Of a stretch of 64,000 nt of DNA, positions 1 to 64,000 are shown one piece after another. The stretch is taken from the sequence record NZ_MK262712.1; one strand, written 5' to 3'. The position numbers and the translations under genes are program-made. The notes beneath the pieces are model-generated. The model saw only the letters and a list, made by a program, of their open reading frames with translations. It did no database searches and had not been told where the DNA came from. Every line of letters begins with the position of its first letter. Positions within the stretch are counted from its first letter, which is position 1. Origin of the DNA: a plasmid.

Positions 1-335
1 AGTGTAAAGATACTCAAGCCCACGCGCATCAAATATGCCGTGAGGGGCACCCTCTGATAGTTTTCCACCTGAATATAACTCAACCCATATCCTGAGTCGG
101 TAATCCAGAGTGAATTCACCTATCTCAATCCAGAAATGTGGATATAACTCAAAATACGTTTTGGGGTTTTTAACTACCCCGCACATTCGTTGATGAGAAA
201 TGCCTGCATGATTTAGAGCACTGCTTATCATTAATGTATGACCATCGCACTCAACGGGTGCATTCTCAATAGCCTGTAAGAGATTGTTTAACTTCACAAG
301 ACAATCGGGCATAAGGATATTGGCCATATAAATAC

Positions 336-650
336 CTATTCCGGAATTTCTGAGAGGAATTCATTAAAGAGATTATCATCGTACAGTGGGTATAATTGCT
401 TCATCATACCAAAACCGGACATAGCTGCACTTCGCAAGTCGGGATAAAAAGTAGGCTTAGTGATAAGATCGCATTCATTCTTCAGCACACCTTCGAAGCA
501 GCCGTAATCTTCCCCAAACTCCTGAACTATCATCCAACGGCCATCCTTGCATTCAACTACCATAATAGCAGACTTGGGGTAGTCGCCAGCTGGGGTCAAC
601 CAATCAAAATGGTAGTGGGTGATAGTTTGATAACTCTTATGGACATTCAT
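336..650 (-). CDS. hypothetical protein (104 aa)
   Basis: Intact ORF with no recognised motif. The overlapping plus-strand ORF 396..683 is treated as its shadow. Confidence 0.35.
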   Translation of the reverse strand: MNVHKSYQTITHYHFDWLTPAGDYPKSAIMVVECKDGRWMIVQEFGEDYGCFEGVLKNECDLITKPTFYPDLRSAAMSGFGMMKQLYPLYDDNLFNEFLSEIPE

Positions 651-833
651 AGCATTAACCCTAATGCAAGACTTACAACGTGAGAGGTTAGTGTCTGATA
701 AAGCACTGTATATATATACAGTCTGGATTTAACATAACGTACATTATGCGTACTAAGTTATTGATTTTACACGTTTTGTGGTTTGGTGTGGCTATGGCCA
801 GATATACCAAATGCCAATATGAACACAACAAAC

Positions 834-1127
834 TCAGGCTGACACATACATCATTACAGTGAAAAATGTAATCAATACTAATGTAATGACGTCTAAACAC
901 AGAGAAACCTTACTCTTGCTTATGAGAAGGTTAGCTAAATCCGAGTCCTCATCTTCATACTTACCAGCTCTGGATGATGTCTGTCTACGGTTCATTACCG
1001 CATAAACCTCATAATGACTGACTATACGGCATATCAACACCAGATAAATTAGAACAATTCCAGCAATGATTAGATGTCTGGATCCGTTAAACAAATCCAT
1101 AACTGTCTCAATATGATCGTTTAACAT
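834..1127 (-). CDS. small putative membrane protein (start uncertain)
   Basis: ORF directly downstream of hns with one hydrophobic segment (IIAGIVLIYLVLICRIV). The annotated M at 1187 lies inside the hns terminator T-run, so an internal Met was chosen as the start. Confidence 0.2.
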   Translation of the reverse strand: MLNDHIETVMDLFNGSRHLIIAGIVLIYLVLICRIVSHYEVYAVMNRRQTSSRAGKYEDEDSDLANLLISKSKVSLCLDVITLVLITFFTVMMYVSA

Positions 1128-1186
1128 AGTAATCTCTCTGCGGCCGGACCAACCACGATAATGCATGAAGATGATAAAAAAAACCA

Positions 1187-1211
1187 CCTTGGTAAGGTGG
1201 TTAATAAAATA
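1187..1211 (-). terminator. rho-independent terminator downstream of hns
   Basis: Perfect 7-bp stem CCACCTT/AAGGTGG with a 3-nt loop. On the minus strand it is followed by a T8 run (A8 at 1187-1194 on the plus strand). Confidence 0.6.
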
Positions 1212-1224
1212 AAGAAATTTTGTT

Positions 1225-1623
1225 TTAGATCAGGAAATCTTCGAGAGTTTTTCCTGCATCCAGCTGAGCTTTAATTGGTGCCGGAGTACGTCCCTGACCT
1301 GTCCAGGTTTTTTGCTCACCGGCATCGTCTACGTAAGCATATTTCGCAGGACGTGGTTCACGTTTTTTGCGTACTTTAATGTTGACGGCCGCGTCCATAA
1401 GTTCGCTCGGATTTATACCATCAGCGATCATCATTTCCCGGTAATGAGAGAGTTTTTCTAAACGCTCACGGTTAGCCGCTTCGGCCGCCTTTTCTTCTTC
1501 ACTGCGTTCAGCGACGACAATAGTGAACTTTTCTAATACTTCTTCAAGCACTTCTAATGGTAGCTCTCGTGCCTGAGCGCGAAGTGTACGGATGTTATTG
1601 AGAACCTGTAATGTCTCGCTCAT
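1225..1623 (-). CDS. hns: H-NS family nucleoid-associated protein (plasmid paralog)
   Basis: The translation [20 protein letters not shown]...TWTGQGRTP...LEDFLI matches the H-NS N-terminal oligomerisation region and the C-terminal DNA-binding motif TWTGQGRTP. Start set at the MSETL Met, preceded by AAGAGG. Confidence 0.85.
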
Positions 1624-2026
1624 AGTTACCTCTTTATGCACATTGTTATGCAATTACATAAGAACATTAAATTAATTAAAGAAATTCAGCAAGTGGTTTA
1701 GGAAGTTCAATTCTCTCAATCGAGAAAAGTCTTAAAAATGAGTCTATCTCATGCTGAATGTATGTTCCTTGGTCTTGATACTGCCCTGTTGGTAAATTCA
1801 CCATCTTGAAAAAAATCATCTCGGGAAAATTTTTATCCGGTTATGATTCTATCGTTGTATGAAGTGAATAAGATGTTGTAATTGTAAAGGTCATCAAGCA
1901 AACAATCAATGCTATTTGAATACATTTTTTGATTGCAAAAGGATACTGCTTAAGAAATTTCAGACTGCATATAAATGTTAAAGGGGTGATTAAAAAAACC
2001 ACCCTGCAATTTAAAAGTTAACTCTG

Positions 2027-2845
2027 TTAAAGAGAAATATCAGAAGGCCATAAAAAATAAAACTCACCTTTTTTATAACGATTGGGTTTACTCTCGCCTC
2101 CGATGGAAATACCTAAAGGCGTTAACTCATATTTTCCGTCTTTCTCTATGAGGTATCCTGAATTCATCAATTCCGCATACATTTCAGATAAACCCATTTT
2201 ATGTTGTTTAGCTAAATTAGTTGAGGTTAGTTTATTTGCGGGTTCTGGGTTTGTATCCCCCTCTTTACTTGTTCTCTCATCTGACTCGGTTGAGATAGGA
2301 TCTGTTAACATACTATGTTTTTCATCATTTTTTTGAGATGTTCTTGTATGTTCACTCTTCTGCTCATGAGTTTTTTGCAACTCAGATCTACCCGATTGTA
2401 ATGATATTGGTGATGGAATATTTTCTGTACTGATCCTGATTAACCGCTGGGCCTCTGTGATAGAAGCGTTGAAAGCGTCACGGTCATCATCCTTTACAAT
2501 TAACACCCCAAGTTCATGATTGTTGATTTGACTAAAATCATATAGATTTAGGCTGCATATCAGGCTTTGATTTTCATTAGCATAAAACTTAGCATGAAGG
2601 TTCTGGCAAAAACTCAAACGAACATAAGGTAAACTGACAAGCCATTCATGGTCTTTAGGGTTAAGTTCAGATTTACCGTAGATGATACGAATATCAACCT
2701 TCATACGGTTTTTGTCTTCAATGAGCTCCTTAATTCTTGCGCTAAGTTTCAGATAAGGGCTTATCAAAATAATGCGCTCTTCGGCATTAGCGATGGTTTG
2801 CTCTACATGATAGTTTAAACCTGTTGTATTAAGAATCTGAACCAT
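2027..2845 (-). CDS. PLD-like (HKD-type) nuclease domain protein with acidic linker and a C-terminal domain of unknown function
   Basis: HxK signature LHAKFYANENQSL in an N-terminal domain of about 130 aa. The C-terminal 60 aa (GYLIEKDGKYELTPLGISIGG) is unassigned. Confidence 0.5.
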   Translation of the reverse strand: MVQILNTTGLNYHVEQTIANAEERIILISPYLKLSARIKELIEDKNRMKVDIRIIYGKSELNPKDHEWLVSLPYVRLSFCQNLHAKFYANENQSLICSLNLYDFSQINNHELGVLIVKDDDRDAFNASITEAQRLIRISTENIPSPISLQSGRSELQKTHEQKSEHTRTSQKNDEKHSMLTDPISTESDERTSKEGDTNPEPANKLTSTNLAKQHKMGLSEMYAELMNSGYLIEKDGKYELTPLGISIGGESKPNRYKKGEFYFLWPSDISL

Positions 2846-2955
2846 AAATCCCCCATTTTTTACAGTGTTGTTTATAAATAATAGCGCACGTTAAAAAGTT
2901 ACTTTTTAGGAGTAGGAATGCTCGATATTGTGAAAGTGGAAGTGTGATTCCTTAC

Positions 2956-3450
2956 TTAATTATTCGCTTTTCGCCATTGACGTGGTTCTATAGCGTGCGG
3001 ATCAGACCACAGACCTTTCCCTTCATTTCGAGCGTTTTGTTCAAGAGGCCCATATTCAGGAACAATCAACCTCCCCTGATACCGATATGCCCAGGCCATA
3101 CCGTTTGCGACCATGATGGCGTTAACATCGTTGTTGTTAAGATAGATTGTGCCAAGCATACGACCATAGACGTCCTGCCCATGGTCCTGAATACTAACAA
3201 CCTGATTTGCTACTAACTGAATCATTGCTTGCTTTGCTTTCTGTCCGAAGGCTTGCTTACTTTCAGGAGCATCAATCCCATAGAGCCGTATTCTTGTATT
3301 TGTTGCACCGTCATAAGCCTGGACTGTATCACCATCAATAACTCGCACTACTTTCGCCGAGAAAGTTTTGGCAATAGAAGTTAATGGGGAATATAAAAGG
3401 ATAACAGCCAGTGGAAAAATGGCTAATCTAGTTGACCGGATGTTTATCAT
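2956..3450 (-). CDS. secreted thermonuclease (SNase-like) family nuclease
   Basis: Signal-peptide-like N-terminus MINIRSTRLAIFPLAVILLYSPL. SNase motifs VIDGDT...RLYGIDAPE are present. Start set at the internal Met at 3450. Confidence 0.6.
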   Translation of the reverse strand: MINIRSTRLAIFPLAVILLYSPLTSIAKTFSAKVVRVIDGDTVQAYDGATNTRIRLYGIDAPESKQAFGQKAKQAMIQLVANQVVSIQDHGQDVYGRMLGTIYLNNNDVNAIMVANGMAWAYRYQGRLIVPEYGPLEQNARNEGKGLWSDPHAIEPRQWRKANN

Positions 3451-3632
3451 TGGTTGTCTCTGGATGATAATCATTAAATGTGATTTGAGGGGGAAATCAC
3501 AACGATTTTGAAAAGTTACTTTCAAAGTATAGGTTACTTTATTAACAACATGCTATTGTGTCAATGTATATGAAAATTATTACCTGAGGTGAATGAAAAC
3601 GCATCTCGGCTCAGATCAATTAAGGGGGGCTT

Positions 3633-4904
3633 ATGTCTACTGTTAATGATGTGATTGTATCTTATGGGGGTGACAGTAAAAGGTATTCAAGAGACTTCCA
3701 GACAAAAGAAGAATTTAAAAAGAGTTGGTACGCCGTTTTGTCCCGGGCGCATGCTTCGGTAGAAGCGAAGGTAAGCTGTGCCTGTAAAGGAAAAGGACAA
3801 AAATCACTTGCCGTAAAATATCACTCAGGCGGTGATACTTATTTCCTGGCGCGGTACCCGAATACAGGTAGTCAACATTCACCTGACTGTATTTTCTTTA
3901 CACTTGATAAAGACAATTCAGGTCTAAAATGCTATACACAAGGTGTCGTCAAAGACCTTAAAGATGGAGGCTACGGAATTAGGTTAGACGTGGCATTAGC
4001 CTCATCTGACTCGGAGTCGACCTCGATCGTACCGATAGATAACAGGAATAAATCAGGTGGTGTTTCTCAGAATAGCATGTCATTGCTGGGTCTTCTCCAG
4101 TTCCTGTGGGATGACAGCGGTCTGAATCGTTGGTATCCGAAAATGGCCGGGAAACGTAATCCTGGCAAGGTGTTCAACCTTATAACCCACTCTGCGGAAA
4201 AAATTAAAGTCGCATCACATCCGCTGTCCATGCATTTACTTGCAGGTGCATATCCTTCGACACCTCAAGAGACAAAAAACATAAAAATGACATCAGAGGC
4301 GCTGATGAATAAAGAGCGTCTGATTTGCCTCAATGTACTATCTAAATATAACCCTGAAAGACACTCGAATGCATCAAAACGACTTCCGATAAAGTTTTTT
4401 TCAGGTGTTCCAGTTGTGCTGATGAATACTGAGAATTGGGCATCACTGGAGAAGAGATTCAGCTCTGAAATAGCAAACTGGCGTTCAGGAGGTAACGTAA
4501 TCTGTATGGCTATAGGTGATCTGGGTAAATTTAAGGGGAAAGATACATACTATCTTAAACCACTTCAGATAGCATTGATGAATGTTGATGAAAACTGGAT
4601 CCCGGCAGACTCGAGTTATGAGCTGACCATGCTAAATTATCTTCATAAGCATGAGCGGTCATTTATCAAACCCCTGAGATACGATGCTTCTAATAATGAT
4701 GTTTTCCCAGATTTTTGTCTGACGGATATTGGGGGGCATGAACTATTTCCTATTGAGGTATTTGGTATGGATACTGCTTCATATTTGGCGCGTAAGGCGA
4801 TCAAAGAAAGTTACTATAATGAACGATATGGAAAGGATGGTTGGGCATCATGGGTTGCCCCGGCTGGCCCCCTACCCCATTTGCCCGATAAGGGCTGCAG
4901 TTAA
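3633..4904 (+). CDS. hypothetical protein (423 aa)
   Basis: Long intact ORF in the AT-rich island. Cys-containing N-terminal segment (CACKGKGQ...HSPDC). No confident domain call. Confidence 0.45.
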   Translation: MSTVNDVIVSYGGDSKRYSRDFQTKEEFKKSWYAVLSRAHASVEAKVSCACKGKGQKSLAVKYHSGGDTYFLARYPNTGSQHSPDCIFFTLDKDNSGLKCYTQGVVKDLKDGGYGIRLDVALASSDSESTSIVPIDNRNKSGGVSQNSMSLLGLLQFLWDDSGLNRWYPKMAGKRNPGKVFNLITHSAEKIKVASHPLSMHLLAGAYPSTPQETKNIKMTSEALMNKERLICLNVLSKYNPERHSNASKRLPIKFFSGVPVVLMNTENWASLEKRFSSEIANWRSGGNVICMAIGDLGKFKGKDTYYLKPLQIALMNVDENWIPADSSYELTMLNYLHKHERSFIKPLRYDASNNDVFPDFCLTDIGGHELFPIEVFGMDTASYLARKAIKESYYNERYGKDGWASWVAPAGPLPHLPDKGCS

Positions 4905-5896
4905 CGCCAAAATGCTTCAGTAAGGGCTTCGGCCCTATTATAACTATCAGCACTTTTCTGGCATAAAAGGCTTCAGCCCTGTTGTACTTCATCCTGCGAT
5001 TTCAATTTTGATCAATTAACCGGCCAGAAATCATACGAAATTTTCTTTTCGTCGCCGTGCGCTACGTGAAATCTGACGTACTCACCCCTCCGTTTTTCTT
5101 CAGATTTCGCGTAGCGCAACCTGAACAAAAACCACTAGAAAAGTAACTTTTGGACTGATTTAGAAGCTGGTTACCCCCACCTCGGGTGATAACATTAATC
5201 TAACACATGGAATAAAGGGTATTATTCTAACTGTAAATAGGATGTTGCATACCTCTTGAAGCGATGGAAAAATGAGCACACTTCTGGTTATTCCTGAATT
5301 CATGCTTTTTGTTGGTTTTTATATCGACATATTGAAACCTTGTTTTATTTAAAAGGCATCAATTTTATAATCAATTTCTGTTATTTTATCGCTATTGACA
5401 TTTACCATTGTGACTATATCCAATGATATTAAATCACTTACATCTAAAAGTGACGGTGTCACGTATTGTGCGCCCAGAGAGACCCTTTTCGTGAAAAAAG
5501 TAGTTCACTCCCATAACGAAATGTGGGCTTCTTTATTGCAGATCGTATGTGGATGTCTTCAGGTAGCAGGAAGGAAAGTGATGCAGGCATGAAAGGATGA
5601 CAAACCGGCAAAGGGGCTGCTACTGCTCCGTATTCAACAAACCACCCCTGGTTAGTTGAATCCTTTGCCGGTTTTACTGACAATACCAGACAGGTAAACT
5701 TTTTCCATCAGATTTTCTCGTCAACATGTTGCATTCATAGTTTTTCCATAATTGGATGCTTTTGCAGGACAACTACGGTTTTTATCCTTTCGTGTCCGGT
5801 AAAAAAAATTGTTAAATAGCGATTTCACCCTTTTAAAGGAAAAATTGTCCTCAGGCTCACAGTACTATAAAAGTATCAATAATCAGGAGCCTTACT

Positions 5897-6499
5897 ATGA
5901 CTATCATGAAAGTTCATTATTCACCAACTGACGGGATCCCTTTGCACTCCCTTTATCTGAAGGAAACTTCAACTACTGAACGATCAGGTTCAGTACTGGG
6001 GGGCGGCATTTCGGGAGACTCTGTTATTCTGGGAGGCGGAGGTTATGCCGGTTCGGAAATGCAGAAGACGACTCGTTCTACTGTCTTTGCACCACCTGAT
6101 GAAGTTACTGCTGAGCCTGACAACACAAAAATGGTCCTCCGGATTTCCTGTGTTATCGGTGTAATGTTTTTACTTATAATTATTACCTTATTCAGTAATG
6201 CTGTTGTTGATATTTTTGACGTAAACGTATCTAAAACAATGTCTTCTTTCCTGGAACATGCTCCCTTCTTTATCATTGGACTATCTGTCATTTGTGCTTT
6301 CTTTGTTATAGGAATGACCGATCATGATTACACCCCGGTACTTGAAGAGCATAAAAGGAATGAAGCGCGTTTGTCTGTATACCACAGGCTACGCTATGTC
6401 GAAGCTGATAATATTGTTTTTGATCCGCAATCAATGAAAGGATGTTATGCAGAAAGAAAATTCATTGCTTCACTAGTTGAAAGCTGTATCACTAAGTAA
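5897..6499 (+). CDS. hypothetical membrane protein (Gly-rich N-terminus, two predicted TM segments)
   Basis: GGGISGDSVILGGGGYAGS segment followed by two hydrophobic helices. Confidence 0.4.
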   Translation: MTIMKVHYSPTDGIPLHSLYLKETSTTERSGSVLGGGISGDSVILGGGGYAGSEMQKTTRSTVFAPPDEVTAEPDNTKMVLRISCVIGVMFLLIIITLFSNAVVDIFDVNVSKTMSSFLEHAPFFIIGLSVICAFFVIGMTDHDYTPVLEEHKRNEARLSVYHRLRYVEADNIVFDPQSMKGCYAERKFIASLVESCITK

Positions 6500-6758
6500 T
6501 ATCCCTGATTTCCTTTACTAAGCCTTTCATGTAAGGCTTAGTAATTGCTTTAACCCTCCCTTTGCTCACTGTTTTTATATGCTTCCGGTTTATGGGTGTG
6601 CTAAAAGTTGCTTTCTCATGTTTGAAGTTGACTCCGAAAAATATTAAATGTTTTTGAATATTATTCATAAGCACTATTATATAAATAGGTACTAGCAAGT
6701 GAAATAATTACTGATAATATGTCTTTATGTGCTTCCTATTCTCTAAGGATGGTAATTA

Positions 6759-7490
6759 ATGATATCTTCCACGCTTGTCCCGATTAACCCTTTCCAGCGA
6801 TGTGCAATGGCTTCTATTGCTTCTGTGGAGAATCGCAGAGCTTTGGGACGGAAAACAGGAGAACTGGCCTACGTCAAAGCCTTTTTTAAAGAACTTACAG
6901 GTAAATCGCAAATTAGCTCGAATGACTTGAGAAAGGTTGATTCGAGTTACGATCCATTTGTTCGTGGCGAAGCAACTAAAGTTGAATACCTGCGTGCTAT
7001 CGATATTCTGATTGAATCTCGTGGAGAGTGTTTTATTCTCCCTCTTTCCTGGTCTCTGGCAGTTTCCATGTTCCCGGAGTTACAGAACAGGGTTTTTCAG
7101 CGCCGCGAACACCGTGACCGGATTCATGATCAAAGGGCGGAGCGCCTGACAAAGAAAGAATCTAACCTATTGAAATATCAACTTGAAATTAACGTTGCAA
7201 AATCCAGGCTTTACTTGTCTTTCTGTGTTCCAGGTCAACATAAACGCTGGTTAGAAGAGTGGCGAAACGATACCCATGGACAAGGACTTACAACTAATCA
7301 TATTTACCTGCTGATTAAGGAATGGTGGTCATCATTCTGGATAACTTCATACAGAAAGGACTATATTTGGTGTTACACACTGGCTGAATTGCTGGACGAG
7401 ATTGATTATGTTCTTAGCACTATTACAATTATGGAGTTTAACGTCTGTTTTTCAGCGCTACCATTATCTCTTATATATAAAACTGGATAG
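6759..7490 (+). CDS. hypothetical protein (243 aa)
   Basis: Intact ORF co-oriented with its neighbours. No recognised motif. Confidence 0.4.
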   Translation: MISSTLVPINPFQRCAMASIASVENRRALGRKTGELAYVKAFFKELTGKSQISSNDLRKVDSSYDPFVRGEATKVEYLRAIDILIESRGECFILPLSWSLAVSMFPELQNRVFQRREHRDRIHDQRAERLTKKESNLLKYQLEINVAKSRLYLSFCVPGQHKRWLEEWRNDTHGQGLTTNHIYLLIKEWWSSFWITSYRKDYIWCYTLAELLDEIDYVLSTITIMEFNVCFSALPLSLIYKTG

Positions 7491-7723
7491 AATACAAAGC
7501 TTCAATCAGAAAAACTAAATTTTGCAAGCCCAATATTTCTCACTGTTTTCAAGGGTTTTTTTGTACCATTTAAGGGGGTGGTTATTATTATCCAGAATTT
7601 ATGAATCTGACCTTAATTATTATTGCTTCCGGTGGAAATACCCCCTTGATGAGCCGGTTTGGTTTAGTATGATGGTCTTATTCATAATCGATCGTAATCT
7701 TCTAAACAGATATGAGGTTTATC

Positions 7724-8482
7724 ATGGCTGACTATTATTCAGAATGTGCTTGCCTTATCGAAGCAAATCCTACTCAAGCTGATATATTACTTGAGGCAAT
7801 GAATGAATTGTTTGAACCGGATGATAGTTTTATTCAAAAACTAATTTCATGTGATAACACAAACGGCCTGTCAGAAATGGAGATTATTGTACGTCACTGT
7901 GTCCTGAACCATCCATTCAGAAATGTTGCAGATATTCCTGAAGACCTGGACTGGCATTTTGATGGGGAAAAATGCCCAGAAGGTTTTCTTATTAACAGTG
8001 ATCTCGGTGATTTCAATTCTGAACATGGTGCGCTGTTTGCTCAGGCGGCACTTATTGCATTTGACAGGAACGAATTGATAGAGTTCAAAATTGCTTTTAC
8101 ATGCAGTAACTTAAAAAGGCCTGACGGGTTTGGAGGCGCTGCCTGTGTCGTGAGCAAGGATTTCATCCGGTGGACAGGTCTACACAATTTTCTGGAGGCT
8201 GAACGAACCGCTTTCGCCGAGAAGATGAATTACTTCTTTTGTGAATTTACAGAGGTCGTCGGTGAGCTTGAATATCCAGTATCGTTTATATTGCGTTGCC
8301 CGAACAGCGTTAATGCAGCGCATAGGTATGATGAGATTCAGCTTAACTATCGCGATGGTGGGGAAAAAGATGCCGAAGGAGGGATACAATTTAGTTCTGG
8401 CTCTGCCATCAAAAAATCCAGTATGAAACCAATCACTCCTGATGAGTTCCGGGTGATGAAATCGTACCTGAACGTCATGTGA
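7724..8482 (+). CDS. hypothetical protein (252 aa)
   Basis: Intact ORF. Start set at the MADYY Met, which is preceded by GAGG. Confidence 0.4.
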   Translation: MADYYSECACLIEANPTQADILLEAMNELFEPDDSFIQKLISCDNTNGLSEMEIIVRHCVLNHPFRNVADIPEDLDWHFDGEKCPEGFLINSDLGDFNSEHGALFAQAALIAFDRNELIEFKIAFTCSNLKRPDGFGGAACVVSKDFIRWTGLHNFLEAERTAFAEKMNYFFCEFTEVVGELEYPVSFILRCPNSVNAAHRYDEIQLNYRDGGEKDAEGGIQFSSGSAIKKSSMKPITPDEFRVMKSYLNVM

Positions 8483-8547
8483 TTTTCTTTGGTCCGGGCA
8501 TTCTCCCTCCACTCTTCTGTACTGATCTGTCTATTTTGTGAGGCATT

Positions 8548-8937
8548 ATGACAAAGCAAATATTACCCAATGAACTGGCTGAAATCGTAACCGGTCTTCT
8601 TATTAAACCTGAACTGCTGGGTGAACTTGACTCCCGTGAGGCGCACCAGGCCTTCATGCTGGATATAGGGCGGGTAATTGCTGATCACTGTGGTGGACGG
8701 GTCAACGGCATTACGGATGGCGATGTCGCAAAGCCCTATCTTTCAGACATAGAGTGTACCCCCACACTCCACATTGAACCCGATGATCGTCTGCCTTCGA
8801 CTGAACGTAACGTATGGTCAAATTATCATGTTGAAGCCTGGGCAGACGAGGGACAGGAAACTATCCTCGACAGGGCGATCCGAAACTCTGACAGAGCTGC
8901 CCTGCAATCTCTGCTTATTGTGGCCGCACAAAAATAA
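8548..8937 (+). CDS. hypothetical protein (129 aa)
   Basis: Intact ORF with no motif. Confidence 0.35.
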   Translation: MTKQILPNELAEIVTGLLIKPELLGELDSREAHQAFMLDIGRVIADHCGGRVNGITDGDVAKPYLSDIECTPTLHIEPDDRLPSTERNVWSNYHVEAWADEGQETILDRAIRNSDRAALQSLLIVAAQK

Positions 8938-8964
8938 TCTGTCGGTGCTCCTGTTATTAAACGA

Positions 8965-9294
8965 ATGACGGACTGGCGTATCCCTGAAGGTGAACCGGTT
9001 TGCCATGAAGCGGATAGCAGAATTTATACGGCCACCTACCATCTGGATAACCAGACCTCAATCGAGGTGGCGGACGATACAGGTCAGCTTTGCTTAGGTG
9101 TATTACCGGAAATCAATCATGGCGTGCCTGCACTACATCTGAATGTGTCGGGTGGGGATAAGCTTCTCCACGTACATGCTGCACAAGGTGGACTTGTCCT
9201 GACACCAGACAGTTCCGGGGTACGGTTTCAGGGTGCTGAATGTGACAGGTATGCTTACAGAGATCAGAACTCATTACTTGTGAAGGAACAGTAA
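8965..9294 (+). CDS. hypothetical protein (109 aa)
   Basis: Intact ORF with no motif. Confidence 0.3.
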   Translation: MTDWRIPEGEPVCHEADSRIYTATYHLDNQTSIEVADDTGQLCLGVLPEINHGVPALHLNVSGGDKLLHVHAAQGGLVLTPDSSGVRFQGAECDRYAYRDQNSLLVKEQ

Positions 9295-9521
9295 TATACT
9301 GCCCTCCGCCGATCCAGAGTATGGGGTTACCGCATCAGATTTTACTGAGCACACAATCACGAAAAAGTTACTTTTTTCTCAGGAGGTGCCTGGACCCCTG
9401 CCCTTCATTTTGACGCGAGCAGGATGTTAGCACCTCACGTGCAGTTACTGTTATTCGCGTCCTGGTGGTATAGTGCAGCGGCTGGCAGAAGTAACCTACT
9501 ATCCAACGGAATAAGATCACG

Positions 9522-10169
9522 ATGAACGTCATTCAGCCCCGCATGCTTTCTGTATTTGATTTTGACGGTACGTTAACGCGGCATGATAGCTTTATCCCTT
9601 TTCTGCGGTTTGCCTTTGGCAATCGGGCGTTTTCGCGACGTATCGTCAGCATGGCTCTACCCACGTTACGCTGTATGGGTAAGCAGATGACGCGTGATGA
9701 GCTAAAAGAAACGCTCATTACAACTTTTCTTACTGGTGTTGAGGAAAAGTGGGTGTCTTCTAAAGCAGAGGAATTCTGTCAGCTCTACTGGCATCGCCTC
9801 ATGCGCCCGGCAGGTTTGATTGCTGTGGCGAATGAAGTCACTTCCGGCGCGATCGTCACCTTATGTTCTGCGTCGCCGGAAATTGTACTCAGACCCTTTG
9901 CCGAAAAACTTAGGATCAAACTGATTGGTACACAATTAGAGACAAAAGACGGCATTCTGACTGGCAGAATCAGTGGCCATAATTGCAGGTGCTCACAGAA
10001 AATTATCCGGCTTGAAAAAGAATATGGACCTCTGACTGACTATCATCTTCGGGCATGGGGTGATACGCGGGGTGATTATGAACTCCTTTCCGCAGCGACT
10101 GAGCCTCACTGGCGTCACTTCCATCAAGGTTTCCGTCGTAAACTTCCGTCGAAGCTAATCATCAGATAA
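9522..10169 (+). CDS. HAD-superfamily (HAD-IB/PSP-like) hydrolase
   Basis: HAD motif I FDFDGTLT near the N-terminus. Size and layout fit HAD phosphatases. The gene is convergent with terF. Confidence 0.65.
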   Translation: MNVIQPRMLSVFDFDGTLTRHDSFIPFLRFAFGNRAFSRRIVSMALPTLRCMGKQMTRDELKETLITTFLTGVEEKWVSSKAEEFCQLYWHRLMRPAGLIAVANEVTSGAIVTLCSASPEIVLRPFAEKLRIKLIGTQLETKDGILTGRISGHNCRCSQKIIRLEKEYGPLTDYHLRAWGDTRGDYELLSAATEPHWRHFHQGFRRKLPSKLIIR

Positions 10170-10505
10170 AAATTGCCCTTTATCGTTCTGTAATTTCTTC
10201 TTTACATAAAGGCAACATATATTCTACATTTAACCACTGTAACTGGTCAAAAAAAGAGTGCATCCTGGTAAATCGGTAGCTCGGACTATTAGGTATGCTT
10301 CAACCTGTTACCATTGGAATACCTACTTTCAGCCCGCTTTTCCGAGCGGGTTTTTTTCATCCCTGCCGATGTGTTCCTGGGTATAAATTACTGGGTGAAG
10401 TTGGGTTTCAGCGATCACATCTGCATATAGCCCTGTTTAGCTCTGCGTACTTTGAAAAGATGTCGTCATGGCAGCAGGCCTATCGCCCCTTACCGGGGCG
10501 ATGGG

Positions 10506-11747
10506 TCAGATAATGCCTTCCTTTTTTGCCAGTCCAAGCCAGTCTTTGAACTCTTCGAGAAGTTTTTCATACAACTCTTCGTCCTTTATGTGGGCAAAAT
10601 TATCGATCGCAAAAAAGTTGCTGTTGTCTACGCGACGGTCGCTAAAGGTGTCCAGCCTCTCCAGAATCCCATAATTTGATCCGCCCAGTCCCACGAACTT
10701 CCAGAAGACAGGATAGTTGGCTGAGCGGCGGATGGCCTCTTTAATTTCTCGTGTTTTGCTGATCCCGCCATCTGTAATGCACACGACAAAAACGGGTAGG
10801 GTGCTGTCCTTGAAATAATCGATAACCTCATTCATGACTGGCGGCTCATTGTTCGTCCCGCCAAGGCCGGGAAGGATTTCCCAGGCAGATCGTTTACCCG
10901 TGTTCTGAATTGCAGCAATGTATCCGTCAAGGTTGTCCAGTGTGACGTCAGGGTATTTCTTGTGACGCTCAGCAAAGCCCCATACATCCATCGTGCCGTC
11001 ATCATCGAACTGGACAGACAGGACAGCTATACGGTCAAGAACGGCCTGTACATGGCCTTTTTTAAACTGGCCGGTCATTGAGCCTGAGGCATCGAGAACA
11101 AAAGCGACTCGTGCTTCAACGGTATCCAGTTTGTGTTTTGCCAGTGAAATACTGGCTTTCTTAGCCAGGCTGATAAGCGCAGGCGCTTTACCTTCGAGTT
11201 TCTTTTCAAGGCTGATCCTGGCTGGTTGCGGTACAACTTCTGCTGCAGGTTCCACGTCCACACCATAGCTAACTGCCAGTGGCTCAAGCCCGCCATTAAA
11301 TCCCTGCCCAAGCGCCCTGAGCTTCCAGTTGCCCTGGTATCGGTAAACTTCCCCCATAATTACTGCCTTTTCTGTGCGGCCATTGAGATCGACAAAAAAG
11401 GTGGCCTGACTTTCAGCAGAAAGTTTCAGTTGCGCGAGGCCGCTTATCGTATCACTGCCATCTATCACCATAGTGATTGCAATCTTCTGAATCGTATCCG
11501 GGATCTGGTCAAGCGCAAAATGAACGACTGCGTACTGGTGACCGGGGTTGAGCTTCACACTGCCACCGGCGGCACTGAGATTGTTGTAAAAGATAAAATC
11601 GGCATCGCCTGTCACTTTTCCCTCAGCATTCAGCATAAACAGGCAAGTCTCAGGGGTACTGTGAAATCCAGGACTGGGGGGATAATCAAGCCGGAGAGTC
11701 AGTGTAGCTGTGTGAAGCGGAATGTTCTGTCCTGATTGTAATTGCAT
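10506..11747 (-). CDS. terF: tellurium resistance protein TerF (TerD domain + vWA domain)
   Basis: N-terminal TerD-family fold ([10 protein letters not shown]...GEVYRYQGNWKLRALGQGF). C-terminal vWA MIDAS signature (VLDASGSM). Confidence 0.75.
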   Translation of the reverse strand: MQLQSGQNIPLHTATLTLRLDYPPSPGFHSTPETCLFMLNAEGKVTGDADFIFYNNLSAAGGSVKLNPGHQYAVVHFALDQIPDTIQKIAITMVIDGSDTISGLAQLKLSAESQATFFVDLNGRTEKAVIMGEVYRYQGNWKLRALGQGFNGGLEPLAVSYGVDVEPAAEVVPQPARISLEKKLEGKAPALISLAKKASISLAKHKLDTVEARVAFVLDASGSMTGQFKKGHVQAVLDRIAVLSVQFDDDGTMDVWGFAERHKKYPDVTLDNLDGYIAAIQNTGKRSAWEILPGLGGTNNEPPVMNEVIDYFKDSTLPVFVVCITDGGISKTREIKEAIRRSANYPVFWKFVGLGGSNYGILERLDTFSDRRVDNSNFFAIDNFAHIKDEELYEKLLEEFKDWLGLAKKEGII

Positions 11748-11790
11748 TTAGGCTCCTTGTTGCCGGGTAAAGGGATCACTCAGCGGGTAG

Positions 11791-11813
11791 AAAAAACCCC
11801 GGACAGGCCGGGG
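11791..11813 (-). terminator. rho-independent terminator between terE and terF
   Basis: On the minus strand, stem CCCCGG/CCGGGG with a 5-nt loop is followed by TTTTTT. Confidence 0.45.
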
Positions 11814-11831
11814 TTTGGTTTTACTGGTTTA

Positions 11832-12407
11832 TCAGATGTTGATGCCGTGCTGGGTTGCCAGCGCAGCCAGGCCACCAGCAAAGCCCTGTCCTACAGCCTT
11901 AAACTTCCATTCCGCGCCATGGCGATACAGTTCACCGAAAATCATTGCGGTTTCAGTTGAGGCATCTTCTGACAGGTCAAAGCGTGCAATCTCGGAGCCA
12001 TTATCGTTGTTCACCACACGCATAAAGCTGTTACTGACCATGCCGAAATTTTGCTTACGGCTGTCTGCTTCATGAATGGTGACTGCGAATACGAGCTTCT
12101 TAACGTCTGCGGCCACTTTTGTCAGATCAATTTTGACCTGCTCATCGTCACCGTCGCCTTCACCGGTACGGTTATCACCCTGATGCTGTACTGCGCCATC
12201 CGGGCTGGTGGTGTTGTTATAAAATACGAAATGCGAATCGGACAGCACTTTACCGTTTTCGCCAACAAGGAATACTGATGCATCCAGATCAAATGCCTGA
12301 CCATCAGTAACGCGTGCATCCCAGCCCAGGCCAACCAGAGCAACATTCATGCTCGGGGCTTCTTTAGTCAGAGAAACATTACCGCCTTTAACGAGAGAAA
12401 CAGCCAT
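11832..12407 (-). CDS. terE: tellurium resistance protein TerE (TerD family)
   Basis: 191 aa. [13 protein letters not shown]...[13 protein letters not shown]...GELYRH match the TerD-family Ca-binding motifs. Confidence 0.85.
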
Positions 12408-12493
12408 TTTTTGCTCCTGCTAATCGTAGATATCGGGTCGTGGATATCGGGGGCATCACCCCCGAATGATTTGGGTAAGAAAGTTACTTTTTA

Positions 12494-13072
12494 TCAGGAC
12501 GCGTTGATGCCGTACTGAGCGCACACGGAAGCCAGTCCACCAGCATAACCCTGGCCAACCGCACGGAATTTCCATTCTCCGTTGTGACGATACAGCTCCC
12601 CAAACAGCATGGCAGTTTCAGTAGAAGCGTCTTCTGTCAGATCGTAGCGAGCAACTTCAGTCTGATTGTCATCATTCACCAGACGGATAAATGCGCCGGA
12701 AACCTGACCGAAGCTCTGGCGACGAGCCTGAGCATCATGGATAGTGACAACGAAAATAATTTTGTCGACATCCCCAGGTACCGCGTCCAGTTTGATTTTG
12801 AGGGATTCATCGTCGCCATCACCTTCACCGGTACGGTTATCACCGGTATGAGTAACGGAACCATCAGCAGATTTCAGGTTGTTATAGAAAATGAAATCTG
12901 CATCGCCACGAACCTTGCCATTGGCTGCCAGCAGAAATGCGGAAGCATCGAGGTCAAAGTCCTGACCGTCCGTAGAGCGTGCATCCCAGCCAAGGCCAAC
13001 CAGGACATTTTTCATGCTTGGCGCGGTTTTGCTCAGGGAAACGTTGCCGCCTTTAGAGAGTGAAACGCTCAT
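12494..13072 (-). CDS. terD: tellurium resistance protein TerD
   Basis: 192 aa. [15 protein letters not shown]...[13 protein letters not shown] and the remaining TerD hallmarks are present. Confidence 0.85.
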
Positions 13073-13110
13073 CTATTTATCCTCTTTCGTTAATCATTAA
13101 TCAGCTGAGA

Positions 13111-14151
13111 TCAGCTTTCTTTATTTTCAGCTTCCGGCTTTTCCGGAAAGATGACACTGGCCAGAATACCAAGAGCCAGTACACCCAGTACAACATACAG
13201 GCTGGTGGTCGCAGACAGGCTGTAACCATGGTGCCAGATGTGATCGGTAGCGTTCAGACCCAGCTTAAACGCAATGAAGAACAGCAGGACGATAACAGCT
13301 TTCTCCAGCTGGGACAGATACTGTTTCAGGGCTTCCAGTACAAAATACAGAGTACGCAGGCCCAGTATTGCGAACATCATGGCGCTATAGACAATCAGAG
13401 GTTCACGACTGACTGCAATAATTGCCGGGACAGAGTCGAAGGCAAACATTACGTCAGAGAGTTCCACTACAGCCACACATAACATCAATGGGGTGGCGTA
13501 AAGCGCTGCCTTTTTCAGTCGCCCTACAGATACGTCTTTGTTTTCTGGCTTAGCCAGTTCGGCGTCCACTTCTTTTTGTGTCAGCAGGAATGCATGTCCG
13601 GACAGTTTCGGCCAAATCGGGAAGAAGCGTTTAACCAGGCGATAAGCAAGGTGCTGAGAATAATCCTCAATTTCGTCATCATCCCCACCGCCTTTGAGCA
13701 TCATGACCGCAGTCCAGGCAACAACAACGGCAAAGATCAGCTCGACATAAGGGCCAAGGCTAAGCAGACCGGTACCGATCGCAACGAAAATCCCCCGGAA
13801 AACGATAGCGCCAATGATCCCCCAGTACAGAACCCGGTGACGGTAACGGTCCGGAACTGAGAACCATGAGAAAATCGCCATCATGACAAACAGGTTATCA
13901 ACTGACAGCACCTTCTCAAGGGCATAACCCGTGACAAACAGGCTGGCAACCTCGGCTCCGTGATGCACAAAAAGGAAACCGGCAAATGCCATCGCGACAA
14001 CAACCCAGAAAACGGACCATAAGGCTGCGCTTTTGAGGGAAATTGGCTTGTCATGTCGGTGCATGAACAGGTCAATAAAGATGGCGCCGACCGACAGAGC
14101 AACAAAGACCGTCACTGTTTCAGCCGGAAAACCGATGTGAGTGGAAACCAT
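13111..14151 (-). CDS. terC: tellurite resistance integral membrane protein TerC
   Basis: 346 aa polytopic membrane protein. Position and size fit TerC. Confidence 0.85.
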   Translation of the reverse strand: MVSTHIGFPAETVTVFVALSVGAIFIDLFMHRHDKPISLKSAALWSVFWVVVAMAFAGFLFVHHGAEVASLFVTGYALEKVLSVDNLFVMMAIFSWFSVPDRYRHRVLYWGIIGAIVFRGIFVAIGTGLLSLGPYVELIFAVVVAWTAVMMLKGGGDDDEIEDYSQHLAYRLVKRFFPIWPKLSGHAFLLTQKEVDAELAKPENKDVSVGRLKKAALYATPLMLCVAVVELSDVMFAFDSVPAIIAVSREPLIVYSAMMFAILGLRTLYFVLEALKQYLSQLEKAVIVLLFFIAFKLGLNATDHIWHHGYSLSATTSLYVVLGVLALGILASVIFPEKPEAENKES

Positions 14152-14174
14152 ATCGTACCTTTATCCGTTGTTTA

Positions 14175-14630
14175 TCAGAGGCCAAATTCAGCCGGGTCGA
14201 AACCCAGCGAACGGGCAATTTCACGGACAGCACTCTTCTCATCATCATCGAAGTTGCCATCACTTTTAGCGACAGCAATACCGACACGAAGAGCCAGTTG
14301 AGCTGCCTCTGGCTGGTCTTTCAGGGCGAGGATATATTTCATCGTTTCGCCTTTTCCGATTTCCAGATCAAAGTCGAAACTGGTCACCAGCTTGTTAAAA
14401 AATTCGATAACTTCTGCTGTATCGAAGACTTTCAGCTCTTCTGAGGATCGCAGAAATCCAATCATCTTCTGTTTTTCTTCGGAGCTAACGCCGTCACTGG
14501 CAACAGCGATACGGGCGCATACCGCGACGGTACCCTGCATAAATTTCTTGTTTTTGTAACGGCCTACCTGGCGGGTCAATTCCTCACGACCCGAGGTCAA
14601 AGCCCCTTTGACTTTGTCGAAAAAACTCAT
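14175..14630 (-). CDS. terB: tellurite resistance protein TerB
   Basis: 151 aa from MSFFDKVKGALTSG. The upstream in-frame extension in the ORF track was ignored. Confidence 0.85.
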   Translation of the reverse strand: MSFFDKVKGALTSGREELTRQVGRYKNKKFMQGTVAVCARIAVASDGVSSEEKQKMIGFLRSSEELKVFDTAEVIEFFNKLVTSFDFDLEIGKGETMKYILALKDQPEAAQLALRVGIAVAKSDGNFDDDEKSAVREIARSLGFDPAEFGL

Positions 14631-14652
14631 TCTCATACCCTCATCATTGCGT

Positions 14653-15804
14653 TTATTTGGAACCTCTGGACCAGCGAAACCCCCAGCCAAAAGCGCGGTC
14701 CATTTCCTCCTGGCCTCTGAAGTACTGGTTAATACGTTCCACACGAATGGAACCGTTCTCGTTGACCAGACGGGCAATCGCACACAGCGTGCGTTTGTTA
14801 TCACCTTCAGTCAGACGCGTTTCAATCGGTGGTTGCTCCGGAACATGTAATGTCACCACGCCATCGGTTTTGTCCCAGCTGGGCACGCCCTGATAGATAA
14901 AGGCATATATCAGTACCTGGCGAATTTCTTTCCATTCGCGGCCATTGATGTGTAGCCATTCACCATCCAGAGCCTCGCCGGTACGATCATCACCCTGCAG
15001 TTGAACATATGGCTCAGAGTGATAGTTACCAAAAGCATTACCGAGTGCCTGAACAACTGACTTATAGCCATCTGCGAGCTCAACGAATGCACCGAGATCC
15101 AGGTCTATCGCTTTGTTCGAACCAAACATACCGCCCAGTAACCCGCCTGAACCCGAGCCACGATGCCAGTTCAGATTGATGCGGATTTCACCAAAATTGT
15201 CTTTTTTGGCAAGGCTGATGGCAGGCTTCTCTTTGGTCAGAGAAACTTTACTCAGGCTAACTTTAGGCGGAGCCGGAGGTGCTGGTGGCGGAGTGACTGG
15301 AGCTGGCTCATCCGCGACGTTGACGCCATAGTACTCAGCGAGAGGTTTCAGGCCGCCATTGAAGCCCTGGGCGATAAAACGAAATTTCCAGTCACCATTC
15401 CTGCGATAGACTTCACCGAGGATCAGAGCGGCTTCCTGACGGCCACTCAGTTCTACCTGACCACTGATCAGCGAGGTATTGCCACTTTCAATTTGTATGG
15501 ACAGATGATTCAGGGAGGAAACGGTATGACTGCCGTCACAGGTAACGGTGAAGGCGACTTTCTGCACGTCGGGCTTGAGGCGGGACAGATCAACGGTGAA
15601 AACGCTATTGGTCCCTTCAGCACTGAAGCTAATGGAACCATCTTCATTACGGGGTTGCCCGTAAAAGACCATATCGCTGTCACCCCGAACTTTCCCGTCA
15701 GCGAATAATCGAAACGCCGAAGCGTCAACAGGACCACCAGAAATGACCCTCACGCGGAGATCCTGAGCTATTAAAGGGGCATTGCCCCCCGGTGTCAGAT
15801 TCAT
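14653..15804 (-). CDS. terA: tellurite resistance protein TerA (TerD-domain protein)
   Basis: 383 aa with a TerD-like domain (GEVYRRNGDWKFRFIAQGF). Order Z-A-B-C-D-E-F is conserved. Confidence 0.85.
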   Translation of the reverse strand: MNLTPGGNAPLIAQDLRVRVISGGPVDASAFRLFADGKVRGDSDMVFYGQPRNEDGSISFSAEGTNSVFTVDLSRLKPDVQKVAFTVTCDGSHTVSSLNHLSIQIESGNTSLISGQVELSGRQEAALILGEVYRRNGDWKFRFIAQGFNGGLKPLAEYYGVNVADEPAPVTPPPAPPAPPKVSLSKVSLTKEKPAISLAKKDNFGEIRINLNWHRGSGSGGLLGGMFGSNKAIDLDLGAFVELADGYKSVVQALGNAFGNYHSEPYVQLQGDDRTGEALDGEWLHINGREWKEIRQVLIYAFIYQGVPSWDKTDGVVTLHVPEQPPIETRLTEGDNKRTLCAIARLVNENGSIRVERINQYFRGQEEMDRAFGWGFRWSRGSK

Positions 15805-16385
15805 GCTTTTACCACCGTACTTACGATATCGAATTGCATATCGTCGATTGTGCGGCCACCGCTTGCTTTACCGTGGGCGGTAAAATCCCAGTTTCCGTTG
15901 TTGCGGCGCAGGGAAGCGATGATGATACCCGTATGAGCACCTTGTTCCGTCAGCTGATAACGGGCCAGTTCTTTATTGGTCTGATCCACGACGCGACAGA
16001 AGGCGTTATCGACATCGTTGAAGGACTGCCCACGAAAGCTGTTCACGGTAAAGGCGAGGTATTCAACATTTGCCGGCAATTTTGTGAGATCTACGCGAAT
16101 GATTTCATCATCTCCATCCCCCTCACCCGTCAGGTTATCGCCGGAGTGGACGACAGACCCACAGCTGGATTTCAGTTTACGAAACCAGATGGTGTCAATT
16201 TTATTACCTGCGGCATCCAGAAGAACGCAACCTGCATCCAGGTCTATGGAATCATTGCCACCAAAAATGCTGCCAAATAATCCCTTTTTCTTAACAGGAT
16301 CCCAACCCAGTCCGAACTGAAGCTGGCTGAGAGCAGTGGATTGTTTGCTGAGTGATACTGTCTGGTTTTTACTTAAAGAAACCAT
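15801..16385 (-). CDS. terZ: tellurium resistance protein TerZ (TerD family)
   Basis: MVSLSKNQTVSLSK...[13 protein letters not shown]. Start set at the second Met, which has better spacing to AAGGA. First gene of the ter operon. Confidence 0.85.
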   Translation of the reverse strand: MVSLSKNQTVSLSKQSTALSQLQFGLGWDPVKKKGLFGSIFGGNDSIDLDAGCVLLDAAGNKIDTIWFRKLKSSCGSVVHSGDNLTGEGDGDDEIIRVDLTKLPANVEYLAFTVNSFRGQSFNDVDNAFCRVVDQTNKELARYQLTEQGAHTGIIIASLRRNNGNWDFTAHGKASGGRTIDDMQFDIVSTVVKA

Positions 16386-16696
16386 ATTCATTCCTTAAAA
16401 GGTATTGACTGGGTTTTTATAAAATTCATTTTCAAACAGAATGCATCTAAATCATATCATGACAAAGTTCACCCGCAAGGTAAAAACTGGTGGGTTTCTG
16501 GAATTTACGTTTCATTACATTGAGTGGGTAGGTAGTGGTTTGATGTATGTTATTGTTATTAAGTGGTTTTTGTGTTCTGGCCGGAAAGTCAAAAACAGCG
16601 AGTGATTATCATATTATGATTGACATGGCGCAGGTCAGTTCTTAGACTCATGTATTACAAAAATCTCATCCCCTTTTCAGGCGACAATTATAAAAA

Positions 16697-17755
16697 ATGA
16701 AAAAGAAAATTTGGTTTATGGAAGGGCTATCTTCCCAGCGAGACATTATCCTTGGAGTGAAATCATTTGCGGAAAAGGAAAATCAGGATATTGAAATCTT
16801 TTCTTCTCATCGCAACGAGAGGAAAGAGATCTTGTCTGTTTCCGATTTTTCAATGATCGAACCTAACAACGAAGAAGAACGTCTTTCTTTTATTCATTCC
16901 ATTACTGACACTCATGGTATTAATGCGATACATACTGGTCGCAACTGTAAATGGTTTGAAAGCCACCGGGAAAACATTCAACGTTCTGGTGTCCACCTGA
17001 CTACCGGGTCAACGGGGACTCACTGGTTTGAATTAGCCGATGAAAAAGTTACTTTTTCCGAGTTTATGGAAAAAAATGGACTTCCGGTTGTCCCGTCGGT
17101 TCGGGTAAAAAATGTAGACGAGCTTCGTACTCTGCTGAGTCATCCCCCTTTCCCTTCTGATTGCCTCTGCATTAAACCTGTTACAGGCATTTATGGCATG
17201 GGATTCTGGCGTTTTGATGACAATGTTTCCCCGGTAGCTTTTCTCAACAATCCTGATAGCCGTGTTATCCACCCATCACAGTTTCTGGCTGCTCATGCCC
17301 GGATGGACTGCTTTACTCCACAAGTACTGATGCCCTATTTACCCGGACCAGAATACTCTGTGGATATGGTGGTAAGTCAAGGCACGGTCCTGGCCGCTAT
17401 CGGGCGGCGTAAAGAAGGTGTGCTTCAGTATCTGGAAAATGAAGGGGAAGCGATTGAACTTGCCATCAACTGCGCCCGCCTAATGAACGCAGACGGCATG
17501 GTCAATGTACAGACTCGCCATAATGCCGAAGGCAAACCGCTATTGCTGGAAATTAACATGCGGCCTTCAGGAGGTATTGGTTATACGCGGTACAGTGGCG
17601 TGAATCTTCCGGGTCTGTATGCCTTCCATACACTTGGGCTGATGGATGATGATCAGGTCAGGCAGTCAGCGAAAACTGATTTTTCACCTGCAGTCGTCCG
17701 CTCTGTCACCGATGTCATTCTCTATCCGGCATCATTGACCAACAGAATTGATTAA
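16697..17755 (+). CDS. ATP-grasp domain protein (ter-linked biosynthetic module)
   Basis: 352 aa, divergent from terZ. ATP-grasp-like C-terminal region (LLEINMRPSGG). Gene context matches the ter-associated cluster. Confidence 0.6.
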   Translation: MKKKIWFMEGLSSQRDIILGVKSFAEKENQDIEIFSSHRNERKEILSVSDFSMIEPNNEEERLSFIHSITDTHGINAIHTGRNCKWFESHRENIQRSGVHLTTGSTGTHWFELADEKVTFSEFMEKNGLPVVPSVRVKNVDELRTLLSHPPFPSDCLCIKPVTGIYGMGFWRFDDNVSPVAFLNNPDSRVIHPSQFLAAHARMDCFTPQVLMPYLPGPEYSVDMVVSQGTVLAAIGRRKEGVLQYLENEGEAIELAINCARLMNADGMVNVQTRHNAEGKPLLLEINMRPSGGIGYTRYSGVNLPGLYAFHTLGLMDDDQVRQSAKTDFSPAVVRSVTDVILYPASLTNRID

Positions 17756-18909
17756 TGGAGACAGATATGTCAGCAATTGATGGTAATTTCGTTTATCAAA
17801 AGACATTATCCTGTGGGCGAATTGAGGTAAGCAGCGAGGAAACCGATTATCCTCTTACTGATCTCTTTGATATCGCCGAACGGCGGAATCCAAAACGTGC
17901 ATTTCTGTTTGTCAGTAAAGTGCTGGGTCGACATATTCCTGTCTCTCCTCTGGTCATGCGCAATGTTTATACACAGCTGGCGGAGAAGTTTCCCGGGACT
18001 CTGGACGGGCCGGTGGTATTTATCGGGATGGCTGAGACGGCTGTCGGCCTCGGGGCGGGAGTGTTTGATGAGGTGCGCAAGCATCACCCTGACTGTGTTT
18101 ATCTGACATCAACCCGCCATCCGGTCGATGCCGAACTGTTGTGCGAGTTTAAAGAAGAGCACAGCCATGCCACAGACCACCTGATCTACTATCCAGTTTC
18201 TGCGGCCATGCGGAAAACCGTAGCGGAGGCACAAACATTAGTGCTCGTGGATGATGAAGCCACGACGGGGAAAACGTTCCTCAATCTTCTCGCCTCATTA
18301 CGTGCATCGGGCGCACTCCGGAAGGTACGACGGGTTATTGCTGTCACGCTGACTGACTGGAGCGGAGAAGCACTCAGTCAGAACAGCCCCCTGCCCCTGC
18401 ATACAGTATCGCTCATCTCCGGCAACTGGCGCTGGACACCCGAACCGGATGCCCCGCTTCCTGTCATGCCCCAGGTAAATGTGACCTCCAGAGGGAACGT
18501 CCCGATCACAGGCAAACAATCCTGGGGGCGACTCGGGATGCAGATACCGGCGAGTGACCTGGGTCTCCAGGTTCAGGTTTCGCACGGTGAAAATATTCTG
18601 GTACTGGGCACCGGTGAATTTGTCTGGGAGCCGTTCCTGCTGGCTGAGCGACTTGAAGCGGCAGGTGCTCAGGTCGTGTTCAGTTCGACGACCCGCTCAC
18701 CGATTTCCACTGGTTATGCTATCCAGTCCGCCATTGCTTTCAGCGATAACTACGGACTGGGTATTCCAAATTATGTCTATAACGTTGCTCATCAGCAGTT
18801 TGACCGGATCCTGATTTGTTGCGAAACGCCAGCTTCCAGCGTGGACCCCCGGCTGCTTGAGGCGCTTTCCGCTGTTGCTCCCACCGTAGAGGTGATTACC
18901 TATGAATAA
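17755..18909 (+). CDS. phosphoribosyltransferase-like protein (ter-linked)
   Basis: Type I PRTase PRPP-binding motif LVLVDDEATTGKT. Coupled to the neighbouring genes (ATGA overlap). Confidence 0.6.
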   Translation: METDMSAIDGNFVYQKTLSCGRIEVSSEETDYPLTDLFDIAERRNPKRAFLFVSKVLGRHIPVSPLVMRNVYTQLAEKFPGTLDGPVVFIGMAETAVGLGAGVFDEVRKHHPDCVYLTSTRHPVDAELLCEFKEEHSHATDHLIYYPVSAAMRKTVAEAQTLVLVDDEATTGKTFLNLLASLRASGALRKVRRVIAVTLTDWSGEALSQNSPLPLHTVSLISGNWRWTPEPDAPLPVMPQVNVTSRGNVPITGKQSWGRLGMQIPASDLGLQVQVSHGENILVLGTGEFVWEPFLLAERLEAAGAQVVFSSTTRSPISTGYAIQSAIAFSDNYGLGIPNYVYNVAHQQFDRILICCETPASSVDPRLLEALSAVAPTVEVITYE

Positions 18910-19675
18910 GCCCGTCGTCTTCAGCGACCTCGATGACACCCTGTTCCAGACCCGCCGAAAAATGGTTGATGAACTTGCCCTTGAACCGTTCCGGACCGGC
19001 GCACTGGATCGCAGCCTCACGCCTCGCAGTTTTATGACCGAAGAGCAGGCCATGCTGGTGGACTGGTTGCTGGAACATGCGGACCTCATTCCGGTGACGG
19101 CCAGAGGTACGGAAGAAATCAGTCGGGTACAGATCCCCTTCCGTTCCTGGGCCGTGACCACTCATGGCGCGGTGATCCTTCGTCCAGATGGTACGCCAGA
19201 CAGCGACTGGAAAGCCCATATGCTGGAGTGCCTGTCCTCCTACGCCGACCGCTTAACATCAATGCAACATATCATCACCGAGCTCATGGATGCGCGAGGC
19301 ATTAATGCCTGGGCACGCCTCAACTACGAATATGAGGGTACACCGGTGTATCTGGTCATGAAGCACCGCGACAGCACGAAGCTTGATGAACTGAACGCTG
19401 TCGGGGATGAGATTGAGCGCGTTTTTTCGACCGAAGGGTTTTACATCCACCGTAACAGCAACAACATTGCCTGGTTACCCTGCCCGGTAGAAAAAGGGCT
19501 GGCCGTTTCATGGTTGCTGGAGAAACTGCGTCAGGAGCGCGGGGTTTTCCCGGTGATGGGGCTGGGTGACAGCCTGAGCGACCATCGGTTCATGAAACTC
19601 TGCAGCTGGTTTGGTCTTCCACGCCAGAGTCAGTTTGCCGAGGCCATATCACAGCGTATTTTTGGAGAGCAATAA
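18902..19675 (+). CDS. HAD-superfamily hydrolase (ter-linked)
   Basis: N-terminal DxD motif VVFSDLDDTLF. Overlaps the upstream gene by 8 nt. Confidence 0.65.
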   Translation: MNKPVVFSDLDDTLFQTRRKMVDELALEPFRTGALDRSLTPRSFMTEEQAMLVDWLLEHADLIPVTARGTEEISRVQIPFRSWAVTTHGAVILRPDGTPDSDWKAHMLECLSSYADRLTSMQHIITELMDARGINAWARLNYEYEGTPVYLVMKHRDSTKLDELNAVGDEIERVFSTEGFYIHRNSNNIAWLPCPVEKGLAVSWLLEKLRQERGVFPVMGLGDSLSDHRFMKLCSWFGLPRQSQFAEAISQRIFGEQ

Positions 19676-19676
19676 G

Positions 19677-20756
19677 ATGTCGCATTTTGCCCCGTTTTCT
19701 GGTTCCTATAAACCGGACGATGTTCACTTTTTGCTGAAACCCATTGTCATGGAGATGACACCGGTTGACCTGAAGGAAGAACTGATACAGTCAGGAAAAA
19801 TGCATTATTCCGACATGTTAAGCCAGGAACCAGAGCCGACCCGCTGGCACCTGGATCTTTTCACCCGTGCGCTTGACTCGGGAGCTGCACGTCTGGCACG
19901 GGAAGTCTCTCATCTTGCTCGTGAACTGGCCCGTCGTGCTGGCGATGAACCCATTGTCCTGGTCAGCCTGGTCAGGGCTGGTGTTCCACTGGGGGTCATG
20001 CTGCATCAGGCTCTGCGTGCGATGGGAAAACAGTCTTTCCACTACGGGATCAGCATTATCCGCGACAGGGGTATTGATGCTGCGGCGCTTGATTTTATCG
20101 AATCACGCCATGGTACTGATGGCATAGTGTTTGTCGACGGCTGGACGGGAAAAGGAGCTATTACCGGCGAATTATCCCGCACACTGAAGGACCGTCCCGG
20201 TTATCCGGAGCAGCCTCGACTGGTTGTGCTGGCTGACCCCTGCGGATGTGCCTGGCTTGCTGCCAGTGACGATGACTGGCTTATCCCGTTCGGTATCATG
20301 GGCGCGCCTGTCTCGGGTCTGATTTCGCGCTCTGTCTGGGCCGAAGAAGGCCTGCATGGCTGTGTGGTTTGCGATCACCTTCAGTCTTTTGAATGCAGCC
20401 AGATGCTGGTGGATACGGTAGCACATTTCCGTGAACAGCTTGACGGTAAACCCCTTCCCGCTTCTGGCTGGGACGCAGGGAAAAATGCCGCACGCTGGCA
20501 GCTGAGCAGAAAAGTTATCCAGAGCCTTGCTGCGCGTTATGAGGTGGACAGCATTAACCGCATTAAGCCGGGTATCGCTGAAGCGACGCGGGCGGTTCTG
20601 CGTCGTGTACCTGATCATGTTTTTGTTCGCCAGATGGATGACCCGGATGTTTCTCTTCTGGTTGGGCTGGCAAAAGAGAAAGGTATCCAGGTGACGGAAG
20701 CCGGGGATACGCTCGGTCAGTATCGTGCGGTTACCATTATCAAAAAGGTACGCTGA
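19677..20756 (+). CDS. second PRTase-like / StiP-type protein (ter-linked)
   Basis: Degenerate PRTase motif GIVFVDGWTGKGAITG. Start at ATG 19677, two bases after the upstream stop. Confidence 0.5.
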   Translation: MSHFAPFSGSYKPDDVHFLLKPIVMEMTPVDLKEELIQSGKMHYSDMLSQEPEPTRWHLDLFTRALDSGAARLAREVSHLARELARRAGDEPIVLVSLVRAGVPLGVMLHQALRAMGKQSFHYGISIIRDRGIDAAALDFIESRHGTDGIVFVDGWTGKGAITGELSRTLKDRPGYPEQPRLVVLADPCGCAWLAASDDDWLIPFGIMGAPVSGLISRSVWAEEGLHGCVVCDHLQSFECSQMLVDTVAHFREQLDGKPLPASGWDAGKNAARWQLSRKVIQSLAARYEVDSINRIKPGIAEATRAVLRRVPDHVFVRQMDDPDVSLLVGLAKEKGIQVTEAGDTLGQYRAVTIIKKVR

Positions 20757-21712
20757 TGAAAAAACAACCCAACCCATGGGAACTCGGTGCCACGCTGTAT
20801 ATGCCTGCCACACGCAAGGATATCGCTGAGGTCGTTCTGGAAGGGAAAATACCGGGGCTACGCTCTCTGGTTGTCTGCCTGGAAGATGCGGTCAGCGAGC
20901 ATGACATCCCTTTTGCGATTCAGAATCTTTCACTGTTTTTGAAGCAATTGAGACACGCAAGAGCCGTCAACGATGATGAGAAGTACCCACTGGTATTTAT
21001 CCGTCCACGCCACCCTGATATGGGGAGATGGCTAACGGCTAATTTGGACCTGAGTGCAGTTGATGGTTTTGTACTGCCCAAATTCACCCGTTCCACACTC
21101 CCGGTTTGGTGGGACATCATGGCCGGAACATCATTGATGATGATGCCAACGCTTGAAACCGAAGAAGTCTATGATGTTATTAAAATGCAGGCGCTGGCAA
21201 ATGAACTTTCGGGTCATGACTGCCGTGACCGCATAATCGCTTTGCGGATCGGCGGAAACGATCTCATGAACGTCGTGTCTCTGCGACGGCCACGGGATCT
21301 GACCCTTTATGACACTCCTATGGGTTATGTCATAAAAATGCTTGTGTCAGTATTCGCTCCTCGTGATTTTGCGCTTACCGCACCAGTATGCGAACACATC
21401 GACGATCACGGCGTTCTGGGACGAGAACTCTCTATGGATATCGCCCATGGGCTGGTGGGTAAAACGGCCATTCATCCTGATCAGATTAGTGTGATAGAGG
21501 AGGCGCTTAAAGTGTCTCCTGGTGAGCATTCAGATGCGTTACGAATTCTGAATTCCACCCAGGCAGTCTTCAAATCTCAGGGAGCGATGTGTGAACCGGC
21601 CACCCATCGCCGGTGGGCTCAGGGGATCCTGGGACGGGGACAGGTATACGGTCTGACTACGGGGCAAAATCCGGAAGGAATCAGGCTTATTCCAGTTTCT
21701 AAGCAGCACTGA
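20756..21712 (+). CDS. HpcH/HpaI aldolase / citrate-lyase beta-like TIM-barrel protein (ter-linked)
   Basis: 318 aa. Position and size match the TIM-barrel member of the ter-linked biosynthetic module. ATGA overlap with the previous gene. Confidence 0.55.
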   Translation: MKKQPNPWELGATLYMPATRKDIAEVVLEGKIPGLRSLVVCLEDAVSEHDIPFAIQNLSLFLKQLRHARAVNDDEKYPLVFIRPRHPDMGRWLTANLDLSAVDGFVLPKFTRSTLPVWWDIMAGTSLMMMPTLETEEVYDVIKMQALANELSGHDCRDRIIALRIGGNDLMNVVSLRRPRDLTLYDTPMGYVIKMLVSVFAPRDFALTAPVCEHIDDHGVLGRELSMDIAHGLVGKTAIHPDQISVIEEALKVSPGEHSDALRILNSTQAVFKSQGAMCEPATHRRWAQGILGRGQVYGLTTGQNPEGIRLIPVSKQH

Positions 21713-21722
21713 GGAAGCATAT

Positions 21723-22945
21723 ATGGGATTCAGATTTCGTAAATCGATCAGCATTATCCCGGGGGTCAGGGTTAACCTGAGTAACGGGGCCCCAGTCTGA
21801 GTATTGGCCCCCGTGGAGCTTCGCTGTCAGTGGGAAAGAATGGAACGTTTGCCAACCTGGGCCTTCCCGGAACGGGACTGAGTTACCGCACCCGGATTGA
21901 CAGAACAGCACGGGAAAGAGTGAATACCAGGCATCAGGCAGATCCCGGTCTGAGGTCTGAACTGGAGCTGGTGGTGGAAAAACTGATGTCCACCGTAACA
22001 GCGATAACCAATATCCATGAACTCTCCCCTTCCCCAAAGGGAGGGAATACCTGGGCCACGCTCGAGACACAGTACCTGGCGCTCCGTCAGGGCAGTTTCA
22101 CTCTTCCTGCGCCGGTACGACCAAACAAACCTGAATATATACCTCTTCCACCAGAACCTGATGAGCATGCCGGTCGCGGTTTCCTTGGGGGATGGCTTGA
22201 ATCTGATGCAGCCCGACAGGAGCGACAGAACGAAAATCTTCGGCGGTGGCAGACGTCCGTCGCTGATATTGAACGTGAAAATGCGTTGCTGAAACAGCGT
22301 TATGAGAAACAGCGTATAGCGTGGGCTGAGCAGTACGCAGAATGGCAGCATCAGTACCAGGAGCATGAAAAAAATCGCACGGAGTCTGTAGCTTTAGCGA
22401 AAGAGCAATTCCGATCTGACGCCCGCTTCTTTGAACATTGTCTTGAGGAAGTTTTCTCGCAAACAGAATGGCCGCGAGAAACACTGGTGTCGTTTGAGGT
22501 ACGGCCTGAAGAATCAACAGTCTGGCTTGATGTTGATTTACCTGAGATTGAGGATATGCCTGATAAAGTGTATAGCGTGAATGCCCGGGGAACTGATATC
22601 AATGAAAAAGCCATGACACAGAAAGCGGTCCGGGAAAGTTACGCTAAACACGTTCACGGATGCCTGCTGAGATTAGCAGCAATCGTTTTTCAGACGCTTC
22701 CGTTTGAACAGGCCGTCATTTCAGGCTTCACTCAGCGGGTGAGTAAACGCACTGGATATCTTGAAGATGAGTACATTATCTCCTGGCGGGTACGCCGCTC
22801 TGAAATCGAGCTAATCAACTTCGGGAATCTGCGAGGCGTTGACCCTATTGAAGCATTGGGTGATCGAGGTCTGATCAGGAAAATGAGTTCAACTTACATT
22901 TTTCAGCCTATAGAACCACTGACCCAGATGGCAGGTACCGACTGA
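21723..22945 (+). pseudogene. DUF4236-like protein gene interrupted by a -1 frameshift near 21793
   Basis: MGFRFRKSISIIPGVRVNLSNGAP stops at TGA 21798. The +1 frame continues with SLSIGPRGASLSVGKNGTF..., which is the rest of the DUF4236 N-terminal signature. A single missing base in CCA(A)GTCTG would restore the frame. Confidence 0.5.
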
Positions 22946-22947
22946 AT

Positions 22948-23406
22948 ATGCAATTAAACACCAGACAGGAAAGAGTTTACACCCTGGCTAACATACTTGG
23001 CTCAGGGAAGCCTGTATCGGCGCAATCCATCACCGCGACGCTGGCCTGTTCTGAGCCGACACTAAGCCGGGCGCTTAAAGAGCTGAGGGAAACTTACGCT
23101 GCTGAAATTAAATACAGTAAGGCTGGCCACTCCTATCAGATGGTACACTCCGGGTTACTGGATAAGAAAACACTAAAGAGAATGAGTGAGGCACTGGACC
23201 TTAATTCTGATTTAAAAACACATGACCAGGGGGCACGGGTGGTACTGGATAAGGATATAAAAACTTCCGTTTCCCTGTCGATAAGACGCCGTGTTCTTCG
23301 CAAAATTGACAAACTGGCTGCGCTAAGCGGTACATCAAGAAGCGAGGCAGTAGAAAAATTAGTAGAGTTAAAAATTGATGAAATTATCAATGAAATGAAG
23401 AAATAG
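22948..23406 (+). CDS. terW: TerW-like DNA-binding regulator (wHTH + RHH-like C-terminus)
   Basis: 152 aa. N-terminal winged-helix-like segment and a C-terminal ribbon-helix-helix-like segment (SVSLSIRRRVLRKIDKLAA). Size and position between the ter-linked module and terY/terX fit TerW. Confidence 0.5.
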   Translation: MQLNTRQERVYTLANILGSGKPVSAQSITATLACSEPTLSRALKELRETYAAEIKYSKAGHSYQMVHSGLLDKKTLKRMSEALDLNSDLKTHDQGARVVLDKDIKTSVSLSIRRRVLRKIDKLAALSGTSRSEAVEKLVELKIDEIINEMKK

Positions 23407-23884
23407 CAGAATATTAGTGGGGTGGTTGTTCTCACTCCACTAATCGGCAATCTTTACCATTTTCCCAACATGTGTTTATTGTATAACTACAGATAAAAAG
23501 CAAATTAATAAAATAAAGATTCTTAATTCATAAATAATCCCTGTGTTTTATTTTATTAGTTTTCTTTTAACTGACCATCGTCGCCGTATTATTAAATGCA
23601 AAAACGTTAAACCATATTTTATATAGATTATGACCTGTCCAGTTTCCCGGCGACGGGTTATCAATATGGCGAATGCCTACTAATAATGGCGGGGATCGTA
23701 TTGTTGAAATATTGAAAATTTGTAATGTTGCTCAACCAACTCGCGCGTTTGAAACAACGTGAAAATCTCACTTTGTGATTGCTGAACTAACTATATGGCT
23801 TTTTTTTAGTAGTATGATATGAAGTGTTTATAAAACCATGTTCAGGAAATGAGCTCCCCCATCAACCATTAAGGAAAGTTTAAG

Positions 23885-24522
23885 ATGAGAAGACTTCCCG
23901 TCTATCTGCTTCTCGATACATCAGGTTCAATGCACGGAGAGCCTATAGAGGCAGTTAAAAATGGTGTCCAGACACTACTGACCACCCTGAAGCAGGATCC
24001 TTATGCACTGGAAACTGCATATGTCTCTGTCATTACTTTCGACTCTACTGCTCGTCAGGCCGTACCTCTTACAGATCTCCTCAGTTTCAATCTCCCCTCT
24101 TTTTCGGCAAGCGGAACTACCGCACTGGGCGAAGCCTTATCCCTGACTGCAAACCGAATTGATGCAGAAGTTCAGAAAACGACAGCGGAGACAAAAGGCG
24201 ACTGGCGTCCACTCGTTTTCCTGATGACGGATGGTGGCCCTACGGATGACTGGCGTAAAGGACTTAATGAATTCAAAGCAGCCAAAAAAGGGTAGTTGTC
24301 GCATGTGCTGCCGGGCATGATGCAGATACGGATGTGCTTAAGGAGATCACCGAGATTGTTCTCCAGCTGGACACTGCCGACAGCTCTTCCATCAAAGCTT
24401 TTTTCAAATGGGTGTCTGCCAGTGTTTCCGTAGGTAGCCAGAAAGTCGATGCCGGTAAAAAAGAAGTTATCGGTCTTGATGATTTGCCTCCACCGCCGCC
24501 AGAAGTAAACGTGGTTTTATAA
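23885..24522 (+). pseudogene. terY: terY-like vWA gene (copy 1) with frameshift in an A6G3 tract
   Basis: N-terminal 136 aa vWA (MRRLPVYLLLDTSGSM) ends at TAG 24293. The +1 frame continues into ...FFKWVSASVSVG...LPPPPPEVNVVL, colinear with the intact paralog at 25189..25827. One extra G after A6 G3 (24284-24292) would restore the frame. Confidence 0.6.
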
Positions 24523-24546
24523 GCAATTAACTTAAGAGAGGATCCT

Positions 24547-25188
24547 ATGACTGTCAGCTTACGGAAAGGGCAAGGCGTCAGCCTGCGTAAAAATGAGTTC
24601 GATCTTTCCTCAGTCACGATAGGTCTTGGCTGGGACATCAATGAAGAGAAAAAAGGGTTCCTGGGCGGAATTTTTGGCAAAAAAGAGGAGGAGTATGACC
24701 TCGATGTTATTGCCTTTCTCTGCAACGCAGCCGGTAAAGTGACTGATCTTGGCAATGTTGAAAATGGTAAGCCGACACTGGTTAACGGCGATATCGTCTT
24801 CTTCAACAGTCTTCGCCATAAATCAGGGCAGATCTGGTTGACCGGCGATAACCGGACAGGTGCCGGTGACGGAGACGATGAGCAAATTATCGTAAAACTA
24901 AACAGCATCGATCCGAAGTACGAAAAAATTGTCTTTATTGTTCAGATCTACAACGGCGAAAAATTACAGCAGCACTTTGGAAAAGTGCAAAATGCATTTA
25001 TCCGGGCGGTAGACGGAAAAAATGTGGAAATGGCACGCTTTGACCTCTCCGGCGGTGTAGCCTTTAATGGTCAGCGATCGATGGTCTTTGCTGAGCTTGT
25101 CCGGGAATCCAGTGGCTGGAAACTGAATGCGATAGGCGAGCCTTCCACCTCCGATTCGTTCGTAAGCCATCTGAGGAACTATATCTAA
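24547..25188 (+). CDS. terX: TerX (TerD-family protein)
   Basis: 213 aa with TerD-family signatures (GDNRTGAGDGDDEQ; GWKLNAIGE). Confidence 0.75.
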   Translation: MTVSLRKGQGVSLRKNEFDLSSVTIGLGWDINEEKKGFLGGIFGKKEEEYDLDVIAFLCNAAGKVTDLGNVENGKPTLVNGDIVFFNSLRHKSGQIWLTGDNRTGAGDGDDEQIIVKLNSIDPKYEKIVFIVQIYNGEKLQQHFGKVQNAFIRAVDGKNVEMARFDLSGGVAFNGQRSMVFAELVRESSGWKLNAIGEPSTSDSFVSHLRNYI

Positions 25189-25827
25189 ATGCGAAGACTA
25201 CCCGTATATCTGCTCATCGATACTTCCGGCTCAATGAGAGGAGAATCGATACATTCAGTGAATGTGGGTGTGCAGGCTATGCTGAGCGCCCTGAGACAGG
25301 ACCCTTATGCGCTTGAAAGCGTCCATATCTCAATAATTACATACGATAATGAAGCCCGGGAGTATGTTCCCCTCACTGCCCTGGCTGACTTTCAGTTTTC
25401 TGATATAGAAGTACCAAGTGCGGGCGGCACCTTTACCGGCGCGGCGCTTGAATGTCTGATCCAGTGTGTCGACCGGGATATTCGCCGCTCTGATGGTGAA
25501 CAGAAAGGCGACTGGAGACCGCTGGTGTTTCTGATGACAGATGGTACTCCGTCAGATGCCTGGGCTTATGGGGAAGCTGTTAAAGAGGTTCAGCGGCGTT
25601 CGTTTGGTTCCATTATAGCCTGTGCTGTTGGCCCTAAAGCGGGACACGAACATCTGAAACTACTTACTGACAAAGTTGTGGCTCTTGAAACACTGGATTC
25701 GACCGCATTTTCAGGCTTTTTCAAATGGGTCAGTGCCAGCGTGGCTTCAGGAAGCTCCAGTGCCGGAGTCACTACTGATTCGGACACACTTCCACCGCCA
25801 CCGCCAGAAATCCAGCTTGTTCTGTAA
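25189..25827 (+). CDS. terY: TerY (vWA domain protein)
   Basis: 212 aa. MIDAS motif LIDTSGSM. C-terminal FFKWVSASV...PPPPPE tail. ATG overlaps the terX stop. Confidence 0.75.
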   Translation: MRRLPVYLLIDTSGSMRGESIHSVNVGVQAMLSALRQDPYALESVHISIITYDNEAREYVPLTALADFQFSDIEVPSAGGTFTGAALECLIQCVDRDIRRSDGEQKGDWRPLVFLMTDGTPSDAWAYGEAVKEVQRRSFGSIIACAVGPKAGHEHLKLLTDKVVALETLDSTAFSGFFKWVSASVASGSSSAGVTTDSDTLPPPPPEIQLVL

Positions 25828-25904
25828 CTTACGCCGGTATGGCAGGGAATAACCCTGCCTTATACCGATAAAGTCCATCTCTGCTATGGACGTCACATTT
25901 TGCT

Positions 25905-26960
25905 ATGAGGGAGTTTCCTGTGAGACGACTTCCCGTTTTTTTTGTTCTGGACTGTTCTGAGTCCATGATTGGTGAAAACCTGAAAAGGATGAATGATGGC
26001 TTGCAGAAGATTGTGAGCGATCTGCGTAAGGACCCTCATGCTCTGGAGACTGTCTGGGTGTCAGTAATTGCCTTTGCCGGTATTGCCAGAACGATTGTCC
26101 CGTTACATGACATTGTGTCTTTTTATCCCCCTCGCCTTCCTGTCGGTGGAGGAACTAACCTCGCGACTGCCTTACGGGAACTGACAACACAAATAGATTC
26201 TCAGGTCCGAAAAACGACGCTGGAAGAAAAAGGTGACTGGAAGCCAGTTGTCTACTTACTTACTGACGGCCGACCGACAGATGACATTTCAGCTGAGGTT
26301 AAGCGCTGGAACGAATTTTACGCAAAAAAAGTGAATATGATTGCTGTGGGGATCGGACCATCAGTTGATCTCAGTGTACTCAGGCAACTGACTGAAAACG
26401 TCTTATCGTTTACCGAAAATCAGGAAGGCGATTTTTCGCGGTTTATCCAGTGGATCACAGCTTCAGTCACAGCTCACAGTCGTAGTGTTGGCGAGGATTC
26501 TCAGCCGCCCCTGAAACAAACTGACTATATCGTCAAACTTGCCAAAGATGACACAGCCCGTGCATACGACGAAAACTGTGTGGTATTAACCGGGCGTTGC
26601 AGTAAAACCCGTCGACCCTATCTGATTAAGTATGAGCGTCCGCCAGCCAGGGTATCGGGCCTCGCTTTCGATCTAAACCTTAACAGCTTTAACATTGCTG
26701 GTTGTTATCCTGTGGATGAAGATTACTTCTCATGGACGGATATGTCCGTAGCCGGGGCGCAGATAAACACCAGTGAACTCCATGGCGTACCAGGGTGCCC
26801 ACACTGCGGAAACAGTAGTGCTTTTGCGATGTGTACCTGCGGAAAACTTCTCTGTATTGATGGGCCTGATGATGTGAACTGCCCATGGTGTGGGAAAGGT
26901 TTGTCCTTTCAGAGCGAGGGTGGAAATTCAGATTTTAACGTTAGCAGAGGACGCGGCTAA
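25905..26960 (+). CDS. vWA domain protein with C-terminal zinc-ribbon (TerY-P triad member)
   Basis: vWA (VLDCSESM) plus a C-terminal CPHCG...CTCG...CPWCG zinc ribbon. Immediately upstream of the phosphatase and kinase genes. Confidence 0.7.
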   Translation: MREFPVRRLPVFFVLDCSESMIGENLKRMNDGLQKIVSDLRKDPHALETVWVSVIAFAGIARTIVPLHDIVSFYPPRLPVGGGTNLATALRELTTQIDSQVRKTTLEEKGDWKPVVYLLTDGRPTDDISAEVKRWNEFYAKKVNMIAVGIGPSVDLSVLRQLTENVLSFTENQEGDFSRFIQWITASVTAHSRSVGEDSQPPLKQTDYIVKLAKDDTARAYDENCVVLTGRCSKTRRPYLIKYERPPARVSGLAFDLNLNSFNIAGCYPVDEDYFSWTDMSVAGAQINTSELHGVPGCPHCGNSSAFAMCTCGKLLCIDGPDDVNCPWCGKGLSFQSEGGNSDFNVSRGRG

Positions 26961-28693
26961 TGAGCGAGTTCATTACACCTGAACATAAAATTATTGCTCT
27001 CATTCTGGAGGCATCAGGGGAACCGACTGATGCTGATAAAGTATTCTGTCTTGGTAACATACCTGATGTTGCCCTTGCTGTGCGGCAGCTGAGAGAAATG
27101 GTCATTCAACACTCTGCAAGCGAAGCCATACCGGCGGAGAACACTCAAACAGTTTCAGAATGTCTTACCCAGCCCTTTTCTGACAAAATCCTCCCACCTC
27201 AAAACTCGGGTGAAAGCGAAGCTGATCGACCTGAGATTGAACCCGTCCATGCCGCTACTGCACTTCAGGGAAATGATAAGCAGGAAGCGCATAGTGAAAT
27301 GGTGGATGATACAGCGTCAGAAGGCGTTCAGGGACACACTGAAGAAGTTCCTGATGCAACCGGGGTCTTACAGACCGAGGCTTCCGTCACGGCGCAACCA
27401 GAAGACATGGATAAAACCAGTCCGGTTGTTTCTGACAACCTTTCAGCTGACACCGCAGTCAGTGCTTTACGGCCCGGGGAAGTACCTCAGAGAGTGGAGA
27501 ATAAAACATCCCCTGCCCCCGGAAAAGTGCCGGAGGTGTTTATCATGCTGCCAAATGCACGGGCAGGTGAACCCTACGATGTTCGACTGGAAATAGCGAC
27601 CGATACAGGTGTTGAGGCAGAGATCACGGAGGTTAACTTCTCTCAGGACATAGGGCTGATATTTGATATCAATGAGCGACGCCTCCAGGGGACGCCAGGG
27701 CACAGCGGAGACTTTGAACTGACTGTGAAATGGTCATGCAGCTCACATCGTGATAATGAAAAAAAGTTACTTTTTGTCGTGAACCCTGATCCGAAAAGTC
27801 TCTGGAAAGTGATTGACCCGCCTTCTGATGCACCATTCTACAAGAAGAGTATCGACCACCAGAGTGTCTGTCGGTCAGGTATTCATATTGCCGGAGCAAG
27901 CCGTCGTGGACGCTCCCATGAACATGTAGGCTCTTTTCGTGACGACGATTATTACCTCAACTTCAGTGATGTATCCGGATGGAGTGTATTACTGGTAGCT
28001 GATGGCGCGGGGAGCGCTAAATATTCCCGGGAAGGCTCCCGTATCGTTTCTGAAACTGTTGGTAACTATCTCTTCAACCAGTTCAAGACTGAAAAAGGTC
28101 TTGAGATCAAAAACAGGGTCCTTCGCTGGAACAGTGAGGATCAGCGAGCAGTATGGGAGTTTATGAACCACCACTTCCGACAGGCAGCGGTACTGGCCGT
28201 AAACAATATCAGCAGTGCCGCAATTTTGGCTGAAGATAAAGTAAAGTCATTCTCAACGACTTTACTCGCGACCGTCACTTTTCGCGACGGTGCTGATCTT
28301 TTTGCCGCGTCTTTCTGGTTAGGTGACGGTGCGATAGCTGCATATGGACCTGCTGGCAAAGTCAGAGTGCTTGGGACTCCGGATAGCGGAGAGTATGCAG
28401 GTCAGACGCGTTTTCTGGATGCCGATGCCGTCAGTGATGCCGGATTCAGTAAACGTATCAGTATCGGTAAGTGGAACGACATATCGCATCTGGTTCTGAT
28501 GACGGATGGTGTTTCCGATCCCTGGTTTGAAACGGATAACGGGCTTCAGAATCCACAAAAATGGGACAGGCTGATGGCCGAGCTCTCTCCCCTACTCACA
28601 GACCCTGAACATGCCTCGGCACAACTGGTGGAGTGGCTTAACTTTTTCTCTCCGGGAAATCACGATGATCGCACAATCATTGTGCTCTGGTGA
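26960..28693 (+). CDS. PP2C-family Ser/Thr protein phosphatase (TerY-P triad)
   Basis: C-terminal PP2C-like core (LLVADGAGSAKYSREGS...LMTDGVSD). The N-terminal 200 aa is low-complexity and acidic. Confidence 0.65.
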   Translation: MSEFITPEHKIIALILEASGEPTDADKVFCLGNIPDVALAVRQLREMVIQHSASEAIPAENTQTVSECLTQPFSDKILPPQNSGESEADRPEIEPVHAATALQGNDKQEAHSEMVDDTASEGVQGHTEEVPDATGVLQTEASVTAQPEDMDKTSPVVSDNLSADTAVSALRPGEVPQRVENKTSPAPGKVPEVFIMLPNARAGEPYDVRLEIATDTGVEAEITEVNFSQDIGLIFDINERRLQGTPGHSGDFELTVKWSCSSHRDNEKKLLFVVNPDPKSLWKVIDPPSDAPFYKKSIDHQSVCRSGIHIAGASRRGRSHEHVGSFRDDDYYLNFSDVSGWSVLLVADGAGSAKYSREGSRIVSETVGNYLFNQFKTEKGLEIKNRVLRWNSEDQRAVWEFMNHHFRQAAVLAVNNISSAAILAEDKVKSFSTTLLATVTFRDGADLFAASFWLGDGAIAAYGPAGKVRVLGTPDSGEYAGQTRFLDADAVSDAGFSKRISIGKWNDISHLVLMTDGVSDPWFETDNGLQNPQKWDRLMAELSPLLTDPEHASAQLVEWLNFFSPGNHDDRTIIVLW

Positions 28694-28720
28694 AATTAAT
28701 GCGATAGCAGGTGGCTATTC

Positions 28721-30220
28721 ATGGCAAATATAATTACATGCAAAACTAAGGATGGAAAAACCATTCAGTATGTCGATGAAGTCATCGGCTCTGGCTCAAT
28801 GAAAGACGTTTATTTTTCTCCGGATAAATCATATGTCGTAGCCTTCTACCATAAACCTCAGAATGAACAGGCCCGGGAACGAATCAACATGATCACCGGG
28901 AGGTACCGGCAGAATATTTTTGAGCAGACGGGTGGAGATTACTGGAAAGGTCTCTTCTGCTGGCCCACAGATGTGGTTGAGCACGCTGATAAGGTGGGTA
29001 TTGTTGTACCTGCTTACCAGCAGCATTTCTTCTTCCGGTATGGTTCCAAAAACAATGATTTCCTCGGGATCAAAGGACGAGAAAAGGAAGGGAAATGGTT
29101 TGCCAGTGCGAACAATCAGAATAAATTTCTGGATCCGCGTGAACGTGGCAATACGCTTAACTATCTGAAGGTCTGCATCCTTCTAACGCGTGCAGTCAGA
29201 CGAATGCATGCTGCGGGCCTGTGTCATAGTGACCTGAGTTATAAAAATGTGCTGATAGATCCGGAACTAGGCCACGCATGCATTATTGATGTTGATGGGC
29301 TGGTGGTTCCGGGAAAATATCCTCCAGACGTGGTTGGTACACCTGATTTTATTGCCCCGGAAGTGGTGAAGACAAGCCATCTATCCAAAGACGATCCCCG
29401 CCGCGTATTGCCGAGTATCGCTACTGACCGGCATGCACTTTCGGTACTCATTTACATGTATCTTCTTTTCCGGCACCCGTTACGGGGAGGGAAAATTCAC
29501 GATACCGATGATGAAGTCAGGGATGAGGCGCTTTCCATGGGAGAGCGGGCACTTTTTATCGAACACCCGACTGACAGAAGCAACGCAGTTAAGGTTAATC
29601 AGGTCTCATCGTTTTCGCTCCCGTGGGCAGATCCTGAGAAAATCCCGTACACCATTATGGGGCCCTACCTGAAACCTCTCTTCGACCGGGCTTTTATTGA
29701 CGGGTTGCATGATCCGTCGAAGCGCCCTACAGCCGATGAATGGGAGAGCGCCCTGGTAAAAACCGTCGATCTCATCCAGCCATGCCAGAACAAGGATTGT
29801 GACCAGAAATGGTACGTTTTCAATGGCAAGACGAAACCCGTTTGTCCCTACTGCGGTACACCCTACAAAGGCAAACTCCCCATCCTGAATCTGTATTCGT
29901 CGAGAAAGGCTGGAACTTTCAGGCCAGATGATCACCGGCTTATGGTGTGGAGCGGTCAGTCATTATATGCATGGCACGTCAACCGACTGATTGCTCCTAA
30001 CGAACGAACCACCGATGAGCAGAAGAAAAGGGTTGGTTATTTCGTCTTCCATAATGACCAGTGGTGGCTGGTTAACGAGGGGCTTAGCGGGCTCATATCA
30101 CTTCCCGATCGGAAAACGGTCGGCATTGGTGAAAAGTTGCTGCTGGAGGATAACACCCAGTTCATCCTGTCTTCAGAGGATGGTGGGCGATTGGTGGTGG
30201 TTCAGCTTTTGAATAATTAG
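28721..30220 (+). CDS. Ser/Thr protein kinase (TerY-P triad)
   Basis: Catalytic loop HSDLSYKNVL and DVDG (DFG-like). N-terminal Gly-rich loop region. Confidence 0.7.
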   Translation: MANIITCKTKDGKTIQYVDEVIGSGSMKDVYFSPDKSYVVAFYHKPQNEQARERINMITGRYRQNIFEQTGGDYWKGLFCWPTDVVEHADKVGIVVPAYQQHFFFRYGSKNNDFLGIKGREKEGKWFASANNQNKFLDPRERGNTLNYLKVCILLTRAVRRMHAAGLCHSDLSYKNVLIDPELGHACIIDVDGLVVPGKYPPDVVGTPDFIAPEVVKTSHLSKDDPRRVLPSIATDRHALSVLIYMYLLFRHPLRGGKIHDTDDEVRDEALSMGERALFIEHPTDRSNAVKVNQVSSFSLPWADPEKIPYTIMGPYLKPLFDRAFIDGLHDPSKRPTADEWESALVKTVDLIQPCQNKDCDQKWYVFNGKTKPVCPYCGTPYKGKLPILNLYSSRKAGTFRPDDHRLMVWSGQSLYAWHVNRLIAPNERTTDEQKKRVGYFVFHNDQWWLVNEGLSGLISLPDRKTVGIGEKLLLEDNTQFILSSEDGGRLVVVQLLNN

Positions 30221-30611
30221 ATATATTACTGGCCATTGATATCATAACGTCAATATGAGCCCACCATTAGGTGGGCCATAATTATCACAGTCGAAACGCA
30301 ACATTACGGGTATACTGATTTTTCAATTCAGTATTCGACATACTCAGAACACCTTTAGACATCATTGATTATATTTCCTTCAATGAAGATCTTCCTCGCT
30401 ATATTACCAACAAGATTGGTTGAAGCTCCATCAAAAGTCCCACCAATAACTCAGCCTACACGAGGGATCATTTTACCTGAGTTAATTGCACCTTTATCAC
30501 CAAACTTAGCGAGCAGTCTGCAACCTATATATAATAACTCCGTTAAATGAATATCCAGACTGTGTATTGCTTACTTTACCTCATAACTGAGCGTATAAGC
30601 AGACGGTTCCT

Positions 30612-31283
30612 TCAGGTCAATCTGCTTTGATAAGTGCGAACTGCAGTGTTCAGTTCATTAACATAGCGCTCAAATTCACCGACGGCATACATCAGAAACC
30701 GATCATCCATAAGTATGTCATTAAACATGTTAATGGACACACCGGCGTTCTCAGCCATCGTACGAGGAATAGCACGCAGGAGACGTTTTTCATATTCAGT
30801 TTTTTTTGTTTTTTTACAGGAAAGAGTCTTATAATCTTCTGCAACACCATCGCTATGAGCCATGATGTTTCGGATAACTGCCAGGTGATCGACATCCTTG
30901 ATGCTTTTACCGCCGAAGTTGCGTTTGAGACGCTTGTGGCAATCTTCAACGGTTTTGCGTGTTTTGTCTGTAGTCTTGCACGAAAGGTCGTCCATAAGTT
31001 CGAGGCAATCAACCATACGGTGTTCGAACAGACCAAAAATGGTAAGAAATACGGAGCGGCGGGTCAACTGCGCGATCAGATGTTTGTATTTAGACCTAAC
31101 TTCATCTTCATCATAGCCAAAGCACGAACCGCATGAATAGTAAGTGCATGGAAACGTTGTAATTCGACCATCTTCATGATGTTGTTCCTCCGGAAATTCC
31201 CCTGACTCAACTGCTTCTGGCTTATCAGCATCAATTAGTGCACGGGATATATTCGCTTCTGCCTGCTCAACAAGCATCTTCAT
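30612..31283 (-). CDS. hypothetical protein with HEPN-like Rx4H motif
   Basis: 224 aa from MKMLVEQ. Contains VIRNIMAHSDG (R-x4-H). Lies downstream of the GIY-YIG gene on the same strand. Confidence 0.35.
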   Translation of the reverse strand: MKMLVEQAEANISRALIDADKPEAVESGEFPEEQHHEDGRITTFPCTYYSCGSCFGYDEDEVRSKYKHLIAQLTRRSVFLTIFGLFEHRMVDCLELMDDLSCKTTDKTRKTVEDCHKRLKRNFGGKSIKDVDHLAVIRNIMAHSDGVAEDYKTLSCKKTKKTEYEKRLLRAIPRTMAENAGVSINMFNDILMDDRFLMYAVGEFERYVNELNTAVRTYQSRLT

Positions 31284-31356
31284 GACAGATATTGAAGAGA
31301 TTGCTTCCTGTAACTTTAAGCTAAAAAAAAATTTTGCCACGCCCTGAATTTCCTTT

Positions 31357-32190
31357 TTAGTTTCGGTTATAGCCAAACTCCCGTGAGAGCAGTATTTGTT
31401 TCCAGTGAGTTTCGCGACGGTCAATTTCACCTTTTTCGGCATTAAGATCCATGACTTCAAGGATCGAGAAAGTAATATTCTGCAGTCGATTTTCATCGCC
31501 TGTCCCGAAAGCTTCCTTAAGCCCTAAATTGCCGCCATGTTCGGAACCAAAGTAATATTTCCATCGGCCCCATATCCCATCGATTCCATCTGCTTTCCCA
31601 ACGTAAAGTTTTCCCCCGTCCCGATCGGTTAATACATAGATGCCTTTAACAACGGACAACGCGGTGCGCCAGGATTTCAGATTAAGTCTGAGGATCGCGC
31701 CGATGCTGTTTCGGTCCAGCACAACGTTGCGGTAGCCGGGAAACTCGCCGAAGGTCAGACGTACCGGGGTGATTGAGCTGATAACCAGTTCGCTCTGTAT
31801 ACTTTCACCGAGGCGAATGAAGTTGCGGGCTGTATTTTTAAAGCTGATATACATCCTTCCTGCGTATTCTTCAGTCTCAGGAAGTTTCTCAAGGAGGTAT
31901 TGATAATACAGTTCCTCACGACCTGGATAGGCTTTCTTTCCCGCATTGCCTTTCTGCTGAAATGCTCCCGCAAATAGCCAGGTTTCCGTCCCCGGGATCC
32001 TAATCAGTGAAACGACATATCTTCGGTTAAACTCCAGCCGCTTCTGCCAGCACTGCCATTCATCAAAAGTCTCTGCACGGAATTTAACCAACGGATCCTC
32101 TTTATAATCATTAATTTGTGCAAGGTGGACTTTGGTATCTTCAGGCGTAAGGCCAGGAAACTCCATCTTCAGATAATCAAAAAGCTTCAT
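31357..32190 (-). CDS. GIY-YIG nuclease domain protein (C-terminal GIY-YIG, unknown N-terminal domain)
   Basis: KGIYVLTDRDGGKLYVGKA (GIY...YVG), followed by a conserved Arg (GRWKYY), a Glu and an Asn (ENRLQN). Confidence 0.5.
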   Translation of the reverse strand: MKLFDYLKMEFPGLTPEDTKVHLAQINDYKEDPLVKFRAETFDEWQCWQKRLEFNRRYVVSLIRIPGTETWLFAGAFQQKGNAGKKAYPGREELYYQYLLEKLPETEEYAGRMYISFKNTARNFIRLGESIQSELVISSITPVRLTFGEFPGYRNVVLDRNSIGAILRLNLKSWRTALSVVKGIYVLTDRDGGKLYVGKADGIDGIWGRWKYYFGSEHGGNLGLKEAFGTGDENRLQNITFSILEVMDLNAEKGEIDRRETHWKQILLSREFGYNRN

Positions 32191-32526
32191 TTCCTCTCCA
32201 TAAAAATCAATTGAGTCTGTTAACTCTTTGCTGTGACTTCACGTTACACGCCAGCATTCTGGTAAGCGGTTAACCCTAAATTAACTTGATTTGTTATCAG
32301 CATCGTTGCCTCCCGGCCGTTAACTTACTCACGTCTAAATAAGGTCCCACCTCCACCTGCAACCTGTTTTCATAACTGTGGTTGTATAGATTGTCAGCTA
32401 TGAGCGAGAAGCGTGCATTTGGATAAATGGTTTATCATTTGAAAGTCCATGAAATCGGCCGATCTCTTCAGGGCGACATTATCAATATGCTTAAAGAACA
32501 ACGGCAGGCGTTAAGCCCACCGTAAC

Positions 32527-32931
32527 TCACCGGAAAAAGTCATCCACCGAATCGCTCCACTCATGTCCGGACAGAGACCAAACCTTGTTAATCGGGGGTG
32601 GGTATCCGCTTCTGCAGTACCCATTTTTTCCCACGAAATCGAACACTGCATGTGGATATCCGTTGATAAGGAGCACGCACTTCTGACTGTCTTCAGACCA
32701 GCCGATTTTAACGTCGGAAGGAATGTGGGCGTCTGATATATCCTCGACATTGTAGATATGCACTGCATCAAGAATCGGGTTCCCTTCTACGGACTCATCG
32801 AGCGCATAGAAATACCCGGTCCGGCCGTCGTCTTCAAATACGGCCGCCAGCATCCCCTCAGGTGCCAGGCTTTTTATGACCTGTGCTTCTCCTACAATGA
32901 GCTGAGCCTGTAGCGTCACTAAAATTGTCAT
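32527..32931 (-). CDS. hypothetical protein (134 aa)
   Basis: Intact ORF 58 bp downstream of the DUF1778 gene. No GNAT motifs. Confidence 0.35.
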   Translation of the reverse strand: MTILVTLQAQLIVGEAQVIKSLAPEGMLAAVFEDDGRTGYFYALDESVEGNPILDAVHIYNVEDISDAHIPSDVKIGWSEDSQKCVLLINGYPHAVFDFVGKNGYCRSGYPPPINKVWSLSGHEWSDSVDDFFR

Positions 32932-32989
32932 ACCGATGACTCTCCTTTCCCTGATTGTTTGTGTTCAGCCGTCAGCGATTCAGGCGCTC

Positions 32990-33268
32990 TCATTCCCATT
33001 GTGATTTGCGGTTCATCAGGTTATCGATTCGCGCCTGGCGCTCCGGCGTTATTGGGGCGTCAAGCTCCTCTATAAACGCCTTAAACTGGTTGTGATTGAG
33101 GAGAAACAGGCGTTGATCAAGCAGAATGTTCTGTGCTTCCCTGCAGGCGACCTCAAGCATAAAATCAGTCAATGATTTTGAGACCAGGCTTGCGGCCATG
33201 TCGATCAGGTCACGCTGTGATTTTCTGACTCGGATACTAATCGGAGCTTCACGAACGTCAGGTTTCAT
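32990..33268 (-). CDS. DUF1778 family (TacA-like) type II antitoxin homolog
   Basis: 92 aa. I recognise this as DUF1778 from memory. RHH-like N-terminal region. C-terminus ends KSQWE. Confidence 0.55.
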   Translation of the reverse strand: MKPDVREAPISIRVRKSQRDLIDMAASLVSKSLTDFMLEVACREAQNILLDQRLFLLNHNQFKAFIEELDAPITPERQARIDNLMNRKSQWE

Positions 33269-33361
33269 AGATACCCCATGTGTAGCAGATTTATATACAA
33301 TTCAACTCTGGCACGCTTCGTCGGTTAGAAACACGAGCTGCATTGTACATTCATGCATCAT

Positions 33362-33574
33362 TCATGACTTATAAAGTTGTATCCAGCTGATAATGTCATC
33401 GAGCTGTTGGTTATCCAGTTGGCCGCAGTTTTCAAAAACAGCTTCAGCGACGTAGCCCACCATTTTCTCGGTTGAAGAGCCTACACCAGCAACTCCCCCC
33501 ATACCCTGTCTGCCCTCATTTGTCAGTACTCTTCTGCCGCTGCCGGTAAGAAACTGCTTCGCTTCGATGTTCAC
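33362..33574 (-). CDS. small hypothetical protein (70 aa)
   Basis: ORF only. Low confidence. Confidence 0.2.
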   Translation of the reverse strand: MNIEAKQFLTGSGRRVLTNEGRQGMGGVAGVGSSTEKMVGYVAEAVFENCGQLDNQQLDDIISWIQLYKS

Positions 33575-34429
33575 TTATTATCTCCCTAACAAAGCTGGTG
33601 TTAATTCTGTTAAAGCGTTCGCCCGTAAGGCCCGTTCGCCACTTTCGGTGATAAGCGTAAGAACAAACCGCGTATCCACGGTATCAGCTCAGAGCTGTAA
33701 CGAACAGCAGCCCCAGGGGAAATAGTCCGGCCAGTACCGGCACCTTACCCTGAATTGATGTCTACTGTATGCGATAAAGTTGGGAAAACTGGCGATGGCC
33801 ATTCTCCTGATTCTGATCGCCGGCAAATGCTGCAGGCAGCAAAAGAACATGCGTAAGACAACATACCCTTAATGGTCCTGACCTTCAACGTGCCCGACCC
33901 GGCCCCCGCCGCGCGGACGAAAAAAAGAGAAAAAATAAAAAAAAAGAAAAAAAGAATATGCCGAAAATGTGCACAGTCGCGACCCACGCAGAGCGTGGCG
34001 CTCCGGGGCAAAGGCTTTGCAGGGCTATAAGGCATGTTGTCTTACGTTTTGAGTGTGATGGTTCGATCCCACCAGCTTTCATGAATTGTCCCGCCGGGTG
34101 GACTGCTATAAAGTGCATACCAGCACTGCAGCCCATGCCGGTGATGATGAATAATTTCATTCAGGCGTGAGTCAAAGATGAGAAAAGACAGCATTACTGA
34201 TATGTTCAGGTCCAGGATGCCTGCCGAAAGTCCTGCATGAAATACTTCATTGCATCCCTCAATGGTCGCGGCCACGTCTTCAATGCCGATGCGCTTTTTG
34301 CCAAATGCGATCGGTTTTTCCAGCCGAAATGTCCGGGTATCCCCTGTCGCTTCCGGCCGGAATTACCGTGCAAATCGACAAGTCTGGAAGCCGTTGTGAT
34401 ACAGAAAAATAGGTTGTAGATCCACTTTA

Positions 34430-34464
34430 TCTTAAAGTTAATGTACGCGTACATTAGCTTTAAG
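34430..34464. promoter_or_regulatory. 35-bp near-perfect palindrome CTTAAAGTTAATGTAC-GCG-GTACATTAGCTTTAAG
   Basis: The arms are complementary at 15 of 16 positions. Lies just downstream of the ORF at 34475-34957. Confidence 0.4.
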
Positions 34465-34474
34465 TTTATGGTAT

Positions 34475-34957
34475 TCACCCTTCTCTCTTCCCGGGTGCCT
34501 TAACCAGGGTCTGATAGTTGCGCTTTACCCGTTCAATTTCCGCCAGAGTTGCAGCCCAGTGCAGCTCTGCTGCATGACGATACCTGGTTGCCATTTTTTC
34601 AACGGCCTCCGGCGTACTGTCAACGCTGCGGTGCTGCCGTCCCTTCACCCCGAAAATTTCCACAATAAGCCACTGGCTACCGGTTCTGCCGAACAAGGCC
34701 TGACACAGCCGCTTCACGGCAAGCGGGGTCAGATCCGGGTCGGGATCATACGCGATGGTGGCAAAAATAAAACGCAGCATCTCGGAGGTTTTGTAGCGTT
34801 TTACCGCTGCCGCCAGCCGGGCAGCTCTTTGCGGCGCTTCCCAGCGGTCGTCGCTGTAACCTGCCACTTCAGAGAGATAGTCCTTTTCGAGCTGTTTAGC
34901 CGTGTAGCAACGTCCCCCCAAAAACATCCGCATAGCTTCTTGCGTTTCAGCTCTCAC
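34475..34957 (-). CDS. hypothetical protein (160 aa)
   Basis: Intact ORF bracketed by two related palindromes. Confidence 0.4.
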   Translation of the reverse strand: MRAETQEAMRMFLGGRCYTAKQLEKDYLSEVAGYSDDRWEAPQRAARLAAAVKRYKTSEMLRFIFATIAYDPDPDLTPLAVKRLCQALFGRTGSQWLIVEIFGVKGRQHRSVDSTPEAVEKMATRYRHAAELHWAATLAEIERVKRNYQTLVKAPGKREG

Positions 34958-34973
34958 GTATCTTTTCCCCAGC

Positions 34974-34995
34974 TAATGCTAATGTACACATACAT
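34974..34995. promoter_or_regulatory. 22-bp palindrome GCTAATGTA-CACA-TACATTAGC upstream of ORF 34475-34957
   Basis: Perfect 9-bp arms sharing the half-site GCTAATGTAC with the downstream palindrome. Preceded by a GCTAAT direct repeat. Confidence 0.4.
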
Positions 34996-36027
34996 TAGCC
35001 TTAGGTTACAGATTACACAACAATCTGGAAAACCTATCTGATTTTGTGTATGTGGCTGTCTCTTTTGAATTATCACTTTTGCGTTCTGGTATAGAGGTAA
35101 CCCCTCCCCCCTCTTTTCCCGCTGGTCTACTGTAGTCGACACAAAAGACAGGAACCTCGGTATGTCCTGATAATATTGTTTGAGTTTTAATCACGAAGCA
35201 GAGGGCATCGCATACAGTAGACACAACGCAGCCAGAATAACGCTCGATGCAAAATGTAGATCGTTGTCGCCTGCAGTAGACATTCCCGGTATCGACACTG
35301 GTGCATCCAATACTGACCCGTTCCCGGATCATGGCAGAGCATCCAGTAGACACGGTATGGAAGGATGTCAGTCCTCACCTTTCCGTCTGTTTTGACTGTG
35401 TCGGAGACGACGGTTGCGGTTATTGATGATGCCTTTGGCCGTCAGGGGAATACCTGTCTGTCAGGTAACTCTGTCGTTACATTTGATGCCCGAAAATCAT
35501 AATTACCACATATTAATCCGGGCATTCCGGAAAATTGTGCCTGCCTGAAGAGTATCAAACGATGCCTGTCTCCCCTCCTCTGAACTATCTGCTCAGTCGC
35601 GAACCTTAACGATAGGGTGATTCAGTTTCGGCAAATGGCAGCATGGTAATGTCAGCCAACAGCGTGCTGGTGAATTTATTGTCGGGCCAGACGAATTCAG
35701 TTTGTCACTGCATACTGCATGCCGGGTAGAGGAGTGAACAACGATCGAACTGAAACAGTTGCAGCGTCGTATGGAGAAAGAATGGGTTGGTTACAGGTGG
35801 TGCTTCGGCCTGTTTCAAACAGTGTCTGACCGGCTTCTGGTAAGTTTTCTCCCTTGCTGTCTGGTGATTCTGTCTTGCCCGGATTGTTGACTATTGATGA
35901 TGATGTTTATCCACAGCTTAGAATAATAACAGAAGCTTAACTAAAGCTAAGTAAAGGACAAAAAGGACTAATAAAAGAATAACGTTTTAGTGAGGCCTTG
36001 AACTACGGGCCTCTCAGGCCATCTCTG

Positions 36028-36180
36028 TCAACGCTGGCGGGTATTCTATCATTGCTGGCGGGTGAACCATCATCGCCAGAGGGTATACCATCAACGCTAA
36101 CGGGGCAATTATCATCGCCAGAGGGTAGATTTTATCAACGCCAGCGGGTAATCTGGTAAAAATATCCACATCCGGGATTT
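36028..36180. repeat. iteron-like direct repeats (about 6 × 21-22 bp) and a DnaA-box-like TATCCACA upstream of repA
   Basis: Repeats tcaacgctggcgggta / tcattgctggcgggtg / tcatcgccagagggta and similar. TATCCACA sits at 36164-36171. Confidence 0.6.
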
Positions 36181-36186
36181 TATAAA

Positions 36187-37071
36187 ATGGCCAATGATAA
36201 CAATCAGTTAGCGCTAATCATCACTGAGCAAGATAAAAGTTCTGGTGAAGTTATACATTTGGTTCCTAACTCAAAACAGAGTATTCAACCCAAATCGCTA
36301 CTGCGATTGGGGGTCTTTGTTCCGACAGTCAAGGATGGCAGTGACCCTATGGCACGAGGTCATGTCATCGATGCAACGACTGAGTTGTGTCGTCTTTCTT
36401 CTATCGCTGGAGAGGGGTACGAAAAGATTAGTATTTTTGGGCCCAGGCTTGATATGGATACGGATTTCAAAGTCTGGCTAGGGATCGTGGACACACTCGC
36501 CAACACATTTCTTGAGCCTGATGGGACTGTTAGGGTCAATTTTATTGATTTTGCTTTCAGTTGTGGGCTTGCTACAAAACGAGTTGATTCAAGGTTAAGG
36601 AAACGTTTTAGCGACTCACTGACACGGATCCAGCACACCCATTTCCAGTTCATCAAAAACTCAACAGTAGAAGGGAAAAAAGTAAAGATCGACATGAGCC
36701 TGGTGTCTACTTCTTACTATGATGAGGGAACCGATGAGGTCATTATCAGGCCAAATCCGGATTTGAATACTCTGTATCGTGTCGACGGGAAGACCCGACT
36801 TTACTTAAAAATATTGAAGACCCTGTCTCGAAAAGAATCAGCCCAGGCACTGTATCTTTATCTAGTTGAATTACCTGACCATTTTTATCGCATTGGATTC
36901 GACCGCTTAAGAGAACGGTTGCAGCTGACTTCACACAAAGGTGCTCAGAATGCGACGATAAAAAAAGCGTTAGAGCAACTGGATGAAGCTGGTTTTTTAA
37001 AATACACGATAGAAAAAAATCGTGGGGATTATGTACTGGTCATTCTTAGTCGAAACAAAAAAGTTACCTGA
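36187..37071 (+). CDS. repA: RepFIB/RepHI-type replication initiator RepA
   Basis: SGEVIHLVPNSKQSIQPKSLLRLGVFVPT and the overall layout match RepFIB-family initiators. Iterons flank both sides. Confidence 0.8.
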   Translation: MANDNNQLALIITEQDKSSGEVIHLVPNSKQSIQPKSLLRLGVFVPTVKDGSDPMARGHVIDATTELCRLSSIAGEGYEKISIFGPRLDMDTDFKVWLGIVDTLANTFLEPDGTVRVNFIDFAFSCGLATKRVDSRLRKRFSDSLTRIQHTHFQFIKNSTVEGKKVKIDMSLVSTSYYDEGTDEVIIRPNPDLNTLYRVDGKTRLYLKILKTLSRKESAQALYLYLVELPDHFYRIGFDRLRERLQLTSHKGAQNATIKKALEQLDEAGFLKYTIEKNRGDYVLVILSRNKKVT

Positions 37072-37214
37072 GTTATTTAGGTAAAATCAGTCATTTACAT
37101 TACACACTGACTCCAGAGTGTAATTTTAAGAGTTCGGGTTTTTAGCTAACGCAGCAAACCGAACCAGGTAATTACCCTCCAGGGATGAGGCTTTACACCA
37201 GCAGCGCCCTGTTT

Positions 37215-38330
37215 ACCCGCCAGCGTTGAAGATGACCACCAGCAGCGACCACGCTTACCCGTCAGCGTTGAGGATGGTCACTGGTATCGCCCCTGTTTAC
37301 CCGCCTGCGTTGAGGATGAGCACCGGCAGCGGCCCCGCTTACCCGCCAGCGTTGAGGATGAGCACCGGCAGCGGCCCACTTTCCCCACCAGCGTTGAGGA
37401 TAGCCACCGTCAGCGGCCCCATTTACCCGCCTGCGTTGAGGTTGAGCACCGGCAGCGGCCACGCTTACCCGCCAGCGTTGAGGATGACTACCGGCAGCGG
37501 TCCCGTTTACCCGCCAGCGTTGAGGATGAGCACCGGCAGCGGATCCGCTTACCCGCCAGCGTTGAGGATGAGCACCGGCAGCGGCCCCGCTTACCCGCCA
37601 GCGTTGAGGATGAGCACCGGCAGCGGCCCACTTTCCCCGCCAGCGTTGAGGATAGCCACCGTCAGCGGCCCCGTTTACCCGCCAGCGTTGAGGATGAGCA
37701 CCGGCAGCGGCCCCGCTTACCCGCCAGCGTTGAGGATGAGCACCTGCAGCAGCCCCGTTTGCCCGCCAGCGTTGAGGATAGCCACCGTCAGCGGCCCCGT
37801 TTACCCGCCAGCGTTGAGGATGAGCACCGGCAGCGGCCCCGCTTACCCGCCAGCGTTGAGGATAAGCACCGCGGCGGTCCCGTTTATCCGTCAGCGGTCA
37901 CGTTTGCCCGCCAGCGTTGAGGATGAGCACCTGCAGCGGCCCCGCTTACCCGCCAGCGTTGAGGATGAGCACCTGCAGCGGCCCCGCTTACCCGCCAGCG
38001 TTGAGGATGAGCACCGGCAGCAGCCCCGCTTACCCGCCAGCGTTGAGGATAAGCACCGTCAGCGCCCCCGTTTGCCCGCCAGCGTTGAGGATGAGCACCG
38101 GCAGCGGCCACGTTTACCCGCCAGCGTTGAGGATAGCCACCATCAGCGGCCACGCTTACCCGCCAGCGTTGAGGATAGCTACCATCAGCGGTCACGTTTA
38201 CCCGCCAGCGTTGAGGAGGAGCACCGGCAGCGGCCCTGTTTGCCCGCCAGCGTTGAGGATGAGCACCGGTAGCGGATCCGTTTACCCGCCAGCGTTGAGA
38301 ATGATTCCCCTCTACCGACCCCGTTAACAC
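37215..38330. repeat. tandem array of about 26 imperfect 42-bp repeats (ttacccgccagcgttgaggatgagcaccggcagcggccccgc)
   Basis: Read directly. The core tacccgccagcgttga is the reverse complement of the upstream iteron core. The long ORFs on both strands here are artefacts. Confidence 0.85.
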
Positions 38331-38605
38331 GCCAGCTTTGACACTACCAGCGACTACAGTCGACATTAAAATCGCCGTGACCTGCTGCAGCGTGATATAC
38401 GCCCGGCTGGCATCAAAAGAATCTTAACCAAACAGCACACATCCAGCGGTACAGGAGGCCAGGTTTAACCCGGGGCAGAAACAGATTGATCTATAGCGAC
38501 TTGTTAGGATCATTTAGCAAAAACCAATCCCGAAAGGCCTGCTTGCTATCGAAGGTGGGAAGGTTATGTATGGACAAGTTCCAGTTAATGATTTTCACTA
38601 TAAAA

Positions 38606-38643
38606 GGGGAGCCCGCAGAATTCGGAAAAAATCGTACGCTAAG
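38606..38643. mobile_element. 38-bp terminal inverted repeat of the Tn21/Tn1721-subfamily transposon (tnpA end)
   Basis: GGGGAGCCCGCAGAATTCGGAAAAAATCGTACGCTAAG. The tnpA stop codon lies inside it. Confidence 0.7.
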
Positions 38644-41605
38644 GTTTTCCGGGCATCCGTAAGGGCCGAAACTTCCCGTCTTCCAGTCTGCGGCTCTGCC
38701 GCCAGACGTAATCGCCGGTTAGGTTGATGTGCTCCCAGCCCAGCGGCGACAGGAATTGCAGCAGCTCGCCGTCCACCGGCTTGCCGGCCTCGACCAACCC
38801 CTGGGTGGCGCGTTCCAGGTACACCGTGTTCCACAGCACGATAGCCGCCGTCACCAGGTTGAGGCCGCTGGCCCGGTAGCGCTGCTGCTCGAAGCTCCGA
38901 TCCCTGATTTCCCCAAGGCGGTTGAAGAACACCGCCCTGGCCAGCGAGTTGCGCGCCTCACCTTTGTTCAGGCCGGCATGCACGCGGCGGCGCAGTTCAA
39001 CACTTTGCAGCCAGTCCAGGATGAACAGCGTGCGCTCGATCCGGCCCAGCTCGCGCAGGGCCACGGCCAGTCCGTTCTGGCGCGGGTAGCTGCCGAGCTT
39101 GCGCAGCATCAGCGAGGCGGTGACGGTGCCCTGCTTGATCGAGCTGGCCAGGCGCAGGATGTCGTCCCAGTGGGCACGCACGTGCTTGATGTTCAGGGTG
39201 CCGCCGATCAGCGGGCGCAACGTCGGGTAGGCTTGCACGCCCTGCGGCACGTACAGCTTGGTTTCGCCGAGGTCGCGGATGCGCGGCGCGAAGCGGAAGC
39301 CTAGCAGGTGCATCAGGGCAAAGACGTGATCGGTGAAGCCGGCCGTGTCGGTGTAGTGCTCCTCGATCCGCAGGTCGGACTCGTGGTACAGCAGGCCGTC
39401 GAGCACATAGGTGGAATCGCGGACGCCGACATTCACCACGCGGGTGCTGAACGGCGCGTACTGGTCGGAGATATGGGTATAGAACAGCCGTCCCGGCTCG
39501 CTACCGTACTTCGGGTTGACGTGCCCGGTGCTCTCGCCCCGGCCACCCGCGCGGAAGCGCTGGCCATCGGAGGATGAGGTCGTGCCGTCGCCCCAGTGGG
39601 CGGCAAAGGCGTGGCGATACTGGTGGTTGACCAGCTCGGCCAAGGCCGCCGAATAGGTTTCGTCGCGGATGTGCCAGGCTTGCAGCCAGGACAGCTTGGC
39701 GTAGGTCAGGCCGGGGCTCGACTCGGCCATCTTGGTCAGCCCGAGGTTGATCGCATCACCGAGGATTGCGGACAGCAGCAACGTCCTGTCTTTGGCCTCG
39801 GCCCCGTCCTTCAAGTGGGTGAAGTGGCGGCTGAAGCCCGTCCAGTCGTCCACGTCCATCAGCAGTTCGGTGATCTTGATGCGCGGCAGTAACTGGCTGG
39901 TTTGGTCGATCAGCGCCTGCGCCCGATCCGGCACCGCCGCATCCAGCGGGGTGATTTTCAGCCCTGACTCGGTGAGGATGGCATCGGGCAGCTCGTTGTC
40001 CTTGGCCAGGCGGGTGACGGTGGCCAACTGCTCGTCCAGCAGCTGCAAACGCTCTTCCAGGTACTGGTCGCTGTTCGGGTTGATCGCCAGGGGCAGGGCC
40101 TGCTCGCGCTTGAGTGCGGCGAACTTCTCGGCCGGCAGCAGGTAGTCGTCGAAGTCGCGGAACTGCCGCGAGCCCTTGACCCAGATGTCGCCGGAGCGCA
40201 GGGCGTTCTTCAGCTCGGACAGGGCGCAGATTTCGTAGAATTTCCGGTCGAGGCCTTCCGGGGTGATCACCAGCGGCTTCCAGCGCGGCTTGATGAAGGC
40301 CGTGGGTGCATCGGCCGGCACCTTGCGCAGGTTGTCGGCGTTCATCTCACGCAGGGTCTGCACGGCTGCCAGCACGCCTTGCGCGGCCGGCGCGGCGCGC
40401 AGTTCCAGCACCTCCAGCAAGGCCGGCGTGTAACGGCGCAGGGTGGCGAAGTTCTCGCCGACCAGGTGCAGGTGGTCGAAGCCTTCCGGCCGGGCCAGCA
40501 GCTCGGCCTCGCTGACGCTCTCGGTGAACTCGTCCCAGGGAATCACCGCCTCGATGGCGGCATAGGGGTCGCTGCCGCTTTCCTTCGCTTCCAGCAGCGC
40601 CTGGCCGATCCTGGAGTACAGGCGCACCTTGTCGTTGATCGCCTTGCCCTGCTTCTGGAACTGCTGCTGATGCTTGTGCTTCGCGCCGCTGAACAGCTTG
40701 ACCAGGATGCGGTCATGCAGATCGACCAGCTCATCGATCACGGTCGCGGTGCTCTCCAGCACCACGGCGGCCAGGGTCGCGTAGCGGCGCTGCGGCTCGA
40801 ACTTACCGAGGTCTTTGGGCGTCATCTGCCCACCCTCGCGGGCCAGCTTGAGCAGGCGGTTCTGGTGGATGTGCCGGCCCAGGCCTTCGGGCAAGTCCAC
40901 CAACTGAAATGTCTTCAGCCGCTCGATGTGTTCCAGCATGTGCCGAGAGTTGGGTTTCAGCGGTGCCTGGCGCAGCCAGGTCAACCAGGTGATGCTGCTG
41001 CCGGCCTTGAGCTTCAACAGCTCGTCCAGCTTGGCCCGATGCGAGTCCGTGAGTGGTTCGACCAGGGCGCGGTAGACCCGCCGATTGGCTCGCGCAATGG
41101 CTTCCGAGCAGGCCCGGTCAATCACGCTCAGCGCCGGCAGGATGCGTCGTTTCTGCCGTAGGCTCTCCAGGGCCTGACCGGCCAGCAGCAAGCCTTTGTC
41201 GGTCTGCTGGGCCAGCTCGGTTAGCTCGCGCACCAGGGCGCGGAAGTCGGACAGGCCGAACGGGGCCAGTTGCAGGTAGGTGCGCAGTTCCTGGGCATGC
41301 TCGCGACGGGTCACGTCGCGCTCGCCGTACTTTGCCCAGCTCGCCGGCTCGGCCTGGACTTGCTTCGCCACCCACAGGATGACCGGCTCGGGCAGCTCGC
41401 TGTCGGTTCCCAGCGCGTAACCGGGGTAGCGCAGCAGGCAGAGCTGCACGGCGAAGCCGAGGCGGTTGGCGTCGCCGCGTCGCTGGCGGATCAGCGACAG
41501 GTCGGAGTCGTTGAAGGTGTAGTAGCGGATCAGGTCATCCTGGCTTTCCGGCAGCGCAAGCAGGGTGTCCCGCTCCGTGGCCGAGAGGATCAAGCGACGC
41601 GGCAT
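38639..41605 (-). CDS. tnpA: Tn3-family transposase TnpA (Tn1721/Tn21 subgroup, 988 aa)
   Basis: 988 aa with N-terminus [33 protein letters not shown] and a conserved C-terminal DDE region. Confidence 0.9.
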
Positions 41606-41608
41606 GTG

Positions 41609-42169
41609 TCAGTCGTCCGTGCGGAGGTACTGGTAGAGGGTTTCCCGGCTGATGTTGAACTCGCGGGCAAGCTGCGCCTTGGGCTCGCCGGCCGTCGCTC
41701 GCTGCCGCAGGGTAGCAGCCTGCTCATCGGACAGGGCTTTCTTGCGGCCCCGGTACGCGCCACGCTGCTTGGCCAAGGCGATGCCCTCACGCTGCCGCTC
41801 GCGGATCAGGGCGCGCTCGAACTCAGCGAAGGCCCCCATCACCGACAGCATCAGGTTGGCCATCGGCGAGTCCTCGCCAGTGAACACCAGGCCCTCCTTC
41901 AGGAACTCGATGCGCACGCCGCGCTGAGTCAGCTTCTGTACCAAGCGACGCAGGTCATCGAGGTTGCGGGCCAGCCGATCCATGCTGTGCACCACCACTG
42001 TATCGCCTTCGCGGACGAAGCTCAGCAGCGCTTCGAGCTGGGGGCGCTGGGTGTCCTTGCCCGATGCCTTGTCGGTGAACACCTTGCTCACCTGGGTTTG
42101 TTCCAGCTGGCGTTCCGGGTTCTGGTCAAAGCTGCTGACCCGGACGTAGCCGATGCGGTGCCCCTGCAC
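41609..42169 (-). CDS. tnpR: serine resolvase TnpR
   Basis: 186 aa. The MQGHRIGYVRVSSFDQNPERQ catalytic-Ser region plus a C-terminal HTH. Confidence 0.9.
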   Translation of the reverse strand: MQGHRIGYVRVSSFDQNPERQLEQTQVSKVFTDKASGKDTQRPQLEALLSFVREGDTVVVHSMDRLARNLDDLRRLVQKLTQRGVRIEFLKEGLVFTGEDSPMANLMLSVMGAFAEFERALIRERQREGIALAKQRGAYRGRKKALSDEQAATLRQRATAGEPKAQLAREFNISRETLYQYLRTDD

Positions 42170-42344
42170 GATGTCTCCTTGGTTGAAGGCGGCTTAAGTG
42201 CACTTTCTGTTCCGTTGTGCCTCAAAGCCCATTTCTGTCAGGCTGAAATCTATAACCTTCGCGGGCATGTGTCAAAAAATGGGAAAGCAGACTCTATTCT
42301 GACGAAGCGGCGCGGCCCTGCCTGACATCAAGTTAGGGTATGCC
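42170..42344. other. res site region (resolvase binding sites)
   Basis: TGTCAGGCTGAAATCTATAACC...TGTCAAAAAATGG dyads upstream of tnpR. Confidence 0.45.
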
Positions 42345-42703
42345 TCAACCTGACGGCGGCGAATCACAAGCGTCCGGTTTGACGCTGGTTTCGGTCGCAG
42401 TGCTGGCCCGCGCCTGGAAGCGCTGATAGCACTCCAGCCCGCAGAAATGCTCCACGTACTCGGCCCCTTCCGGCGTGAAGGCGGCATCGAGCGGGATTTC
42501 CTTGCAGCACACGCAGCAACTGGTGCTCGGTTCATTGGCGTTCATGGTGGTGTTCCTCCATTGGTTGACGAAGCCGACGAAGGCCGCCGCCGGCATCGGC
42601 CTGGCGAACAGGAAACCCTGCACCGTGTCGCAACCCGCCTGCCGCAACCACGCAAGGCAGTCGGGTGTTTCCACACCCTCGGCTACCACCTCCATTGTCG
42701 TTT
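42345..42703 (-). pseudogene. remnant of urf2/tnpM region (EAL-domain C-terminal fragment + Cys-rich DUF3330-like segment)
   Basis: [36 protein letters not shown] is an EAL C-terminus. The part of the ORF above 42704 reads through the integron IRi and is chimeric. Confidence 0.45.
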
Positions 42704-42728
42704 TCAGAAGACGGCTGCACTGAACGTC
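42704..42728. mobile_element. class 1 integron IRi (25-bp inverted repeat)
   Basis: TGTCGTTTTCAGAAGACGGCTGCAC read directly. Confidence 0.7.
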
Positions 42729-42897
42729 AGAAGCCGACTGCACTATAGCAGCGGAGGGGTTGGATCCATCAGGCAACGACGGGCTGCTGCCGGCCATCAG
42801 CGGACGCAGGGAGGACTTTCCGCAACCGGCCGTTCGATGCGGCACCGATGGCCTTCGCGCAGGGGTAGTGAATCCGCCAGGATTGACTTGCGCTGCC

Positions 42898-43911
42898 CTA
42901 CCTCTCACTAGTGAGGGGCGGCAGCGCATCAAGCGGTGAGCGCACTCCGGCACCGCCAACTTTCAGCACATGCGTGTAAATCATCGTCGTAGAGACGTCG
43001 GAATGGCCGAGCAGATCCTGCACGGTTCGAATGTCGTAACCGCTGCGGAGCAAGGCCGTCGCGAACGAGTGGCGGAGGGTGTGCGGTGTGGCGGGCTTCG
43101 TGATGCCTGCTTGTTCTACGGCACGTTTGAAGGCGCGCTGAAAGGTCTGGTCATACATGTGATGGCGACGCACGACACCGCTCCGTGGATCGGTCGAATG
43201 CGTGTGCTGCGCAAAAACCCAGAACCACGGCCAGGAATGCCCGGCGCGCGGATACTTCCGCTCAAGGGCGTCGGGAAGCGCAACGCCGCTGCGGCCCTCG
43301 GCCTGGTCCTTCAGCCACCATGCCCGTGCACGCGACAGCTGCTCGCGCAGGCTGGGTGCCAAGCTCTCGGGTAACATCAAGGCCCGATCCTTGGAGCCCT
43401 TGCCCTCCCGCACGATGATCGTGCCGTGATCGAAATCCAGATCCTTGACCCGCAGTTGCAAACCCTCACTGATCCGCATGCCCGTTCCATACAGAAGCTG
43501 GGCGAACAAACGATGCTCGCCTTCCAGAAAACCGAGGATGCGAACCACTTCATCCGGGGTCAGCACCACCGGCAAGCGCCGCGACGGCCGAGGTCTTCCG
43601 ATCTCCTGAAGCCAGGGCAGATCCGTGCACAGCACCTTGCCGTAGAAGAACAGCAAGGCCGCCAATGCCTGACGATGCGTGGAGACCGAAACCTTGCGCT
43701 CGTTCGCCAGCCAGGACAGAAATGCCTCGACTTCGCTGCTGCCCAAGGTTGCCGGGTGACGCACACCGTGGAAACGGATGAAGGCACGAACCCAGTGGAC
43801 ATAAGCCTGTTCGGTTCGTAAACTGTAATGCAAGTAGCGTATGCGCTCACGCAACTGGTCCAGAACCTTGACCGAACGCAGCGGTGGTAACGGCGCAGTG
43901 GCGGTTTTCAT
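42898..43911 (-). CDS. intI1: class 1 integron integrase IntI1
   Basis: 337 aa. [49 protein letters not shown]... Confidence 0.9.
43788..43816 (+). promoter_or_regulatory. integron cassette promoter Pc (TGGACA-N17-TAAACT, PcH1-type)
   Basis: -35 TGGACA at 43788-43793, 17-nt spacer, -10 TAAACT at 43811-43816. Located inside intI1 and facing the cassettes. Confidence 0.6.
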
Positions 43912-43979
43912 GGCTTGTTATGACTGTTTTTTTGTACAGTCTATGCCTCGAGCATCCAAGCAGCAAGCGCGTTACGCCG

Positions 43980-44050
43980 TGGGTCGATGTTTGATGTTAT
44001 GGAGCAGCAACGATGTTACGCAGCAGGGCAGTCGCCCTAAAACAAAGTTG
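43980..44050 (+). other. attI1 recombination site
   Basis: ...CAGCAACGATGTTACGCAGCAGGGCAGTCGCCCTAAAACAAAG|TT. Confidence 0.5.
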
Positions 44051-44077
44051 TACGTAGAACTCGAAGGCAATTTAAGT

Positions 44078-44920
44078 ATGAAAGAAAAGGTAGTTGTTGA
44101 TAAAGCGATTTCACTCTATACCGAATCATTCGGCGACCCGGCCCATGAACCCATTATTCTGATCATGGGGGCAATGTCGTCTGCGGTGTGGTGGCCTGAT
44201 GAGTTTTGTTCCCAACTTGCCAAAATGGGTCGCTATGTGATCCGGTACGACCACCGTGATACCGGGAAATCAACAAGCTATGAGCCAGGTCAGGCTCCAT
44301 ATTCCGTTGAAGAATTAGCAGATGATGTGGTTCGCGTCATTGATGGTTATGGTCTGGAAGCTGCTCATTTAGTCGGCATGTCTTTGGGGGGATTTCTTTC
44401 CCAGCTTGTAGCTCTCAAGTATCCGAAACGTGTGAAGAGCTTGACGCTGATTGCTTCAGAACGGCTTGCAGATGCAGATCCGGATATGCCCGCTTTTGAT
44501 CCTGCCATCATTGAGTATCACCAACGGGCGGAATCGCTGGATTGGTCTGATAGAGATGCTGTCGTCGCGTATCAGGTCGGAGCGTGGCGAATCAACTCAG
44601 GTACTGCGCATGCTTTTGACGCTGAGAAGATACAAAACATCGCTGAGTTAAATTTTGATCGCACTCCGAATATCCTGACAACATTCAACCACACTACTTT
44701 AGGTGGTGGCGAGAGATGGCTCGGGAGATTAAATGAGATAGCTGTACCAACTTTGATCATTCACGGCACGGAGGATCCTGTACTTCCTTATGTGCATGGG
44801 TTGGCACTGAAAGATGCGATTCGTGGTTCAAAAATGCTGACACTCGAAGGCACGGGACATGAGTTGCATCATGAAGACTGGCCGAGGATTATCCAGGCGA
44901 TTAAGGGGCAAACGTCATAG
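44078..44920 (+). CDS. estX: estX cassette (alpha/beta-hydrolase, putative esterase)
   Basis: [35 protein letters not shown]...GMSLGG nucleophile elbow. First cassette of the estX-psp-aadA2-cmlA1-aadA1-qacH array. Confidence 0.7.
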
Positions 44921-45015
44921 CTATCGGTTGCACCGTACAACAAGTTGCTGCACCGGAAAAATTACTCGCTGCGCTCGCAATTTTCCGGTGAGCAAGGCGT
45001 TAGCGCCCACAACGC

Positions 45016-45624
45016 ATGTCTCTCGCACTCTTTGACTTCGATGGCACAATTACCACTCGCGAGACGATGCCGGATTTTGTGCGGCGGTCCGTGAGCCGAC
45101 GTCGACTGCTTGTGGGACAACTGCTTCTGGCGCCGCTCGTGCTTGGGTATAAGATTGGGATCTTGTCTGGCACCCTGATCCGTCGCGTCATCGTTCGCTT
45201 CGCTTACAGCGGCATCCCGGCCTCGGTCCTGGAGGCCCAAGGTCGTGACTTCGCTCAGAGCTACCTGCCCAATACCCTCCGCGGCGAGGCAATGCAGCGC
45301 ATCGCATGGCACAAAGCGCAGGGGCACAAGGTTGTCGTTGTTTCCGGCGGACTTGAGGCTTACTTGGAGCCGTGGTGCGACTCGCACGGCGTTGAGCTCA
45401 TCTGTTCTTCCTTGCAACAGTCGGACGGAATCCTAACGGGCCGCTATGAAGGGCGGCAGTGCGTCTTGACGGAGAAGGCTCGCTTGGTCCGTGAGCGCTA
45501 CGACCTGGCGACATATCCGACCATCTACGCGTACGGAGACACGCCGGAGGACCTGGATATGCTGGCCATTGCTACTAAGCAGTACTATCAGTGGCAAGAG
45601 GTTGGCGTCGCAGGTGGGCGCTAA
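45016..45624 (+). CDS. psp: psp cassette (HAD phosphoserine-phosphatase-like)
   Basis: LFDFDGTIT HAD motif. Followed by an attC. Confidence 0.7.
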   Translation: MSLALFDFDGTITTRETMPDFVRRSVSRRRLLVGQLLLAPLVLGYKIGILSGTLIRRVIVRFAYSGIPASVLEAQGRDFAQSYLPNTLRGEAMQRIAWHKAQGHKVVVVSGGLEAYLEPWCDSHGVELICSSLQQSDGILTGRYEGRQCVLTEKARLVRERYDLATYPTIYAYGDTPEDLDMLAIATKQYYQWQEVGVAGGR

Positions 45625-45681
45625 CAAGTCATTCAAGCCGACGCCGCTTCGCGGCGCGGCTTAATTCTGGTGTTAGACATC

Positions 45682-46473
45682 ATGAGGGTAGCGGTGACCA
45701 TCGAAATTTCGAACCAACTATCAGAGGTGCTAAGCGTCATTGAGCGCCATCTGGAATCAACGTTGCTGGCCGTGCATTTGTACGGCTCCGCAGTGGATGG
45801 CGGCCTGAAGCCATACAGCGATATTGATTTGTTGGTTACTGTGGCCGTAAAGCTTGATGAAACGACGCGGCGAGCATTGCTCAATGACCTTATGGAGGCT
45901 TCGGCTTTCCCTGGCGAGAGCGAGACGCTCCGCGCTATAGAAGTCACCCTTGTCGTGCATGACGACATCATCCCGTGGCGTTATCCGGCTAAGCGCGAGC
46001 TGCAATTTGGAGAATGGCAGCGCAATGACATTCTTGCGGGTATCTTCGAGCCAGCCATGATCGACATTGATCTAGCTATCCTGCTTACAAAAGCAAGAGA
46101 ACATAGCGTTGCCTTGGTAGGTCCGGCAGCGGAGGAATTCTTTGACCCGGTTCCTGAACAGGATCTATTCGAGGCGCTGAGGGAAACCTTGAAGCTATGG
46201 AACTCGCAGCCCGACTGGGCCGGCGATGAGCGAAATGTAGTGCTTACGTTGTCCCGCATTTGGTACAGCGCAATAACCGGCAAAATCGCGCCGAAGGATG
46301 TCGCTGCCGACTGGGCAATAAAACGCCTACCTGCCCAGTATCAGCCCGTCTTACTTGAAGCTAAGCAAGCTTATCTGGGACAAAAAGAAGATCACTTGGC
46401 CTCACGCGCAGATCACTTGGAAGAATTTATTCGCTTTGTGAAAGGCGAGATCATCAAGTCAGTTGGTAAATGA
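45682..46473 (+). CDS. aadA2: aminoglycoside (3'')(9) adenylyltransferase AadA2
   Basis: MRVAVTIEISNQLSEVLSVIERHLESTLLAVHLYGSAVDGGLKPYSDIDLL... Confidence 0.85.
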   Translation: MRVAVTIEISNQLSEVLSVIERHLESTLLAVHLYGSAVDGGLKPYSDIDLLVTVAVKLDETTRRALLNDLMEASAFPGESETLRAIEVTLVVHDDIIPWRYPAKRELQFGEWQRNDILAGIFEPAMIDIDLAILLTKAREHSVALVGPAAEEFFDPVPEQDLFEALRETLKLWNSQPDWAGDERNVVLTLSRIWYSAITGKIAPKDVAADWAIKRLPAQYQPVLLEAKQAYLGQKEDHLASRADHLEEFIRFVKGEIIKSVGK

Positions 46474-46534
46474 TGTCTAACAATTCGTTCAAGCCGACCG
46501 CGCTACGCGCGGCGGCTTAACTCCGGCGTTGGGC
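46474..46534 (+). other. aadA2 attC (59-be)
   Basis: gtctaacaattcgttcaagccgaccgcgctacgcgcggcggcttaactccggcgtt. Confidence 0.6.
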
Positions 46535-46605
46535 GCACAATAAGGCTCCTTGCAGAGTTGCTTGAAAGTTGTTACGATTCAAATTCAATCATGAGATAGT
46601 CAGCA

Positions 46606-46635
46606 GATGAGCACTTCCAAGAACGCAGACAAGTA
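46606..46635 (+). CDS. cmlA translational-attenuation leader peptide (MSTSKNADK)
   Basis: A 9-codon ORF ATGAGCACTTCCAAGAACGCAGACAAGTAA about 100 nt upstream of cmlA1. Confidence 0.7.
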
Positions 46636-46734
46636 AGCCGCAGCAACCTTCATTTTTCGGTTGTTGCGGCGTTCTCATGAATCCTTTTGCTCTACGGGAG
46701 CGCCGCCAAATCCTTTGTTCAAGGAGATGGTTTC

Positions 46735-47994
46735 GTGAGCTCAAAAAACTTTAGTTGGCGGTACTCCCTTGCCGCCACGGTGTTGTTGTTATCACCGTTC
46801 GATTTATTGGCATCACTCGGCATGGACATGTACTTGCCAGCAGTGCCGTTTATGCCAAACGCGCTTGGTACGACAGCGAGCACAATTCAGCTTACGCTGA
46901 CAACGTACTTGGTCATGATTGGTGCCGGTCAGCTCTTGTTTGGACCGCTATCGGACCGACTGGGGCGCCGCCCCGTTCTACTGGGAGGTGGCCTCGCCTA
47001 CGTTGTGGCGTCAATGGGCCTCGCTCTTACGTCATCGGCTGAAGTCTTTCTGGGGCTTCGGATTCTTCAGGCTTGTGGTGCCTCGGCGTGCCTTGTTTCC
47101 ACATTTGCAACAGTACGTGACATTTACGCAGGTCGCGAGGAAAGTAATGTCATTTACGGCATACTCGGATCCATGCTGGCCATGGTCCCGGCGGTAGGCC
47201 CATTGCTCGGAGCGCTCGTCGACATGTGGCTTGGGTGGCGGGCTATCTTTGCGTTTCTAGGTTTGGGCATGATCGCTGCATCTGCAGCAGCGTGGCGATT
47301 CTGGCCTGAAACCCGGGTGCAACGAGTTGCGGGCTTGCAATGGTCGCAGCTGCTACTCCCCGTTAAGTGCCTGAACTTCTGGTTGTACACGTTGTGTTAC
47401 GCCGCTGGAATGGGTAGCTTCTTCGTCTTTTTCTCCATTGCGCCCGGACTAATGATGGGCAGGCAAGGTGTGTCTCAGCTTGGCTTCAGCCTGCTGTTCG
47501 CCACAGTGGCAATTGCCATGGTGTTTACGGCTCGTTTTATGGGGCGTGTGATACCCAAGTGGGGCAGCCCAAGTGTCTTGCGAATGGGAATGGGATGCCT
47601 GATAGCTGGAGCAGTATTGCTTGCCATCACCGAAATATGGGCTTTGCAGTCCGTGTTAGGCTTTATTGCTCCAATGTGGCTAGTGGGTATTGGTGTCGCC
47701 ACAGCGGTATCTGTGGCGCCCAATGGCGCTCTTCGAGGATTCGACCATGTTGCTGGAACGGTCACGGCAGTCTACTTCTGCTTGGGCGGTGTACTGCTAG
47801 GAAGCATCGGAACGTTGATCATTTCGCTGTTGCCGCGCAACACGGCTTGGCCGGTTGTCGTGTACTGTTTGACCCTTGCAACAGTCGTGCTCGGTCTGTC
47901 TTGTGTTTCCCGAGTGAAGGGCTCTCGCGGCCAGGGGGAGCATGATGTGGTCGCGCTACAAAGTGCGGAAAGTACATCAAATCCCAATCGTTGA
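46735..47994 (+). CDS. cmlA1: chloramphenicol efflux MFS transporter CmlA1
   Basis: GTG start (VSSKNFSWRYSLAATVLLLSPFDLLASLGMDMYLPAVPFMP...). 419 aa, 12-TM MFS. Confidence 0.85.
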   Translation: MSSKNFSWRYSLAATVLLLSPFDLLASLGMDMYLPAVPFMPNALGTTASTIQLTLTTYLVMIGAGQLLFGPLSDRLGRRPVLLGGGLAYVVASMGLALTSSAEVFLGLRILQACGASACLVSTFATVRDIYAGREESNVIYGILGSMLAMVPAVGPLLGALVDMWLGWRAIFAFLGLGMIAASAAAWRFWPETRVQRVAGLQWSQLLLPVKCLNFWLYTLCYAAGMGSFFVFFSIAPGLMMGRQGVSQLGFSLLFATVAIAMVFTARFMGRVIPKWGSPSVLRMGMGCLIAGAVLLAITEIWALQSVLGFIAPMWLVGIGVATAVSVAPNGALRGFDHVAGTVTAVYFCLGGVLLGSIGTLIISLLPRNTAWPVVVYCLTLATVVLGLSCVSRVKGSRGQGEHDVVALQSAESTSNPNR

Positions 47995-48086
47995 GAGAAT
48001 GTGGCAAGCTATCGCCCAACAAATCGCTGCAGCCGACCCAAAACCGCTACGCGGTTTCGGTCGGCTGAGCTCAGGCGTTAAACATC

Positions 48087-48878
48087 ATGAGGGAAGCGGT
48101 GATCGCCGAAGTATCGACTCAACTATCAGAGGTAGTTGGCGTCATCGAGCGCCATCTCGAACCGACGTTGCTGGCCGTACATTTGTACGGCTCCGCAGTG
48201 GATGGCGGCCTGAAGCCACACAGTGATATTGATTTGCTGGTTACGGTGACCGTAAGGCTTGATGAAACAACGCGGCGAGCTTTGATCAACGACCTTTTGG
48301 AAACTTCGGCTTCCCCTGGAGAGAGCGAGATTCTCCGCGCTGTAGAAGTCACCATTGTTGTGCACGACGACATCATTCCGTGGCGTTATCCAGCTAAGCG
48401 CGAACTGCAATTTGGAGAATGGCAGCGCAATGACATTCTTGCAGGTATCTTCGAGCCAGCCACGATCGACATTGATCTGGCTATCTTGCTGACAAAAGCA
48501 AGAGAACATAGCGTTGCCTTGGTAGGTCCAGCGGCGGAGGAACTCTTTGATCCGGTTCCTGAACAGGATCTATTTGAGGCGCTAAATGAAACCTTAACGC
48601 TATGGAACTCGCCGCCCGACTGGGCTGGCGATGAGCGAAATGTAGTGCTTACGTTGTCCCGCATTTGGTACAGCGCAGTAACCGGCAAAATCGCGCCGAA
48701 GGATGTCGCTGCCGACTGGGCAATGGAGCGCCTGCCGGCCCAGTATCAGCCCGTCATACTTGAAGCTAGACAGGCTTATCTTGGACAAGAAGAAGATCGC
48801 TTGGCCTCCCGCGCAGATCAGTTGGAAGAATTTGTTCACTACGTGAAAGGCGAGATCACCAAGGTAGTCGGCAAATAA
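48087..48878 (+). CDS. aadA1: aminoglycoside adenylyltransferase AadA1
   Basis: MREAVIAEVSTQLSEVVGVIERHLEPTLLAVHLYGSAVDGGLKPHSDIDLL... 263 aa. Confidence 0.85.
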   Translation: MREAVIAEVSTQLSEVVGVIERHLEPTLLAVHLYGSAVDGGLKPHSDIDLLVTVTVRLDETTRRALINDLLETSASPGESEILRAVEVTIVVHDDIIPWRYPAKRELQFGEWQRNDILAGIFEPATIDIDLAILLTKAREHSVALVGPAAEELFDPVPEQDLFEALNETLTLWNSPPDWAGDERNVVLTLSRIWYSAVTGKIAPKDVAADWAMERLPAQYQPVILEARQAYLGQEEDRLASRADQLEEFVHYVKGEITKVVGK

Positions 48879-48938
48879 TGTCTAACAATTCGTTCAAGCC
48901 GACGCCGCTTCGCGGCGCGGCTTAACTCAAGCGTTAGA
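48879..48938 (+). other. aadA1 attC
   Basis: tgtctaacaattcgttcaagccgacgccgcttcgcggcgcggcttaactcaagcgttagat. Confidence 0.6.
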
Positions 48939-49047
48939 TGCCAGATTTGGCGTTGCGTATGCTCACAGAAAATCGACAGCCGCAAGACTGTTTTTGGCAA
49001 CTCATAGCCACCACTATTTATCCTTCATACCGTAGAGGAGATTGCAC

Positions 49048-49380
49048 GTGAAGAACTGGCTCTTTCTGGCTATTGCAATATTTGGTGAGGTCGTCGCAAC
49101 TTCCGCACTGAAGTCCAGCCATGGATTCACCAAGTTAGTTCCTTCTGTTGTAGTTGTGGCTGGCTACGGGCTTGCGTTCTATTTCCTCTCTCTCGCACTC
49201 AAGTCCATCCCGGTCGGCATTGCTTATGCTGTTTGGGCTGGCCTCGGCATCGTACTTGTGGCAGCTATCGCTTGGATCTTCCATGGCCAGAAACTAGACT
49301 TGTGGGCGTTCGTTGGCATGGGACTTATCGTTAGTGGCGTCGCCGTTCTAAATCTGCTATCCAAGGTCAGCGCACATTGA
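49048..49380 (+). CDS. qacH: SMR quaternary-ammonium efflux protein QacH
   Basis: 110 aa four-TM SMR protein ([22 protein letters not shown]...). GTG start. Followed by an attC at 49381-49445. Confidence 0.75.
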
Positions 49381-49626
49381 TCGGGCTGGCATCTAACAGT
49401 TCATTCAAGCCGACGCCGCTTCGCGGCGCGGCTTAATTCAGGTGTTAGTCGGACGCCTACGGCGCCGAGGAAAAAAGAAACCAAACCATTCTTGCTGCCA
49501 AAGAGAAAAACCCCTTACGGTGGCGTACTGGGAAAGTGCGTATCTACGACGCCTTGCCGGTCTCAATGTCATGCCGTCCTCTTTCGAAGGCTGCTTGATG
49601 CAAACCTCTCAAAAATCTGGCATAAA

Positions 49627-50313
49627 CTATCTTGACATATTCCGATTGAACACCTTCCGAATATCAGCGGCTATCAGCGGGATCTCATCTTTTTTCGTGA
49701 CGTAGGAGTGGGCATTCTGCTGCAGATGAAACTGGCAGCGTTGCCACAGAATTCCAGGGAAGACAGCATCGATTGCCGCGCGCAGTCCTGAGTGGTCATC
49801 ACTGGTGATCATTCGCAGGCCGTGCATCCCTCGTCGTACGAGACCCTCGAGAAAGGAACGCCAGTTTACCTCTGCCTCACTGTTCGCGACTTCGGCGTCA
49901 AGAATATGCCGATTCCCGCTGTAATCAACGCCAATAGCCACTAGAAGCGCCTGCTTGACCACATGGGAACCGACGCGAACCGATTCATAGGTCGCATCAA
50001 GTACCAAGTATTGAATCTGTCCGACAGGCTGCGCCTTCCAAGACGTAATCTCTTCATCGAGCTCCTTTGCCAGCCTGCTGACCTGGGACGAGCTGACTTC
50101 GGTGCCACAAAGAATTTCGACGATATCCGAGACCCTGCGGGTACTTACTCCTTTGACATACATTTCGGCGATGGCGAGCTTGAGAGCACGCTCACTGCGC
50201 ATGCCTTTCTCGATGCAGCTGGGATAAAACTCCATCCCGCGAACTTGTGGTACTTTCAAGAGGACTTTCCCGGTCGCAAGATTGAATATTGGATTATTTG
50301 GATTTACCAACAA
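49627..50313 (-). pseudogene. truncated IS256-family transposase (ΔIS440-like)
   Basis: 228 aa fragment with IS256-family mutator-type motifs (LVLDATYESVR...CQFHLQQN). Occupies the position IS440 takes in sul3 integrons. Confidence 0.55.
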
Positions 50314-50559
50314 ACACTACTATTTAGCTACGAAAACTCAAGAGAAGTACACAAAACCTTTTGGAAGTGATGGAAGTTTAAGTCCTCTTGATTATAGTGT
50401 AGGTATTGGAACAGGTTTAGAATTAGGACATTTCCAGTTTATGTTTGGCTATGATTACCCTCTTAGTAACAGTTCGAAAGATCCAGACCTAAGTCAAGTA
50501 CGCCAACACAACTTCAGAGCAAGTATAGCATATTCATTTAGAAAGCTAAAAAAATAAAA

Positions 50560-51351
50560 CTAACCTAGGGCTTTGGATATTTTCAAGGCATCTGATAAAG
50601 ACTTAACATCATGGGTGCGGAGATAATCTGCACCTTTTTTGTATGCATACATTTCTGCTGCAAGAGTTGGTGCTAAACGAGATTTCACATCGGTTCCAGT
50701 TATTTTACCTAAGAATGATTTCCGTGACACTGCAATCATTACTTGCAAATTAAAAGCTTCTTGAATTTCAGGGAAACGCTTCAAAACAAGAATAGATGTT
50801 TCTGGATTAGAGCCTAAAAAGAAGCCCATACCCGGATCAAGAATAATTCGTTCACGCTTTACACCAGCCTCAACTAAAGCAGCAATTCTTTCTTTAAAAA
50901 ATTCCATCATGGAAGTAAAAACCTCTTCCGGATTCGTTTCAACTTTAGTAGCTGCACCAATTCGCTGAACGGAGTGCATCAACACAAGTTTGCAATCTGA
51001 CTTTGCCAAGCCTGAATAAATCTCAGGATAAGGAAAACCTTGAATATCATTAATAAAATCAACCTATTGTTCTATGCAAAAACTCTGAACCTCAGGTTTA
51101 AATGTATCAACAGAAATAGAAATGCCTTTTTCTTTTAAAGCCTTAATGACAGGTTTGAGTCTTTTGATTTCTTCCACAACGCCCACTTCAGTTGTATCAG
51201 GATTACTGGAAGCGGCTCCCAAATCAATCACATCTGCTCCATCTTCAACCAAATGCAGAGCATGCTCAATTGCCTTATCTGTATCTAAATAAAGTCCTCC
51301 ATCGGAAAAACTATCGGTGGTTATATTTACGATTCCAAAAATCTTGCTCAT
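50560..51351 (-). pseudogene. sul3: sul3 dihydropteroate synthase gene with in-frame TAG at codon 96
   Basis: MSKIFGIVNITTDSFSDGG...FCIEQ* (TAG at 51064-51066), then the same frame continues VDFIN...KSDCKLVLMHSV...ISKALG. The two halves are colinear with a 263-aa DHPS. Confidence 0.7.
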
Positions 51352-51819
51352 ATCATTTTGCTTTGATTACAAAAGTAGCATTTATCTTAATTGACTAATT
51401 ATCACTTACGCAAATTGACACATTTTCCCTATCTTTGCAGCCTAATTTTTTTGTTTTAATTCATTATGAAAACTGATAGGAACTGTCATTTCGAGTTTTT
51501 CGCGGTTTTGGGTCAAAATTCGGTTTTTTCCCCGAACTACGACTGTTTTCGCACCCCGAACAACTAATCCAATCAGAATTTTCCGGCAACGCCGACTCCA
51601 AGAAGTGTAATTCCAGTCTATTTCTGCCGTCAACCCCTGATTCGCGTTAATGCGACAAAGCTCAAACACATAACTCCCCCACGAAGCCATATAAACTCCG
51701 ATTTCGAGGTGTTATCCTGTTCCGCATAAACTTCGTTTTTGGGTATTATACCTACACCAAAGCAAGAAGATTATGGGTCCAAACTTCATTTGTATATTTT
51801 GCAAACAAATATCTGCCTG

Positions 51820-52065
51820 TCATATCTGTCGGAGTGTGGTGATACTCCTTTGCATTAAAAATGCGCTGATAAAAGGTAGTTCAGCAAAAGGCGAAACGCC
51901 AATAAATATATCTATAACCGGTTTCGCCCGTTGATTGGGTATCGCCGTGCTTCCGATATGTTCAATGGCTACGGCATGAGAACCGAAAAAATGGAGCAAT
52001 TTTATTTTCTCTTCTTCAAAATTCTTTGTCCAATCCGGGTTATATTCCATAATTTCAATTTTCAT
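51820..52065 (-). pseudogene. GrpB/UPF0157-like nucleotidyltransferase fragment
   Basis: 81 aa (MKIEIMEYNPDWTKNFEEEKIKLL...HIGSTAIP). Likely a truncated gene. Confidence 0.3.
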
Positions 52066-52102
52066 GATAGTTTCGTCCTTGCCTCAAAAACCATGTTTGG
52101 TA

Positions 52103-52966
52103 TTATACTCCATATCTCTCCGGTGCAGGAATAGCCTTTTCTGATGCACGGCTAACAGCTTCCCATTCTTCCCAGGTAGCCATCCGTGCTTTTAAGGTAT
52201 CCATCGCCAAATCGTATACCATGCTGCCAAGGATAAGCCTCAAAGGCGGATTATTGCTGGCTACTAATTTCATAAGGGCTTCCGCTGCCAAGGAAGGATC
52301 ACTATCGACCGAATCTTCGGAATACTGTTTCGCCAGCTCATCGCGCAGTGTACCGTATGAATCTAATGGATTGCTGTAACTCATCGAAGTGTATAAATCT
52401 GTCCAATATCCTCCTGGTTCCACCATAGTGAGTTTCACTCCGAAATGTTCCGCTTCTTTTGCTAAGGCTTCACTCATTCCTTCCAGCGCAAATTTACTTG
52501 CACTGTAAATACCAGACATCGGACCCGAGATAATAGCGCCAATGCTTGTAATCTGTATGATATGTCCAGAACGCTGCGACCTCAAATAGGGCATCACTGC
52601 CTGACAAACCCAAAGAGCTCCAAAAAAGTTTGTGTCCATTAGTTTCCGAGCATCGGATTCGTTTAGTTCTTCAATCATACCCATAGTCATGATACCCGCA
52701 TTATTAACAACAATATCAAGCCTACCGAAATGTTTAACTGCTGTTTCAACCGTAGAAAAAACAGCCTCCCTATCTGTAACATCGAGGTTTAATGGCAGTA
52801 AGCTCTCTTGATATGTTTCTTCTAGCTTCGCCAAATTATCGATAGTCCTTGCAACTGCAACAACTTTATCCCCGGCTTTCAAGGCGGCGCATGTAAAAGC
52901 ATAGCCAAGCCCCTTGCTTGCTCCGGTAATAAACCATACTCTTTTATTTTCGCTATTAGGTATCAT
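52103..52966 (-). CDS. short-chain dehydrogenase/reductase (SDR) family oxidoreductase
   Basis: TGASKGLG Rossmann motif and YSASK catalytic tetrad. Confidence 0.6.
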   Translation of the reverse strand: MIPNSENKRVWFITGASKGLGYAFTCAALKAGDKVVAVARTIDNLAKLEETYQESLLPLNLDVTDREAVFSTVETAVKHFGRLDIVVNNAGIMTMGMIEELNESDARKLMDTNFFGALWVCQAVMPYLRSQRSGHIIQITSIGAIISGPMSGIYSASKFALEGMSEALAKEAEHFGVKLTMVEPGGYWTDLYTSMSYSNPLDSYGTLRDELAKQYSEDSVDSDPSLAAEALMKLVASNNPPLRLILGSMVYDLAMDTLKARMATWEEWEAVSRASEKAIPAPERYGV

Positions 52967-53111
52967 AGATATTCTCCTTTAGGCTATTATAGAAAGATTA
53001 TTATAAGCGAAATTAATACCGTTAAACGCCATGAGCCCGACAATTTTGAGCACTTTGTTTTGTACTCCCAGAAGCTCACCACTACAAATTATCATCAACC
53101 CGGTCCTTTTT

Positions 53112-53371
53112 TCAGTCCACTTGCGGTTTCATTGTTACTTTGTCATAGCGTCGTGTCAGAATGCGGCAGAGAACAGCGTTTACTATCAACGCAACACCAG
53201 ACCAGAAAAACCATGTATTAACACCTATAACCTCAACAACCGGACCTGCAACAAGTAAGCCTATCGGCATAGAAAGAGTCATGGCGGTCATCAAAAGGGA
53301 AAACACCTTGCCCATCATTTCAGGGGCAATGCTTTCTTGAACATAAGCCATAACAGGAACATTCATAAATG
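53112..53371 (-). pseudogene. 3' remnant of an MFS efflux gene (Δmef(B)-like), truncated by IS26
   Basis: About 85 aa of hydrophobic C-terminus. The apparent Met (MQQCP) is read from the IS26 inverted repeat. Confidence 0.45.
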
Positions 53372-54191
53372 GGCACTGTTGCAAAGTTAGCGATGAGGCA
53401 GCCTTTTGTCTTATTCAAAGGCCTTACATTTCAAAAACTCTGCTTACCAGGCGCATTTCGCCCAGGGGATCACCATAATAAAATGCTGAGGCCTGGCCTT
53501 TGCGTAGTGCACGCATCACCTCAATACCTTTGATGGTGGCGTAAGCCGTCTTCATGGATTTAAATCCCAGCGTGGCGTTGATTATCCGTTTCAGTTTGCC
53601 ATGATCGCATTCAATCACGTTGTTCCGGTACTTAATCTGTCGGTGTTCAACGTCAGACGGGCACCGGCCTTCGCGTTTGAGCAGAGCAAGCGCGCGACCA
53701 TAGGCGGGCGCTTTATCCGTGTTGATGAATCGTGGGATCTGCCACTTCTTCACGTTGTTGAGGATTTTACCCAGAAACCGGTATGCAGCTTTGCTGTTAC
53801 GACGGGAGGAGAGATAAAAATCGACAGTGCGGCCCCGGCTGTCGACGGCCCGGTACAGATACGCCCAGCGGCCATTGACCTTCACGTAGGTTTCATCCAT
53901 GTGCCACGGGCAAAGATCGGAAGGGTTACGCCAGTACCAGCGCAGCCGTTTTTCCATTTCAGGCGCATAACGCTGAACCCAGCGGTAAATCGTGGAGTGA
54001 TCGACATTCACTCCGCGTTCAGCCAGCATCTCCTGCAGCTCACGGTAACTGATGCCGTATTTGCAGTACCAGCGTACGGCCCACAGAATGATGTCACGCT
54101 GAAAATGCCGGCCTTTGAATGGGTTCATGTGCAGCTCCATCAGCAAAAGGGGATGATAAGTTTATCACCACCGACTATTTGCAACAGTGCC
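53372..54191. mobile_element. IS26 (copy 1, 820 bp; encodes the Tnp26 G184N 'IS26-v1' variant)
   Basis: 14-bp IRs GGCACTGTTGCAAA at both ends. The transposase reads KRIINATLGF. Confidence 0.9.
53424..54128 (-). CDS. tnp26: IS26 transposase Tnp26 (G184N variant)
   Basis: [34 protein letters not shown]... 234 aa with N at position 184. Confidence 0.9.
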   Translation of the reverse strand: MNPFKGRHFQRDIILWAVRWYCKYGISYRELQEMLAERGVNVDHSTIYRWVQRYAPEMEKRLRWYWRNPSDLCPWHMDETYVKVNGRWAYLYRAVDSRGRTVDFYLSSRRNSKAAYRFLGKILNNVKKWQIPRFINTDKAPAYGRALALLKREGRCPSDVEHRQIKYRNNVIECDHGKLKRIINATLGFKSMKTAYATIKGIEVMRALRKGQASAFYYGDPLGEMRLVSRVFEM

Positions 54192-54241
54192 GTTGATCGT
54201 GCTATGATCGACTGATGTCATCAGCGGTGGAGTGCAATGTC

Positions 54242-55018
54242 GTGCAATACGAATGGCGAAAAGCCGAGCTCATCGGTCAGCTTCTCAACCTTGGGGTTAC
54301 CCCCGGCGGTGTGCTGCTGGTCCACAGCTCCTTCCGTAGCGTCCGGCCCCTCGAAGATGGGCCACTTGGACTGATCGAGGCCCTGCGTGCTGCGCTGGGT
54401 CCGGGAGGGACGCTCGTCATGCCCTCGTGGTCAGGTCTGGACGACGAGCCGTTCGATCCTGCCACGTCGCCCGTTACACCGGACCTTGGAGTTGTCTCTG
54501 ACACATTCTGGCGCCTGCCAAATGTAAAGCGCAGCGCCCATCCATTTGCCTTTGCGGCAGCGGGGCCACAGGCAGAGCAGATCATCTCTGATCCATTGCC
54601 CCTGCCACCTCACTCGCCTGCAAGCCCGGTCGCCCGTGTCCATGAACTCGATGGGCAGGTACTTCTCCTCGGCGTGGGACACGATGCCAACACGACGCTG
54701 CATCTTGCCGAGTTGATGGCAAAGGTTCCCTATGGGGTGCCGAGACACTGCACCATTCTTCAGGATGGCAAGTTGGTACGCGTCGATTATCTCGAGAATG
54801 ACCACTGCTGTGAGCGCTTTGCCTTGGCGGACAGGTGGCTCAAGGAGAAGAGCCTTCAGAAGGAAGGTCCAGTCGGTCATGCCTTTGCTCGGTTGATCCG
54901 CTCCCGCGACATTGTGGCGACAGCCCTGGGTCAACTGGGCCGAGATCCGTTGATCTTCCTGCATCCGCCAGAGGCGGGATGCGAAGAATGCGATGCCGCT
55001 CGCCAGTCGATTGGCTGA
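54242..55018 (+). CDS. aac(3)-IVa: aminoglycoside 3-N-acetyltransferase AAC(3)-IV (apramycin/gentamicin)
   Basis: V/MQYEWRKAELIGQLLNLGVTPGGVLLVHSSFRSV... 258 aa. Confidence 0.85.
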   Translation: MQYEWRKAELIGQLLNLGVTPGGVLLVHSSFRSVRPLEDGPLGLIEALRAALGPGGTLVMPSWSGLDDEPFDPATSPVTPDLGVVSDTFWRLPNVKRSAHPFAFAAAGPQAEQIISDPLPLPPHSPASPVARVHELDGQVLLLGVGHDANTTLHLAELMAKVPYGVPRHCTILQDGKLVRVDYLENDHCCERFALADRWLKEKSLQKEGPVGHAFARLIRSRDIVATALGQLGRDPLIFLHPPEAGCEECDAARQSIG

Positions 55019-55246
55019 GCTCATGAGCGGAGAACGAGATGACGTTGGAGGGGCAAGGTCGCGCTGATTGCTGGGGCAACACGTGGAGCGGATCGGGGAT
55101 TGTCTTTCTTCAGCTCGCTGATGATATGCTGACGCTCAATGCCGTTTGGCCTCCGACTAACGAAAATCCCGCATTTGGACGGCTGATCCGATTGGCACGG
55201 CGGACGGCGAATGGCGGAGCAGACGCTCGTCCGGGGGCAATGAGAT

Positions 55247-56272
55247 ATGAAAAAGCCTGAACTCACCGCGACGTCTGTCGAGAAGTTTCTGATCGAAAAG
55301 TTCGACAGCGTCTCCGACCTGATGCAGCTCTCGGAGGGCGAAGAATCTCGTGCTTTCAGCTTCGATGTAGGAGGGCGTGGATATGTCCTGCGGGTAAATA
55401 GCTGCGCCGATGGTTTCTACAAAGATCGTTATGTTTATCGGCACTTTGCATCGGCCGCGCTCCCGATTCCGGAAGTGCTTGACATTGGGGAATTCAGCGA
55501 GAGCCTGACCTATTGCATCTCCCGCCGTGCACAGGGTGTCACGTTGCAAGACCTGCCTGAAACCGAACTGCCCGCTGTTCTGCAGCCGGTCGCGGAGGCC
55601 ATGGATGCGATCGCTGCGGCCGATCTTAGCCAGACGAGCGGGTTCGGCCCATTCGGACCGCAAGGAATCGGTCAATACACTACATGGCGTGATTTCATAT
55701 GCGCGATTGCTGATCCCCATGTGTATCACTGGCAAACTGTGATGGACGACACCGTCAGTGCGTCCGTCGCGCAGGCTCTCGATGAGCTGATGCTTTGGGC
55801 CGAGGACTGCCCCGAAGTCCGGCACCTCGTGCACGCGGATTTCGGCTCCAACAATGTCCTGACGGACAATGGCCGCATAACAGCGGTCATTGACTGGAGC
55901 GAGGCGATGTTCGGGGATTCCCAATACGAGGTCGCCAACATCTTCTTCTGGAGGCCGTGGTTGGCTTGTATGGAGCAGCAGACGCGCTACTTCGAGCGGA
56001 GGCATCCGGAGCTTGCAGGATCGCCGCGGCTCCGGGCGTATATGCTCCGCATTGGTCTTGACCAACTCTATCAGAGCTTGGTTGACGGCAATTTCGATGA
56101 TGCAGCTTGGGCGCAGGGTCGATGCGACGCAATCGTCCGATCCGGAGCCGGGACTGTCGGGCGTACACAAATCGCCCGCAGAAGCGCGGCCGTCTGGACC
56201 GATGGCTGTGTAGAAGTACTCGCCGATAGTGGAAACCGACGCCCCAGCACTCGTCCGAGGGCAAAGGAATAG
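55247..56272 (+). CDS. aph(4)-Ia: hygromycin B phosphotransferase APH(4)-Ia
   Basis: MKKPELTATSVEKFLIEKFDSVSDLMQLSEGEESRAFSFDVGGRGYVLRVNSCADGFYKDRYVYRHF... 341 aa. Confidence 0.85.
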   Translation: MKKPELTATSVEKFLIEKFDSVSDLMQLSEGEESRAFSFDVGGRGYVLRVNSCADGFYKDRYVYRHFASAALPIPEVLDIGEFSESLTYCISRRAQGVTLQDLPETELPAVLQPVAEAMDAIAAADLSQTSGFGPFGPQGIGQYTTWRDFICAIADPHVYHWQTVMDDTVSASVAQALDELMLWAEDCPEVRHLVHADFGSNNVLTDNGRITAVIDWSEAMFGDSQYEVANIFFWRPWLACMEQQTRYFERRHPELAGSPRLRAYMLRIGLDQLYQSLVDGNFDDAAWAQGRCDAIVRSGAGTVGRTQIARRSAAVWTDGCVEVLADSGNRRPSTRPRAKE

Positions 56273-56277
56273 AGTAG

Positions 56278-56690
56278 ATGCCGACCGAACAAGAGCTGAT
56301 TTCGAGAACGCCTCAGCCAGCAACTCGCGCGAGCCTAGCAAGGCAAATGCGAGAGAACGGCCTTACGCTTGGTGGCACAGTTCTCGTCCACAGTTCGCTA
56401 AGCTCGCTCGGCTGGGTCGCGGGAGGGCCGGTCGCAGTGATTCAGGCCCTTCTGGATTGTGTTGGTCCCCAGGGCACGATTGTCATGCCCACGCACTCGG
56501 GTGATCTGACTGATCCCGCAGATTGGAGATCGCCGCCCGTGCCTGCCGATTGGGTGCAGATCTTGCGCAACGAGATGCCGGCATACGATCCGCAAACCAC
56601 ACCAACTCGGAACATGGGTGCAGTGGCTGAATTGTTCCGGGCGTGTCGCAAACACTTTTGGAGGCAGCTATCACCCAGCCAAGGCCGGTA
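56278..56690 (+). pseudogene. 5' fragment of an aac(3)-family acetyltransferase gene, truncated by an IS6-family element
   Basis: LVHSSLSSLGWVAGGPVAVIQALLDCVGPQGTIVMPTHSGDLTDPADW is an AAC(3)-like N-terminus. The reading frame runs into the IS. Confidence 0.45.
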
Positions 56691-56693
56691 TTT

Positions 56694-57476
56694 TCATGCT
56701 TTGTTAACCTTTTGCAGTCCGAAGAGGCGCGCAAGCAAATCATTCTGGTCATTGACGGTCCAGCCGCCTGAAAAGCCAAAGCCCTTCCGCAGCCACAGCA
56801 TCGCCTCGAAACCCGCGATGGTTCGCCGCGCCGTGTTAAAGGATTGGAAACCGCCGATCTTCGGCATGTTCTTCTTCACCCGGAAATGGTCGCTCTCAAT
56901 CCCCTGCTGGAGATGTTTGGTCACATAATGCACGGGATCGGGATGGAGAAGCCCATCATCAACCGACGTTTTGATCGTTGACGGGAAGGTGTTGGCCCCG
57001 TCCGTCCCAATCCTGTTCGGCGACAACAAGGGTTCATCTTTAAGCATCTTTCGGAAGAACCGCTTGGCAGCGTCGAGATCGCGCTTAGCGGTCAGCAGGA
57101 AATCCACCGGATTGCCATGCTTATCGATGGCTCGGTACAGATAGCGCCATTTGCCGCGGATCTTGACATAGGTCTCATCAATCCGGACCGAGCCGCAATG
57201 GGGTCGACGAAACTGCCGCAGCCGTTTCTCGATGACAGGTGCATAAGCCAATACCCAGCGGTTGATCGTGCTATGATCGACCTCGAAGCCCCGCTCGCGA
57301 AACATCTCTTCCAAGTCACGATAGCTGAGCGGGTAGCGCAAGTACCAGGCAACCGCCTGTACAATCAGCCAGGCCTCGAAATGCCTGCCCTTGAAATCAT
57401 CCTTCGACTGGCGCTTCAGCTTTTCGGCAATGGTATTCAAAATCATCGGCTCGCTCCGCAATATCAGGAGCGGCAA
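56694..57476 (-). CDS. IS6-family transposase (distinct from Tnp26; ISEc59-like)
   Basis: About 250 aa. It matches Tnp26 only in patches (DHSTI.RWV..YAP; DETYVK; DFLLT), so it is a divergent IS6-family transposase. Confidence 0.6.
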   Translation of the reverse strand: MPLLILRSEPMILNTIAEKLKRQSKDDFKGRHFEAWLIVQAVAWYLRYPLSYRDLEEMFRERGFEVDHSTINRWVLAYAPVIEKRLRQFRRPHCGSVRIDETYVKIRGKWRYLYRAIDKHGNPVDFLLTAKRDLDAAKRFFRKMLKDEPLLSPNRIGTDGANTFPSTIKTSVDDGLLHPDPVHYVTKHLQQGIESDHFRVKKNMPKIGGFQSFNTARRTIAGFEAMLWLRKGFGFSGGWTVNDQNDLLARLFGLQKVNKA

Positions 57477-57509
57477 CTTCTCTCCCCATGGTCAACATCG
57501 AGTTAACCT

Positions 57510-59031
57510 GAAGAATTTGCGACAAGGCCATGCGTTCCGCTCCGGAGATGTCTGGCTTACTAGGTCCCGGCGCTATGGCGATCTGAAACACGCACTCGTT
57601 CCGGCACAATCCATCGCGGAAGGCGGTCGTCTCGCTGTGCCATTGCGGCCGGAGGAATGGCTGGCAGACCGGCAAGCTCGCCTCGACATGCGGTTGCGCG
57701 AGCTTGGCCGTGCCGCTCGCGCAGGCACGATCCCGGGCGGGTCGATTGAAAACGGCGTTCTGCATATCGAGAAACTCGAAGCCGCCGCGCCGACAGGCGC
57801 CGAAGATCTGGTGCTCGATCTCTACAAGCAGATCCCGCCCACGCGCATCACCGATCTCCTGCTGGAGGTGGATGCGGCGACCGGCTTCACCGAAGCGTTC
57901 ACCCATCTGCGCACAGGAGCACCCTGCGCTGACCGGATCGGGCTAATGAACGTTATCTTGGCGGAAGGGATCAACCTCGGCTTGCGCAAAATGGCGGATG
58001 CGACAAACACCCACACCTTCTGGGAATTGATCCGCATTGGACGGTGGCATGTCGAGGGCGAAGCCTATGACCGGGCGCTGGCCATGGTGGTCGAGGCACA
58101 GGCAGCGTTACCCATGGCCCGGTTCTGGGGCATGGGCACGTCGGCTTCGAGCGACGGACAGTTCTTCGTCGCTACAGAGCAAGGTGAGGCCATGAACCTG
58201 GTCAACGCGAAATATGGCAATACCCCGGGCCTGAAAGCCTATAGCCACGTCTCCGACCAATATGCGCCGTTCGCAACCCAGGTGATTCCTGCAACGGCAA
58301 GCGAAGCGCCTTACATCCTCGATGGCCTGCTGATGAACGATGCTGGACGCCATATCCGCGAGCAGTTCACCGACACGGGCGGCTTCACCGATCACGTCTT
58401 TGCCGCATGTGCCATTCTCGGCTACCGGTTCGCTCCGCGCATCCGCGACCTGCCATCCAAACGGCTCTACGCGTTCAATCCGTCGGCCGCCCCGGCGCAC
58501 CTGCGAGCGTTGATCGGCGGAAAGGTCAACCAAGCCATGATCGAGCGCAATTGGCCCGACATCCTGCGCATCGCCGCCACCATTGCTGCCGGGACCGTCG
58601 CGCCAAGCCAGATTCTGCGGAAACTCGCCTCCTATCCGCGGCAGAACGAGCTCGCGACAGCCCTGCGGGAAGTCGGTCGCGTCGAGCGCACCCTGTTCAT
58701 GATCGACTGGATTCTGGATGCCGAACTCCAACGGCGTGCCCAGATCGGGCTCAACAAAGGCGAAGCTCATCATGCGCTGAAGCGGGCAATCAGCTTCCAC
58801 CGCCGCGGTGAAATCCGCGACCGTTCCGCCGAAGGCCAGCATTACCGCATCGCCGGCATGAATCTGCTCGCCGCCATCATCATCTTCTGGAACACCATGA
58901 AGCTCGGCGAGGTCGTTGCAAACCAGAAACGCGATGGAAAGCTGCTATCGCCCGATCTCTTGGCCCATGTTTCGCCGCTCGGATGGGAACACATCAATCT
59001 CACCGGAGAATATCGCTGGCCAAAGCCTTAG
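57510..59031 (+). pseudogene. tnpA: 5'-truncated Tn3-family transposase gene (C-terminal about 500 aa)
   Basis: The C-terminal half aligns with the Tn21-family TnpA in this window (…SYPRQNELATALREVGRVERTLFMIDW…[16 protein letters not shown]). The N-terminus is missing at the IS6 element boundary. Confidence 0.6.
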
Positions 59032-59064
59032 CGTAGGATTCCGCCCCCTCCCGCAAACGACCCC
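59027..59064. mobile_element. 38-bp terminal IR of the truncated Tn3-family transposon
   Basis: cttagcgtaggattccgccccctcccgcaaacgacccc (GGGG...TAAG on the other strand). The tnpA stop lies inside it. Confidence 0.6.
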
Positions 59065-59096
59065 TTGGTGGTCAGTCGTGGCGCTGACCTTCATCG

Positions 59097-59588
59097 TTAA
59101 AGGGAAATGCCGCCGCCCTTCGAGGCGCTGCGCTGCTGCTGTTGCGCCAGACTGGCGGCTTGGCCGGGCCGGGCGGTGCCCTTCCCGTTCACATAGCCGA
59201 CCGTGTAGGTGCGACCGGCAACGATCTGGTCGCCCTTGGCTTCCAGATCGGCAAAGGCCGAGCGCGAATGCTCGACAATGCCCTTGCCGGAAAGCTGGTA
59301 GACCGCCTTGCTATCGACGTGCAGAACCTGCCCGGTGTAGGCGGATTCCTTGCCATCCTTGCCGGTGTCCGGCTTGGTGGCTTCGGCCAGTTGGTAGATG
59401 CCCTTGGGCAGTCCGTTTTCCGGCAGAACCTTGATAGTCATCCACTCGCCTTTCACCACCTGGTCGAGCTGGCGACTACCGTTCAGGACGCAGACCTTGC
59501 GCGAGCCTTCCGGCATCATCTTCGGCGCTGGCCCGGTCGGGTTCAGGCTGTTAGGGGTGCTTGCCATACGTTTCGTACTCCTGTCCAT
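59097..59588 (-). CDS. hypothetical protein (163 aa) downstream of the trbI-like gene
   Basis: Intact ORF adjacent to the conjugation gene fragment. Confidence 0.3.
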   Translation of the reverse strand: MDRSTKRMASTPNSLNPTGPAPKMMPEGSRKVCVLNGSRQLDQVVKGEWMTIKVLPENGLPKGIYQLAEATKPDTGKDGKESAYTGQVLHVDSKAVYQLSGKGIVEHSRSAFADLEAKGDQIVAGRTYTVGYVNGKGTARPGQAASLAQQQQRSASKGGGISL

Positions 59589-59628
59589 TGCAGTGAAAAA
59601 AGCGGCCGCGAACGGCCGCCGGTAGTCA

Positions 59629-60954
59629 TCAATTGCAGCCCTTGCCGGTGCTTCCGGCCATCGGGTGGCCTTCCCACGTCGGCAGGATAATGTCCTTCGT
59701 CACCATGATGTTGAACTCGTAGCCCGGACGGATTTCGAGCGTCGGCTGAATGTTCATGTTGCGTTGGGCCATCTGCATACCAATCTGCCCCATCTGCTGA
59801 CCCAGCGACCCGGCGATGATTTGCGAGCTGCTGTAGTTCTCGCCGTTGCTGGCCTGCGGCTGCGAAAGCTGGATGCCTGCGGAGAAGACCGAAAGCAGCA
59901 AGCCACTGCCGAAGATGCGCAGATAATGGTTGTTCACCTTGTCATTGAACCCAGCATAGCCGCCCACATCAGCGCCCGGCATGTTGTCAATCGAGATCGA
60001 AGAACCATCCGGGTAGATGATGCGCCGCCAGACCGCGAGCGCCCGCTGCTGGCCGAGGGTTACGCCGCTGTCGTAGGTGCCAACCAAACGCGAACCCGGC
60101 GGGATCAGGCATTGCGTGCTGGTCGCGCTGTCGTACACCGCTTCGCGCACCTGCCCGATGATTTGGCCCGGCAGATCGGAGTTGATACCGGAAATCATCA
60201 CGCCGGGGATAACCCAACCGGCTTTGATTTCCTGCGACGGAGCGACGGCCCCCTTGCGCTGGCGAGCCAGATAAACCTCAGCTTCTGGCGTACCTGCGAG
60301 GAACGCTTGCTTGCGATCCTGCTGGTTTTCGGCCGCCATGCTGTTGCCACCCATACCGCCGCCGCCCAAGCCCGGCATACCGCCGCCCATGCCGCCCATA
60401 CCTGCGGCCTGACCGTTCGCGGCCAAGTAGCGGTTCATCAGCTCGTCGGCGTTGACGCGGTTCCCGCCTGCTTGCTGCATGGCCACCTGCTGGGTGCCGC
60501 CGTTCTGGCCGCCCTTGGTCGTGAAGCCCTGCACCGAAGCGTCACCGTTCAGGGCTTCGTCCCACTTGGCCAGCCGTTTGTCTTCGGCCTGCTGAATCTG
60601 CCGCAACCGGCGTTGCATGGCCTCAGAGGGCGCGGCCGGGGCCGCCTTCTGCTGGGCTTCGGTCGGCTGGCCGCCGGTTTCGACCGGCTGCGCCGTGTCC
60701 GTGGGCATCTGCGGCTGACCTGCCGGGGGCACGTAGTCGTTGCCGTCCGGCCGAACAGGGGGGGCCGCTACCGTCGCCACTGGTGGCCCGTCGCCTTCGG
60801 CCTTGGGGGCAACCTGCGCCGCCTGCCGCTGGAAAAACGTGTAGCTAACGCCAGCCACAGCGAGCAGGATCACGCCACCGACCACGAACAACGGTTTGTT
60901 GTTCAGGCGGCGAACCCCCTTCCCTCTTTTTGGTGTCGCCAGATAGTCGGGCGG
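59629..60954 (-). pseudogene. trbI: trbI/virB10-family conjugal transfer gene, 5' end removed by IS26
   Basis: N-terminal TM segment, a Pro/Gln/Gly-rich linker, and a VirB10 C-terminal domain (VIPGVMISGINSDLPGQIIGQVRE...). The annotated Met is read from the IS26 inverted repeat. Confidence 0.6.
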
Positions 60955-61773
60955 GCACTGTTGCAAAGTTAGCGATGAGGCAGCCTTTTGTCTTATTCAA
61001 AGGCCTTACATTTCAAAAACTCTGCTTACCAGGCGCATTTCGCCCAGGGGATCACCATAATAAAATGCTGAGGCCTGGCCTTTGCGTAGTGCACGCATCA
61101 CCTCAATACCTTTGATGGTGGCGTAAGCCGTCTTCATGGATTTAAATCCCAGCGTGGCGCCGATTATCCGTTTCAGTTTGCCATGATCGCATTCAATCAC
61201 GTTGTTCCGGTACTTAATCTGTCGGTGTTCAACGTCAGACGGGCACCGGCCTTCGCGTTTGAGCAGAGCAAGCGCGCGACCATAGGCGGGCGCTTTATCC
61301 GTGTTGATGAATCGCGGGATCTGCCACTTCTTCACGTTGTTGAGGATTTTACCCAGAAACCGGTATGCAGCTTTGCTGTTACGACGGGAGGAGAGATAAA
61401 AATCGACAGTGCGGCCCCGGCTGTCGACGGCCCGGTACAGATACGCCCAGCGGCCATTGACCTTCACGTAGGTTTCATCCATGTGCCACGGGCAAAGATC
61501 GGAAGGGTTACGCCAGTACCAGCGCAGCCGTTTTTCCATTTCAGGCGCATAACGCTGAACCCAGCGGTAAATCGTGGAGTGATCGACATTCACTCCGCGT
61601 TCAGCCAGCATCTCCTGCAGCTCACGGTAACTGATGCCGTATTTGCAGTACCAGCGTACGGCCCACAGAATGATGTCACGCTGAAAATGCCGGCCTTTGA
61701 ATGGGTTCATGTGCAGCTCCATCAGCAAAAGGGGATGATAAGTTTATCACCACCGACTATTTGCAACAGTGCC
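60955..61773. mobile_element. IS26 (copy 2, wild-type Tnp26 G184)
   Basis: IRs GGCACTGTTGCAAA. The transposase reads KRIIGATLGF. Confidence 0.9.
61006..61710 (-). CDS. tnp26: IS26 transposase Tnp26
   Basis: Identical to copy 1 except for G184. Confidence 0.9.
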   Translation of the reverse strand: MNPFKGRHFQRDIILWAVRWYCKYGISYRELQEMLAERGVNVDHSTIYRWVQRYAPEMEKRLRWYWRNPSDLCPWHMDETYVKVNGRWAYLYRAVDSRGRTVDFYLSSRRNSKAAYRFLGKILNNVKKWQIPRFINTDKAPAYGRALALLKREGRCPSDVEHRQIKYRNNVIECDHGKLKRIIGATLGFKSMKTAYATIKGIEVMRALRKGQASAFYYGDPLGEMRLVSRVFEM

Positions 61774-61879
61774 GAATGATGTCACGCTGAAAATGCCGGC
61801 CTTTGAATGGGTTCATGTGCAGCTCCATCAGCAAAAGGGGATGATAAGTTTATCACCACCGACTATTTGCAACAGTGCC
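61774..61879. mobile_element. 106-bp partial IS26 (tnp-proximal end incl. IR), direct duplicate of 61668-61773
   Basis: Exact repeat of gaatgatgtcacgctgaaaatgccggcctttgaatgggttcatgtgcagctccatcagcaaaaggggatgataagtttatcaccaccgactatttgcaacagtgcc. Confidence 0.8.
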
Positions 61880-63238
61880 AAATCTGGCCGCTCATGGATG
61901 GGGCTAGTAAAAAATCGCTGTAAAAATGGCGACCACTATTGGGTAAGTGCTTATGTAACGCCAATAGCTAAGAATGGTTCGATTGTTGAATACCAGTCTG
62001 TAAGGACCAAGCCTGAACCTGAGCAGGTTTTGGCTGCGGAAAAATTATATGCTCAATTGAGAAGCGGGAAGGCCGCGAGGCCGAAATTGGCTGCTAGCTT
62101 TTCCGTGAAAATACTCTTGCTCATATGGGGTAGTATTATATCAAGCGCAATGGCTGCCGGCATGCTTACTGATACATCAATAAGCAGCTTATTGTTAGCC
62201 ACTTTAATGTCAGGAAGCTTAAGCTCTGTTAGTGTTTTGGCTATTCTCTCTCCTCTTGGAAGACTGGTTGAAAGAGCCAGGAATATTTCCAATAACCCAT
62301 TAAGTCAATCCCTCTACACTGGGCGCACCGATGAGTTTGGCCAAATAGAGTTTGCTTTACGAATGATGCAAGCTGAAACAGGCGCCATAGTAGGTCGCAT
62401 AGGTGATGCATCAAATCGGCTTAGCGAACACACCCGAGGCCTACTAAAGGATATTGAGTCAAGCAATGTACTTACAGTTGAGCAGCAGGCAGAGACAGAT
62501 CAAATAGCAACGGCAGTAAACCAAATGGTGGCAAGCATTCAAGAGGTTGCGAGCAATGCACAGCATGCTGCAGATGCGGCCGGAAGAGCAGACACTGAGA
62601 CGGCATCTGGCCAGCGTCTGGTAGCCCACACAAGCCAGTCAATCACTGCCCTTGAAGGTGAAATTAGGCAAGCCACTCAGGTTATTCATGAGCTTGAAGG
62701 TCAAAGTAACGAGATATCAAAAGTTCTTGACGTTATACGAGGGATCGCCGAGCAAACGAATTTGTTGGCACTCAACGCAGCAATTGAGGCCGCGCGTGCT
62801 GGTGAGCAGGGGCGTGGTTTTGCTGTTGTCGCCGATGAGGTTCGCAGTCTTGCTGCTCGCACACAGCAATCGACAACGGATATTCAAAGCATGATCAGCG
62901 CTCTACAAGAGCGAGCGCAATCCGCTGTTACAGTCATGGAGCAAAGTAGTCGGCAAGCGCACACGAGTGTAGCTCACGCAGAGGAAGCAGCTACAGCTCT
63001 TGATGGAATTGGCCAACGCGTTAACGAAATTACCGACATGAACGCGCAAATAGCGACTGCGGTCGAGCAGCAGGGAGCAGTAAGTGAAGACATAAACCGC
63101 AGTATTATCAATATACGCGATGCTGCTGATACCAATGTACAGACCGGGCAGAATAATTTGCAAAGTGCGAAATCTGTCGCTCAGTTAACTAGCGCTCTGA
63201 GCGAACTGGCAAAACAGTTTTGGGAAAAACGAGGATAA
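61880..63238 (+). pseudogene. 5'-truncated methyl-accepting chemotaxis protein gene (end of PAS domain, TM region, HAMP, MCP signalling domain)
   Basis: Frame begins [40 protein letters not shown]. Highly conserved MCP signalling motif [33 protein letters not shown]. Confidence 0.65.
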
Positions 63239-63258
63239 CGCTTTTCAGTATCTCGACA

Positions 63259-63292
63259 GGGATAACTTACTTTACCATCGGTTATCCCTTTT
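63259..63292 (+). terminator. rho-independent terminator after the MCP gene
   Basis: GGGATAAC...GTTATCCC stem followed by TTTT. Confidence 0.5.
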
Positions 63293-63435
63293 AGCCGCAC
63301 AAATTTTAGCCATGGCTTTTCAGGAAGTCAGGGCTATCAGAATGGCCTTAGAAAGCCTAGTCAAAGAGCTGTCACGAGAACACCGTTAGCTTAGCGTACG
63401 ATTTTTTCCGAATTCTGCGGTTCCCCCATTAAACG

Positions 63436-64000
63436 CGTATTCAGGCTGACCCTGCGCGCTGCGCAGGGCTTTATTGATTCCATTTTTTCTCTGATGAACG
63501 TTCCGCTACGCTGCCCGGATTACAGCTGTGTCAGCAGGCGGGCAAAGTCGGTTAACGTCAGTTTCAAAACGTTCACCCGGGGTGAAATCGCGCATCTGGT
63601 GATTGATTCCACCGGGCTGAAGGTCTTTGGTGAAGGCGAGTGGAAAGTCAAAAAGCATGGCCAGGAACGCCGTCGTATATGGCGAAAGTTGCATCTGGCA
63701 GTTGACAGCAACACACATGAAATCATCTGTGCAGACCTGTCGCTGAACAATGTGACGGACTCAGAAGCCTTCCCGGGTCTTATCCGGCAGACTCACAGAA
63801 AAATCAGGGCAGCATCGGCAGACGGCGCTTACGACACCCGGCTCTGTCACGATGAACTGCGGCGTAAGAAAATCAGCGCGCTTATCCCTCCCCGAAAAGG
63901 TGCGGGTTACTGGCCCGGTGAATATGCAGACCGTAACCGTGCAGTGGCTAATCAGCGAATGACCGGGAGTAATGCGCGGTGGAAATGGACAACAGATTAC
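63436..64000 (+). mobile_element. partial IS903-group (IS5 family) element: transposase C-terminal two-thirds, 5'-truncated, runs off the window
   Basis: In-frame translation ...HLVIDSTGLKVFGEGEWKVKKHGQERRRIWRKLHLAVDSNTHEIICADLSLNNVTDSEAFPGLIRQTHRKIRAASADGAYDTRLCHDELRRKKISALIPPRKGAGYWPGEYADRNRAVANQRMTG. An in-frame TAG lies upstream at about 63390. Confidence 0.7.

Follow-up and report, generated by a model that had tools for sequence, protein, structure and literature searches.

A dispersed exact palindrome on IncHI plasmid backbones as a candidate site for an orphan ParB/KorB-family protein

The palindrome R-AAAGT-W-ACTTT-Y was found in seven copies in the window (the whole stretch of 64,000 nucleotides of plasmid DNA that was analysed, NZ_MK262712.1), against a chance expectation of approximately 0.1. 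All of the IncHI-type resistance plasmids examined had it in 46–84 exact copies throughout their backbones. We interpret the motif as a high-specificity site of a dimeric protein of the IncHI backbone, the likeliest binder being an orphan ParB/KorB-family protein of the R0104 type, and put the probability of this reading at roughly 0.45. No published description of the motif was found in the searchable literature; it would be an undescribed site of the KorB-operator or dispersed-parS kind.

The first 25,000 bases of the window matched pSCKLB555-1, a complete and nearly identical plasmid, with 100% coverage and 100.0% identity. This plasmid types as IncFIB, IncHI1B, MOBH and MPF_F; by replicon typing, the window belongs to an IncFIB/IncHI1B Klebsiella plasmid and not to an IncHI2 plasmid, as had been assigned in the original prediction. 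The same motif is nonetheless present on IncHI2 plasmids. In Salmonella, E. coli and Klebsiella, plasmids of the IncHI1, IncHI2 and IncHI1B/HI3 groups spread resistance genes such as NDM, mcr-1, tet(X4) and armA. No function is known for about two thirds of IncHI genes, and the global regulation of these plasmids is as yet understood only in part.

An exact search for AAAAAGTTACTTTTT returned four matches (2893-2907, 9362-9376, 17043-17057 and 27761-27775), with none in dinucleotide-shuffled sequence. A search for AAAAGTWACTTTT at no more than one mismatch returned seven, starting at 2894, 3511, 5139, 9363, 12479, 17044 and 27762, where 0.09 were expected. The gene coordinates around the copies are those of the annotation of the identical stretch in NZ_CP043933.1. 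The copies were as follows:

2893 to 2907, no strand assigned: copy 1, AAAAAGTTACTTTTT, exact match, between a thermonuclease-family gene (2956-3450, minus strand) and a phospholipase-D-family (PLD) gene (2027-2845, minus strand).
3511 to 3523, no strand assigned: copy 2, AAAAGTTACTTTC, found at no more than one mismatch, between the divergently oriented thermonuclease (minus strand) and DUF1173 (3633-4904, plus strand) genes.
5139 to 5151, no strand assigned: copy 3, AAAAGTAACTTTT (central A), found at no more than one mismatch, in an unannotated gap of approximately 1 kb between the end of the DUF1173 gene at 4904 and the next gene start at 5897.
9362 to 9376, no strand assigned: copy 4, AAAAAGTTACTTTTT, exact match, with a HAD-family hydrolase gene (9522-10169, plus strand) 146 nt downstream.
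12479 to 12491, no strand assigned: copy 5, GAAAGTTACTTTT, between terD and terE, which are both minus-strand genes.
17043 to 17057, no strand assigned: copy 6, AAAAAGTTACTTTTT, within the ter-cluster ATP-grasp gene (16697-17755), codons E-K-V-T-F.
27761 to 27775, no strand assigned: copy 7, AAAAAGTTACTTTTT, within the PP2C phosphatase gene (26960-28693), in another frame, K-K-L-L-F.

The searches bear out the at least seven copies originally reported, four of them identical over 15 nt, although three of the coordinates had been shifted by one base. No copy lies beyond 27775 and the resistance region is therefore empty, as had been claimed. A supposed partial copy near 37050 proved to be a half-site, AAAAAGTTAC, and was not significant. 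Across 84 + 46 sites on two plasmids, the true core was AAAGT-N-ACTTT with flanks that are usually R and Y, and nothing was conserved past approximately ±7 from the centre, so that the trailing TCAGGA or TAGGAG described for some copies is not a general feature. The single central base was W in approximately 90% of the sites, but C or G was also found.

Copy 1, which corresponds to site 109528 of the whole plasmid, lies 48 nt upstream of the PLD start codon. Copy 2 lies approximately 110 nt upstream of the DUF1173 start and just downstream of a minus-strand promoter-like element, TTGACA-17-TAAAGT (3564-3536), which is a consensus match only; the thermonuclease gene of R27 also has a motif copy at its 5' end. 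The terD-terE spacer copy recurs in an IncHI2-type plasmid and in the chromosomal ter island of E. coli O157:H7, and in a Yersinia intermedia plasmid two neighbouring TerD-family genes are separated by a spacer with a copy. Copy 6 is kept at the orthologous codons of the IncHI2-type and O157 ter clusters (approximately 77% nucleotide identity), and copy 7 showed no conserved counterpart in the IncHI2-type ter region.

Under a third-order Markov model, 0.56 exact 11-bp cores were expected in pSCKLB555-1 and 0.44 in the IncHI1 plasmid R27, where 84 and 46 were observed, respectively. A 41-kb IncHI2 segment held 14 cores (0.11 expected), the Yersinia, Leclercia-type and Lelliottia lineages had 5–7 copies per 21 kb each, and AAAGT.ACTTT was the most over-represented palindrome in three plasmid types. 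These counts in related plasmids are far above expectation, and not at the chance-level frequency that would have refuted the original prediction. No copies were present in 172 kb of resistance regions and unrelated or non-backbone plasmid DNA. Exact copies outnumbered one-mismatch variants by approximately 3:1 in pSCKLB555-1 (84 and 28) and by 1.8:1 in R27 (46 and 25); such exact-word sharpness is the pattern of parS and KorB operators and not of ordinary transcription-factor sites.

The copies were enriched between genes in the IncHI1B plasmid (48 of 84, where 23% were expected, p = 2e-11) and in R27 (22 of 46, p = 3e-5). At nine orthologous sites, eight of them intragenic in both plasmids, 10–11 of the 11 core positions were identical, synonymous positions being kept in the core, whereas the flanks were 23–79% identical. 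As the in-gene copies stay identical while their flanks have diverged to 25–65% identity, it is the DNA itself that is under selection. The general idea of the original prediction, that a backbone-encoded DNA-binding protein recognises dispersed sites, is well supported by over-representation, backbone confinement, intergenic enrichment and DNA-level conservation among IncHI1, IncHI2 and IncHI1B plasmids. Relative to start codons, R27 copies were weakly concentrated, 1.2-fold from -130 to +40 and 1.7-fold from -300 to +40. In the IncHI1B plasmid, approximately ten copies lie 102–112 nt upstream of start codons, and at three of these promoters the motif is followed downstream by a common TTGATG/TTGCAG-N17-TA(T/A)CCTGG.

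The genes of the candidate binder, R0104 of R27 (92336-93541) and the gene for WP_004197197.1 in a complete relative (51419-52660), are both outside the window, and no parA adjoins them. Immediately upstream of the ParB-like gene is the densest motif cluster of the IncHI1B plasmid, with six copies within 750 bp. The positional evidence extends to the orthologues of IncHI1, IncHI2, IncHI1B, Yersinia, Leclercia-type and Lelliottia plasmids, which have 1–6 copies 79–870 bp upstream; upstream copies also precede many genes other than the candidate's. The protein matched PHROG 1033, "ParB-like partition protein" (E=1e-17 and 1e-23), and the DNA-binding domain of Caulobacter ParB in a profile search of the PDB (E=3.5e-4). 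An AlphaFold (AF2) model of residues 20-250 (pLDDT approximately 85–97) had RK2 KorB as its best structural match (8qa9, E=1e-7, TM 0.65), followed by Noc and ParB, with E-values from 1e-7 to 1e-5; the predicted fold is ParB/KorB-like. Unlike this fold and the statistics, distribution and conservation of the motif, the binding of the motif by an R0104-type protein, with transcriptional control as the outcome, is what we infer.

R0104 is constitutively and fairly strongly expressed, at 2196 and 2155 units at 25 and 37 °C, respectively (PMC7366339 supplement). It falls within one of the R27 deletions described in PMC4853401, among which deletion 16 alone made the plasmid unstable; this accords more with a regulatory than with a partition function. 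IncHI plasmids have two or three ParB-like paralogues (at 40890, 45191 and 92336 in R27), and sequence alone does not show which of them, if any, is the binder. The predicted recognition helix is only partly conserved (H186 and R188 invariant), while the motif is unchanging: it was invariant in all lineages found, among which orthologues are 31–100% identical and none has an altered motif. In 14 of 14 orthologues, the arginine box reads R-Q-G-[A/H]-C-R-x-R-A, in which the G, second R, final R and A of GERRxRA are kept and the E and first R are lost, so that CTP-dependent clamping is uncertain.

The motif may instead be bound by another protein, such as the ParB-like paralogue R0042, an IncHI protein not yet characterised or a host factor, and have a mainly architectural role, comparable to that of the chromosomal Noc-NBS, SlmA-SBS and MatP-matS systems. 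This role might be plasmid compaction or positioning, tethering to the membrane during transfer, or protection after entry. We consider this unlikely, if well short of negligible. The spacing of copies is random (gap CV 1.0), about half of them are in genes and conserved there, and the distance from motif to promoter varies, differing by 17 nt between lineages for the putative -10 upstream of the ParB-like gene itself. The R0104 gene has leading-region-type genes (hok, DUF957 and DUF905) as neighbours, R0042 is very highly expressed, and, since the small conserved proteins of IncHI plasmids mostly belong to no recognisable family, the binder could be an unknown one. However, nothing points to a specific alternative protein, and the enrichment between genes, together with the cluster before the R0104-type gene, suggests regulation, including autoregulation. 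Were the binder a host factor that recognises so exact a 13-bp palindrome, one would expect it to be known already, and co-resident non-IncHI DNA has no copies.

Compared with an R0104-type binder, the TrhR/TrhY-HtdA circuit is a weaker explanation, because the dependent F and Z promoters are without the motif. The motif would here be a cis-element of IncHI conjugation control, bound by TrhR/TrhY to activate tra and backbone genes and counteracted by HtdA, which we find distinctly improbable. An htdA mutation in R27 derepresses 139 of 181 expressed genes, including most of the backbone and excluding Tn10, cit, IS elements, mucAB and parAB (PMC7366339), a pattern that matches the backbone-only distribution of the motif. 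Furthermore, the H, AC and R operons are preceded by copies, and the promoter pattern shared downstream of the motif in the IncHI1B plasmid would suit an activator. The upstream regions of the TrhR/TrhY-dependent F and Z operons, however, had no copies even at one mismatch, while the HtdA-independent R operon has one. A tblastn search with R27 TrhY detected no homologue in the IncHI1B plasmid (best E=2.8, a very divergent TrhY being possible), and TrhR is only approximately 29% identical there, although the motif itself is unchanged. HtdA, an acidic protein (pI 4.6), is said to act at the protein level; TrhR, TrhY and HtdA gave no Pfam match and no informative PDB match, and the TrhR structure model was unusable (pLDDT 44). 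No DNA site is defined in the accessible literature on the circuit. The near all-or-none sharpness and the conserved in-gene copies would also be unusual for activator sites.

It is highly improbable that the motif has no sequence-specific binding protein and is a methylation or restriction-modification target, a recombination or Chi-like signal, an uptake sequence, a hairpin or terminator, a mobile repeat or an accident: although GTNAC stands at its centre, orphan methyltransferases are encoded on the plasmids and some copies lie 11–16 nt upstream of start codons or just past them, thirteen specified bases far exceed the length of a methylase or restriction site, sites of that type tend to be avoided and not enriched 100–150-fold, the hairpin (approximately -1.2 kcal/mol) is no better than that of shuffled sequence, a palindrome is without the polarity needed by a Chi-like or KOPS-like signal, and chance is excluded by the shuffles (0) and the third-order Markov model (0.4–0.6 expected).

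A small mobile repeat of the MITE or REP kind was rejected because the flanks are unrelated beyond ±7 bp and copies stand in frame at orthologous codons of conserved genes. The uptake-type function first suggested is unsupported, the palindrome being typical of a dimeric protein site; to our knowledge, the hosts do not use uptake sequences. Of the two binders originally named, TerW is excluded because R27 has no ter or terW genes and yet carries 46 copies. H-NS is unlikely, given the near all-or-none word (84 exact copies, 28 at one mismatch); this protein prefers degenerate AT-rich DNA.

With an R0104-family protein as the preferred binder, the mechanism proposed by analogy with RK2 KorB and IncC ParB would begin with docking on the exact palindromes. 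The docked protein would silence or coordinate backbone genes (transfer, leading region, nucleases, ter and others), perhaps by spreading or sliding from the palindromes, and would autoregulate its own gene. The motif would resemble an operator or parS site kept by selection at dozens of intergenic and intragenic places. In the broadest form of the proposal, which we hold to be rather unlikely, IncHI megaplasmids, major carriers of multidrug resistance, would have an undescribed plasmid-wide layer of control, in which an orphan KorB/Noc-like ParB-family protein loads at 50–85 exact palindromes over approximately 200 kb, conserved intragenic sites among them, and keeps almost all of the backbone silent or organised. 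If true, no larger parS/operator regulon would be known from a plasmid, and the near-global derepression in htdA mutants and the temperature switch of IncHI transfer would have gained their missing component at the DNA level.

A single 13-bp word predicts one master DNA-binding protein and a regulon of approximately 50–85 sites. These plasmids might be destabilised or silenced by targeting it, for instance with decoy sites that titrate the binder; SGI1 acts similarly on IncC plasmids via their parS sites. The motif is also a clean signature of IncHI-derived DNA, of which the E. coli O157:H7 ter island still retains two copies.

Among known systems, Noc-NBS of Bacillus and SlmA-SBS and MatP-matS of E. 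coli each have dozens of exact 12–14-bp palindromes scattered over a replicon, including some inside genes, and a single dimeric protein dedicated to binding them. Noc, a paralogue of ParB, has no ParA, and the candidate's model also matches Noc structures. These systems are, however, chromosomal and control the division site or macrodomains, whereas no link to the membrane or to division has yet emerged for the IncHI motif. The TrhR/TrhY-HtdA circuit is IncHI-specific and conserved, controls most backbone genes and leaves accessory inserts unaffected (PMC7366339), but the motif does not track its dependent promoters and TrhY is undetectable in the IncHI1B lineage.

The IncC (IncA/C2) plasmids are likewise large MOBH/MPF_F conjugative plasmids with dispersed sites, some in ORFs. 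IncC ParB has 14 dispersed parS sites, four of them in ORFs, with binding shown by EMSA; the palindrome is fully conserved (core TTTCACATGTGAAA) and lies mostly just upstream of genes, with one site in the ParB operon promoter (PMC10954446). Our blind palindrome scan re-found seven perfect IncC copies in 34 kb, and AAAGTNACTTT was absent from IncC. The IncC sites differ in that they resemble canonical parS and serve the parAB053 partition operon. The IncC member of the candidate's family is 31% identical to it and differs from the protein shown to bind IncC parS. In contrast, the P1-type ParAB module of IncHI plasmids appears to have a separate array, ACAAC-N3-GTTGT, in 14 copies upstream of parA. 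This array, the absence of an adjoining parA and the R27 deletion data therefore make a KorB-regulator-like or Noc-like role possible, and not that of a centromere.

RK2 KorB, a member of the ParB family, combines an N-terminal CTPase-type domain with an HTH and acts both as a global repressor and on its own expression (PMC11790492; quoted in PMC10954446); its 13-bp palindrome is present in 12 copies (PMC11790492). The IncHI system differs in its sequence, in having 46–84 copies where RK2 has 12, and in that about half of them are inside genes. The IncHI candidate is without a parA/incC partner and lies within one of a set of R27 deletions in which deletion 16 alone was destabilising (PMC4853401), its arginine box departs from GERRxRA, and no KorA-like partner was found for it. 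Set against these differences, the KorB operator (OB) of RK2/RP4 is also a 13-bp palindrome, TTTAGCSGCTAAA, with a single central base, dispersed in near-perfect copies over the backbone at variable distances from promoters, and it is KorB structures that the candidate's model matches best.

The motif, a dispersed palindrome with the core AAAGT-N-ACTTT, was present in the window as four exact copies of the 15-mer AAAAAGTTACTTTTT (starts 2893, 9362, 17043 and 27761), which was found in none of 100 dinucleotide-preserving shuffles of the window. The 13-mer AAAAGTWACTTTT at up to one mismatch was identified seven times, against 0.09 expected. This agrees with the original prediction of at least seven copies, four of them identical over 15 nt and far above chance; three of its coordinates were one base out, and its partial copy near 37050 was a half-site only. 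No copies were identified past 27775, including in the resistance region, as had been claimed. The possibility of a small repeat element was discounted, as the flanks of the seven copies had no mutual similarity and no longer shared repeat, and the motif is therefore a short word.

The consensus of the motif word (GAAAAGTTACTTTTC) was R-AAAGT-W-ACTTT-Y, with A or T as the central base in ~90% of copies, and was longer in R27, the IncHI1 prototype (GAAAAGTWACTTTTC). There was no conservation further out than the consensus, and the TCAGGA and TAGGAG motifs said to trail some copies were therefore excluded from the element. The word was unusually sharp, with 84 exact cores in pSCKLB555-1 (NZ_CP043933.1; the IncHI1B plasmid) compared with 28 for all 30 one-mismatch variants combined (14 expected), and 46 compared with 25 in R27. 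Gaps between sites were random-like (CV 1.0), which rules out regular spacing. Similarly, an RNA hairpin or terminator was ruled out by the folding energy as RNA or single-stranded DNA (~-1.2 kcal/mol), which was no better than that of shuffles.

The following features were noted beside copies in the window.

Window 3450-3633: thermonuclease/DUF1173 divergent region, holding the copy at 3511-3523
Window 3536-3564, minus strand: near-consensus sigma-70-like putative promoter (TTGACA-17-TAAAGT) aimed into the thermonuclease gene, with copy 2 (3511-3523) at its expected transcript start
Window 9377-9440: right after copy 4, a Shine-Dalgarno-like AGGAG, then a 14-codon GTG-initiated ORF
Downstream of copy 1: TAGGAG, then a 9-codon ATG ORF

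Promoter-like matches around 3536-3564 were no more frequent than in shuffles. The small ORFs after copies 1 and 4 may reflect chance; other sites had no such feature.

The first 25 kb of the window was ~100% identical to many Klebsiella plasmids of 250-320 kb. The window had been taken for IncHI2; its near-identical reference, pSCKLB555-1, types as IncFIB/IncHI1B, MOBH and MPF_F. This plasmid and R27 were compared in full, and IncHI2 as a 41-kb Tra1 segment. The whole IncHI1B plasmid carried 35 exact copies of AAAAGTWACTTTT and ~75 distinct sites at up to one mismatch. A blind palindrome scan, in which all 5-N(0-4)-5 words were ranked against third-order Markov expectation, placed AAAGT.ACTTT first in all three sequences.

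Observed and expected copies of AAAGT.ACTTT
IncHI1B plasmid: 84 observed, 0.56 expected
R27: 46 observed, 0.44 expected
IncHI2 segment: 14 observed, 0.11 expected

The count originally proposed, made here on the near-identical reference, R27 and an IncHI2 segment, was far over the composition expectation. The motif was also the top palindrome in Yersinia intermedia, a Leclercia-type plasmid and Lelliottia (5-7 per 21 kb, 0.03-0.07 expected), lineages found via homologues of a plasmid protein, and it is conserved throughout the IncHI superfamily. No sites were present in 172 kb comprising the 44-kb resistance region of the reference, window 38-64 kb, an IncC segment, pVM82 and an unrelated metagenomic contig, or in the accessory DNA of R27 (Tn10, the cit/tcu segment and the IS1/RepFIA segment). 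A scan of genome contigs for motif pairs gave, among the matches listed, mostly isolated pairs in AT-rich genomes, with real enrichment only in Klebsiella grimontii contigs.

The second-ranked palindrome of the blind scan was explained by CRISPR repeats. An array of 18 repeats (61-bp period, GTATTCCCCCCGyrTGCGGGGGTTATCGG) lies at NZ_CP043933.1 60507-61539 (10507-11539 of L003; L-numbers denote sequence pieces with local coordinates) and adjoins Cas6 and helicase-like genes, apparently forming a plasmid-borne CRISPR-Cas locus.

R27 and the IncHI1B plasmid have ~85 proteins in common, typically 25-65% identical. Nine orthologous sites were kept between them, in RSP (two), TrhU, TrhN, TrhI, Dcm, TrhH, thermonuclease and HtdF, with 10-11 of 11 bases identical compared with 23-79% over 90 flanking bases. 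Every synonymous position of the K-V-T-F/L or K-L-L codons was preserved at these sites. The motif is real and, as judged from these alignments, under strong selection that acts on the DNA itself. The terD-terE spacer and ATP-grasp copies were kept among the window, an IncHI2-type plasmid and the chromosomal ter island of E. coli O157:H7, at ~77% nucleotide identity; among these three ter clusters, the PP2C copy was present in the window's lineage alone. The two copies in the O157:H7 tellurite-resistance island (L158 14623 and 19215), in the same places as on IncHI plasmids, appear to be remnants of the island's descent from an IncHI2-type source.

Copies were concentrated between genes: spacers make up 23% of the IncHI1B backbone but held 48 of its 84 copies (p = 2e-11), and in R27 they held 22 of 46 (p = 3e-5). 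Approximately ten IncHI1B copies lay 102-112 nt upstream of start codons, and about a dozen more within ~35 nt of one. Enrichment near R27 start codons was weak (1.2-fold in -130 to +40 and 1.7-fold in -300 to +40). Copies clustered ahead of a ParB-like gene and of the pilin operon, around mobI/oriT and beside the RepHI1B replicon. At NZ_CP043933.1 37193, 43760 and 51298, three promoters have in common an element 3' of the motif, with 17 nt between a first hexamer (TTGATG or TTGCAG) and TATCCTGG or TAACCTGG; this hexamer lies 22-26 nt from the motif end. A general longer promoter cassette was rejected, with TTGATG/TTGCAG-N17-TA(T/A)CCTGG in these three promoters only. The oriT-side spacer of R27 between traH/mobI and trhR contains four copies of AAAGTGACCCT (direct at 8436, 8478 and 8566, inverted at 8504 of L008; record 108436-108566), a sequence that has the motif's AAAGTGAC half in common and is possibly a distinct repeat bound by the relaxosome.

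The motif is almost certainly a specific protein-binding site. We put at roughly 45% the probability that its binder is the KorB/ParB-like protein of the R0104 type and that this protein regulates the backbone as a whole. The genes concerned, of which the first two lie outside the window, are as follows.

IncHI1B plasmid 51419-52660: R0104 orthologue (WP_004197197.1), with the densest upstream cluster, six exact copies in 750 bp
R27 92336-93541: R0104, with two upstream copies, the nearer 95 nt away
IncHI2 segment: R0104 orthologue, with two upstream copies

Orthologues at 17 metagenomic loci and in three further genomic lineages all had 1-6 copies 79-870 bp upstream, and the motif was identical in every lineage with an orthologue. 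R0104-type proteins matched PHROG 1033 ('ParB-like partition protein'; E = 1e-17 and 1e-23) and, over the HTH part, TIGR00180; a three-orthologue profile matched the Caulobacter ParB DNA-binding domain in the PDB (E = 3.5e-4). An AlphaFold model from 14 orthologues was confident over residues 20-250, and its best structural match was RK2 KorB (8qa9, E = 1e-7, TM 0.65, and 8qa8), with Noc and ParB structures next. On these profile and model matches, the genes encode an orphan ParB-family protein, and we infer from its sequence and setting that it would bind the motif. R0104 was annotated as ParB-like in a deletion study (PMC4853401 Table S2), and its expression, ~2200 units whether at 25 or at 37 C, is well over that of most backbone genes (PMC7366339 supplement).

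A different binder protein, or a chiefly architectural role, is a lesser prospect and on balance doubtful. Caveats to the R0104 reading are that this family keeps its recognition helix in part only and that its arginine box reads G-[A/H]-C-R-x-R-A, not GERRxRA. One or two further ParB-like paralogues are present per IncHI plasmid (R27 40890 and 45191; IncHI1B 234980), of which R27 45191 (R0042) is very highly expressed. Two more distant relatives (pVM82, 41 kb examined, and L150) had no dispersed palindrome; ahead of its distant ParB-like gene, the Yersinia plasmid pVM82 has TTTTCAA-type repeats, including the palindrome TGTTTTCAATTTATAAATTGAAAACA (L132 19700-19830).

Binding by the transfer activators TrhR/TrhY is improbable. 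They were attractive candidates: when htdA, which encodes their antagonist, is mutated, 139 of the 181 genes expressed from R27 are derepressed and the accessory inserts are spared (PMC7366339), and a limited literature search gave no DNA site for this circuit. However, the upstream regions of the TrhR/TrhY-dependent F and Z operons had no copy even at one mismatch, while the R operon, not under HtdA regulation, had one. By tblastn, no homologue of R27 TrhY was detected in the IncHI1B plasmid, whose ORF at the corresponding place (L003 37940-38437) bears no relation to TrhY. HtdA is acidic (pI 4.6) and described as working at the protein level. HtdA, TrhR and TrhY belong to no recognisable DNA-binding family; Pfam, NCBIfam and PDB sequence searches with these three and with ten more small, conserved IncHI proteins gave nothing useful, and the AlphaFold model of TrhR was unusable (pLDDT 44). 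The product of R27 trhY (L008 9710-10222, plus strand) has at its C-terminus a zinc ribbon, CxxC-N13-CxxC, that recalls activators of the FlhC type. The R27 transfer protein HtdK (L006 16077-16640, minus strand) matched the Whirly ssDNA-binding family just above the cut-off (PF08536, E = 2.5e-5).

A partition centromere is also unlikely, because of the R27 deletions, one of which includes R0104, only deletion 16 destabilised the plasmid (PMC4853401), and because the P1-type ParAB has its own array. Upstream of P1-type parA, a 2.9-kb unannotated stretch holds 14 ACAAC-N3-GTTGT palindromes (NZ_CP043933.1 240169-241860; L005 40169-41860; unit ~GTGAArACAACCCCGTTGTTCGCAG), which probably form the Par1 centromere. 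The binders originally named fared no better, as R27 carries the motif yet lacks ter genes, excluding TerW, and H-NS is a poor fit to so exact a word.

No relevant description of the motif sequence, the IncHI regulators, R0104 or a ParB-/KorB-like role was found in the literature searched, in keeping with the view that this is no described site. The R0104-type reading has precedents in other plasmids. The same blind scan on IncC identified seven perfect ACTTTCACATGTGAAAGT in 34 kb, mostly in intergenic spacers, and these are the published IncC parS sites.

ACTTTCACATGTGAAAGT sites in IncC plasmid pCF2206-2 (L131)
296, 3880, 4339, 9654, 12990, 24034 and 27449; one lies 63 bp upstream of parA

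IncC plasmids carry 14 parS, four inside ORFs, bound by a KorB-domain ParB in EMSA (PMC10954446). The outer pentamers of parS, ACTTT and AAAGT, are the IncHI half-sites in everted order. In RK2, the sites bound by KorB are twelve palindromes of 13 bp, and the protein silences distant genes by acting as a sliding clamp that depends on CTP (PMC11790492). The candidate IncHI protein resembles Noc in being a ParB-family protein without a ParA partner. By analogy, the IncHI motif, although different in sequence from both, looks like a third and much larger instance of the KorB/parS design.
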